Part shown: positions 1 to 64,000 of the stretch, in pieces | Layout: each line of letters begins with the position of its first letter | How positions within the stretch are numbered: position 1 is the first letter of the stretch | Assembly: GCF_036588685.1 (NCBI RefSeq) | Contig: NC_086375.1 | Location: 1,116,001-1,180,000 of the forward strand | Length of the DNA stretch: 64,000 nucleotides | Origin: Mytilus trossulus | Lineage: Eukaryota | Direction of reading: 5' to 3' | Translations under genes and position numbers: made by a program | The notes under the pieces: model-generated | Databases searched by the model: none | Seen by the model: the letters and a program-made list of their open reading frames with translations, nothing else | Told to the model about the DNA's origin: nothing

Positions 1-774
1 TCAAATTCTCTCAAACTGTGAAGTTTTTATAATCCTTTAGTTATATTTTCATGAGGGAGGACAACATATAAACTTTAAATTTCGTAAGAATGTTTGTGGT
101 TTACTTTTTAAATTGTTATTTGGATGGAGAGTTGTCTCATTGGCACTCACACCACATCTTCCTATATCTAGTCTATTTTTGGACATTTTGTTTGATAATC
201 GGGATCCTTGGGTTCATCCATCTGGTCCTATAAAACAATTTTCCCCACTGACCCCTTCTATGGGTTTTATAATTTAGCAAATTTTATGGAAAGCTGGTTA
301 TTTTTAAACAGAGTATCCAACATCCATACCCTAACAATTTAATCCTCTCTTTCTGGGTTAACTTTATATTCAAAATATTGCATCAAGGTCTCTGCACAAA
401 GAATTTCCATGAATATTCAATTAATCAACCCACAATACAAGATCTAAATATTTTTTGTGTATTCTAATAAACATCGTTAAGGACGCTGACATTTATACAT
501 AATTACTCTGAAGATGGCACTTGTCACATCCAAAGTGTTTCCTGAGAGATAAACTTGTTGTGTGTCATCAGACGACCTTGAACTTTGTATATGATACTGT
601 ATACATGATTTATAACATTGTATAAGTGATGACTGATAAAACTATATTATGATTTCTCATTAAAATATAAAAATAAAATCCACTGTACACATGGGGCTCT
701 GGTGGATACCACTTTAAGTTATAAGGTCATGTTTAAAATTGCCTCAGGTCACAAGGTCACAGTAATGCAAACTA

Positions 775-880
775 TTTCTTGCTACATTGAAGACCTGTTG
801 GTGACCTTCTGCTGTTGTTTTTTTACATGGTCGGGTTGTTGTCTCTTTGACACGTTCCCCATTTCCATTCTCAATTTTAT
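775..880 (+). repeat. Interspersed repeat family B copy
   Basis: CATTGAAGACCTGTTGGTGACCTTCTGCTGTTG...CCCCATTTCCATTCTCAATTTTA, shared with 6453-6589. Confidence 0.85.
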
Positions 881-1045
881 TCATAAAATGATCTGATTCT
901 CAGTTTAAAAAATTTATAAAGTTCACAAAAAGGATTGACTTGCATCTGTGAGTAATCGTGGTGACAACCTAATAATTTTGTTGTTTATGAAATTTATTTA
1001 CAGATATTTCAATATTCAAGTGATGATGGAAGTTTTAAACGAACT

Positions 1046-1226
1046 TATAAAAAAGAAGATGTTGTATGATTGCCAATGAGACAACTATCCACAAAAGACC
1101 AAAATAACACAAACATTAACAACTATAGATCACCATACGGCCTTCAACAATGAGCAAAGCCCATACAGCATAGTCAGCTATAAAAGGCCCCTATAAGAAA
1201 ATATAAAACAATTCAAACAAAAAACT
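1046..1226 (-). repeat. Interspersed repeat family A copy (abundant, probably a non-autonomous retroposon)
   Basis: AAGAAGATGT(G)GTATGATTGCCAATGAGACAACTATCCACAAAAGACCAAAAT...CATAGTCAGCTATAAAAGGCCC, matching many other copies in the window. Strand assumes the shared end is the 3' end. Confidence 0.9.
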
Positions 1227-1312
1227 GGGTAAACAGCATTAGAAGGGTCGGTTAAAATATTCAGAAATTTTGAAATATGATTTGAAAGTTTCTATGTTTA
1301 CATATTTTACAG

Positions 1313-1831
1313 GGTGCCAGTGGGAGACTATTTGACAAAAATGAGATGAACACATGGAGAGAAGATATACAGTTTGTGAAAATTGTGATGAAATATCTTA
1401 TACAAATTATTCTATCATGCAATACATCATCCATAGCAGGAATTGATAATCATTTCTCAAAAACTGAAAATGCAGTCACCAAGGGAGATAATTCAACCAT
1501 GAACAATGAAAGTAAGGGAGATAATTTGAGAACTGACAGAGAGAAATTACTTCACCTACAGACAGAGCTAATGGACAAGTTTCCAGTTGGTCAAAAGTTT
1601 AATTTAGAACCAATAACATCTGACCAATCAGAGAGATGGTCAACAATTCTTGATAGTTTATATAGTCATTTGACTTTAGTTTTAAAAGAAGACCTGGCAT
1701 CTTCAGGACCATTTAAAGATGTCAACAAATATATACATTGTAGTATCAATAAGTTAAAAGTAGACTTGGTAATTCAGCTATGTCAATGTTTGTCTGATTC
1801 TAGGATAAATTCTTTGCTTCAGGGGAAATAG
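1313..1831 (+). CDS. THADA: Terminal coding exon of a probable THADA orthologue (tRNA 32-2'-O-methyltransferase regulator, Trm732-like); upstream exons lie outside the window
   Basis: Acceptor tttacatattttacAG ends at 1312. The frame from 1313 (GASGRLFDKNEMNTWREDIQFVKIVMKYL...) is continuous with ORF 1346-1831 to TAG. LFDKNEMNTWREDIQFVKIVMKYL aligns ungapped with the recalled human THADA C-terminal segment LFEKAEVNFWAETLIFVKYLCKHL. AATAAA at 1842-1847. Confidence 0.68.
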   Translation, partial: GASGRLFDKNEMNTWREDIQFVKIVMKYLIQIILSCNTSSIAGIDNHFSKTENAVTKGDNSTMNNESKGDNLRTDREKLLHLQTELMDKFPVGQKFNLEPITSDQSERWSTILDSLYSHLTLVLKEDLASSGPFKDVNKYIHCSINKLKVDLVIQLCQCLSDSRINSLLQGK

Positions 1832-1855
1832 TAGATAGAGAAATAAAATATGCAA

Positions 1856-2145
1856 GCCACACAAATTTGAGTTTTAGTACTTTTGTAAAAAGACGCACAA
1901 GGGTTAACATCAATTAATATGTTTTCTGTAAACTATTTCATTTTTATTGGGGGAATCTGTTTTTAGAAGCAAAACTATTTTAAAAATATAATTTTATTGG
2001 TGAAGGTTAATATTGTTTTATTTGTAAAATATATGCTGCATTTTGTTATTTTATCTGCTGATACATTTTAGTTTTCTATTGATAAATTCTTCCCCAAAAA
2101 ATTTTGCATGTGATATGAAGGAACTAAAATTTGAGTTTGTGTGGC
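1856..2145. mobile_element. MITE remnant with 28-bp imperfect TIRs, just 3' of the THADA-like stop
   Basis: GCCACACAAATTTGAGTTTTAGTACTTT (1856-1883) versus AAGGAACTAAAATTTGAGTTTGTGTGGC (2118-2145); a similar end AGGCCACACCGATTT occurs at about 10230. Confidence 0.6.
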
Positions 2146-2194
2146 CTCATTTAAAAATGATATAACTCCTTATTTGCATTTATTTCTATGTAAT

Positions 2195-2337
2195 TAGATA
2201 TAGTAAGATGTGGTGTAAGTGCCAATGAGAGACAAGTATCCACAAAATACCAAAATGACACAGACATTAACAACTATAGGTCACCATACTGCCTTCAATA
2301 ATGTGCAAAGCCCATACTCCATAGTCAGCTATAAAAG
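2195..2337 (-). repeat. Family A copy
   Basis: Same consensus as 1046-1226. Confidence 0.85.
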
Positions 2338-3303
2338 TCTATGAATGGTATTGATACATGAGAGACATGTCTGCCTTGGGTGAATTCAAGTTAAAAGACA
2401 AATATGAAAACCCAGCCACATCATTTTGAAACCATCTTAAAGACTAGATTCAATGAATCAACCTTGTTATAATTTGCTTGGAAAATAATTCATGGTCACC
2501 TTTGGATTAGGGTTACAGAATGGAAATTATGAAAAAAAGGTTAGAGAAAAATTTGGGGAATAAAGAATGGAAAATAATGGGGTACTATAAAACAAAAGAA
2601 AATAGAAAATGGGCAAGAAAATTTTAAGAAAAGAAAACAACAACCAAAATATCAAAAAGTACAGGAATGAAGACAGCCCCCCTTTTTATCATCAAGACAC
2701 TAATATATGTAACAATACAACACTTTGAAACATAGAAAGTGATCTAATCAGCATGTGATATACTGCATAAAATGGAGGTTCTAAATCCCCATTGATGATG
2801 AAGTGTTAACTTGCTGTGGATTTATTATAATTAGTTGGACCAATTTGATGGTTGCAATGTAGCAAGCTAGTCTATAGTTTCAGAGGTAGTTCTGTTTGAT
2901 CCCAAACCAGATCACAAAAAAATAAAATAAATGGTATTTGCTACTTCTCCACCATGTATTAGAAGTTTGAGCAATAACTAGTGAACTTGTGTACCCTGGA
3001 AAAGTTGCTGATTTTTCTTTTCCATTCTCTTACTTAAGTTTCTTCAACTTCATGTTATGAACTATTACACAATGCTTATAAGCACAAACTCGGATCAAGT
3101 ACAACTATGTGTAAAGTCACTTTTACAGTTCTTTTATATATATCCTTTTATAACGTTATATGCAAGCAGGGTCATAATATATGACTCATGGAAACATTAC
3201 TCATTTATTTGTGTGTTATTTTACTGTCACAAATGGTGTTTAAACTATGCTGTGTTTGCACAGCACAGTTCTCAAAGGCAGACTGAGTGTTCACAGGGAT
3301 CAA

Positions 3304-3402
3304 AAGGGTGGTACAGTGACCTATAGTTGTTAATGTCTGTCATTTTGGTCTTTTGTGGATAGTTGTCTCATTTGCAATCATACCCCATCTTCTTTTTTAT
3401 AT
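3304..3402 (+). repeat. Family A copy (truncated)
   Basis: GTGACCTATAGTTGTTAATG...GTTGTCTCATT...CATCTTCTTTTTTATAT. Confidence 0.85.
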
Positions 3403-4638
3403 TAACTCATCAAATCAATTTAAAGCACACACAAAATCTTAAGAAAAGCACAAAAGACACAATCTACAGATCTGAGAGTAATCACAGTTACTGAAAGCAA
3501 AGTCGAAGCAAATAAGAACTAATTAAAAAATCACATATTTCTTGGACTAAATTATCAATCAGTAAGCAACCAACATCCAATGGATTTAGTGTAAAGTTGT
3601 TATTACAGTTATAAGAAAAACATGGCCCTGTGTCATGGCGAAATTAGATATTAATAGATGGAAGGACTGTGAAAAACAATAATATTTAGAAGGTTCTTAA
3701 TTTATTGACATTTTGTAATAATTAAAAAAAAAATAATTCAACAATTTGCATATGCTTTATTATAAATGTTAATGATAAGTTCTTTGGTAATTTTTACGGA
3801 ACAAGTTGAAACCACTGAAGATAATTTATGCTTTCCATAGAAATTGAAAGTGAGCAAGAGGAGATGGTTAATACTAGATCCAGAATTTCAAAATCAAACC
3901 ATGACGGATTTTCTTGCAACAATTGAGATTCGAAATTACAGAAAGCTGGTACCAATAGAGTCGGATATGCATACAGAAAATAACTGTTGGCATTTCGTCA
4001 TATATACTTGAAGATGCCTCTTATTGATATCTGTTCTGTACTAGTACTTACTATATAAAAAAATAGAGTCAAGTCAGAAACCTTGTCAGAATTTGTCTTA
4101 TGTCATATCCTTAATGTTATTTTGTCATTTGGAGAGTTTGGTATCGATGGCAGATCTTTGATTGGTTCTGCTTAATGTATAAACTGATATTTTGTTTTAT
4201 TAAGAACAAAGAGTACATATAGCTTGTCGTGTTGTATCGACTCTTGTCTATTGGCAAAGGCTGTAGTTTGTCCTCTTAGTGTAACATAATTTTTGCTGTT
4301 TTCCCTACATCTGCTTTTTCATACTGCACAATATATATGAAGGTTTTCAATTTGATTCATATATTTGGCAGTTATGATATTGACAAGTCACTCACAGACT
4401 TTAAATCAAAACGACGAAATGAGAGAAACAAACAGTATTCTAGATCTTTACTTGCCGCCAACAAAGGTTTCAATGCTAGCTAGTGGGGCAATATCCTTCA
4501 CCATAACTCAGCAATATCGATATTAATAATATCCCCCTACTCCAAAGATAGTTTATTTCTATGATCTTGCATACTTATTGCAAATTTTCAACTGCAAACA
4601 GATCATATTTCAGAAATTGCAATTTTTCTCTATTCAAA

Positions 4639-6185
4639 TTTTTTATACGACCGCAAAATAATTTTTTGGTCGTTATTGGTATCACGTTGGCGTCGTCGTC
4701 GTCCGAATACTTTTAGTTTTCGCACTATAACTTTAGTTTAAGTGAATAGAAATCAATAAAATTTAAAGACAAGGTTAATGAACACAAAAGGAAGGTTGGG
4801 ATTGATTTTGGGAGTTTTGGTCCCAACAGTTTGGAAATAAGGGCCCAAAGGGTCCAAAACTAAACTTTTTGTTTGATTTCATCAAAAATTGAATAATTGG
4901 TGTTCATTGATATGCCGAATCTAACTGTGTATGTAGATTCTTAATTTTTGGTCCCGCTTTCAAATTTGTCTAAAAGGGTCCAAAATTAAACTTAGTTTGA
5001 TTTTAACAAAAATTGAATCCTTGAGGTTCGTTGATATGCTAAATCTAAAAATGTACTTAGATTTTTTATTATTGACCCAGTTTTCAAGTCAGTCCAAATT
5101 GGGGTCTGAAATTAACTTTGTTTGATTTCATCAAAAATTGAATAATTGGGGTTCTTTGATATGCCAAATCTAAATGTGTATGTAGATTCTTTAATTTTGG
5201 TCCTGTTTTTTAAATTGGTCTACATTAAGGTCCAAAGGGTCCAAAATTAAACTAAGTTTGATTTTAACAAAAATTAAATTCTTGGGCTTCTTTGAAATGC
5301 TGAATCTAAACATGTACTTAGATTTTTGATAATGGACCCAGTTTTCAAGTTGGTCCAAATCAGGATTCAAAATTATTATATTAAGTATTGTGCAATAGCA
5401 ATAAATTTTCAATTGCACAGTATTCAGCAATAGCAAGAAATCTTCAATTGTACAGTATTGTGCAATAGCAAGAAATTTTCAATTGCACAGTATTGTTCAA
5501 TAGCAAGAAATCTTCAATTGCATAGTATTGTGCAATAGCAAGTATTTTCAATTGCACAGTATTGCGCAATAGCAAGAAATATCTAATTGCACAATATTGT
5601 GCAATAGCAAGAAATTTTCAATTGGAGTTCTTTCTTTGTCCAGAACAGTATTTGAATCAACTTAAAACAATATACAATGTATTTTCACTTTTACTACCAA
5701 CTGATAACTGATATCATAAATTAAAACAATCTTTACCATTCAGTGATAACAAGCACTTTTTTTTACATTTTAATATTTTATGATGTACTTAAATGAGCAG
5801 TTATTGTTGCAAACTCTATTAGAAATTTGAATTAAGATCAGTTTTGGAATAAGGGAAAGGGGGATTTGAAGAAAAAAATTAATGGGGGGAGGTCAATTTT
5901 TTTCTCATTTCAGATTTCATACATAAAAAGAAAATTTCTTCAAACATTTTTTTTGAGAGGATTAATATTAAACAGCATATAGTGAATTGCTCAAGGGCAA
6001 AAAAACATTTTAAGTTCATTAGATCACATTCATTTTGTGTCAGAAACCTATGCTGTGTCAACTATTTAATCACAATCCAAATTTAGAGCTGAATCCAGCT
6101 TGAATGTTGTGTCCATACTTGCCCCAACTGTTCAGGGTTCAACCTCTGCGGTCGTATACATATGCGCACTGTGGAGCATCTGGTT
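4639..6185 (+). mobile_element. Non-autonomous Helentron/HINE (DINE-1/pearl-like) element with internal tandem arrays
   Basis: Perfect 12-bp subterminal IR TATACGACCGCA (4644-4655) / TGCGGTCGTATA (6147-6158); partial inverted copy at about 4662-4675; (GTC)n microsatellite near 4692-4702; imperfect 3' hairpin 6160-6180; T-rich ends; internal ~250-bp and 35-bp tandem repeats. Confidence 0.8.
5386..5624. repeat. 35-bp tandem array (about 6.5-7 units) with a palindromic core, inside the HINE
   Basis: Unit AATTGCACAGTATTGTGCAATAGCAAGAAATTTTC; ATTGCACA-GTAT-TGTGCAAT is self-complementary. Confidence 0.9.
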
Positions 6186-6452
6186 ATGTCATAATGTTCT
6201 CTTCTCTATATTTTATCAGAAAGCCCATGTGTTACATAATCATACTGAACTCAAGTACCGGTATGTCTTAATGATGTATCTACACGATCTTATTATATCC
6301 TAAAATTTAAGGAGATTGCCAAATGCGGTTTATTAAAGTTTATAAGATTATGTGTATTACCCACGCTAACATCTTGACCATCGAATACAATATCTATATA
6401 TACGTCAGTACTTATGAACTCAAGTTTTAATATGTACATGTACAAATAACGC

Positions 6453-6589
6453 CGAAGGACGCCTCCGGGTGCGGGAATTTCTCGTTACATTGAAGACCTG
6501 TTGCCTGTTGGTGACCTTCTGCTGTTGCTTTTTTTCTATGGTCGGGTTGTTGTCTCTTTGATACATTCCCCATTTCCATTCTCAATTTT
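6453..6589 (+). mobile_element. Short retroposon copy (family B) flanked by a perfect 15-bp target-site duplication
   Basis: ATGTACAAATAACGC at 6438-6452 and 6590-6604. The body is near-identical to 775-880 and similar to 55958-56075. Confidence 0.85.
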
Positions 6590-6759
6590 ATGTACAAATA
6601 ACGCGAAAATAACTTAAGATCGTTGAATTTTAGGTGGATAGGGGGTAGCAAAATGCAAAACCGTACCGTTTCCAATGGACCATGCAGTGTCCAAAATAAA
6701 GAGCCAGGAAATACCCAAATGAAAAATGAAATTTTAAGGTTGAAGACTGACAACAGTCT

Positions 6760-6985
6760 ACATAGATAGCACTGCGCAAAAAAACTAACTAACAACACGA
6801 GCCCCATCCTAAAGTAGGGGTGATCGCAGTTGCTCTGGAAGGGTAAACTTATCCTGCTCCGCTCGTGGTCGTGGTACATGTCGTCATGTGGATCATGAAC
6901 GGTGTTGTCATTAACGAGGAACAGAAATAGAGACTTTGTCTACAAATGGAGAGCGTATCCGTGGCGATCTGTGACTCAGTCATTA
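6760..6985 (-). mobile_element. Decayed Penelope-like/retroelement-derived repeat (family C); related fragments at 15000-15080, 52240-52345 and 62250-62320
   Basis: ...CAACACGAGCCCC...GGGGTGATCGCAGTTGCTCTGGAAGGGTAA...TCCTGCTCC, similar to ...TCAGGTGCTCCGGAGGGGTTA at 52310. Classification is from recall only. Confidence 0.45.
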
Positions 6986-7029
6986 CAAAAATAAGATTGC
7001 TAGACACGTAATAATGTTATGCTTTCCTG

Positions 7030-7150
7030 ATACTGTTGTAATTTAAATATTAAACAAAGGAGACACCGTGGATTATCCCTACAGAAAAATGTATAGACCC
7101 TTGCAAAAAAGATGTGGAAGATAAAATTCATTTTGCGATAACATGTCCCA
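7030..7150 (+). pseudogene. Decayed LINE ORF2 C-terminal zinc-knuckle fragment
   Basis: Frameshifted translation NLNIKQRRHRG...CKKDVEDKIHFAITCP resembles the L-x-IETGR...C-x2-C...VEDEFHF-x3-CP end of non-LTR retrotransposon ORF2. Confidence 0.55.
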
Positions 7151-7793
7151 TTAAAGAAAAAGGCATAGAACTATACTAGTCCCATCAATTAAAAGCTTGA
7201 CTGGAGAAGACAAATTATATCTATACATTTATATTTACATCTTACAAATATGACATAACTAGAATTATGTTTTAATGGGTTATTGAACTATATATACTTA
7301 GAAAAAAAGTTAAAACGTTGTATAAGTTTACTACAACACTGTTACGTGTATACATTTTTTATGTTTCTTGTGGTTTCTTTTTTTTTTACATATAAATATG
7401 AATATTTACGGTAATACTTGATCATACATGTACATATTTTCATCATAAACTTGCCAAGAGTATCACCTTCTATATTTAATATATCATAAACATATCATTT
7501 TATGCATTATATATATTCTTATTACATAGTCGAATGTTTCACTTTCTTTGATGTTTTTTAGTAATAAATTCTATGTTTACGTAACAATCCTGCATTTGGA
7601 TGTGCTAACCTAATAAATTACTTGGCTATAAGCATCCATCATTAGCCAGATCAATAGATGCTTAAAACAGAAATAAGTCTGGAATATAATTCGATACTTT
7701 TTTCCTTTGCCAAAAAAAGGCAGATAACTGGGCAATGCTTTAATGATTGCAAATATTGTCTGTCTTGTTTATCTTCAAATTTCAACAAGCTTT

Positions 7794-8077
7794 GCTTGTC
7801 CCAAGTCAGGAGCCTGTAATTCAGTGGTTGTCGTTTGTTTATGTGTTACATATTTGTTTTTCGTTCATTTTTTCATATATTAATCAGGTCGTTAGTTTTC
7901 TCGTTTGAATTGTTTTATATTGTCTTATCAGGGCCTTTTATAGCTGACTATGCGGTATGGGCTCTGCTCATTTTTGAAGACCGTACGGTGACCTATAGTT
8001 GTTAATGTCTGTGTCATTTTTGGTCTCTTGTGGACAGTTGTCTCATCGGCAATCATACCACATCTTCTTTTTTATAT
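7794..8077 (+). repeat. Family A copy (longest in the window)
   Basis: GTCCCAAGTCAGGAGCCTG...GACCTATAGTTGTTAATG...ACCACATCTTCTTTTTTATAT. Confidence 0.9.
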
Positions 8078-9409
8078 TTGACTGCATCAGGGTTTAGATG
8101 AGGTTTTGTAGTCCAGAAAAGTGACGTATGGGTAATACGTGAAAAATAAAGGAACAAAGAAAAAAGCGGTAATTAGGTTGCTAAAATGATATCAATATCA
8201 AAGATAAAGAAACGAAAGAATTCGTTCGCATTGAACTGGTATCCTATTCCGGTCTGAGTAACCGTTGCCGAAGAGGTGATCTTTCCGATCTATTTATAAA
8301 CGGGGGTTAATTTGAAGTTGTTACCTTTAATTTGAGTCGGCGGACAGCTTCGTCGTTATTTTTAAGTACATCTTCAAAGGGAACAATTAGTTGTATTATT
8401 ATTAATCGCATAATTGTCTTAAGTACTTGAACTTTTACTTCCGTACAGGTTGCATACTTGAGAAAATCCATGATCAAAAACTTAATAAATTGGCTTAGTA
8501 AATTTCCTGTTAAAGATACTTGTAATTCTGTTTATAGATGTACTTAGAACATGTCATTAAGTATCATCTTTTTCTTTTCGGTTTGATTAAATATTACTTA
8601 ATAGTTTACACAAAGTATAACCCGCTAACACTTTACATGTATTACACATTCCCAAACAAAGTGGTGTATTTACAAAGCGTATAACCTGCTTAACACTTTA
8701 CATGTATTTACCTTGTATTTACAACACAGTCGCATTAAAATAGTGTAATATGTGTTTACTTTTATATGATAAGTATGGTTTAAGAAACTTGAGTGTAATT
8801 CTTACGTTTGAAGAATCTGTGAACGGAATTTGCACAACTTCTAACGGTTGTTTACTCTAGAATTAGCTTAGACGATTCTTAGAACGCAAATAGACATCGA
8901 ATTGTCAAATTTTTGTTGCAATACTCGAAAATATGGACAAAAAGTTGTGATATCCTAATCTTAGGCGGAACTTCCTTTTCGCACAATAAATCTCGTCATT
9001 GCAAACAAAAAATTAGTATATTCAACCTTTTATTGTAAGCTTAGTTAATCTTTGTAAATTCCCAAAAAACTGTTGTCTGCTGAAACGGCAGCAATTATGG
9101 TATATTTCAAAAGTTTCTTTGTCGCGCCAAGGTTGTCATATGTAATAATAACAATTACCACACAAATTTAAAACAATTATGACATCTTTGTTAAAAGTTA
9201 AGAGAAAAAACAACAAAAATATAACTTTTTTTTAAAATTCGACTGAAAGAGTGACAGATTGTAATACTATATCTATCTATTTGTTTATTATTGATTTTAG
9301 TGATATCATGATTATACCTTTTGATTTGTTTATATCTACCTGTATTCGTCACCCATGTCATGTACTGGACAAGATAGAAATTCCATGACATCCTTTGTTT
9401 ACAAAAAAA

Positions 9410-9700
9410 TACAAAACCCAGATGACCAAAGTTCGATATTATCTTTTTATCATACTAGTACTACCTGTGGCTCTAATCGCTCGCCATTGTCAATACAAAT
9501 TGGAAATAACGCTATCACACTGATATTGAACAGTAGCGGTGATAACGGATCTCCCTGTTGCACTACGTTCATTGATTTTATCATACGACGTGAGGTATCT
9601 ATCGACATGTCATAATATCAATTAGATGTCAAATTAATATCGCCAATTTTTAAATGATTTTGTTTCTATAACAATAATTTGGGTCGTATATTATTGCAAA
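9410..9700 (-). pseudogene. Decayed LINE reverse-transcriptase fragment
   Basis: The minus strand of 9522-9569 translates NVVQQGDPLSPLLFNI, the non-LTR RT motif (GVxQGDPLSPLLFN). The flanks carry stops, and a degenerate YADD-position segment (KDNIELWS) follows. Confidence 0.65.
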
Positions 9701-10921
9701 TTATCCCATTAATATTAAATAGATTCTCTGGATGGTGGGGTGCATTAGTGACACGCGATACAACGTATCTGGGTGCATGAAATTGAGAATCTGCATTTTG
9801 TTGCTGCCAAGCAGATCCCGTGTTCAACGGACCATAAAAGTACTGTATTGACATATAGTACTGTCGATATTCATAGTAACCTACAAAATAAATAATTGAA
9901 GCAAGGATGTGTATAGTAAGACTATTCAAATCCTTGATTGTATTATAATATTTCCATGGATAAATACACATTGTTTTTCTTGCCATGGTTGATCGACATA
10001 TAATAGTTTTAGGCAATACGGCTAATGATATTATTATGTGTACGCAAATATATACATTATTCAAAAGACTTATTTCACCTCAATGAAAGAGGCTATCCAA
10101 ATGAACAGTCCCCACGTGTAATGGTGTCCGAAAACATGTTATTGCGGGTAATTTCATTTCACATAGTAAAAAAAAAAAATTGTATAAAATTAGCCGATTT
10201 TGGGGGAATAATGTTCAAACTTGATTCTAGGCCACACCGATTTCATATTTGATTTTAGATTTTGTTATTAATATTTGTACATGATTATTTTTTTTTAAAA
10301 GAGGTCGAAGTTAAGTGTATTCATTAAAGTTACTTACTTTCTTTTCATGTGACAGTGCATACAATGAAAGTGGGTTTAAGTATATAGAACTTGAATGTAG
10401 AAAACACACAATTAAAAAAAATATCAATATATCATCAAGGAATTGTATATTTGAATTCCTTGATATCATGCACTGAAAACTACCTCGTATCCACATAAAA
10501 AAATATATAAGGTAAGAAAACAAACAAGTAAACAACGGAGACTTATTAGCTTCACACAAATGAAATTTCATAACAAATAAATTGTTCTATCTCGAAGTAA
10601 CACTGCGCATCAATGCAAAATAAATATGAAACTAGTAGAACGTTTATCTGAAAAACTTTGATTCGAAATATAATTAAAAAAAAAATAATAATAACATGTA
10701 ATTTAGTTAAGCTCCAAGCACATACGTATAAGTGCCGGAAAGATATTTTTCAAATAGACCGATCATGTTAAAAAAAAAATTATATGTAGGTCGTAGAAGA
10801 AATTGTAATTCATCAAGGGCATCCTTACAACGTTCGCTGCTTCCAAATAATAATTTCACAAATTGTTCAGACAAGTGTGAACGTTGTTGACTAACCTCAG
10901 GGCATATCACTTGTATTATAT

Positions 10922-11124
10922 TGTCATCCAGTTACTCTTAAAGTAAAATAACGTTTTTTTTAAAACACAAATTGTTTTCCCAATACGAATATACCAACAA
11001 TCTGTATGGATAACCATGGAAGTATTACAGTGTCATCCAGTTACTCTTAAAGTAAAATAACAAATTTTTTTACAGCACAAATTGTTTTCCCAATACGAAT
11101 ATACCTACAATCTGTGTGGTTAAC
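10922..11124. repeat. Tandem duplication, period 109 bp
   Basis: TGTCATCCAGTTACTCTTAAAGTAAAATAAC...CCCAATACGAATATACC at 10922 and 11031. Confidence 0.9.
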
Positions 11125-11149
11125 TGATATATCTGAAGATTTAAATTTA

Positions 11150-12602
11150 CACAAGTTTAGAGTGTTGCCATCTACATGCACGAAGCATCAAAGTTTAGTC
11201 TGACGTCCATACTCCGACCGGACGTGACTGCGAACTAGAGTGTTATCCTGCCCTCATCCTTAGCATGGCGTTCCATCCAAATCGGAAAAGTCCGGATGAT
11301 CATATTATACTTAGTTATATTTAATACTGACCAGTAGTCTACACTTCATTTAACTTCAAAGGTCAAACCAAAAAAGAAAAGGCAGTGGCTATTCGTCCGG
11401 CTAGTCGGACAAATAGTCAAAAATGTCTATTCATCCGGCAAGCCGGACAAATAGCATTTTTACGGTTTTTCGCTATTTGTTCGGCCAAAAACATAATAAT
11501 GAAGATATAGCTTTGTGTTTTGAAGGTTTTAAATAAAGCACGAGTTGTTTTAAAAATTATATGGTCTAACATCGTTTTATGAAAAAGAACTCATTCTAAT
11601 AACAAAAAAACTCTTTTTTGTAGTTCTGCCTATGAATTTCATGTAAGGTAAAGAGTCGGGCCAATCATTATTGGCTTTATCTATGATTCCAAAAGATCCT
11701 TAATTTATTGTTTCTGTGAAGTTTGGTTAAAGGAAGGTCAATATATGATTATGCACGATTCTTCATTTTAATTGTTCTGCGATTTTTAATTCATAGGAAA
11801 TTAGAGAAAAGGGCAAGCACGTGTAACCTGTCCCCAAAAGTGGGATTTTGTTTTCGATAAGATTGTTTTAGAAAAAAATGTGTATTAGATACAACAGAAA
11901 AAAGGGGGTTATCCCAACCCTGGTGTCTTATTCACAGCATATCAGTATGTTCATATATCTCCGTTGTAGTAGAACTTGAAAATAATGCATCCAAGCAAGT
12001 TTGATATAGTTTTTTTCATTCAAGCAAGTTTGATATAGGATTTTTTTCCGAATGCGTTTTGCCTCCATAAGGTAAATGTGGGTAAATCATTAATTTCACT
12101 TCGATTTCAGGCTTATTCCTCACAGTTTACATGTACACGCTATTGTTCTGGAATCACTCCTATATAGTACATTTGTTTAAAGCAATCACGTTCTCTCAGG
12201 TTTTCTCTATGACATCTTTAAATATAAGTAACGATCTCCAATTCTCAAAACGTCCATTGCATACGCGCGTGTGTTATCCGACACCTCAACCGGGACACTT
12301 TCCGCGTCACATGACACTTTTGTTGATATTGAAGATTTGCGCATCCGCAGATGGATGGCCGGACGAATAGAGATTTTAAACTATTCGTCCGGCTAGCCGG
12401 ACGAATAGACACTCCGAAAAGAAAACTAAGTCTAATATGAACATCCGGACTTTTCCCATTTGGATGGAAAGCCATGATAAGGATGGTCGTCCGTTTGAGG
12501 GCAGGATAACACTTTAGTTCCCATTCACGTCCGGTCGGAGTATGGACGTCAGACTTAACTTTGATGCTTCGTGCATGTAGATAGCAACACTCTAAATTTG
12601 TG
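11150..12602. mobile_element. Non-autonomous DNA transposon / foldback element with long (about 250-300 bp) TIRs
   Basis: 11150-11307 is the reverse complement of about 12433-12602, and 11384-11440 of about 12356-12414. Termini TA|CACAAG...TTTGTG|TA (putative TA TSD). No transposase ORF inside. Confidence 0.85.
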
Positions 12603-13301
12603 TAAATGAAAGCATTTCAAAAACTCCTGGAAGGGTTTCCGACCCTATAAATAATACTCTCATTTTTTACAGGCAATCTAAAATTCACGCCTTTTCATCC
12701 GGTCGAACTATTTGACAGAATCTACCTATTGGTAAGATTGTCAATTTGTTCTCGTCCTGACTGATATTATCGCCGCATGCTAATATTTGCCACTGTTCGT
12801 AAAAAGAGGGGTCTTAGCTCATAGACACTATCCTTTTTTCCCCGAGCTTAACTTCCTAAGGGCTGGTTTAAGGAGAGAGGGGTCTTTGCTAATAGTAACT
12901 ATTTCTTTTATGTTTTGCCAGAAATAATTTAACGTCAATTGCATGTATACATTAATAGAAACAAATCTGCTAATTACTTTCTATAAAAAAAAATAAGTGT
13001 TGACGAGACCTGTGCTTGCAGATTAATTAAACGACTACACAAGAAAGAATACGAGGAATGTAAATTGAAACATATCTATACTACGTGTTGTTGTGGTTCA
13101 CCTTTACATTTTACATTCTGGATGAAAACTAACCATAAATCTTATTTCCCAAGCAGCCCTATCCGCTTTCAACCGTTTTTTTTTTCATTGTTGTCGTTTA
13201 TTATGATCATGGCTTATATATGACTTAAATATTTAAAATTGAACTACTCCAGCTTTGACATTTTCTTGCTTTTACAATTGAAAGCTTTCGATTCTAGACA
13301 C

Positions 13302-13908
13302 AAAACAAAATCGTAGAATGTGTCTATAGGCCACATATGTCCCCCAATTGTAAATATGCACGCGTCAACTTCCACGTATAAATGCAGGATTTATGTTGTT
13401 AAGCGTTGTGTGATTATAACCATAGTATAAGTTTATGAAACATTTCGTTGAAGCAAACTAAAGTAAAAGATAGGAAATTACAGATCATATCAACTATTCC
13501 ATTTCTAAAAGGTAAACCTTAAGTACGGTTAAAAATATGCCACGCTATTTCAAACGTGATCTGTGGTTTTTTTTTTATTAGTATTGTTGTATTATATGTC
13601 TCTGGTATTGTGAACAAGTTTCAGAACATTTGGTTGAGCCTAAAAAAGATAGAACGGAAAACAAAACATTTTGCAATTTTAAGGTTTTAAAAAGGGCATA
13701 ACTAATGAACAGTAAAAATGATTCAACCCGATTTCGACCTTGATACGTGTTTCGTGCTAGTGAGCATTGCGTATAAGTTTTATAACATTTTCTTAGGCAA
13801 ACTAGATTTATAGAACGGAAACCAATTTCGGGAACGCAAATACACGATGGACGAACAGGACAAGAATGACATGGGTAACATTTTCATGATGTATTTGAGG
13901 GGCATAAA
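13302..13908 (-). mobile_element. Decayed HINE/Helentron-like element with ~170-bp sub-repeats
   Basis: Three degenerate repeats of ...TATAAGTTT(N)AACATTT(N)GGCAAACTAAAG(N)AGAACGGAAA..., an AAGGGCATAAC motif, a GGAC-like tract and an end GGGGCATAAA, as in bivalve HINEs (from recall). Confidence 0.5.
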
Positions 13909-13962
13909 CATTTCATGGAATGTCTGAACCTCGATGTCCATCGGCCAGTCGATTACCACAAC

Positions 13963-14054
13963 ACGGTTACCTATAGTTGTTAATGTTTGTGTCATTTTGG
14001 TCTTTTGTGGATAGTTGTCTCATTGGAAATCATACCACATCTTCTTTTTTATAT
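13963..14054 (+). repeat. Family A copy (truncated)
   Basis: Same end as 7794-8077. Confidence 0.85.
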
Positions 14055-17000
14055 AATCAGTTATGCAATATTTTACCACTTTTCGAGAAAAATAACGTCA
14101 TTGTAATAGTGTGTTATGAAAGCGATTGACTTCCAAATAAATTGCACTAACGGCTACCAAAATATCGTAAATGTAAATATAGCCTGGCATCCTGGCTCAC
14201 TGATGCTTGGCACAAAGCTGAAATTTGGATAGGATCCGGTAATAAGTACACAGTATATGTAACGACAATTTGTAATCGTTTTTTTTTATTTAGTTCCTCT
14301 AGACAAAAATGTCGTTGAAGATAATGTTTCCGTTTTGGCTATATATGCTATTTCGACATAACGTAAAGCGGGTATGAAGGGTGTATAATATATGTACTTA
14401 CCGATACTATCAGGGACCTATTTACACTTAAAATGTTAGTTATGAAATAGGACAATAACCTCGTACTAGGTATGATTGTTTACAAATAGAAATGCATATA
14501 GTACACTCAATCACAAGTCATTACCGCTTAATACAGATGTCATTTCGTCCTTCTATGTTATTTGTTAATTACGCTGCAACATGCACATTTTACGAGATTT
14601 ATACGCATGTGTTACGTTTGCGTGTCATTGAAGCGATTATGTTGTTTACAAACAAACTATAATTCCATCCCGTTGTATGAGGAGTGGACGGGGGTGCCTC
14701 ATTCCTTCTTCCGTACCTCCAACTCCTACTTCCTCCCCTAAACTCCACCCCCTCTGATTCCCGTTACATGTACATTCTTCTTGTAAAGATAACTTAAAGA
14801 CTTTCTTAGTTCTAAGTATTAACCATTTTTTGAGGAGTTTTGCTTTGAGTGATTACTTTTTTCATGTAATAAATATTTTGTTTATCAGCAGCTCTGCGAG
14901 GATTTTTTTTCTTTAGATAAACGAAGGGAAAGCATATTTTGCCTAAGACATCTTTTCCAAACTAAATGATTGGACAAAAAAAGTCACACCATAATGCACA
15001 AAAGAGGGACAAAAAGATGCCAGAGGGACATTATAACTCATAGAACGAAAATAAACTGACAACGCCATGGCTGAAAAAGAATGCCTTATATTGTGAATTC
15101 ATTTGATGAAAATACAACATCTTCTCTTCTGTATATAATCGTGTTATGTTAAATTTGGATTTTTATGCCATCACCGTCGGATTGGTAGTCATTGTAAAAC
15201 TGGACCACTGAAATCCCGGTGCAAGGTTTGAAGGCTAGCGTAAACAGAGTCCAAGATTATGATTTGATCGGCGGCAAAACAATACCTAACCAGTTTAGAA
15301 TTCGATTATCCTACCCTAAACAGTCAAGATAAAGATCAAACGTGCATAAAATTTAGCGCCAAAACAAGTTCTGCATGTAAATAATTAAGCAAGGTATTTT
15401 TTTACGGGAGAAACGTCTCAATAATGTTGAGTTTCTCGATGAAGAGATAAGAGTAGCTGTGGTTTGATTGACACGGTTTATCTGCCTTTGTTGTAGGTCT
15501 GTCAGATCTTGTTAGACGGAACAAGATCAACATGGCCTTATCTAATACAGTATATTGAATCATTTCACCATCGTTGACAAGGAATTTCTATTACCAGTTC
15601 TAGAATGTCATTTAATGCATCTAGTTTTTTGCTAATGCGCATGAAATTAGCGCTTTCCCGCCGCAAACATATTATTGAAGAAGCAAACGAACAATATATA
15701 GATGTAAAAAGATGTGGTAATGAGACAACTCTCCATCCAAGTCACAATTTGTAAAATGTCAACCAGTATGTATTTACTTGTATTGTTTACACCAAAGTTT
15801 TGTTAAAAGGATGATGACCGAATTCAGATAAACTTTTTATCAACTAAGCTTCTCTTCGATAAAGATGTATTTTTTTAATGGAAACTTTTATTTCAAGTTT
15901 TCCTAGCTGATCCGATCACATTTAGTTAATGGAGGTTTAATAATCCTTGATTCAAAACATGAGTGCTCTTTTGATGTTGTTTTTTTTTTTTTCCTTTTAT
16001 AATCAGTAGTTTTGCATAGCCTCAAAGTTGTTCCCCGTTATTGAACAATATATGTACTTCTACTTTTTTGAACCGTTGGGTTGCTCAGCTTGCTGTATCA
16101 GTCCGAATACATCTCGTATTTTTCTTTTCTTAATCAGGCTGTCAATTTTTTTTGTTGAATAGTTCAGAAACACATGTAGGTGGACGTGATGGAATTGACA
16201 GCAATACTTTTTGGCGGTATTTGTGTGAGGCGACTTAGTACTTTTGTCACCCCAGAATTTGGATCATTCCTTTTTTTCCTGGAATCGAGCCAAATATTAT
16301 GTCAATGAACGAGGTACATGTAGAACCAATTTTCCTTGTATATTTCAATCATACATTCCGACCGTCATAAAGTTGTTTTTAACTCTACAGAAATCTGGAA
16401 TTTAAAGCATCTATTCTATATAATACTAAATCATTTTTCAGAATTTGTACATATTTCCTTAAATCACAATGATGTTTAGCGCATATATCCGTCAAGGACA
16501 ATTCTGAAAGCAAAATGGAAATGTAACTTTTTTGGGGGAGTAAATGTTTGCATCGGAAGACATCTTTACTGACCAAGAAGAATGATATAAAAGAGATACA
16601 AAGTTGAGTTATTTTTAATGGAATTTGGTTTATTTTTTAATTAGTTTCCTTCTTATATAATTTGTATATAATAATACCTAATTATTCCAACATCCATGAA
16701 AGTTTGAGCTATTTTATAGTAACTTGCATAAGTTACAAGTTAAGTTATTAAATCGTTAGAACTTCAAACGGTACAAATCAAACTTTTTTTTTAAAGTCGA
16801 TCCCTTCATAAATTCTGGGAAATTGGTCCTATCCGTTTCAATCTGTGCCAATGAAATATGTTCGTCAATTAAATCAGTATTTGGTGACGCGTTCCAACTT
16901 TAAGTATGCCAATGGGATTGAAAAAGCAAGTTACACTGAATGGTTAACCCACCTTTGACAGCAATAAATTGAGAAGAACGTTTTTTACTTCATATACGAA

Positions 17001-19778
17001 CAATCACATTCTATGCAGTGTATATATTAAAAAAGAAGATATTTTTCATTCTGTCTAAGAGTTGAACAATAAATAGGATTTACGAACTTAATTCGTTAAT
17101 AAATTAATCATTATTTCACTCAATGTAGGTAAAAATACATGTGCCTGTCTTCATGGTAGATTTCCTATTAATTTAGGCTTCACTTTACTGATGTAGACGT
17201 ATTTATGTTCGAAATTTATACCTACATGATTAATGTACATGTTTAACTAAAACATGTTATACGTCTGTACATAAAGTTATACGACCATAACACAGATTTC
17301 AAGAACTTTCCTGTTCCATTTTTTTATAGATTGTGTTAGAAAAATCTTTGCTGTATCTGGGACTATTATGTCCCAGGCTATAGTATATATGTTATTTTTT
17401 TTTATAAATTACAAGAACTTTTGGCTATTGGTATTTATTTTAGGTTACTATGTTATTAGAAATCCTGGCTTTCAAATATTTAGGTTTTCGAACGTTCTTG
17501 ATGAAGGAACATTCAGAAAAAGGCGCTACTGATGCAAAAATCAAATCTTATAACTTTTTTGGTGTAGAATCCAAACAAGAAAAACATGACAATATTTACA
17601 AACATACCGACTATTAACCGACATTTATATCATATAAGTATATCAAATATCATTAGAAAGTTTGGATGAGGAGGTGACTCTTTTGTAAATTTGAAAGTTA
17701 AAGTTAAAATATAAGAAAAACAGAAAATTTATATTACATAATTCTAGTGTTTCTAGATGCTCTAAAATAAATTTCTCAAGAAGATGGGATACGGGTTAAA
17801 TACATGCCCATCCAAGATCGAATGGTTGTTCTAAAAATTGAAAAACGGATACATTTTCCCTTTGAACAAGGCAAAAGAAAATACAGGAAAATTCACCCTT
17901 ATCCACCGTGCATTCGAAACAAATTTCAAAATTGGCGTGAAAACTGTACAGTGCATTCACAAGATAAAACCGGAAAATTTCGCTCCTTCAGGAAGGAGTT
18001 GATTTAAGAAGTAAATAAAGGGGAAAGATAAAAGAGATGATAACATAAGTGCGTAATTAGGACAATTAATCTCTTGATACCACCCGTGTATACCAAAACA
18101 TACCGAAACGAATTTTGTGATGAGAATATAAACACGATGTAAGGACCCCTAGTGGTTACACTGCTTTGACTACTGATGATCCAACATTAACACCTTGGTG
18201 TGGTGCTCCAAAACCAAGTGGTCCCTGGAGAAAGCTTACCAATAACATCAACAAACTTCAAACGAACAATACAATAATGGTGTGTTATTATTACAATCCT
18301 GGAATACACAGGCGTCTTGTTATCACCACTCAGGGAGTGACTTTGATATCAAGATGGAAAAACAAAGAAGAAAAGAAACAATAAAGAGAATGTAAACAAA
18401 CAATTATACGTTTATAATTAACTCCAAATGTTTCTTCGGATAACCACGGTTTTGTATGGAATCCGAACCTTTTAGTTTACAAGCCTTTTCTCTCACGTTC
18501 ACTCATCCATATTTCATTTCTATGTTTTACCTACAAAAAACACTTCAAAGTGATGCATGTCTTGCATGCCCCCTACATGCGTGTTTAATTTCATATATAT
18601 AACCAGCTTGTGGTTTATCAACTTCAAATTGATAGTTTATTGTTTAGATACTGAGAAAAATACCATCTTTTCCCACGTCATTTACTGCTAAATAAAAAAA
18701 TAAGCATTTTACAAAACATTTCCATATGTTCTCGCCACGATCATACTATTTTCCCACCATTAAAACGCATGCATTAAATAACTCATATCAGTGACGTTTT
18801 AATAATGCCCCCATAGGTACCCCAACCTGCAATGCACATAACAAGCATAGGTCGGAATGACATGTGTTGCAAACGACGTATACTTCATGCAAAAATCAAA
18901 CGACTGGCGTGGGAAATTTTGTCTTAAAGAATGTCGTTAAAATACTTATATCTGTTCAGCATATAACCCTAATCATATTAATATCTCTAATTGTTTTAGT
19001 TAGGAAACGACATGTAACATTCTTAGATTTGAGCAGCGAGATTTCTAACGAGATTTATCAGATTTTTTTAAAATTGAGTTATTAATCATGTTGGATTATT
19101 AAGTGTTATATAATATTACGGTGATATTGTAAATAGTTGTTTAACCTGGTGCTACAGTTTATGAAATTGTAAGATTCTAAGATCCCTCATCCAGAATTTA
19201 ATAGTAGAGTAACCGTTTTCTGCTAGCAAGAAAACTGACAAATCTTACATGGTCAAGATTCACACCGATTCCACTAACCAATACGCCGAAGAAGTCATTA
19301 TGTTATTTCAATATTAAAAATTTCAATAGTTTGCATTCAATTGGACAGAAATCGTGCTTCTCCGTCACCCGACTAGGTTTGTGTACTCGTACGAATCTGG
19401 ACGAGTTTCTCACATCGTATTCCCTAAATGTATTTCTGTACAGGAAACATAAGGGTTACAACAGAGACTACATGTTTTAATATAAGTAATACCTTCTAGA
19501 ATTAGTTCGAGATTTTTCTGACGTGTAACGACCTCAAGTTTCGGTGTTTTGATGGGGTCTAACATAATCCAGAAAATAAGGTCGTCTTTAGAGGAATTTA
19601 GGACTACCTAGTTATTGACTATTGAAGTCCTTTAATGGACAATTTTGAATTCTAAAGAAGTATCAAGCAATCTGTCGAAGACTATGTTTGCATCACTGAG
19701 TAAAAGCAATAGACAACAGCATGTTGGAATTTCATAATATATATATCCATATATATTATACTCTCGTCTAAGTATACA

Positions 19779-19830
19779 TTAAAGTCCACAACATTTCACC
19801 AGTTCTATGGTCGGCACCACGGTGTCTGTT
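19779..19830 (+). pseudogene. Tiny Penelope-like RT C-terminal fragment
   Basis: Translates LKSTTFHQFYGRHH, resembling the recalled LKSSFRKFYGRHH motif of mollusc Penelope-like elements. Confidence 0.4.
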
Positions 19831-21192
19831 AAGTCTGATCAAGGAAGTTGTTTCTGCATTCTGAACTTGCTAAAAACATTTCCTTCTCACAGATACTTTG
19901 TGACTATATTTCCATCCATCTGGGCTCACTTTTGGGTTTGCCATTGCTAGCATAAGACATGCGGTGAATGATACAAACATATCAAAATTTAATTCTTTAC
20001 GCGTTCTTTCTTCATTCACTTGCTTCGCACTTCTTTATTCTATCCCGTAAAATGATTTATAAATTAATTTAAGTTTTTTAAGACGTATTCTATTTACGAG
20101 GTTTTGCTTTCATTTTTTTTTTTCGTTTTTCTTGATTTCGATATTCCAAAGTGGTATTTTTTCGTGATTGTGTCTTAAAAGAGAAAATGGACAAACACAC
20201 CACTTCAGAAAATGTCCAAGAGATAACAACCCGACCAAAGATCAGTTTATTAATGTATTAATATGCAAATGTCATATCTTATTCAGCTTTGTTTTTTTAA
20301 TGTTAGTACATTTGTACGTAGTAAACATATATGTATTGTTTTGATCTCAAGTTTTCTTCTGGTACAAAGTCGACTTGAAAAGTGTGCTTCGGCCTTGGGA
20401 GGTATCCATGCAAGCTATAGATCCTCGGCTTCACAATACTAAAAAGTATGCATAGCCCGAGTGTTATGTCATATTTGTTGTTGTGGAATAATTAACAAAT
20501 CTAAAGATTTTTCATGTTTATGCAGAAAACAAAAGATAAGAGAAAACTTAGTAGCGTGAGAAAATCACTCCCACGCCACGGAGAATCTTACTACTAGATA
20601 CTACATCATGCTTAATGTCTGCATCGCAGTGTGCAACAGTAATAAGCGGGAAACATATACGATAATTCTTTATGACAAAAGTTGCCAAAATGATGCTCAT
20701 GTTGAAATCTCATTTTGCCGCGTTAATTAGATTACAATAACGATTTACGATTTATCAAGGAAAGTTACACTAAAATCAATCTAAAATCATTTGCATTGAC
20801 ACCTCTTGAAAATTGTCTGATATTAACATTTGAATGTAATTAAAATTTTAAAAATCGTGGCCATGCTTATTACACTAAAACAATATTCAAAGGTTGATAA
20901 TATATGGGTTGATGTAAAAGTATATGGATGTTGGGTATACTCCTCTAAGGGAAGGAAACCAAACAACACAAAAATAGAAAAGTCATTTGATGGTATAAAC
21001 ATTCCGGCACACTTCTAATATGTCAAGCTAGCTTGTGGTTAATTCAACAGACTACCAAGTCTTTATAAAAAGTTTAAAAAAAATACAAACCACTTGAGAC
21101 AGACACGCATAGGTAGAGCTTTTTTACGTTCAGTCTTTCGTTAAATATATTATTTGTTCTCTGGATGGAAAACTCCGATACTGTTGATCCTG

Positions 21193-21310
21193 ATGGGCTT
21201 TGCTCATTGTAGAAGGCCGTACGATGACCTATAGTTGTTAATGTTGTGTCATTTTGGTCTTTTGTGGATAGTTGTCAATTGGCAATCATACCATCTCTTC
21301 TTATTTATAT
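21193..21310 (+). repeat. Family A copy (truncated)
   Basis: Same end as 7794-8077. Confidence 0.85.
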
Positions 21311-21969
21311 GCACTTGTTTCGTCCAAATTTTCAAAGTTTGGTGCCTTTAATTTGTCTGCATTCATATTGATTATGTTTTTTACTTTCAATTAAGATATG
21401 TAAAATCTTTAGTTTAGGAGACAAACAATTGTTTTATACTTAATCAACTGTAAAGGAAAGAAATTTGGTTCTATAAGTTTTTCTGGACCAAAACGCATTA
21501 AAAAAGATATAAAAATTACTGGAACTAATTTGGTTCCAGACAAGGACGATGGCATCGGCCTAAATTACAATTACAGTAATTACTGCACCAGTCTCGTGTA
21601 TATTTGACAGGCAGTGATCTTACACATTCACACGACATGTAGTGTGTATCAATTATTCTGATACGTCAGGTACATGTATGATTGACACATGTGTGGCATA
21701 AAACATGCACTTGACACGGGGGATAATCTATGTGATAATCAGCATCATGTATCTGGAATAAATTACATGTAAATTGGTCAGATATTAATTTGTTCTTTTT
21801 TTATGAAGCAATAAAATATCACAATTGTTTTGGATTACGCAATAATTTGTATACTAAACATTTTGAAGCTAAAAATATAAAAATTCACTATGGTTTCATC
21901 AAATCCTTGGTTTTAATAAATTGATGGGGGTTTCTTTTGTAGATATGAATTTATTATGAAAAATTAATG

Positions 21970-22116
21970 TGTCTCAATTATCAAAACAAATTGTAAATAC
22001 TCGATTGTCTTGAGAAACGATAGGGCTTTTCTTTGTAGTTACAAATTTATTATGAAAAAATGAATTTGTCTCAATAATTAAAAACAAATTGTAAATACTC
22101 GAATTGCCGTGAGAAA
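21970..22116. repeat. Diverged direct duplication, period about 97 bp
   Basis: TGTCTCAAT..AAAACAAATTGTAAATACTCGA twice. Confidence 0.75.
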
Positions 22117-22920
22117 TGCTAGAAATAACCATAAATTCTAATTCTGTCTTTTGAAATATGGCGGTATTCGATTTTTCGTACGTTTCAAAAGTATTTGACG
22201 TATACATGTAGATATAAAAGGTATTTCCAATATTTACACGTAGATAACTATTATTAGCATCCTATAAAAAGACAAAACAAATCTGTGAAATTATGGAATT
22301 ATTCCTTTTGAGTAAATTGGCTTGTTTTTCCAATAAAGACCGTCTAATTAGTAGTGTAAACAAGATTAAATTAGATATACTTTGATCTTTTAACAACCAA
22401 TCAAGGCAGTATAAGCTCGCAATTCTCTAGGTCTTCGTAGTTTTTTTTTTATGTTTTCACGCCGAAGCAAAAACTGTCATTGATAAATAAAATGTCTATT
22501 CATTAAAGCTAGACTTCCAGACTGGGTTTTACTTACATTGTTTCTCTTTGTTTGTTTTAACAATAATTTTAACGTCTTAATTAGAAAATAAATCTTAAAG
22601 AGTAATACGTGACAATTTATAATTGATCCATTGCACTGTACTGTCTTTTATCCTAAGTTTGATTTTAAGGACGCATTATTTTAAAAGTCTGATCTCTTCG
22701 TGCAATTGTTATCTCACAGCCCTATGAGTGAAATCTAAGACTTCTATTCTTTGGTTAAATGCACAATTTTACCCAGACATATTGATACCAAACAATTAGA
22801 CAAGGAAATAAATAAAAAGAAAAGTAAATTTCAATAAATATTATTTTTTATTAAAAGAGATGTTTACTGATCGGAAGTTTATAAATATTAAATCATAAAC
22901 AATAAAAAAAATACTATCAT

Positions 22921-22925
<5 letters not shown>

Positions 22926-22954
<29 letters not shown>
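22926..22954. repeat. (TA)n microsatellite
   Basis: About 14 TA units. Confidence 0.95.
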
Positions 22955-22956
<2 letters not shown>

Positions 22957-24876
22957 CTTCTAAATCAGTACATACTTAGGCCCGAAGGAAGAAATAGAAA
23001 AAAATCCATATATGAAAAGTATAGTGTCAGGCGAGAAAATCTTATTAAAAAGGTCAACAATAATTCAAGGATTAACTCCCTTTCGCCATAAATTTATTTC
23101 AAATGATGACAAGAAATGTATTCATTGATTAACGCGATATAAGAAATCTACCTGCAGTGTAATACAAGTATGACATCTGAGAGGAATTTTACACCGTAGG
23201 GATTCTTGAAAAATTATCCAAATGATATTCATAACATGACATATTTCGTATCAGAAAATTAAATATGTATTGTGTGACGCAACTGTATACCTTTTCAAAA
23301 TCCAGGTAATCTTCGATGATAAGACCGTTACCTGCTGTGAATTCAGGTGTCAGAAATTATCCGTAAATATTTCAATCTATTGATAATTCCTATCTGATTT
23401 TGACATTTTATTTCGTGATTAAGGTTTACAAATCAGGTGGATGTTAATTTCGAAATTGACAATTTTACAGCTTAATTATCTGAATAGATACAGGATATAG
23501 GAATGTCATAAAATTCATAATATGTGATATCTATTTTTTTATTTTTCACCAAAATTACGTGTTATATAGTGAAGTCATAAGTCCGCTGGTAAATTAGTCA
23601 AAATGAGTAATTAGAACATATAAACATAGCCTACCTCAAGGCGTATGTCAGAGAATAAATTATCATAAATTAACAAAGAAAAATGAGCATTAGTAATTAA
23701 AAATTAGACCGGATGAGACAAATTTTCTCACTTATACTCAAAATAAATTTGAAGCCCGCGAGTAAAACCATATATTGTATTGCAGTGGGGAAGTTTTACT
23801 GGATTCCCAATTAACCGCATAATTAACTTTTAATGAATTATTAAAAAGTCCTGTTAATTTGTAATTAACATGTACCGGTATAATATTTTTTTTAAAAGTT
23901 TTATGGTTTCAATTTATGGAATGGATTCAACATACGTGATTTTTCAATTACCAGTTACTTATTTCAGAGTTTGGATATTAAAAAAAGTGTCGAAATTTTT
24001 TTTTTAAAGTTTTGCAAAAAAATGTTTTATTTGTTGACTTTTCTGAGAAACTTCAGTTTGATGGCCATGTCTAAATGGATTGGCCATTGATATCCCACGT
24101 CTCTTTCTTGTACTATTTTCTTCTCTCACTCTTATATATGTGTTATATAAGTATATAGTATCTATATTAGTATATAGAAGTTATATTGTTTTAGTCGGAT
24201 CTGTGTTCGATCTTTATTTGCTTGTGTTTTCTTTGTATAAACCGTTGTTTGTCTTATTGGCCCTAGTATAACCTTTTTATATCAAAGAATCGATCATGTA
24301 TAATACATGTATTAAAAAAATAACATACACCGAAAAATGATATCATATTTTCTCAGCACAGCTAGTCAAAAGCAAAAAATCATGCCGATACCTTCTAACT
24401 GGTGTAAGTGTCTTCTTAATTTCTGTATACTATTTTTTTTCTTCCATAATTGTGGATTAACAACCTTGTCCCTTTTGCGTAAAAAAAATGTTGATGTAGC
24501 TGTTCACGAAATCCCGGTTCATACAGAAGAACGCAGTCGTGAAGATTGTTATAATTTTAAATTTAAACGCACTCGATAGATCTTTTACCTATCAAGAAGG
24601 TTCAATAAATTTTGAAATATTTAAAAGTAAATATTGTGATATGAACGAGAGATATATTAGATAATTAATAAATATTGTAAACAAACAATCACGCCATCAG
24701 ACAGCAGACTTTGTACGTCGTCTGGCCGTTGTCTGACCTAATCACCTGACATTTCATCCTCGTCATTCATAAAAAAAAAAAAAAAATCAAAATATCCAAA
24801 CTTCATTTAAGTTTAGTTTATAAAATTCATCAACTCCAACTCTTAACATAATTTATACAAAACTAGCTACTATAGA

Positions 24877-24898
24877 CACGTGGTTTTTCGCGCCAAAA
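24877..24898. promoter_or_regulatory. E-box CACGTG adjacent to an overlapping E2F-type site TTTTCGCGCCAAAA
   Basis: CACGTG 24877-24882 and TTTCGCGCCAAA 24886-24897, about 570 bp upstream of the predicted TSS in otherwise AT-rich DNA. Confidence 0.45.
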
Positions 24899-25337
24899 TT
24901 GTGAGGGAATTTGCGGGAATAACAAATACCATGTGATGTGTATTGAACCAGTATTATTTTATTTAAAATGAATCAACTTTTCTGCAAATAGATTGGAAGT
25001 CAAATGTCTCCGCTACACTGAATACACCCATTGTTGTAAATCCATCTGAAACACACCACCCCCTTTAAAGAATCTAGTGACATCATTGACTTTCAAGGTC
25101 GAGCCAACCATACGTTCAAAAAAGCTTTCCTTATACACTAACTAAAACAGAATTCTGAAAATAAAATCCATACACACGTTAGAAAATCATAAAAGTTGCT
25201 TAAACTAAAACAAAATGTTAAAAAAATCCATCAATTTTTATTAATTATTTCAAATGTTCAAATTCTGTACAGAAAAAAATTTCTACACACTTGTTTACAA
25301 CAATTTCGTAATACTGATAAAATTACTTTGCTGTTGT

Positions 25338-25465
25338 CCAATCAAAATCGTCGACCGACTTATTCAATTATCTGATAGCTCCTCCTCCTTTACTGTAAAT
25401 AATTACTTCAGTAAGCCCCGCCTCCTTTGGGATATATACGCATCGAAACCGCATGTTCAACAGTT
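25338..25465 (+). promoter_or_regulatory. Core promoter of the ZFP36-family gene
   Basis: CCAAT 25338-25342, GC box GCCCCGCCTCC 25415-25425, TATATA 25433-25438, and Inr-like CAGTT 25461-25465 (A at 25462, 29 nt after the TATA start). No ATG between the predicted TSS and 25538. Confidence 0.7.
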
Positions 25466-25537
25466 GTGTCAAAGTAATCATACCTAGTGGATAAACCTAC
25501 AATTAACAGTATTATTAATATTATTCAAAAGGACATT

Positions 25538-25591
25538 ATGTCTAGTGCTCAAATATCTGCATTTTATGATGTTGGTGATGTTCTTCAACAG
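25538..25591 (+). CDS. ZFP36L: ZFP36/TIS11-family gene, coding exon 1 (MSSAQISAFYDVGDVLQQ)
   Basis: ATG at 25538, 18 codons, then a strong donor CAG|GTAAGC at 25591/25592 (phase 0). The peptide resembles the Tis11B N-terminal motif of vertebrate ZFP36L2 (MSTTLLSAFYDV...) and ZFP36L1. Confidence 0.9.
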
Positions 25592-26210
25592 GTAAGCAAC
25601 AATATTTAAAACTTTGAAAGTTTAATAATTTAAACTGATGAAGTGATGAAAAGTATCACGATTTATTGATGTTATTCTTGGATAGTATGTATTTAAAAAG
25701 TTGTGTAAATAAATGTCAATATTATTGGAATTATTTTATCTTAAAATTATAATATCTTTACTAAGAATCAATTCTCGATTTGAATTATGGTTTATCAATA
25801 TTGCAAACATGTTGACAAAGTTTATTTCAACGTTTGAAACCGAAATCAATTTCGTAGTCTTTTAATTTCAAATAGTGTTATAATGTTATTGTAGTAAATT
25901 CGAACTTCGAACGCTGTTGTTATGCTATTTTTGTTTGCGTATGCAAATGAATATGTCAGATTAACATTTAAAACATTATCCCCGTTGATTTACTTAAGTA
26001 TTTCATTTAAAAAAGGATTTATTATAGATTTTTTTATATCGGTCTTTTCAATACGCTATTATCTGGTCATTTAATATCCCGTCAAATCGCCTTACACACA
26101 AGTACACTTTAATCTCTCGTGTATTATCAACCACCTTGCAGATAAGACACCTTGTTTCAAGATGAAATAAGCAAGCACATGTTATAGCCTTGTTTTATTT
26201 ATAATTGTAG
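25592..26210 (+). other. Single GT-AG phase-0 intron (619 bp) of the ZFP36-family gene
   Basis: GTAAGC donor and T-rich tract + TAG acceptor; splicing joins the two exons in frame. Confidence 0.9.
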
Positions 26211-27287
26211 AATCGCAGAAACCAACAGATGAAACAGTTCAATGAAAGAAGGGCTACAATTGGTGCTATGGTGTCTAGAAATGTAAATACACATGGTATG
26301 CCTTCAAATTCGTTCATTACAATTACACAACAGAATGGTGTTTCAACAGATCTTAATCAGAATGAGAATTTACATCGCAAGTTGGATAGGAGTATAAGTG
26401 AACCGATCGGTGACCGAGCTTTGAACAGTTTGAGTATTCAGAGGAATAATGTTAACTCGAGCCGTTACAAAACAGAATTGTGCCGACCTTTCGAGGAAAG
26501 TGGTCATTGTAAATATGGGGATAAGTGTCAATTTGCTCACGGTGGACATGAACTTCGTACATTGAATCGTCATCCCAAGTACAAAACAGAACTTTGCCGT
26601 ACATTCCATACAATTGGATTTTGTCCGTATGGACCTAGGTGTCATTTCGTTCACAACGAAGATGACCAGAAGTTGGCCGAGATGGTCAAGAATCATGAAG
26701 CCATGTTGGCAGCACGTCGCAATCCATCTTCATCCTCAGCATCAACAAACAATTCCGCAAGAAGACCTTCAAATATTTCATTCGCAGGATCTGATTACAG
26801 CCCTCCGTCCAGTGACAGTCCGAGTCTTAGTCCGGCTTCCAGTGACGACTTCAGCCGTCTTTCATCTTGTTCAAGTAGTATGTCTGGAAATTCATCTACT
26901 TCCAGCAGCCCTGTGTTCAATTATTCCGCTGATCTTCAGACAATTGCTTCATTGCTTCAGCCTTTGAATGTTCAAACTCAAATGAACAATGTAAATAACT
27001 CTTCAATTGACTCTTTGAGCCAGCAGCTTAATGCAATTTTGAACTTGTCGTATCAACAACGCAATATGAACAACAACCACAACGTGTTCGGGGATTCATG
27101 GGACGTGACACCAGCACCCCCTTCCCCTCCAGATAGTATCTCAGGCGATAGTGTGGGCAGTGCTAGCAGCTTAAGTAGTAGTGGCAGCTTTTCCTCATCT
27201 CAAAACACTTACGGGTCTCCATTAGACATTAGCAAGCAGTTGCAGATTCGACTTCCAATATTTAACACGCTTTCCCAGGACGATTAA
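26211..27287 (+). CDS. ZFP36L: ZFP36/TIS11-family gene, coding exon 2: tandem CCCH zinc-finger mRNA decay activator (ZFP36L1/L2-like); spliced protein 376 aa
   Basis: Acceptor ttgttttatttataattgtAG ends at 26210, and AAT CGC AGA AAC CAA CAG runs in frame into ATG 26229. Two CX8CX5CX3H fingers with RYKTEL/KYKTEL lead-ins, a DRSISEP motif, a Ser-rich region and C-terminal [12 protein letters not shown] (CNOT1-binding motif). Confidence 0.97.
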
Positions 27288-27307
27288 TTTTTATGTTTTG
27301 TTCCGTG

Positions 27308-27340
27308 TAATTTATATTTATTATTTAATTTATTATTTGA
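27308..27340 (+). promoter_or_regulatory. AU-rich element cluster in the ZFP36-family 3'UTR
   Basis: Four ATTTA pentamers (27310, 27316, 27323, 27328), including TATTTATT at 27315-27322, about 20 nt after the stop. Further TATTTAT heptamers near 27673, 27851 and 27896. Confidence 0.7.
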
Positions 27341-27884
27341 CAATTTGACATTGATTTACGCGTTTGGTAAATTAATGCCACTTTAAAAGTGGAGTTTTTT
27401 ACTTGACTATTTGCGGGACCTCGTAAAACAACTTTCATTTTTTGTGCCACTGAAAGTGGGATGTTCTTTAATTAGGTTTGTCCTTCATGTTGATAGGGCA
27501 TTTTTAAAGTTATTAATTCCAGTTCTTGTTGAGTATAATAGTATTATGTTTTTATACAACCCAAGAAACGGGTTTTTATACAAATGTGCTAGCTATTGAA
27601 AGAAAGTCCGCATTTCGTCCAATTAACTTTGCATTTTGGATGTAAATTTTTCATTTAGATGTTAATATTTGTTATTTATGAAACTATGCATTTTTCATAC
27701 TGACCAATAATTTTTGGCGTTCACGCTATAATAGTAAAATTGAATATATTTTTGTTTTATACAAGTTATGAAATCACCAAAGATGTCGTTATTATTAAAC
27801 TTTTCACCTTTTCCATGAGATCCATCTTGTTTATAATTCATATCATTTTGTATTTATATGGCAAGAGAGCCAATGTTTGAAAAC

Positions 27885-27988
27885 ATTAAAAATGTTATTT
27901 ATACCTGAATATTTTTTTTATTTTCATTCACTTCTCTCCAGCATTCCCACGCTTTGAAGAAAAGGCATGCAGGTCAACAGGAAATAAA
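27885..27988 (+). terminator. Candidate polyadenylation signals of the ZFP36-family gene
   Basis: ATTAAA 27885-27890 followed by a T-rich tract; AATAAA 27983-27988. Confidence 0.45.
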
Positions 27989-30900
27989 AATTACATTGTA
28001 ATAACATTGATAACGACCCATTCATAATTGACATCAATTTTGTTACATTGTAATTCTCTCAGACCCCGTCACAGTTCAATGGTTTCGATGCACCTGTTCG
28101 TAAATCTTGTGGTTTTAACAAAAGGTTCTATGGATTGATTTCTTGTGTCAATATTGGTTTTATGTTCTGGCATTTTTACTTGCACAAATAAATTATAAAC
28201 GAGATCTTTTTGTCCCAGGTGACGGATTTATTTTTTATTGTTTTGTTTTCTGCTGGGATTTTGGTTGACGATTTTGTTGTTTTCAAAAACGACAAAAATA
28301 ATGTGTCTGGGTTTTAATTGGTGAATGTCAAGGTTGGAAATTTTTCATTTTGAATGGGTTTTTGTTGGATCAAACTTCATTCCTTTAAACGACAGGATTT
28401 CCACATTGACCAAATTCAAACTAAATGCATTGTCAATTGAATTTGGTGATTTGTGTAGCGTATCATAACTTCAACAAATGAGTGAAACGGAAAAGTCTCG
28501 CAAAAATGAAACAAACAGAAGTCCGAGTTGTAACATATCATTTTAAAAATTCGATGAACTAGCATTTCCAGAGAAAAACCGTGTTTACAAATTACCGAAA
28601 TAAATGAGAGTTATAAGTTACAATTTTCTCTGAAATTGCTATTTAATGGAATCTTTAAAAAGTGTACATGACTATGTTCCCGGTGTGATTAATGAGTAGC
28701 GATATGTGTATTTGTCATATACAATGTATCATTTGGATTCATATTTGGTTTGAAAGGTCCAAAAGGGAAAATGCACTTTACTTCACCCTATACAGAAGTA
28801 CTCGGAAAAACATGACATTTAAAAAATCAATGTACAAATGATGCACAATACACGGACCATTTAGACCAGACCAAAACATTTAAAACATCGTCGTATAATT
28901 GAATCACATTACATGTATATATTATGTGTATTATGCACACACTTGAAAAAAACTTTTGTTGAAAAACATGGTTGATAGTAAGCGGAGTTGAATAGTTCAG
29001 TTGGGACAGAATTCACAATATTCGTTGTGTCGGGTCTTTGATTAATTAATAATCTGATATGGTCTTATCACTCATCTTCAAAGTTATCAAATTATCAACG
29101 AACTATGGCCACATTGTCATATAATGGCCGTGTTGTGCACTAAACATAAACAACTGTTTCAACAGTTTGACATTTAAATAGGATGCAGCTCGATGTTTGA
29201 CAAAAAAAGAACAAATCTTCTTCCAATGCTATCCAAATAAACGTTCGAATTTTCAACTATTGATAAAGTTGCAATTTCGTCGTCAATTGGTTTCTGGTGA
29301 TAAACCTATACACAACATACGTTCAAACTACAAATTAAAATAGGTCCGAACTGAAGCACACCGAGAAAAGTATTTTGCTCTGGCTAGGGAGAGAAACATG
29401 TATTTAAACGACAGTTTATGAAAAAAATGACCGTTATCGACCTTCTGATTTAAAGCAGTTTCTGAATGAACAAATGACCAACATATTGCGTCTGGATTGG
29501 TTTCTTCAACCTCTAAAAGACCAAAACCTAGTAATATTTAAAAAAAAAAATGTTTGGGACTATTGCACATACCATGTTCAATGTTGTGTCGCAGTGCAAC
29601 TCATTTAAATTGTCGCTTAAATCAAAATGAGATTTATGACATCGATTTACAAAGTTGAAGAGATACCATAAAAAGGGGGGGAATCGCTCGCTTCTGTTGC
29701 TATGCATACTAAATTTTTAAATTCATTTTTACTTTTGTACACTAAGATAAGATATATTTTATTTCAAATCACACTATTGTTATATAAATCGAGTTAATAA
29801 TACATGTAGTCACATATCAAAACATCTATGTTTAGTGATTATTGACCATGCCCCAGAAGCAGCATCACATCCTTTATAGAAAAAAAAACTATAAGTATCT
29901 TGCTTGAGATGCGAACAAATCAATTATTATCCATCATTAGAGTCTAAACTTTATCTTTTCAAAGTGCATGCACTAATGTCAAATGCAGGAATACGGAAAT
30001 AAGAAAAAAAACAACTTGTAAATGAATTCTGCATTATACATTCTTGACCTTAAAGTTGAACCCGGAATAACCACGAAAAGTGTCAACAAAAATGCATATG
30101 GGTCATAAAAAAGTTCATCTGTAAAGATTAATGTCTACGGTAAAAAATGGACGTAGTACTTATATACATAATAACCCTGGATTAAACTATGACATATGTA
30201 TATATGCAAGAAACCCGTTTTTACGCAAACAATCTCTCGTAAATTTGATTTATTTTCAATCTGAAGTTTATATATTTGTATGTGTTTACATGTTTTCTCT
30301 CTACCTACGGCTAGTGATGTGTATTGGAATCCATCCATCACTTCACGGTAGGAAATGTCATCCTGCAATACACAACTGGACTATGTGTGACGTAAAGCGA
30401 CAGTCGTTCGTCATCTTGCTTCATAAAACTTACATAGGTGCCATCATAGTCGCCTGCCTGACCGCGACCTTAAGTACAAATAAATATATGACTATAATTG
30501 TATATTTGTTTATATACTATGTATGTAGATGAATACCTTGGTATGTGACCTTATGGGGTAACGATACAATGCAATGAAATATGCATATTTTACTTATATT
30601 ATGTACCATTGATAGAAGTACTAGTGTCGTTCATGTTGAAATGTCTGACTTTCATTGTTTATTTCTTCATGTGTCAAGCTGCTATGTATGAATATAACAT
30701 AGAAAAAAACTATTACAACTAAACAATAATACTATATACTTTTATTGTTGAAAACACGAAAACAAAAAACAAACAAACTAGTGACAAACAAAATTCATTC
30801 TGCACGAAAAATACATTTTCAACAAAATAACAACATAAAAACGTAAAATCTGCCAATTATTCACACGATTCTGGTTGTTATTTTATTCAGCGTTAATGAC

Positions 30901-30999
30901 ATATCCTAAATTTGAAAAGCGGCTGGATCTGTGTCTGTCCAAGTTCACAAAAAATAAGCTTTGAAGAATCATAGTTGATAAAATAGCTTTTGTTTCATA

Positions 31000-31430
31000 G
31001 CCTTGCAATCTTCCAATCCCTTTTTATCTCACAACCATCATTCCTTTCGCCAAAAACTCCTTGCCTCTAAACCATTCAAAACTTTCGTTCTCAAAATGAC
31101 TCTCTATTCCGAAAAAAAAATGTTCTCAAAACCCCTCTTTATGACGCAACCTTTAGTTCTAAAAACGACTTCTTGCCACACATGCAACCTTTCGCATCAT
31201 AACTTCTTGTCCCATTTCTCTTCTCACCGAAAACCCTCCACGACGATCACTATATTACAACCAAACCCCTCCTTCCCACTCAACCCTTTGCTCATAAAAA
31301 ATCCCTTCTTTACTCACAACCTTTAAAACCCATACACCTCCTTGACCAACAATCTTTTGTTTGAAAATACCTTCTCGACTTATAACCTTTCGCCTCTCAA
31401 ACCATTTCTTACCTCACCTATTTTCCTATA
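31000..31430. repeat. Decayed C-rich tandem repeat (about 34-bp ghost period)
   Basis: Recurrent AAAACCCCTCCTT...CTCACAACCTTT(CG); strong C-over-G skew on +. Confidence 0.6.
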
Positions 31431-34400
31431 CCCAAAGCGCGAACTATCTTTCCCTTTGCACATTGCGATATATGGGGGGGGGGGGGGGGTCAAAAAATTA
31501 TACATGAAATAGTTATTACGAAGAATCTCTACGTATCAACACTCCCTAACTAAATAAAAAACCATGCACCTGCACAGTTGTGAATGGTTCACGTATGACA
31601 TGAAAATAGTGCTAATAAGTTTACCCTTTTGAATCTTCGTCGAAGATGACCCAAGTCAGGCGTTTGTTGGACGCGATTCAAAACGGGAATAAGGTCAAAA
31701 ACGTTTTTCTTGAAGGACTTCAATGATGACATTAGTTAAGAATATAATTTACTTCTTTGGTGCACGTCGGGTACGGCCTACTGGCCTTTTACGACCAGCT
31801 CTGAATTAATCTCGGAGTTATGGTTATTGTTTGTTTTATGTATTAGTTATCTGTGTATTGTGTCATGGATTGCAGCTTTTGTTTTGTTTTGTTTATGGTG
31901 TTGTCTCACTCGGTCTTTGTCGACTGATGGTAGCCGGTTTCCCCTTTCACCTCTTTTGGTATATTTGTGTTTTATGTATGTGTTTCAAAAAGAACTAATA
32001 GCCATTTAAGTTAACTTTAAACTTGACTACGTTCCAACTTGAAAACTGTAACTTGTTTGACTGGCGGCCGGTCAGATAAAATTAACGGTCAAGAAATCTA
32101 GTTGCCGAGGGTAAACATAAAAAATGTCAACCATCAAAACATATTGTTTACGCTATGGTGAATGCACGACAATAAGATATGCAAATGAGATGTCATCTTT
32201 GTTAATTTATGACTAGTCTTGTCAGTGTAATAAAGTTTGCTGAACAAGGGATTTTGGCCAGTGTATTTATACATGTCACGGAGGCAAACATGCTTAATTT
32301 TCAATAAAATTTAGCGATGTGATACATGTATATATCACGGCAAACACAGAACCTAACCGACAATACATATACTAGTATAAACAGGAGCGTACTGTATACA
32401 CGTGATCTATACATCATAAAGTTATCAATGCGATTTGAGGTCTGTTCGATTACAACGTGATGTAACGAGGTGGTGTTCCTTCTTACTAATTACAATGGGT
32501 CATTGAAAAAAAAATGAAACGGTTAAATATGCTTTTCTATTTTCTCAGAAACAGGGTAAACTTTCAGGAAAAAGATTTCCAATCGGTTTGGATCTCAAAG
32601 CATCTCTATTCAGCAGATATAATCACTTACAATTTTAAGACATGTTCTAGAACCCACATTGATGGATCCAATGAAAGGGGAAGATGTTCCGGGTGTAAAA
32701 TCAAACCTTTTCCATTTTTTTTTAATTCAGTATGTCAAAGTTTCATTGTGTATCAGTCTTTTGAACGCCTTTTCAAAATGGCTGGATTCACGGTGCTTAA
32801 GTCCATCGAGCACCACACCACTGGCACAGTATTCCAGAATTTGAGAAATTAAAGGTCGGAAAAGGTCGGAACTGTTCAGCCTTTTGATATACCGACTAAA
32901 ACATAGAAAAAAAAAAAATCTACTTCAAATTACATTTTCGAAAGTATGTCGTACATGTTTGTTTTGAATAATTGTAAGAAAATTGACAAGATAAAATTCC
33001 ACATTGTCAGATTGAGTAATAATATGATGTGATACATATCCAAGTTGTAATGTTGTTCTTTAATCAACACTTTATCGTCCCCAAAGGCAGTTTTATTTAA
33101 CGATATTTCGCTTGTCATACTTTAACGAACAATCCGCAAAGAAACTGTACGTTTTATTTAATTCAAATATGATTAAACATTTTTCCAAAACTTCTCTAGA
33201 AAAATAATAATATTAGATCTTTCTATGGAATTGAAAAATAGACAAACAAGTACTTAATGATACATCAGCTAAGACTAAGGTACATTTAGTTAAAATATTC
33301 TATTTCCCTAGGCATAAAGATGACAAATAAATGCTTATTGTCTCGAAAAAGATGATCGTACTTTTTGAACTGAGAATTCCCTAACATTACACATAAACAG
33401 TTATATTCATTCCAAGTCAATCACAGGCGCTATTTTGTGGAGTAAAAACAATCGGCCGGTTGTTGTTTGTTGTTGTTGTTTTTTTTTTTTTTGGGGGGGG
33501 GGGGGGGGGTTCGCTTCAATACTTAGTGTCATTGACTTCTAACTCAGTTGTTGGTTAAAAAACATGTCTGATACATTCTACGTCAATTGGTGTCTATAGT
33601 TGAAAGATGTCTCATTGGTAATCATACCATACCTCTCATTGTCATACTACCGTGACACATTTCTTGAACTAGTATTATGATATATGAGTGAGAATTATAC
33701 TACCAAGCGCAAGTTCCAGTTTCATCATTTGAATCATATTATTATGTTTTCAAACAGAAGAAATGTTTGTAAATAAGAAAGATTCACAAACGTTTTCTTG
33801 TGATCACACACGGTAGCTATAATATCAGGCATACCCATATCAAGTTAGGTGAGGATTCGAAAAGAAAAAAGAAACAACAACACAGATTTTGCCGGGTAAA
33901 ATCACAGCCTTAGTATATGATCTTTCAACTCCTTATTCCCAAGAGGACCTCAAACCCCCTCCCCACCTTTTACATCATATCCTGGATCAGCGTCTGATGT
34001 CTCAGATATACAGTCGGAAATGGCACAAAGAGTGAACATTAACAGGTAACACCACAGGATTAATATTCAAGGTTCTCTCGCCACACCTCTCCTTTACATT
34101 TCTTCCGACACCATTCACTTCGTTTTCTCGGGCTCTTACAAATTGCTCGAAGCCTTCAAAATTTCATACCTCTCCCTTCCCAGGTGCTAATTAACTGTTA
34201 TAGCATTAGAGACACCGCTAACCGTTAGATTAAAGAACTTGTGAAAATAGTGAAGTAACTTTACAATCAAATTATTTCATTGATAAACGATTAGTTTGGA
34301 AGAAAAGAAAAGCTCTGTGAATGTTTTATTGATTTATTACAAATAATGATGATTTCATAAATGAGCGGAAACATCAGAAAGTTTAAAGAAACAGTTTGGT

Positions 34401-36340
34401 GTAAAATACAAGTAGAACGGTGAATAGTTGCTATAAAACACGTATATACACAGAGAGCAAAGGAAGAGAACCATCAATACAAGAAGCGTAACGCGGATCT
34501 TGTAAAATATGTATGATTACATTGTATATGATTATCAGTCCTATTAATTTAAGGAAATCTGACTACTTAATCCCAATAGTTTTGGCGATAAGTTTATTGC
34601 TTGTTTTTTTCAGTTATTTTGCTGTATTTTGTAGATTGATTCCTATACACTCATAGACTAACCTTACTTATAAAGTTCTCGGTGTTGGGATGAAACATAC
34701 AAACCTTTCATCTTTAGACCAATTAAAGTTATGTGTTTTATAGCGAGGTTTTAAATTGTAACATTTTCTATACAAATCATTGTTTATTATGATTTTAAAA
34801 AGATCTAGTATCAGATATATTCACCGAGGATAATGAAAATATTTTTGTACGAGAAATAATCGGTGATATCAAACGTTACGAATGACCATGGCCAAACTAT
34901 AATGTCATATAAATTGTAATCTGGCCAAAATAATTCATTTTACAGTGCTATTGACCTTGATAGTTTACCTGAATAAGTATCTATCTATATACAATAAGGT
35001 ACATTCCGTGTATTTACTTCATATATATATAATATACATATACTTAATGTACAGGTATATTTATATATATGATGGATTTTTGCTGACACAGCGAAATGGC
35101 TAAAGGGGTAAAAAAAAAAGATCCATTTGTTTCACATTTTATGGCTTATAACAAGTTATAAGTTATGGAAAATCTTGAATTTCTGAATAACAGAATTGTT
35201 ATTACATTTCTCGTTAAGTTAAACGAATGAAAGGAAATGTACAATGGTCAAAGCACACCTGATCATTCTAAGCAACGTGACCTAGCATAAGAGAATTATA
35301 CGGATGTTAATTAAAATTGTATGACATAGTGTAGTACGGAGTTTGTGGTGAGTTTATAATCTGGGGTAAATTTACAATACAGAACATCAATTCTATAAAA
35401 ACTTGTCAGAAGTCCAAATTGATTTCATTATAATAACGAATTGATACATCTTCCCCAACTGCAAATGTCTTTCTAACACGGAAACATCAGGTTCGTCCGT
35501 ATCTGTATACACTATTACTATTGTCACAATGGTTTCAGTTAATAAGAAGACACAGGTGTATATTTCGTGTTCATATAAAATAATAATAATTTGATATCAT
35601 TTCAAATGTTCAACAGCCACCTGTATAGAAATGCAGAAATCTTACTTTATCGATCGTATCGGCTTTTATAGTATTCATACATACACCTTGAATAATTACC
35701 ACCATGAAAGCGAAGATGATTTCTTTAGTCCTTGAAACATAAGTCGAATTCCTTATGTAAAAAATGAACCACAGAGGCCATGATCGGGAACAAGTTCGAC
35801 TGATGTTTAAGCATACGGTATTGTAACATACAGTTATAAAAACCGCGTGCTAACAGAAATAATTTGATAGAAATTGAAAGGAAAAAGAAATAAAACGATA
35901 AAATAACTTCTATTCATTAAGGCCTCCAACACTGGAAAATAACTAAAACAACAATGTCGACAAAAAGCGTGTTCTTTTTTTTTATATTTCAAAAGGCAAA
36001 TGCATGCGTGCCTTTCGATGCAGTATCATATTTTTTCAATCCTATATGAAAGGGGATATAACTCTATATTACGTAATATATGAGGGGCTGTAACTCTATA
36101 TTAAGTAACGTATGAAACTCAGTTTGTTCAATGCTGAAGTGTGGCAGGATTTTACGATTTGGTTTCAATACCAGATACATGCGGATTAAGGGAGTTGCTT
36201 ATGGAGCCACATTTTAGTTCATGCATTGACTTTTTAATCCCACCGTCCTAACATTGTCTTGATATTGCCATATACCCTTTCCTCCATTTTCGAAATCCTG
36301 GATCCGCCGGCATTATCTGAATACTATATATACATATACG

Positions 36341-36405
36341 ATTTATTGCAAATATACGTAGACTATACATATACGATATATAGTCTACGTATATTTGCAA
36401 TAAAT
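36341..36405. repeat. Perfect 27-bp inverted repeat with an 11-nt spacer
   Basis: ATTTATTGCAAATATACGTAGACTATA (36341-36367) / TATAGTCTACGTATATTTGCAATAAAT (36379-36405). Confidence 0.92.
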
Positions 36406-37032
36406 GTATATAGAGTTTGTATATGTAAAATCTATAAATATAGATCTTGTAATTGATTGACTGTTTTTTTTCCCTTGAAATATATAATGACGCATATGAT
36501 ACATTTGTAAGGCAAAATAAGTTGAAATATTGATGTGTATTTTTCAAGTTCAAAAAGTGGATGCACATACAGGAAAAGGAGGGAACACTTTTAAAATCAT
36601 CAATTCAAAAGAAAGCTACGTTTATAGGCTTACAACTTGATCATGCAATGTCGAGCATCCCCAAAATTTGTTGTTTGGATTCTGTCATGTGCACAGAGAA
36701 ACACATTTCATAGCACGTGTCTTGAAATTAACATTCCCAAATCAAGATTTTGAAATATACCGAGAAAACTGATCTTTTTCATTTCTGTAAGATTATGGAC
36801 ATTATATATACATGTAAAATAGAGTACATTTAGTTTGTAAATCAAGTTACATTTCAATTAACTTGAATAGAAAAGTACATAACTTTATATGGTAGAATAT
36901 CTTACGCCAGAATACTAAAGTACTTTAAAATGAACAATGGGTCTCTTTTCTCGCGTTTTAATTCAGTATTTAATGAGGGACGAATAATGTTTCACTCTTA
37001 TCATGTCCAACTTAAATGATAATACTTGGATC

Positions 37033-37148
37033 CGAGGCCATCCAAATCCATCGCGTATACAGTCGCCTATTAAAGTGGTCTTATGAAATCGAGGCCATCC
37101 AAAATCCATCGCGAATATAGTCGCCCATTAAAGTGTTCTTATGAAATC
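37033..37148. repeat. Tandem duplication, period 57 bp
   Basis: CGAGGCCATCCAAA(A)TCCATCGCG...TTAAAGTG(G/T)TCTTATGAAAT twice. Confidence 0.9.
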
Positions 37149-37445
37149 AATCTATTTGCAAAGGGTCCTTGAAATATTTAAAATAGAATCTGAGTATGTA
37201 TATGTACGTGTCGACTTTAAATTATATTAGACTTTGATGAATGTCCAAGTGAAAATGAGGGACTTTTAGTTTTATCTTTATTATTAGCTCTTTTAAATTC
37301 TCAAGTAAGAACGTTTTCTAAATTATAAAATAGTCAAATTGTACGTTGTTTATGTTTGTATTTGTTGTGTTTTGGTTTTCTTGGGCTATTTACTGACCAG
37401 TTTACCAACATACATTGACCGCATTCTCTGTATGTATACCGTGTA

Positions 37446-37594
37446 CAGGGACGGATCCAGCCATTTTAAAAAGGGGGGTCCCAACACAGGACAAAAAAGG
37501 AGGGGTCCTACTATATGTTCCCATTCATATGCATTTATCGGCCAAAAACGGGGGTTCAACCCCCGGAACTCCCCCCTCTTTAGATCCGCCAATG
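37446..37594. mobile_element. MITE of the CAGGGGCGGATCC...GGATCCGCCACTG type with a 5-bp TSD
   Basis: TIRs CAGGGACGGATCCA / TAGATCCGCCAATG; GTGTA duplicated at 37441-37445 and 37595-37599. Related remnants at 36178-36312, 55297-55510 and 62363-62412. Confidence 0.8.
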
Positions 37595-39084
37595 GTGTAC
37601 ATAGCACACTATAGTACATCACACTATAGTCCTGTGTGATGTCCTAGTGTGTTTATGTACACGGTAAATATAGAATATAAGACTATGTCATTCACAATTC
37701 TTTTTTGCGAATATTGTTTGACTGTCTTTTCAACTGTTTACAGTGTGTTCTTGTAATTGTGATGTTACGCCACTTTCCTGGGTAAAGCTGGATGTTTCAA
37801 GTCATATTGGTTTTTCGTTAATTGGTTTTTCATAAGTGAACGTCTTTGTTGTTTTTCTTTTCTCAATGATTGAACTGTTTCTCATTTTTGTTGATATTTG
37901 ACTAAACGGTAATGTTTTACTCATTGTTGAAGGATGTACGTTACTAACATATATGTATATAGTGCTTACATTCATACAATCTTGGGTACCGTACACCCCG
38001 GGGCTTAACATAATGTTGTGTAACTTTTTATTAAGCACTCACAAGTCCGCTCGTTTCCTTTCTCTAACCAGTCATGCAAGGAATTTTTTTCAATAACATC
38101 ATTTGCCTCCTACCTACCACCTTTTTTAAGCTTGCTTGCGGGAATAAAAGTTATATATTTTCAGACCTAAAATCGTCAAAGATATATCAATCATATACAA
38201 CATTACGACTGTCCTTCGACTTCCCCTGTGTATGTTTCATTTGGATATGCGATACATATTTTCATAATTGACATATTGGGTAATTTAGTTCATTGATACA
38301 AATATAGCCACATTTGTTTAATGTGGAATAGAACGTACTTGAAATTGCAACTTGGCTAGTGATCTTTTTTCCGTTATTGATATAAACAGTCTTACTCGTA
38401 CCGTATGAACCGTTAATATCAACTGTTATTGACCAACGGGTTTACTGATAGTCTGGAAGGCCACATAAAATTACCCAACTTAATGTAAATTGGTGGTGTT
38501 TAAAATTGAAGAGCTATCTCAATATTTAAAGTCTATTACAAACAGTGAACGGGCAATAAAATTGGTTAATTTCATTCTTGATTAAGACAAAACAATGGTC
38601 TAATCCCGAGATAATCCGATCTCCAGGAGGTTGTTTCAATTTATTTGTAGTACTCTGTCTTTTTTCTCTTATTCTATAATGTGTCACACTTTATAAAGCT
38701 TATGTATATATATTGTCATTTATTTTGTTTATTTGGACAAAGATTAATGAAGTTATTAAACAACAAGTACTACTTTAGTTTCTTGTAGATGTTTGCATGT
38801 ATTGTTCGACTAAAAGGTGGCTTAGTATCGTATATGTACTAGTTTGGGGACGATGTTTTTGGGGACGATGTTTTCCATGTTATACGATTCGTTTTTCATG
38901 CCAAAGTTGTGTTTTTCGATTGATGATATTTATCATAAACAAACACATATCAAATAGTTGAATATATCCAAAAAAAAGAGGATTTTTTTTAACATTGATA
39001 CTTATTCTGTAAAAACTTTGAAATCTTAAAATTGGCTTCAGAAAAAGTCAGCACTCGATTACTTTTTAGTAATATTTACTTTAG

Positions 39085-39415
39085 TGGAGAGTTGTCTCAT
39101 TGCACCCATACCACATCTTCTTCAATCTTTTCTTTGAAACTGCGAGCATACAAGGTCCGTGTCTCTTACACAGTTTAATTTAACATTGTTCATGTGTTCT
39201 TTTAACTGCTTATTATTTAATAGTTTGTTATTACTGGATTAACATTGAGACAATTATCCCCTAGAGCCCAAAGGATGTTGGTGTCAGCAACTAAAGGTCC
39301 CGGACGGCCTTCAACAGTGATCAAAACACAACTCGTATATAGTCACCTTATGAAAGGCCCCTAACATGACGAAATACGAAACAATTCAAACAAACAAAAA
39401 ACCAACGGCCTCATT
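39085..39415. repeat. Two family A fragments in opposite orientation (39085-39122 and diverged 39245-39415)
   Basis: GGAGAGTTGTCTCATTGCACCCATACCACATCTTC; TTGAGACAA...ACGGCCTTCAACAGTGATCAAAA...AACAATTCAAAC. Confidence 0.65.
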
Positions 39416-42400
39416 TCTTTTTCAGATACAAACATTCAGTGCATAAAATCTGCTCATAAGAATGTAAAGACATGTAAAGGAACGGAAAACAAGACAAATC
39501 TATCATGTTTTTACACATTTAATTGTAATAGCCTCAGTCATCCACAAATTTGACAAGATAAGTGTCCTAAAATATGTTTCAATTCGTTGAAAAATTCCTG
39601 ACGCATACATACTGTTTAATCGTACATTTCTTGAAAGTTATTTTACATAGGAAACTACTTCGGTATAACATATATGTATATACTGTAAATGGACGCATCC
39701 GGGTTCAATTTTTTACATAATGTCGTTGTAACTGTGAGAGGGTACGAACTATGTACATAACATTGATGGCCCACTACGTGAAAAAAACCGTCACTCTAAT
39801 AATTCATCTAACCACAGATGTGTTTTTTCGAACGCGTTTTGTATTTCTATGCGGGTGTTTCTTCGTTTAACCCCAGGCGTGGTTTTTCGAACGTGCATTG
39901 TTTTTCGTGCGATTGTTTCTTCAGAACTTGTAAATTCGTGCACAGACAGTTAGTTTACCACCAGAAATTAAAATATGGTAGATCATTAGCTTGATTATAG
40001 TCCGTAAAGTGTCTTTAAGTGCGTCCTTTTGTTTGAAATTTAATTAACAGTAAAGTAAATTTGTCACGCCTTTAGAACTTTATGGAAACCCATTCATTTT
40101 TTTACATGAATTCCGATGCGCGGAACCAATCGACATACTAACGTAGTTAGGGTTAAAACCAGGCAATTAGTCCACGCAAACCCATGTCTATTTCAGGCCT
40201 CTAAACAAGCAGAAATTGACAATACAAGTGACCTCGAGTTCTCCTTAATCAGATGTTAAACGTCTATATTTATTAAATTATAAAATCTGATGTTTACCGA
40301 AATCATGTTATTGTAGATTTTAACACCCACCACTGCAATAGAGCCAATTGTTTTCAGGCAAGAGTTATCTAAATGTCATCTGACCGCTATTGTCCACAAT
40401 TGTCAACAATCTAAATAGCCATCAAAAACCAGTGTAGAGTCAAAGTATGGTGTATGTATATGAAGAATTCAAAGATTTTCAAGTATCTGTCTGTTATATG
40501 TTTTTAAGTAAAGAAAAAAATCATGTTGTCTGAAGGGGTATACGTAGTATTTGGTTTTTTTTACAGCCCGTTGGTAGGCACACCCAGTGCTGTGTGGGTT
40601 TGAGGGTTTACTTTTGGGGAGAGGGGGTATTTGAAAAATTTTGTTCCTGATGTTTTGTTTTTTTTGTTTTTTTTTGTGTGTAAGTATGTCTCTAAATGTC
40701 CACACATTGCATAGACCCCACAATTACATGTATATATCATAGATAAGGAAAAGGGCCAGTGTTTGAGGATTGATTTACTTGACCACTGGACTCATTCAAA
40801 GACGTCTTTGCATACAAATTAGTTGTGGCATCTCAGCTTCATATTTCATCACGCATTTGAATGGCAATTCGATAATTGTATTATTACTGGTTTTATACAT
40901 GTATGGTGAATATATATTTTTATTTGTAATCAACGGTGTGGAGTTTTTTTTTATAGGCAGTGAGATTTTATTAAAACTTAATCTGAATCTGCCTTTGATG
41001 GCAGTGCAGATAGGGTTTTGTTCGTACTGCGATATTGCCTATAGTACTGACTCATCACAAACATATACTTCCATGATAGTACTTATACAAATTGGCGGTT
41101 GTAATCATTCTCTATAGCACAAACGTTTATACTATTAGTGTAAACCCATGAAAACAGGGTTCAACCAATACTTTGTGAATATATACATTTAGCAGACAAA
41201 AGGATCTTTTATATTTTCAAAAAATCAAAGAAAACCATTGCTAAAGATAATGGGTGCATTTTTTACGATTAGGACCTGTTTTGTTGTTATTGTAAAGTAA
41301 GGTAATATTTAATCAGCAATAGTTTCGGATTATAGCCATAGACTTATGCTGTGTTATGGCTTAAATACAGGTGATAATCATATGCAACTGAGTAATTTTA
41401 TCTGTACTATTATCGTATACCCCTTCTCTTTGATCACTAAAGATGGTAAACTGCTATAGAATACGCCAAATAACAAACCCAATTTTCATTAAGTGCTAAA
41501 ACCGCAAAATGACAAATAAGTTCAATTTTTTATTACCGTGTTTGTCAATAAAGTTAAATTGTCATAAACTTACAAATTATACTTGTAAACTCAGTGAACG
41601 TAGATTTACTTAGTCGGTGTGAATTAAATACATATAAAAATATTTGTATTTGAGACGTTAAATTAGTACGTAACGCTACAGTTAATTGCCTTTTACAAGT
41701 CCTTGACGCGGACATTCCGTCCGGGACTAGTAACGAAACATTGGGATCTTAACTACGTTATAGATAAAAGGTGATGATGGATAGATTTCTAGAATCCGCA
41801 CAGTTGCATTTCAATTCTTAACCTTTTTCCTATTTCTGTATATGTCTACATAAAAATCGTTGTCGGCTAAGTTTGTTGTATTACGAGCTCTCGCCAGCAC
41901 AGGCATTGTATAATTTATGAATTTATGAATCTGTAGAAATCTTCTTGTAGAACTGGACGGTTTGAAGTTACTTTGTCTTGAAGAGTATAAGGCTGAGAGA
42001 TATGCCAGTTTGGGCCAGGAGCAGTGAATGGAGAATGGTTACGTTCGCATGAACATAAACTTGTACATTTTGGGGAGTGTTGTAAGGAAAGTTCTCTAGA
42101 CCCCAAACCTGTATGTCTCCCATCAAGTGACTAGTTGTATGAACTTTTTGTTTGGATATTTTTATCCAGCAGCAAATATTTTATGAAATACTTAGCGGAT
42201 TGGAAACTACTTCTAAGTGTACGCCGGCCAGTAATCACTGCTTTTCAGCTAGTCGAATAAGTACATACATATATATTTAAATTTGATGTTATCAGCTCTG
42301 AAGAAAGTATATTTAAGATCTTGTCTATTAGTCGTCATTTTACTAATAGCAGATTTCTAATTTCAGTTCATAATAAAGTTCATAAAGGATCCGTAGGTGT

Positions 42401-44428
42401 GAAATATTAATGTATTTCTTCTTTAAAAAATTCCAGGGTAACGAATTAGCCGATGGCAATTTGATAAAAACACCTATCTTATCCAAATATAGGTAGTCAT
42501 TACAATCTGATCTTTATTTGTGACTTCAAAGGGTAGGTATCTACCTGTAGATCTTAACGACAAACATATTAGTAATAATTTAGAAACAACTAGCAATATT
42601 TCCGGCTGAATTATCGGCATCTGTAAAGACAACAATAAGACTAGTCGATTACCCAATTATAGATAATGTACGTTTGAAAAAAAAAATCAGTAAGAAAAAA
42701 AAGACATTAATTTTTTTTCCTTTGAAGTGTGATTTTAATTGTTTGTCGTTTTAAAGTGTTTAGCGAACATGAATAATAAAGTTTTGAAAATAACAAGAGT
42801 ATCATTCACACTTAATTTTCATTTAATTCACAATCCAGTCCACGAACTTGTCCCATGCATTATGCCCTTGAACAAAAGTCCCTGAACTTGTCTGCATGAA
42901 TTATGTAACGGGGAGGTAACTCTAAATGCATATTCAAGAAATCTTTTAAATTCTAAACTACTTAACTTTAATTTCTACATATGACTTATTTGACGATTGA
43001 CCGCTTTTAAACATTACGATTACTAGGATTGACGAACGAATTAACCAGACCTGAAGTCAATTCATTGCGAAAATAGCATTGAACTTCAACAACAATCATA
43101 AATAATTTCTCAATTGGCAAGTGCATCCAATATGTATGGGGAGGTAACTCTAAATGCATATTCAAGAAAACTGCGAATACATTTTTTATATATTAAGTTT
43201 CGACAAATTTTAAGAGTGCATTTGATCCAACCAACTGTAATATGAAACTACATACATGTGCATTTAAAAATGCTTCAAGTAATAAATTTAAATTACTTTT
43301 CTTTTCTTTTGAAGTAGATTTCTAATTCATGAAATCTCAGGTCTTTTAATAAGGTGTCAAATAGGAGCCTGGCTTCATTAATTTTCAAAATGTTATATTT
43401 AATTAAATATGAGAAAATGTACTCTTCTCAAACCATATAAGACGAGAATAATACATATTGAGTAGAAGTTTCTTTCTGTAATTACCAAAAAACATAGAAA
43501 TACTTAAATTAACTTATACAATGAAATATATATTAGTTTTTTACTAACTATAAATAGAGCTAAAAATCGTTTGATGTAACTTTGTATTTAATTGTTAAAT
43601 GTAACTGCGTTCAAAGTGTAACTGTATCATTCATACGTGGAGATATTTATATGGTGAGAAATTTTGTCTGAAAGTGAGAAGGAGTCAAAGATTCCGTTTT
43701 ATGTTCAAAATTTCGGTTTCATGGGACAAAGGTTTGAATGATGGAGTGATTCTTTAATGTCAGATTTTTTGGCATTAACATATTCCTATTACAATAGCTG
43801 TCTACACGAAATCAAAATAGAAAATTATTTTCGTCTGAGCAATGATTTGTATATAGTATCATTATACAAATCCTTGGTCTGATTATTATTTTCAAATGAA
43901 ATTTATGATGGTAAATATTCGAAATTGAACATAAAAACTGGTTAACAGCAGTTCATCAAAAAGATTCTTTTTAAAAGTTATGTAACTTGAAGTCCTAATG
44001 CGGACGTAATGAGTCGTTATCTTAAAAAGATATTATGTATTAACGAAAGTATGTTTGTGTTTTATGAGTATGTGTGTGTTTTATAAGTGTGTGTGTGTTT
44101 TATGTGTAGGTGTGTGAAGTGCAGATTGATTCACTTTATACATGTATAATCCGCTGATTATTTTTTCAGATTGAAACTTCAGCTATATAAGGACAAAAAA
44201 AAATGAACAGAGCGGTTACAGCCATGCAATACTGAAGGGAAAAGTTTAACCCAAGTAATTCAGTTGTTCAATTCCACTCTTCGGTTGCACATGTGAAGTA
44301 GGTGGATGAGTCAATCATCGGGGGAGTAGGGAGATAGGGAGAGGCTGAACTACTCGGATAAGAATTGGTACATTATTAGCAAAATGTTATGGTGGAATGT
44401 GTGTTTGAATTTCAAAACTGAAAGGGGA

Positions 44429-44658
44429 TATATAAAAAAAGAAGATGTGGTATGATTACCAATGAGACAGCTATCCACAAAAGACCAAAATGACACAAAC
44501 ATTAACAACTATATGTCACCATACGGCCTTCAACAATGAGCAAAGCCCATACCGCATAGTCAGCTATAAAAGGCTTCGATAAGACAATGTAAAACAATTG
44601 AAACGGGAAAACTAACGGCCTTATTTATGTAAAAAAAAATGACTGAAAAACAAATATG
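44429..44658 (-). repeat. Family A copy
   Basis: Reverse complement of about 7850-8077. Confidence 0.9.
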
Positions 44659-46434
44659 CTCGTTTCAAGACAAATATACGTTTTGGTCGTTTCTTATTTT
44701 TTCGTTTATAGATTAGAAGCGATACAAGTATGAAAATTGTAGATTTGTATTTTCATGCCGAGAAAATATGTCAGTAGAAGAATGTTCTTACAGATACTTG
44801 AGATTAAAGTAAGAAGTTGACATGGGATGTATAATAGGAGTAACTCTTTATGTAATCTGAGATAACAACAAAACTCCTAATGACAGCACATTGTAGTTTG
44901 ACCAAAGCTGTGGTCATTAGCGAGTTACCGGTAGGGAAGATGACCACGGGAGAGAAAAAATCTTTTAAAAAAGTCTGATGACACGGCAAAAATTTAGATA
45001 AAGCTTCTTAAGAACCAATTGTCAAAAAACTGTAGGTAGTAACACCATATAGATATGGAAGTTTCTTACAGTTAATAACTTTTCCACTTAAATGATCTTC
45101 CTTATTTAATGGACAGGTTAATCTTTGTCCGAAGATGGTAATCATCGGCCTCCACATGTGGTCACTTTTAAATATTCCCGTAAATGTATGAAATATTTCA
45201 CTTAATTACAATCGAAAATGAGTTTAAAAAAAATCGATCATTCGTCTTTTCTGTGTTCATTTTAGTAGATCTAAAGAAAGAGATCCTGAAATGTCGAATG
45301 AAAGTGCCGACACATCGAAAATAAGCCAAGGGCTGATATGGTTGTTTATATACAAGTCTTCTTGTCGCGACAGTCCATCCGATAGGTAGGGACAACACTG
45401 CAACAAATCATAAAAAGAATTAAAATTAAATTAAATAAATTTAAAAAGCAATTATATGTCTTGTAGTTTGAACCCTAGAGCTTGTTTGACCGTTTCTAAG
45501 TTTGTTCTTAATGAGATTAAATCCGCTTTTTAGTTTTGATTTTACGAAAAATCTAACCAAAATCAAGGATTTGTATAGTAAGAAGGATTGGAATGTCTTG
45601 GTTTATCGTTTTCTTTTACGCAGGCCAGCGCAACTTCTCTACTCGCCACTTCTACCGGTTACTTTATTTACTATGCAAATCCTTGCCGAAATGTAACCGG
45701 GGTTGACCTGACCCAAAATGTCACGCAACAACTGCATGAACCTAATTTAAATACGTTTTCTTTTTAAAGTTATGTCCTCGTAAATATAAACCCATCCTTA
45801 ATATGCTAATTGGAGAGAAAGATGATGAGGATAAAATACAAAACATTTAAATTACATTTAAATATAATCACTGAGCGTGTTTAATGTTTAATTTGAAATT
45901 GTATAATTTCTCCACAGGTGACAGTAACGGGAAGTCACTATATAAATCTCGTTCTCAATGATTCACGGGAATTTAAGAGGTGTAAAAGTTTATTTTTGGT
46001 ATCGATACAAAAAGCTTCTGAAAAAAAGATGAATGGATTTGTACTGGAAGAAGAATACACTATTGTCAAATGTCATTTTGAAATACTATAAAACGTGTAA
46101 CATTTTTAAATGAAATATTTATATTTACCATAACAAATGATACAAAATAGATTATTTATTTAAAGTAATAAGTCAGTTATCAACAATGAAGTATTGACAG
46201 TGCTGTTGTACTTTTCCAAAATCGCAAATTTAATCAACCAATGATTTACCTTATATGAAGTACCCCATAAGTTGATCTCGCGTTATATAACGACATGGTT
46301 TACCATAAATGGCTTGTAAATGTTCACGTGTATCTTCTTCGTGTCATGTTAACTGTATCCCTCAAATATGTAAGGTTTAACAATTTATTCTTCAGTATGC
46401 CAAGCTTCTCTCCATGCAGCTATAGTAGGTTGTT

Positions 46435-47480
46435 ATTGATATACCGTCCAGCGATGACATGTTGATTCCAGTATCATCCACCTATGACATATTAATACCA
46501 GTATCGTTCAACTATGTCATATTAATACCTGTATCGTACAGCTATGTCATATAAATACCAGTACCGTCCAACTATGTCATATTGATACCAGTATCGTCCA
46601 ACTATGTCATATAAATACCAGTACCGTCCAACTATGACATATAAATACCAGTACCCTCTAACTATGTCATATAAATACTAGTACCGTCCAACTATGTCAT
46701 ATAAATACAAGTACCGTCCAACTATGTTATATGAATACCAGTACCGTCCAACTATGTCAAATTAATACCAGTATCGGCCAACTATGTCATGTTAATACCA
46801 GTACCGTCCAACTATGTCATATTAATACCAGTACCGTCCAACTATGTCATATACATACCAGTACCGTCCACCTATGTCATATTAATATCAGTATCGTCCA
46901 ACTATGTCATATAAAACCAGTACCGTCCAACTATGTCATAAAAATACCAGTACCGTCCAACTATGTCATATAAATACCTGTATCGTACAGCTATATATAT
47001 CATATTGATACCAGTATCGTCCAACTATGTCATATAAATACCAGTACCGTCCAACTATGTCATGTTAATACCAGTACCGTCCAACTATGTCATATTAATA
47101 TCAGTATCGTCCAACTATGCCATATAAATACCAGAACCGTCCAACTATGTCATGTTAATACCAGTACCGTCCAACTATGTCATATTAATATCAGTATCGT
47201 CCAACTATGTCATATAAATACCAGAACCGTCCAACTATGTCATATAAATACCAGTACCGTCCAGCTACGTCATATAAATACCAGTATCGTCCAACTTTGT
47301 CATATTAATATCAGTATCGTCCAACTATGTCATATAAAACCAGTACCGTCCAACTATGTCATAAAATACCAGTACCGTCCAACTATGTCATATAAATACC
47401 TGTATCGTACAGCTATATATATCATATTGATACCAGTATCGTCCAACTATGTCATTTTAATACCAGTATCGCCCAGCTAT
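46435..47480. repeat. 30-bp minisatellite, variant 1 (about 34 units)
   Basis: Unit ATACCAGTACCGTCCAACTATGTCATATAA. Confidence 0.97.
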
Positions 47481-48225
47481 GTCATCTTGTTATCAGAATC
47501 GACCAGCTATGTCGTCTTGTTATCAGAACTGTCCATCTATGTCATCTTGTTATCAGTATCACCCAGCTATAGCATCTTGTTATCAGTATCACCCAGCTAT
47601 ATCATCTTTTTATCAGTACCGTCAAGTTATGAAACAAGTGTTATCAGTACCCTTTATCTTTGTCATAGTGTCATCAGTATGGCTCGCTATGTCAACTTGT
47701 AATCAGAAATAAGTCAGATTAAATACATTTCATCGCCCATTTATATACGTTAAGTTGTTAAAAGTATTTTCCTCAGGTTGTAAGCAGTATATGAACCAGG
47801 TATGTCATGTTGTTAGTAGTATGTCGTCCATCTATGTCATCTTGTTATCAGTACAAACCAGCTATGTCATCTTGTCATGAGTACCATCCGGATATGTCAT
47901 ATTGTTATCAGTACCATCCAGATATGTCATCTTGTTATCAGTACCATCCAGATATGTCATCTTGTTATCAGTGCCATCCAGATATGTCATCTTGTTACCA
48001 GTACCATCCTGATATGTCATATTGTTATCAGTACCATCCAGATATGTCATCTTGTTATCAGTACCATCCAGATATGTCATCTTGTTATCAGTACCATCCA
48101 GATATGTCATCTTGTTATCAGTACCATCCAGATATGTCATCTTGTTATCAGTACCATCCAGATATGACATCTTGTTATCAGTACCATCCAGATATGTCAT
48201 CTTGTCAGTCCTGTCCAGCTATAAC
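47481..48225. repeat. 30-bp minisatellite, variant 2 (degenerate 47481-47860, homogeneous 47880-48205)
   Basis: Unit TTATCAGTACCATCCAGATATGTCATCTTG, clearly homologous to variant 1. Confidence 0.95.
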
Positions 48226-51200
48226 AGATTACTTATATTCCGGTTAAATGAAATGTTCTGTCCGTCTGGTGAAATGTGTCGTCCGTTGTAGTCTGGTCAG
48301 GGGAAATGTGTCGTAGGTATTTTGCCCTCTTGTTATCTACTGTTGATTTGTTAGATTGCTGTCGTAATAACGTATTTTTACAGAGCTTTTTTGACTCAAA
48401 TCTACAATAACATAAACGATACTTATGTTACTGCACAGACAGTGATGATCGAGCACGAAATATCTTTTAAAATCCTAAACGTTATATACAACTAAGGACC
48501 GGTTATAACCGAAAAACGACAAAATAATACAGCCAAATTTTAGACAAAAATGCATAAGGATAATGAATTCTTAATTATCAAATTATTCCGGCAGATTTAT
48601 AACTCCAAATTGCAACAAAATTAATAAAATAATTCCGTACAAACTACATAAAAGAAAAACAAACCCAAGATTTCTATAGAACTCAAGCGCCAGTATGAAA
48701 ACTGAAAAACTAGGGCAATCATCATTACTGCTGCTTAAATGTTAAAACTGTTTCTACTGATTACATGTATATATAATGTATATAATAGTTCGTTACAACC
48801 GGACGTCGTAATGTTATTTACATTTTTACAGAGTTTTAAATTGTAAAATTACTATACATATTACATTACGACAATCTGTGAAGGGTATAGGTTGACATAT
48901 TACATTAGCTTTGTTCTACAGTTGTTTCAAAGATCGTTGTGATAACTTGACTATTTATTGGGCGTTAGAACTCTGTACTCAAACACACCTGAAAAATCCG
49001 AGTAGTGAAAAGAAGCGAATGAAGTCGGTTTCTTTATTGTTAACACTAAAGTCTGTACTTTGTTATATATACCTGTTGTTATGTAACTTTTAGGTACATG
49101 TATATCACATTTCAATTTGTGAAAAATATGAAAGTAATAAATGCTACGTAGTAGACCATGTACTTATAACTTACATATTGGTATAGTCGTGTCAATGGAC
49201 ATGTATAATAGCATACAATATCGAATAGATATATAAGTCAATATGGAAAGCAATAGTATATGCACCCCGAAAGTACATACAAAAGTTAAAAAAAATTAAT
49301 CAATTGCAGTTATTTGGTTGTTGTCAGCTTGACGTCCAATTTTCAAATATTTTATGCATAGTATTCAGGAAGAGAAGAAACTAATTAATAAATCGTTTCG
49401 ATAGGTTATGACAAGGTCAAACGGGTTGAAGGGGAGTCCCCGGACCCTAGACAGCCACTTCGTAAAGTGGGTCTTTGTTGGGTGAAATTTTTCATTTTGT
49501 ATAAGGAAACCTAAAAAAAATCAATATACAATATGGCGATAGTTATTTGATGCACAGAAAGCATGTAATTTCTACTATACGAATAAGCATGGAATAATAC
49601 TTCCACGGTATACGTTTTATTTAGTTAGATTTGCACAGCTAAACCGAGGAGTTTCATAGGCCTTACTAAGGTACCAAGAGTCTTATATACGGTTGTGCGA
49701 AAGAGGTTGCTGGAACCATATAATTTTACCTCAGACAATCCTTATGTGTAAGTACAATCAATTACAAGTACAGTTAAACCAATCGCGTCAATTGTGATAC
49801 AGACGTCGATATTGTCGTTTTGATATAAGTTCATGCGCAACCCTCATCTGGAGCACCCTTTTGCAAAATTTACTATTCAAAGGGACCAAACGATATTACT
49901 CATGATAAGATCAATGTGACCATACATTGCCTTTGGTTTTGTAACAGAACATTGTTTTGCAACTTGAGTAATTGTTTTAACTCGTTATATTAACCTATGA
50001 GATATATATAGTCTATCAAAAATCTTGTTGCAACAAACAAACAAAAAATCTTCTATATATAAGGACATAACGCGGACCTCTTCGAAGACACACAGTACTT
50101 GCTGTAGCAGTACACCTCTCTTGTCAAAGACCTTCTGTATACTAGTATCATCGAACTCTATTTTAATCCAAACCCTTACCGGATTCGCTCTGTCTTTCGA
50201 CTCGAGAGGGATCGCAGTTAGCGAATGAAGCAAGGAATTTTTCGGGGTTACGTATCTTCATGTAATTTAAGCCATCAAACCAGTACGCAATGATACTTAT
50301 ATCGATATTTCCAATTGATGAATAAAGACTCGAGTAATTTTGTGCCCTCAGTGGCCTAGCGTTAAATCACCCAAACACAAAACGTACATCATGATAGTTA
50401 AGGTAATAATCGGTGTGTTGGTAAATAATAAGAAGATGGGTCTGACCAAAGATACAGTTCATTGGTAATGCTCTTATAATTAGTCATAAATAAAATTAAT
50501 GTGTTATAATACGGTTTCTTTTACACTATTAAATCTTTGTTCCAGTTGAAATGTAATACATTGTTATGTGAAACGTATTCCGTGTTAGATAATGCGATCA
50601 GTCGGGTACGAAATGAGGCGAAATCAGAAGAATGATCGAAAGGTCTTAATGTCGTCAAAAAGATGGTGATTATGTATCTAAATTTCAATTTATTTCTAAT
50701 CTGTTTGGGATTTCAACCATAACAAACTTGTGTATTGTAGATTTTTTGAATTGTAATGTCTTCGGATTACAATATCATTGGATAGTTTGATATCAAAATG
50801 AGGGGTAAACAAACTTAAAATGCTTGTCACGAAATAGTTCACACAAAAGCTAAATAAACTCCGACGTCATTACGTATTAAGACTATCTGCAGGCTTCTTT
50901 TTTTAATGTAGGGTATGATAAAAAATCCAGAATGACGAAGTATTTTTTTAAAATTAAAATAGTTTTATGTAAAAAAAATGAATCATACTGGTAACATTAA
51001 AAATCATGCTGCTAAAATAAAATATCATACTGGTAACACTCAAAATCATACTGGTATCATCTCTGGTATCAAAGGGATCGAAATATATGTCGACATTTCT
51101 ACAAATGTATGCATAGAACAGAAGCTATTTCCGTGCAAAAAGCTCTAAAAATACCCGAATAAAGGAAAACGTTAAAAATACAGGGGCAACAAGGTTCTTA

Positions 51201-52833
51201 TTTTGTCTTATATTTGAATTGGATATTGTTTTTTATATCTCCTCCCTCTTGAAAAGACGCAATAAAATATCACAAAACTGCCAGGGATAACAGCATTGTT
51301 TTCATTTATTCATTAATTTTCTCATTTTAATTTGTCTTTGTATCACAATCGTGTCAATGCTATTCTAAGATCTTCTTGGTTAATTTATTACCACATTTAC
51401 CAAACTTGTTGTTCGATACTCTTTTTGTTTTAATTAAATATACACTCTATATACCTTTTTTTTTTAAAAGAATTGTTTGTTTTTGGGCTAAAGGTCTTTG
51501 AAGGTGGTACAGATAGCAAGATCCCTGTGTATGAAATTACTAAATGGATAAGTCTAGTTCAAGGAATATTTGTTAAGAAATATGACCAACCTAACATGTA
51601 TGAAATTCCAAACTTTCGAGATTTCAAGTCTTATCTTAAAGTTCCAGTTCTGAATGTCTTGCCGACAAATAAATGAACTTGACCTGGTTTTATGACAAGT
51701 CCAAGATAATTATGACATAATTGAATATTATATTCATAAAAATATGATAAGAGATTGAAACATTTCGATTTTACATAGCTGTATTGTTAGATTTAAATAT
51801 TGCGTAAAGTATGTGTCAAGATTATAGATCATTATATAAAAACGCAGTTATTGGATAATTAACTCTGTTTTTTTATCATAAAATCTTCCTAAAACAGAAC
51901 ATTTATTGACAGGTCTAACAGAGAGAAATTTATTGTTCACAAAGGTTGAGGGGAATTAAGAAAAAGACCCTAATGAAAAAGTGAAATTGATAACTATCCC
52001 ATTACTATATAATACTAGCTTTACCCTTCGTACGTGAGCTTACACATGGCCTACATGATAGACAAATATTTCCACAATTATCACCAAATTTATTCTACCT
52101 GTCTATAAGTATCCGTTTCAAGACATTTTACCGTTTATGTGTGAGAAAAGAAAGAAGAAAGCAAAGCCACGAAGACTAAACAAATATTACATTAATGGAC
52201 AGACAGTATTACAATATAAAGAAGAGGAAAAAAGACAAATAAAACTCCACACCAATACATAGAAAACTAAATACATATAACAACGCCATTAAAACACAAG
52301 CTGTTAATTCAGGTGCTCCGGAGGGGTTATAAGTTCCTACTTTACATAGAAAACGGTGTTCAGGCACATAAAGGGGATTTCAGATGTAAAACCAGAGAGG
52401 AGCAGGTAGAATGATTATATATATAAGGCTGTATAACTGTCTAAATTATGAATAAACAGCCATAATATGGACAAGATTTATTCAGCTATATTGTATAGTT
52501 TCGATGATTTGCAAGTTTTTGCTTCGTAGGTCATTGACTGCTATAGTATATTGAGCCGGAATAAAGTAGATGATTGTCATATACAATAAACAAACTAGAA
52601 GAGTCACGCCGTTTTATCTTTATGTCACAGTTTGCCCATAATAAACGCGTATAGGAAAAGCTCTTTCTCCCTTCACACAACTATAGCTTCAATGATCAAA
52701 AAATGATCGGACCAAAGAAGTGACGTCTGACCATAGCATCGGAGTTCAATGCACTTTGGTGTGTTTCCGCGTGAAATAGTCTGAACCACCGAATTGACCG
52801 AAGGCGTGCTCGACTATCTTGCTGAGCGAAGAC

Positions 52834-52975
52834 CAGGGGTTGAAGTCATAAAACTTTGCTCAGTGCTCGGAGCACAAAAATCATGCTCGAAACATGAAAT
52901 CCAGCATTTTGATTGGTTGATTCTCGAGTCTGAGAAAAAAAATAAGGCTCGAAAGTTTTATGACCGTGAGGCCTG
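52834..52975 (+). mobile_element. ~142-bp MITE
   Basis: TIR core GTCATAAAACTTT / AAAGTTTTATGAC with termini CAGG...CCTG; a reverse-complement copy lies at 59083-59225. Confidence 0.85.
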
Positions 52976-52994
52976 AACTTCACAATTAAACGTT

Positions 52995-53113
52995 ATATAG
53001 ATATACGAAGATGTGGTGTGAGTGCCAATGAGACAATTCTCCATCCACGACACAATTTGTAAAAGTAAACCATCATAGGTAAAAAAAAAAACGGTCTTCA
53101 ACATGGAGTCTTG
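52995..53113 (-). repeat. Family A subfamily variant (also at 122-168 and 15697-15765)
   Basis: GAAGATGTGGTGTGAGTGCCAATGAGACAA(T/C)TCTCCATCCA...CACAATTTGTAAAA. Confidence 0.75.
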
Positions 53114-53969
53114 AATTACAAGTTATATAAAACATAAGATTTCTAATTCCACACATACATTTTTGCATCATACAAACTAGAACTGTTCCTGCATTTTTTT
53201 TTATAAACAAATGTCATAACACACTTCAAATCAAACCTACACAAAATTATCGAATTTCTGATATTTGCATCTACTTAAGTGACAATGAACTCTCTGCTTT
53301 CTATATGATATGTTTATGTACATTTCTCTTGTTTATATACTTAATTGATTGATATAAGAAGTTTATGTCATACATTAGAAATTAGAAATCATCTTGTTTG
53401 AAGAGCAAACACTCGACTTTGTCTTTTTGTAATGACACTTTAATGTGTGCTAGGATGAGCTCGAATGGTTATCAAAGTTTATCGTGTAATGTTATTTACA
53501 TATAAAACTTATAGTTTATAGATAACAATGTAAAAACAGGGAAGAGGGAAATATTTCTAGTCAATAAAGTCAACATGGATTATTATATGTACAGTTATGA
53601 TTCGATTCTAGATCTGTATGCATAATACACAGGTGACGTCATTATTCAAAAGAGCTCTTAGCTTAAGGATGTTTGCTTACATAAACAAGCTCTCCTCGAT
53701 CATTGCCCTTGAATATTGGTGCAGGACAATTTATAGTACAGAAGTCATTTAGAGTTCGTGTTTTTTAATCAGCAAAGCAGACGAAAGAACAGGTAAACAT
53801 CCAAACCCGTTTGAAAAAAGTTCTGGATCCGTGTCTGTTATAATCTTTTACTATTTGATAAATATGTAGTATATTGTTCTGTTTGTGTTTGTTTGTAGTA
53901 ATTCTATACGAAACTTGCAGAAGTGTGACATTGTCCTTTTCATCCTTTAGCTCTTTTTTGGCAAAGAGC

Positions 53970-54290
53970 ACACTTTAAAACTCACAAGAGGAACACATGC
54001 ACTAAAACCATCTAAGAAGAAAAGGCTATTTTAAAAAATAATGAGAAGAACACACTATACAACACATAAGAAGAACATACTATAAAACATATGAGAACAC
54101 AAGTATACAACTCACATGAGCACAACATAAAACACTGATTAAAACGACACTGTAAAACACATATAAAGAACATACAAAATACATAAGAAAGCATAAAACT
54201 CACATGAGCACAACGAAGAAAAACACACTGTACAACAGCTAGAAAGAGAAGAAAACACTATATATACTGAAAGCACATAAGAAGAACAAG
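53970..54290. repeat. Decayed A/C-rich tandem repeat
   Basis: Recurrent AAGAACACACTATAAAACACATAAG-like units. Confidence 0.65.
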
Positions 54291-55957
54291 ACAGCTTAAT
54301 TTATAAAGGACGGCGTTTATATTTATGCAGTCTAAATATTCAATGGTAAAAGGCATGTTGCAGCTTTTACTCAGCGGCGACATACGCTGGAAAAAACATT
54401 TCACTGTGTTCTGATTAAATCTACATAAAAAACACCGAGCACCTTTTTTATTAGCTTTCTACAAATCCTAAGGTGTCTACCATGATATACTAACGTACAC
54501 TGGCAAATATTTCAAACCTTTTTTATAGTGTAATTATATAAAAATAATTTTTTTTTATAGGGCTATAATACTGAATAAGGCATCATAACTACGTACTATT
54601 AATATTGTTACTTAAAAAAGTTGTAATGGCTTTAATTGGTCCTGTCTTACGGCCTGAAATGTAGTCGTGTTTACGTGAAAGTCACCAAAGATAAAGATTA
54701 CTCATAGTTGACGCAATCTGACATTGGGAAATACTTTAAGCAGCTGTTTTCGGTTAAAATTCCAATAGTAAACAAGAATGTTTTTCCGTAAACTGGAAAA
54801 TAACGAAAACATTTCGAAGGAACAGATTAACCTGTTTTATAATATTAGAATTATATTACGATCTTGTTTTCTTATTTGTATTTAAAATGTCAACAAAAGA
54901 GGTATGAAATCACTATCTATGCAGAATTAATGATGTTTGCTAAGTGCTTATAAAGCCTAAAATTTATGCCGTGAAGTTTGATTTGTTGAAAGATTTAAAA
55001 TTTGAATACACCTGTTTTATTACTCAGAATTTTCACCTGTAAGGATGTCAACATGAAGACAATTCATTACATCTATCAATGAAATGTGTATTCAATCTCT
55101 AGGACCTCAAGAGGTCAAGGGTAAACATGCAACATGCTCAAGTGCAGGTGTTTCATTTTTTTACATTTTATTTTACCGATCTTGAATTTCTCCATCTGCG
55201 TAGTAAAAATAGATATTAAACCTCACGAATACACGGATGTGTGCCACGGAGAAACCAGCAGCTATTATAACTTTTAAGTACAATAAGCAATAATATCAGG
55301 GGCTAATATAGGATTTTTAAACGGGGGTCTAGTTCTATAAAAGTGATGATATACCGTCGGGCGGAGGAAAGCGAAACACATTTGGCCCATTTTATGTTAA
55401 AATCTCATATAAATCGTCAGAAACAAGAGATTTAAAATTTATTGTGATGAAAGGGGTTGGGGAGGGCAGCTAGGCTACACCTTCTACGCCCCATCATGGA
55501 CCAGCCACTTAACACTGTTATGTATTTCGAGTGCACATTATAATATATTTTTATAATTTCTTATCCCTGATTTTATTTATTTGGGATATTGTTTCGTGCA
55601 TGTTTATACACAAGCATATACACATAGGGATAAGTAGTATATGTTTTAGAAATGTTACGGTGGTCAAGCAAATGTATAGACTGTAGTCACATGGCTTGTT
55701 TCGCAGACGACCTATACTGATATAATTAAAGATAGTTTGACTTATGTCTTCTTTATACATAGCTTAATTACTTTTTTAAATAGTATAATCTATTCTGGTC
55801 CAATTGAGACTATGTAGATTGATTTCATTTACAAACTGTTCATACCATCATAAAAATATAAAAACCTTGTTGTAGAAAAGTTTTCATTAAAATATAACGT
55901 TCCCAAGGGACCGAAAACTAAGCACTTGATTTTGAAACCTTCTTTTTGTCATTCGCT

Positions 55958-56075
55958 CCAGTGTGCGGGATTTTATTGTTGTGTTGAAGGCCCATTGGTG
56001 GACCTCGGTTGTTTTCTTATCTTTGGTCGGGTTATTGTCTCTTTAATATATTCCCCATTTCCATTTTTAATTATA
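55958..56075 (+). repeat. Interspersed repeat family B, diverged copy
   Basis: GTGCGGGA...TTGAAGGCCCATTGGTGGACC...GGTCGGGTTATTGTCTCTTT...TTCCCCATTTCCATT. Confidence 0.7.
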
Positions 56076-57404
56076 TCATATCTGTATAAAACTCGTGGAT
56101 GCCGTCATAAAAACCTTGTTTAAGAAGTTTAAATTATGCCTGTAGAAAATCAAAGTGTACCATTTCTGTAATGGTTTCGTATAAAACTACGCGATTCCAT
56201 TCGTGATACCCAGGACAGCAAGACAATATCGATCTATTAAGATTTCACACCCATAGTAAGATATCATCTCAGACTATTAAACGAAGGTCAAATATATTTA
56301 TTTAGTCTATTAAAGTGACACTAACATTGTAACAATCAATCGATTTTCATTTCTCTTCTCCTTACAAATATCGTAAATCAAAAGCTTAGCGGGAGAGGGG
56401 TATTTTTTCTGATGTTATAAAACGTTTTTATGGTAGAAATATTGATACAATTAAACTGATTTACAGCGCGTAAAGTCGTAGTGTTTTATCTTGATTTTCG
56501 TGCTATAAAAAAGGTCGAAAGTGGATTCGCCAATTATTCTTTTATTTCCATATTTTTCACATCAATAATTTTGAACCAAAAGAAAATGATAGAACTAGGA
56601 TCTAGTATACTTTGGCAAGATAAGATTCTTTAATACCGTTTTATAAAATTAGTAAATTTAATCAAGAATTACACTCTGCATGTGTTAATTCGGAATTTTA
56701 TTACTAAAGATAAGTTCATATCTTACTATTATTCTTAATGAAACGGTAAGAAAAATAATCCGTGTGGGTCGTACGTACAAAAATAGTCAGCAAATACGTA
56801 ATTGCTAAAAGATATAACAAGCGTCAAAATGCTCTACTTTCGTGATCCAATTTGACTTTCAACGACCACTTGGTTTTTAGACGCCCTTCTTTCAGTTACA
56901 TTTTTTTTTTATATATCTCAAGGTGATTTAAAGGCATTTACATGCATATAAACCATATATCATATGAGCAACTGCTATTATTGAAACTTTTCGATGACAG
57001 CAAACCATCTAAAAATAAAATAAAAAGTTGCGACAGTCATCAAACTTTATTTTAACGATCTGCAGCGATGAACAAGCACACTATTATAAACTATTTAGCA
57101 AGTTGCAAATTGTGCAACGGCTAGACGAGTTGAGTATGACGATAATAGGGTTGATTATATATAGTCTAACCTTGTTATGTCGAAGTCGAAGGGATCGAAT
57201 CAAAGTATTCGACCTATCCGAGGTTCCACTCCTCCAAGGTCTAGTATATCGTCAAAATTTGGAATATAGGAAATACGGTATGAGATTTGTGTAAACTTTA
57301 TACTTTGAACAGTGTGCCTTTCTTCGATATGACACGTAGTGGTTGTGTATTCAATCTCTATATTTTGGGTCATTTATGAAAATTAAACACAGATGGCTGC
57401 ATCC

Positions 57405-57525
57405 TACTGTTTACTAGATCGACACACTGCGTAGGATTTAACGTGCTAGTTTACGAGGTAACAGTTTGCAGGAAGATATGTCACCATACCCGTACAAATA
57501 ATCTCACTAAGAGCCGACTTTATTT
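57405..57525 (-). mobile_element. Diverged Meta-domain SINE-like fragment
   Basis: The minus strand GTCGGCTC...GGTGACATATCTTCCTGCAAACTGTT...CTAGCAC...GTGTCGATCTAGTA resembles the recalled bivalve MetaSINE body. Confidence 0.4.
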
Positions 57526-58336
57526 GTCAACAATTTTGTTAAACAAGCTCAAAGAAAGGAGTATAGAACCGATTTCCGTCCGCACTCGGTTATGATTTGT
57601 GTTTTAAAATAGATATTTGTCCACTGTGGGAGCACCATATACGGATGTACAGATGCTTCGACCTGAACATCCAATATAATCATGTGCATACACATTCTTT
57701 CGCTGAATCATCAGACAAAAAAATACACAGTGGTTTTTAAGGTTTATAAATGCTAGTCTCTGTTTATCGTTTCAGTTTTGAACGTGAAGTATTTTTCCTG
57801 TTGAAGGAAATAGAGGATACTTATGTCAATGGGCTGTATTAAAATCTATATACAAAACGGATCTTTATTCCATCTCTGTTAAGTACAAAGTTCAAGATTA
57901 CGTATGATCACTTAAAATTGCTGTGAACCGAATGACTGATATGTCAAATTCCTGTAAAATGACCATTGCCGTGTTAGAGTTGTACTTTACATGACTTGTG
58001 ACACCTCTAATGTCATTATATTTACATTAGTTCACCTGGCCTTAAAATGTCATCTACTAACCCCGAGCAATGATTCTCTAAAAAGTTTACATTTTACATC
58101 AATTATTTACAAAATTCTGTTTGTTTTTCCTTCTAATGAATCACTTAGCTACCGTTTATTTAATTTGACGTAATAAGGTGTCAAATTCTGAATTAAGACC
58201 ATTTATTGAACATAATGATCAGAATTGAGATTTTATCTGTACAAATAAAGACATGACAATGTAAAAACAAACTTAAATGTTGTTCTTTGTCTGTCTATTA
58301 TTATAGAGATTAGTAGGTTTTTTAGTATAAACTATA

Positions 58337-58556
58337 CTTTTCGTACAAACAGAGTGAAAGACGTCACTTTTGATATGATAACACTGATTTTTGACTATTA
58401 GGCCTATACCATAATATTGTGTTTTAACGTTTTTTACATATTCAAAATAATATAGATATAGTTGTTCCTTTTTACAACAAAACGAGTGAAAGGCGTCACT
58501 TTTGAACTGGCAACACTGACTTCTAATTTCTATTCAGGCCTATATCATAATATTGG
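58337..58556. repeat. Diverged tandem duplication, period about 133 bp
   Basis: GAGTGAAAG(A/G)CGTCACTTTTGA...AACACTGA...AGGCCTATA(C/T)CATAATATTG twice. Confidence 0.75.
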
Positions 58557-59082
58557 ATTTTTTTTTTTTGTAATTTCTTTATTCAATATAATAAAGAATA
58601 TAATCAAGCTAGTTATTAATTTTGTATTGCAATCACAGCCATAATTGTAAAGGCAAAGCAAATCACACATGTGTACGACAAAATAGTAAAACAAGCAAAC
58701 TTACCAACTACATATATACACTTCATGACTTCTGCTTTGTAGTGAAACATAAGTTAAGCGTTAGACAAACATGATTTTTTTTTATTTTGTGTGTCAAAAC
58801 TAAGCACTGTTTTAATAAATCATCGGTCAACCGGGACCAATATCCATGTATTAGTCATATCTCTTAATTGGAATGATGGCCGAAATGATATTCATCTTCA
58901 ACTTCATTATAACTGTTACAATACACATTATATATGGAGAAAGCTAACTTGTTGCGTCGAAAGAATAACGCTTGCGAAATCACAATGTGAAAATTAAAGA
59001 AGTCTTGGTTGATATTTGAAGAGGTGTACATTCTGTCGGATGATTTCATCTGTCCAAAAATTTAACAGAAGGTGAGCTCCAG

Positions 59083-59225
59083 CTGGCCTCACGGTCATAA
59101 AACTTTCGAGCATGCTTTTTGTACTCAGACTCGAAAATCAACCAATCAAATTGCTGGATTTCATGTTTCGAGCATGATGTTTGTGCTCCGAGCACTTTAG
59201 CAAAGTTTTATGACTTCAAGACCAG
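59083..59225 (-). mobile_element. ~143-bp MITE, inverted copy of 52834-52975
   Basis: Highly similar to the reverse complement of 52834-52975. Confidence 0.85.
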
Positions 59226-59760
59226 ATTTCCTAATGAGGAATCTATGAAATTAAACTGATCTAATTTTCTTTACGTGACATGATTTCATTATTGTTGTTT
59301 AACTATGTAAAAAAAGACATATAAGTATTGTAGATACATTATTTGAGTTCATAATGGGTTTCAACTTAAGAGTCAAATAGATTTGTTTGGTTCTTTTATT
59401 AGAAAGATATTAGGAAAGTTTGTATAAAATTTCATCAATACAATACAATACAAATATTTTATTATCATGTTAAACATTAATATAAAGACTTGTGACAAAA
59501 TTTACATACACAGAGAAAAAACACCCCAAGGTAAACTTATCCTCAAACAGAAAGAAAGCAAAAAAAAATCTATAAACTTATACAATATAAATAATTTATC
59601 AAGAGCCCATTGTTAAAGAACCCTATTCCTTCTTCTTTGTCGTTGATGGAGAACTGAGATAACTATAAGATATTCTCAACTTCTCACGACGAACATTAAA
59701 ATCTTTTTAGATGTTTTGAATACTTTAAGGATTTGCAAATCGGTTTCAATATAAATTTCA

Positions 59761-59787
59761 CCCCCCCCCCCCCCCCCCCCCCCCCCC
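59761..59787. repeat. C27 homopolymer (other G runs at about 31474-31489, 33493-33509 and 63450-63461)
   Basis: Direct reading. Confidence 0.9.
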
Positions 59788-62362
59788 TTATATCAGATAA
59801 ATTATTTTCATCGCAAGAACCCGCTTTTCCTTTTACAGAAGGAATATTCTTATCAATGAGAGTAAAATATAGGAAATATGCTTTGTAATTTTAATACAAA
59901 TGAACATTTATTTCTGGAAGGTTTATTTTGATAAAAAGAATGAAACTCTTTAAACAACGTGATAATTGAATGAGTATGCAAACATAAACAATCAAAACAT
60001 TATTCAATAAAAAAAATATCTAACCAAGGACATTTTAATATTCGAAGAACAAACATAATGTAATATAATTTCTTAAAATAACTTCTTTCCCTTATTCAAA
60101 TTCATGTTACCCTGACAAGCATACACAATTATTTAATTTAAACGTGCCAACATGCATTCATACTTGACACGATTTTTATGCAGTTTCAAATTTTGCGCAT
60201 TGATTGAATCCCATAGAAATTTCGTTTAAATGGGTCTGCATTTCCTGTCAATTGAAAGGGTATGAAGTTTATCGCTTCACTGTATATAAATGTGGTTTTC
60301 GAATAAATTTGCATACATAATGAGAAGTGAAATGTGATCTTCACTGAGAAGGTAGAAAAAAGCTGTCAATGTGATGGTATGATATGACACGGTATGGACT
60401 AGAGAACATGTGTGACAGTATTGGCATTCCTATAGACTATGACACAAAACTAATAATATGAAATGCCAAAAAACGGATAACGGTATTTTCAACAGCCAGG
60501 TGGAAAGGTTCTGCCAGGAATTATCCTATTAAGTAACTTCTGTTGCGTGAATATGACTAAGCTACCAAAACAAATGTTCTTTTGAACTATTGTATTGAGA
60601 TTTGCCAACATTGGGGCTTAATTTACTTAACGGAGAATGCCACTTGTTTCGCTCCTTGAATTCGATTACCATACTGCTCAAGTTTAATAAAATGGCAGCT
60701 CCTTCAGATTTTCATGACAAAAATCCTTCACTTATCTGTACTTTTAAAAGAAATGTATCTTACATTGTAGCCAAAGGCCATTAAACTTTATTTTAAGTAA
60801 AACTGTGAAAATATCCAAAATTGCTCCATTTAAATATCTCCCCACTAACAGTTAGTTAAAGTAAGAACAACAACTTTACTTATAAATTAGCATCTTTAAC
60901 TACTATAAAAGATATATAAATGTGAGACAAAAATATATATAGTTTGGACAAGACTTTTGCGGTATATTAAGTTGACCACGACAATCTAGCAACGCATAAT
61001 GTTACATGACGATACTTCACAATTGTCTACGGATAAATATTGATATCAAATAAAATTTTAAAAGAATTTTGTGCTTTAACTATTTTGATTTTAGAGGCAA
61101 GATTTTTGAATTTTCGAAGATGACTTTTACTTAACTAATAAGAAACCCTGGCTCTGAGGCATGCTTTTAAGCAAAAACCCTTTAAAACAATCTTGATATG
61201 CAATGCAAGCTCTAGAATATCGTTTCCCTGAGAGATATATAATCCATATGCAGGTGCATGCTTAAAGAATGTTGCTTCGTGCATATATTGAAATTTAAAT
61301 AATGAGTTACTACACACATATCTCCATATTCTTTTAAATTTAACTTTTGCTATTTTATTAACGGCGGATGTAAGCGAGACATTATTTGTACGACATTTTT
61401 CGCTAATATATATTACATTGCCTTGGTCAATTTAGACTTTAGATAAAATTCTTATATAAAACTTCCCGTTATCGACACAGACAATAAGCAGGAACGTGAA
61501 ACTTAATCAAATGAGATGTATATTAAAAAATGTTAATATATCATAGTAGGGAAGTTAAACTCTGACCCTTGTTAATTTCCTCGTGTCAATTGATAGTCAG
61601 CTTTCAGTCAATTCCACATTTTTTTCACAAATTTTAATCATGAAAAAAATGCCCCTATGGATACATTCTGATGTCCTACTGCTTCTAACCACAGAATTAC
61701 ATTTTTTGGTTGTGTATTTGTCCATAGTAATGTAAATAAGGCGATTAGTGTTCCTGACACAATGATTATATATTGTAAAGCAGAACAATGGATCCTGAGA
61801 GAAGGCGGATCATCCGAGCTATAATGTTGGCCCTCCAACCAAATTTATGTTGTAAATTTCTACCATAAATTTAAACTGTAATTTCTAACAGTGATCCAGT
61901 ATCAGAAAGGATTATTTTATCCCTCGGAGGACAAAAACACATTATATCATTCTAAACATTAACAAGGCCACCGGAAATTCTACATTGATAAATAGTTTAA
62001 TTTCTGTCCGTCATTATCTATTGACCGAACTACCGTATTTATTAACTGCGAATCTGATACCGGTGTTGAAGACGTTGACACGGCTAGGCTCTGATACCGT
62101 TATCTTCTGACTACTATTACTTAAAGTAGTCTTTGCTGTGAGTGTCGGATAGGTTTCCTGGCCATGCCATGGATGTTATAATGTACCTGTCCCCAAACCT
62201 ATCAATAACTCGGAACACAGAACCATTGTTAGTCTTTTGTCGTTTTTCGTTTCTGGTCATGGCATTGTCAGCGGCCTGATTTTGACTTTTGAGTTTGAGT
62301 ATCCCTTTGATAGCTTACGACTATATTAAACCTGAGACATATATAGTTATATACTGCGAGTA

Positions 62363-62412
62363 CAGTGGCGGATCCAGTCATTTTCCCTGGCCCGCCCGTA
62401 AATCCACCTCTG
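62363..62412. mobile_element. Internally deleted copy of the same MITE family
   Basis: CAGTGGCGGATCCAGTCATTTT...TAAATCCACCTCTG. Confidence 0.65.
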
Positions 62413-64000
62413 CTACTAAGTTCTCTTAATGGTCAATGAGTTCTTTTTCAGTTTTGCATTTTTTAAAAGAGACTTAATGGGAATTTATACATGCTTCCTG
62501 TCTGAAAAATTATCAAAACTATTAAGAACTTGAAGAACTCATACTTTCCAGTGGCACTGGGTGTAATATCCCGAGATTCGAACCAGAAATCTTTCTTTTA
62601 ATACTAAAGGCTATTGTTTATTGAGCAAAATGTACTGAACATTGAAAATCTAAAACAAAATAATTAAGATAGGAAATTATCTTGTATATATCATCATATC
62701 CCTGAAGGATTTCAAATATGTGTCAATTCAAATTGGTAAAGACACATGACGTAAAAGTACACGGTTGAGTTGATAGACATTTTCATCCGGAGGCAGCTTT
62801 TTAAAATGGAAGTTGTTCATATTTATAACTGTACTACGATCTTGATGAATTTGTAATAATGTAGTGTTCATACAGCGATTCCAAATAAAGGAATGTAATG
62901 AAACGAAACTACATCAGAAAGCACGACATGGTATCGGCCATCCATCAAACATATAAATATGTCAGCCATTACCATACCAGTAGGACACTAGACTCAATGT
63001 CATGTCATTTTTAATTCTTAATCTGACAAAAAGATAATTCAATAAAATTTCATAAATAGATTTTTTATAGAAATTTGTCAATTCACAATAAAATATAGTT
63101 TTCCATATCGTAAGATGCATTCAGTGTAAATGGGATATTTTTACAGTAAATTTACTTAAAAGTACAACTATCTCAAATATAACCATACCAGACACAGATT
63201 AGGTTTTTGATACATAAAATCATATATAAATCCGAGCGTAAAATTTAAACGATTTATATATTACTTCGTACAAATAAGTAAACTATAGATAAATTGTTTC
63301 CTGAATACATGTAAAACAGGTAATATGAACTACCTTCGTGTTGAAAAGTTGTAAACAACTTACACAAATTTTAAGTTGACGAGTAAATGCTATATTGAAA
63401 GAGCTAGTTTTATGGAACAACTATCTAGTATTCTTAGACAGGGAAGAAAGGGGGGGGGGGGCACAAGAATACCTAATTGTTGTCCCTGATACATGTGTAT
63501 AAACTGGTCAAGTTTTTATTTTTCTATTAATATTTTTAGCAATAAAAAGTTGAAATTGGTAATTTAAAAAATCGTACAGCCCAATGTCGTCTTGAAGGGT
63601 GTTACACATGTAGACATGCAGCTTTCAACATTGTAGGATTACAAAGTAAAACTAGCAAACATCACTGTGTTCCGTTGACAAATCTCTTGCACAGCATCAA
63701 TAAAATAAAGTATACTTTGAATTTACGGCTGGCGTCAGTGTTTTCATTGAGCTCTGTCTGTGCTGTGTGAAGAAGCTCGCTCTTGTATTTTTAGACACTT
63801 TCCGCTAGCTAGTCTCCCTCCTGCACGTGTGTTTGGGACATCGAAAATTAGAATCATCTTGTATATATATATACTTTTATCTAGTATTCTTAGACGGGGA
63901 AGAAGGGGCACAAAAAGGGTTATAGTGTTAGTGAAGATATGTGGGTTTTTGGTTAGGTTGTATAAATATAAATGGTTTGGGACAACAAATATGAAGCAAG

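Follow-up and report, generated by a model that had tools for sequence, protein, structure and literature searches.

A THADA–ZFP36 gene neighbourhood shared by the mussel Mytilus trossulus and human, and its probable ancestral origin

This locus raises the question whether the adjacency of THADA and a ZFP36-family gene dates from before protostomes and deuterostomes diverged, and what may have kept the genes together. THADA, a HEAT-repeat protein, partners the tRNA 2'-O-methyltransferase FTSJ1/Trm7, an enzyme for tRNA position 32 that proteins of the THADA/Trm732 family are expected to bind and activate, and ZFP36/TIS11 is an ARE-binding activator of mRNA decay. The window, i.e. the whole analysed stretch of 64,000 nucleotides of M. 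trossulus DNA (contig NC_086375.1, 1,116,001 to 1,180,000), had been proposed in a first-pass annotation to hold a terminal THADA exon, a gap of about 23.6 kb without genes and a ZFP36-family gene on the same strand, arranged as in human. The features at the THADA end, in window coordinates, were the following.

1313..1831, + strand: terminal coding exon of THADA, 172 codons with the stop at 1829-1831 (translation, splice joint and homology chain)
1832..2145, + strand: minimum extent of the THADA 3' UTR (spliced contigs reach L027 5142-5146, which is window 2141-2145)

The translation of 1313-1831 starts GASGRLFDKNEMNTWREDIQFVKIVMKYL and runs to the stop as it had first been read, and the exon carries the conserved C-terminal motif RLFDKNEMNTWREDIQFVKIVMKYL. 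An AG acceptor is located at 1311-1312, and the exon boundary was placed exactly at 1313 by spliced contigs from 4 public runs of 3 studies, with a GT..AG joint to the upstream exon. The contigs of the 3' UTR end at a highly repeated element, so 2145 is a minimum and not the true 3' end.

Direct searches with the exon resulted in no match with phmmer against the PDB sequences and no domain match in Pfam. This would agree with the exon belonging to a separate, non-THADA gene with a similar short motif. The relationship was detected through related transcripts instead. The exon matched P0003/P0013 with an E value of 1.2e-4 among 1.8 billion proteins and of 3.1e-6 in the search within the genome, and the P0013 transcript aligned with residues 1708-1884 of human THADA (E 1.5e-4). 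A profile of the two transcripts P0013 and P0135 extended the match to residues 1617-1884 with E 4.5e-6, the runners-up being generic repeat proteins at 5e-3, and the sole PDB match of the exon-only profile was human THADA (E 0.045). The motif that had been proposed for the human C-terminus, LFEKAEVNFWAETLIFVKYLCKHL, is found letter for letter in chain A of PDB 8y2o as aligned here; in that entry human THADA is named 'tRNA (32-2'-O)-methyltransferase regulator'.

The upstream annotation, which had been suggested as a way of recovering the rest of the gene, revealed three Pfam domains 100-127 kb upstream of the terminal exon, each found exon-wise and over the cut-off on the same strand and collinear with the exon chain.

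C3 990,245-991,917, + strand: TPR_Trm732
C3 1,008,724-1,012,761, + strand: DUF2428
C3 1,013,442-1,017,186, + strand: TPR_Trm732_C

Further collinear THADA exons were found at 1,097,666, 1,109,952 and 1,114,769, followed by the exon at window 1313, and the mussel gene thus spans at least 127.6 kb. The order TPR_Trm732, DUF2428, TPR_Trm732_C is the same on C42, which bears a second copy of the region. In comparison with the THADA/Trm732 family, the mussel gene has all three Pfam domains and the LF[DE]K.E.N.W motif near the C-terminus, whereas its last ~140 residues are poorly conserved, with only three short relatives of the exon among 1.8 billion representatives. Past the last THADA exon that Pfam recognised, ~80 kb is un-annotated up to the next exon of the chain, and transcript continuity was seen for the last intron only; these are the remaining points in favour of a separate gene. 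Against it, the exon is spliced to one whose alignment falls in the HEAT-repeat region that immediately precedes the motif of human THADA, the recognised pieces are collinear on a single strand and identically repeated on C42, and the search of the rest of the genome detected no second THADA C-terminus. A separate gene is therefore very improbable, and by its splicing and homology 1313-1831 was confirmed as the coding exon that ends the Mytilus orthologue of THADA.

The spacer and the second gene, in window coordinates, were determined as follows.

1832..25537, no strand: spacer from the THADA stop to the ATG of ZFP36 (ORF list, Pfam, Rfam, tRNA and tandem-repeat checks)
25538..25591, + strand: coding part of ZFP36/TIS11 exon 1, MSSAQISAFYDVGDVLQQ followed by a GT donor (sequence, translation and the joint in P0015)
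26211..27287, + strand: ZFP36/TIS11 exon 2, 358 codons plus the stop (Pfam, ORF and P0015)

The spacer measured 23,706 bases, in line with the proposed length. It is AT-rich (GC 0.28-0.36) with tandem and interspersed repeats, and it contained no ORF with a Pfam match, no Rfam family and no tRNA, although a gene of short exons could escape these checks. The spacer is collinear with that of the C42 copy, with indels between the two. The C42 copy, collinear at 82-96% identity, represents either a haplotig or a duplicate of recent origin and hence does not count as independent evidence. Beyond ZFP36, at least 36.7 kb within the window was devoid of any ORF of at least 90 aa with a recognisable domain, 3 of the 10 ORFs having been scanned against Pfam.

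The ORF at 26229-27287, on the same strand as the THADA exon, encodes two CCCH fingers (Pfam zf-CCCH 1e-19, two stretches), as had been proposed. The tandem CCCH domain is located at ~26466-26657, and the C-terminal RLPIF motif near the end of exon 2. Both fingers have the spacing C-x8-C-x5-C-x3-H, stand 18 residues apart and each follow (R/K)YKTEL; these columns were invariant compared with 8 animal orthologues. The N-terminal and the C-terminal (RLPIF, NOT1-binding) motifs of ZFP36 occur also in the Lingula and fish orthologues. The M. californianus ZFP36L2-like protein P0015 was 96% identical to the mussel protein, and its N-terminus was identical across the joint of exons 1 and 2. The gene shares with the ZFP36/TIS11 (tristetraprolin) family the RYKTELCR/KYKTELCR lead-ins, the SAFYDV N-terminus, the RLPIF C-terminus, the two exons and a 3' UTR that is itself rich in AREs, and nothing in it is unusual for the family. 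Three genes of this family, ZFP36, ZFP36L1 and ZFP36L2, are present in human. The genome search resulted in a single locus in the mussel, and this gene is one pre-duplication orthologue for all the vertebrate paralogues.

Upstream of THADA, on the opposite strand and head-to-head with it, a PLEKHH-type gene with PH, MyTH4 and FERM domains was found.

879-855 kb, descending, - strand: PLEKHH exons with PH (1.2e-7), three MyTH4, RA_2 and two FERM_M matches (Pfam)

Further 5' in this gene there are coiled-coil and Ser-rich exons; this coiled coil and an additional PH domain were called by eye. No myosin or kinesin motor signature was detected in the 140 kb examined, and its predicted domain make-up fits the PLEKHH1/2 (MAX-1) family. 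Several intronless B-box ORFs and a retroelement separate PLEKHH from the recognised THADA exons, due to which the adjacency of these two genes may not be strict. The mussel order is accordingly a block of three genes, PLEKHH<->THADA->ZFP36. HAAO is found on the same mussel chromosome, 1.5-9 Mb away.

At the human locus, PLEKHH2 is divergent from THADA, and ZFP36L2 follows the 3' end of THADA in the same direction after a gap of ~4 kb, with a gene-poor interval and then HAAO further on. The mussel and human blocks have in common the three families, their order with THADA in the middle, the great length of THADA and, on the mussel side too, a gene-poor stretch beyond ZFP36; the orientations agree with the presumed human strands. 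The differences are the gap (~23.7 kb in mussel and ~4 kb in human), the number of ZFP36-family genes (one against three), the B-box ORFs and the retroelement between PLEKHH and THADA in mussel, and the position of HAAO megabases away. In Drosophila, Tis11 and THADA are presumably on different chromosomes. As to the arrangement claimed in the first-pass annotation, the gene identities, order, strand and spacing held in the mussel. The claimed human adjacency is supported by papers: one places ZFP36L2 'adjacent to THADA' (PMC8886408), another uses the labels 'PLEKHH2 THADA' and 'ZFP36L2 THADA' for intergenic intervals (PMC5524838), and a cattle gene list has the order HAAO, ZFP36L2, THADA.

The orthologues are adjacent in two distant phyla, with the human order taken from papers, and in the same relative orientation given the presumed human strands, as in conserved microsynteny. 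From the two lineages compared, mussel and human, the block is likely an inheritance from before the protostome-deuterostome split. Ancestry has more in its favour than the first-pass annotation could offer, because PLEKHH stands head-to-head upstream of THADA, like human PLEKHH2. Metagenome contigs with ZFP36 genes were either too short or without THADA upstream.

The presence of THADA, ZFP36 and HAAO on one chromosome in both species indicates that they probably belonged to one ancestral linkage group, which in turn raises the chance of an accidental THADA-ZFP36 adjacency: random intrachromosomal shuffling could have produced the same oriented adjacency twice. The distance of 2p21's HAAO in the mussel, i.e. 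macrosynteny with local scrambling, is in agreement with such a coincidence, and so are the restriction of the comparison to two lineages and the few chance matches that scanning very many windows yields. However, two independent neighbour relations match in order and relative orientation (PLEKHH head-to-head with THADA, THADA tail-to-head with ZFP36). By reasoning rather than by a computed test, one oriented adjacency is expected for well below 1% of pairs in a linkage group of a few hundred orthologues, and two together would be far rarer. Coincidence was consequently regarded as improbable, and common ancestry as the better account of the block.

In the leading candidate mechanism for its persistence, cis-regulatory elements of ZFP36 would lie within the very long THADA gene or in its surroundings, and breaks between the two would be selected against, with THADA as the bystander of a genomic regulatory block. 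The proportions of the mussel genes would suit these roles, THADA spanning at least 127.6 kb and ZFP36 occupying 1.75 kb between its ATG and stop, including a single intron; a long bystander gene is expected by the bystander/target criteria (PMC3514665). As in known genomic regulatory blocks and ancestral microsyntenic pairs (Irimia et al. 2012, PMC3514665; Kikuta et al. 2007), an unrelated, long, intron-rich gene of the housekeeping type stands beside a compact regulator with few introns, and the two are kept together across phyla. In contrast to those, the mussel target would be an RNA-binding protein and no transcription factor or signalling gene. In PMC3514665, with its list of 593 ancestral microsyntenic pairs, THADA and ZFP36 are not named in the main text. 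In human, THADA-intronic SNPs 230-270 kb away have been reported to influence ZFP36L2 expression (eQTL). Together, the length of THADA and the human eQTLs are circumstantial evidence, consistent with a regulatory block.

Other human data point away from THADA. A haematopoietic super-enhancer core has been attributed to THADA/ZFP36L2 at chr2:42.95 Mb (hg38), and a CRISPRi-validated enhancer is located ~4.5 kb from the ZFP36L2 TSS. That the best-mapped ZFP36L2 enhancers are outside THADA counts against the regulatory-block mechanism; ZFP36, as an RNA-binding regulator, is also no classical developmental transcription factor, which counts against it as well. On the human map, chr2:42.95 Mb presumably lies beyond ZFP36L2 and outside THADA.

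The same enhancer positions would suit an ancestral block kept by inertia, that is, by slow rearrangement in both lineages without regulatory constraint or enhancer sharing. Molluscs and vertebrates both keep many ancestral microsyntenic pairs (PMC3514665), and the mussel spacer is filled with repeats, with many indels setting its two copies apart. On the other hand, more than 500 million years per lineage breaks most neighbour pairs, which is a premise of the same study, and inertia leaves aside the intronic SNPs reported to act on ZFP36L2 and the unusual length of THADA in both mussel and human. Retention by inertia is possible, though on balance we would not expect it.

THADA is among the loci most often found by GWAS, and the traits associated with it are type 2 diabetes, PCOS, cleft lip, prostate cancer and inflammatory disease. 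The neighbouring ZFP36L2 is already suspected as the effector gene at this locus in several human studies. In its widest form, the regulatory reading treats PLEKHH<->THADA->ZFP36 as a regulatory block shared across bilaterians, in which THADA and its flanks would carry enhancers of a ZFP36-family gene. ZFP36L2 might then mediate many of the human associations assigned to 'THADA' (type 2 diabetes, PCOS, cleft lip, IBD/SLE), and the regulatory needs of a post-transcriptional regulator, not a transcription factor, would have preserved the linkage for over 500 million years. This extended proposal is speculative and rather doubtful as a whole. If THADA, ZFP36 and PLEKHH have been together since before the protostome-deuterostome split, this would provide independent evolutionary evidence for one regulatory unit and would also supply an example of an mRNA-decay factor as the protected target. 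If the block is confined to two slow-evolving lineages, it would be one more among several hundred retained neighbour pairs, of little further consequence.

The 3' UTR of the mussel ZFP36 gene starts with a further feature.

27310..27358, + strand: AU-rich element, a cluster of five ATTTA (motif count)

This cluster is a candidate site for autoregulation of ZFP36. At the other end of the gene, putative TATA-like and CCAAT-like motifs were recognised ~100-200 bases 5' of the coding part of exon 1.

The window was placed at 1,116,001-1,180,000 (+) of contig C3 in the 1.3-Gb genome G000 and contains no N. The frame near its start, which the first-pass annotation had read as the terminal exon of THADA, was upheld by its translation, acceptor, splice joints and profile matches.

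1313-1831 (window), +, last coding exon of THADA, translation GASGRLFDKNEMNTWREDIQFVKIVMKYL..., TAG at 1829-1831

Just before the exon stand a pyrimidine-rich tract and, at 1311-1312, an AG. Direct searches of its 172-aa translation against Pfam and against the PDB sequences gave no match, and a library of 1.8 billion representative proteins returned three short matches only, each an ORF called on a mollusc contig or a transcript contig, and no full-length THADA. The claimed homology, for which direct searches of the exon were weak, was recovered through linked transcripts and a profile of the exon. P0013 (348 aa), a cluster member from a transcript contig, reaches upstream of the C-terminal motif and was aligned with residues 1708-1884 of human THADA (PDB 8y2o chain A) at E 1.5e-4. 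The motif that had been given for the human C-terminus, LFEKAEVNFWAETLIFVKYLCKHL, is printed exactly so in this alignment. The profile of P0013 and a second related transcript, P0135, matched residues 1617-1884 of human THADA (E 4.5e-6), the next-best matches being designed repeat proteins with thousand-fold worse values. In the case of the profile of the terminal exon alone, THADA was the only PDB match up to E 10 (E 0.045). Homologue searches that started from the C-terminal transcripts P0013 and A3, and that could reach proteins between 0.55 and 1.75 times as long as the query, yielded fragments only.

To follow the splicing, contigs from four public runs, which come from three studies, bear two organism labels and are presumed by guess to be RNA, were placed on C3:1,113,000-1,118,900 (L027). 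In each run a contig lacks the 2,409 bases between the penultimate exon and window position 1313, and the missing stretch is bounded by GT..AG. The penultimate exon ends with ...TMLKWMETDTKEEV, and its joint to 1313 is in frame with GASGRLFDK in all four runs. An intron-shaped canonical joint in every run is what one expects of transcripts. On all of this evidence, 1313-1831 is taken as THADA's final coding exon. At the same intron, X4 and X7 show a further joint (L027 1905 to 4329, window 1328), in which 14 other letters, absent from both genome copies, stand in for exon bases 1-15; it probably comes from an allele that has diverged, or from a sister species, spliced at the same site.

The contigs that carry the joint extend as far as window 2141-2145, the start of a highly repeated element. 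Interspersed repeats lie on both sides of the terminal exon (window ~1-350, 740-1300 and 2120-2320; L027 2956-3349, 3744-4334 and 5123-5319), with thousands-fold contig coverage in all four runs, and a similar element (tgccaatgaga...acaactata) occurs at window ~1070-1135 and 2221-2280. The transcript contigs break at these flanking repeats, so that they give a minimum extent of the THADA 3' UTR.

The rest of the gene was recovered upstream on the same strand of C3, as three THADA Pfam families detected exon by exon and as collinear exons mapped with P0013 and P0135.

C3:990,245-991,917, +, TPR_Trm732 exons
C3:1,008,724-1,012,761, +, DUF2428 exons
C3:1,013,442-1,017,186, +, TPR_Trm732_C exons
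C3:1,097,666-1,097,863; 1,109,952-1,110,059; 1,114,769-1,114,912, +, further collinear THADA exons, followed by the window exon

THADA spans at least 127.6 kb on this chain, which was read piecewise, the recognised exons being interrupted by about 80 kb after the last Pfam-recognised one.

The distance from the THADA stop to the start codon of ZFP36 was determined as 23,706 bases. The description of this stretch as gene-free agrees with the scans, in which only short ORFs, none with a Pfam match, no Rfam families and no tRNA were detected. Tandem repeats with units of 124, 35 and 110 bases are present in the spacer at window 4847-5624 and 10913-11124. The gene that follows on the same strand is, as had been proposed, of the ZFP36 family.

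25538-25591 (window), +, ZFP36 exon 1, 18 codons (MSSAQISAFYDVGDVLQQ), GT donor, joined to exon 2 at 26211
26229-27287, +, ZFP36 exon 2 ORF, two CCCH fingers (Pfam zf-CCCH, 1e-19)
27310-27358, +, ATTTA cluster straight after the ZFP36 stop, at the start of the 3' UTR, five pentamers within 50 bases, one UAUUUAU core

The encoded protein is 96% identical to a 'ZFP36L2-like' protein of Mytilus californianus, the N-terminus of which is exactly the joined exon 1/exon 2 sequence. The identity marks the source as a Mytilus mussel, in agreement with the bivalve origin that had been guessed. The finger lead-ins RYKTELCR and KYKTELCR, the N-terminal SAFYDV and the C-terminal RLPIF of the mussel protein are shared by the Lingula and fish orthologues. 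Besides the copy on a second contig, C42, this is the only ZFP36 locus in the genome. The ZFP36 mRNA bears the type of element bound by its own protein family.

In the 36.7 kb past ZFP36 (window 27300-64000), ten ORFs of at least 90 aa had no recognisable domain (three were scanned with Pfam), and no RNA families or tRNA were detected. This gene-poor flank recalls the gene-poor interval beyond human ZFP36L2. It also contains a minisatellite at 46442-48205 (30-base unit, about 58 copies, 81-85% match), which gives rise to false repeat ORFs (HPDMSSCYQY...) on either strand.

On the other side of the block, the 140 kb upstream of THADA were read with Pfam applied to exons. A MyTH4 search resulted in exons at C3:862,786-863,696 (-), with a counterpart on C42.

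C3:854,600-890,600, -, PLEKHH1/2 (MAX-1)-type gene (loci L112-L116)
C3 878.9-879.2 kb, -, PH domain (Pfam)
C3 863.8-862.0 kb, -, three MyTH4 exons (Pfam)
C3 861.3 kb, -, RA_2 domain (Pfam)
C3 857.6 and 855.8 kb, -, two FERM_M exons (Pfam)
C3 940,502-942,307; 954,473-956,008; 967,946-969,550; 983,074-984,741, -, intronless B-box-type zinc-finger ORFs of 500-600 residues (loci L121-L125, C3:940,500-984,750)
C3 973.6-981.2 kb, retroelement-like pair of long ORFs between PLEKHH and THADA
C3 975.8-982.4 kb, long tandem array between PLEKHH and THADA

The domain order PH, MyTH4, RA_2, FERM_M runs down the coordinates on the minus strand. Lying 5' of the PH exon are a Ser-rich exon of 358 residues and two with coiled coils, second-PH-like exons were found between the PH and MyTH4 exons, and a myosin or kinesin motor signature was absent across the 140 kb. 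This domain set is the PLEKHH1/2 (MAX-1) architecture. The gene points away from THADA, and the two are therefore arranged head-to-head. The 5' exons of PLEKHH are located at about 890.5 kb and the first recognisable THADA exons at 988-990 kb, with the B-box ORFs and the retroelement between them. The N-terminal exons of THADA must lie within this interval, the B-box genes being intronic or intergenic.

In human, THADA and ZFP36L2 are both minus-strand genes; ZFP36L2 follows the 3' end of THADA after about 4 kb, and PLEKHH2 diverges from THADA on the plus strand. A published statement that the hg19 43,449,231 site is some 4.5 kb away from the TSS of ZFP36L2 fits this layout. Set against it, the mussel arrangement of PLEKHH head-to-head with THADA, followed tail-to-head by ZFP36, equals human 2p21 in its three gene families, order and relative orientation. 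PLEKHH1 and ZFP36L1 both map to human 14q24, a paralogon that, if borne out, would date the block to before the genome duplications of vertebrates. ZFP36L2 has been termed 'adjacent to THADA' in a study of THADA-intronic SNPs at hg19 chr2:43.69-43.77 Mb (PMC8886408), and the intergenic interval labels 'PLEKHH2 THADA' and 'ZFP36L2 THADA' (PMC5524838) place THADA between these two genes. The human adjacency in the earlier claim is documented by these papers, and its tail-to-head orientation is consistent with the hg19 site. In cattle, HAAO, ZFP36L2 and THADA were reported in consecutive order.

C42 (4.5 Mb) carries the PLEKHH-THADA-ZFP36 region in identical arrangement on its other strand, at C42:3,417,887-3,572,674. 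Over window 1-29,000 the two contigs are collinear, with 82-96% identity and numerous indels, and THADA and ZFP36 lie about 5 kb further apart on C42 than on C3. The C42 copy, either another haplotype or the product of a recent duplication, does not count as independent evidence.

C3 10.06 Mb, same strand; C42 1,869,185-1,870,539, HAAO (Pfam 3-HAO)

HAAO, a 2p21 neighbour in human, shares the chromosome with the mussel block, yet is not close to it: its distance from ZFP36 is 8.9 Mb on C3 and 1.55 Mb on C42. The differences between C3 and C42 possibly result from a structural difference of haplotypes, duplication or assembly error. A search for the neighbour DYNC2LI1 via DLIC gave a sole match on C6, probably a cytoplasmic dynein paralogue.

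Even allowing for the size of the scan, and with two lineages compared, the block was probably inherited from the bilaterian ancestor, since an oriented adjacency by chance is rare. If genes were shuffled at random within one ancestral linkage group holding some hundreds of orthologues, a given adjacency of this kind would be expected at well under 1%, and two at once would be far rarer. Drosophila carries its THADA and ZFP36 genes on separate chromosomes, a state that would represent a loss in that lineage. Among metagenome contigs no relative of the THADA exon profile was found, and the ZFP36 alignment matched 80 loci, mostly of 1-6 kb. A tblastn of all THADA pieces against these loci gave nothing significant and the ORFs upstream of the three best-flanked loci gave no Pfam match, the contigs being too short to be informative. 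In a full-text search of the available literature no paper was found linking THADA with microsynteny, and none joining THADA, ZFP36L2 and synteny; 33 papers that mention THADA along with synteny were judged irrelevant from their titles. THADA and ZFP36 are absent from the main text of PMC3514665, although the pair may still be in its list of 593 pairs. The THADA-ZFP36 block is a further case of a well-known kind, conserved microsynteny, and may have been listed before.

It may be suggested, tentatively, that a genomic regulatory block keeps THADA and ZFP36 together. The very long, intron-rich housekeeping THADA would be the bystander and the compact regulator ZFP36 its neighbour, a pairing that fits the regulatory-block criteria of PMC3514665. 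THADA-intronic SNPs reported to alter ZFP36L2 expression (PMC8886408) also fit such a block. Against it counts the position of the best-mapped enhancers assigned to ZFP36L2, which lie outside THADA. Passive retention of the linkage is about as likely as the regulatory block. The core of a haematopoietic super-enhancer at hg38 chr2:42.95 Mb falls in the gene-poor interval beyond ZFP36L2; the super-enhancers are in ZFP36L2's TAD according to the source paper. A CRISPRi-validated element lies about 4.5 kb from the ZFP36L2 TSS. As for the suggested bearing on human THADA-locus associations, that part of the idea can already be read in the human literature: ZFP36L2, rather than THADA, was proposed as the likely effector in cleft lip, and it was nominated for PCOS.
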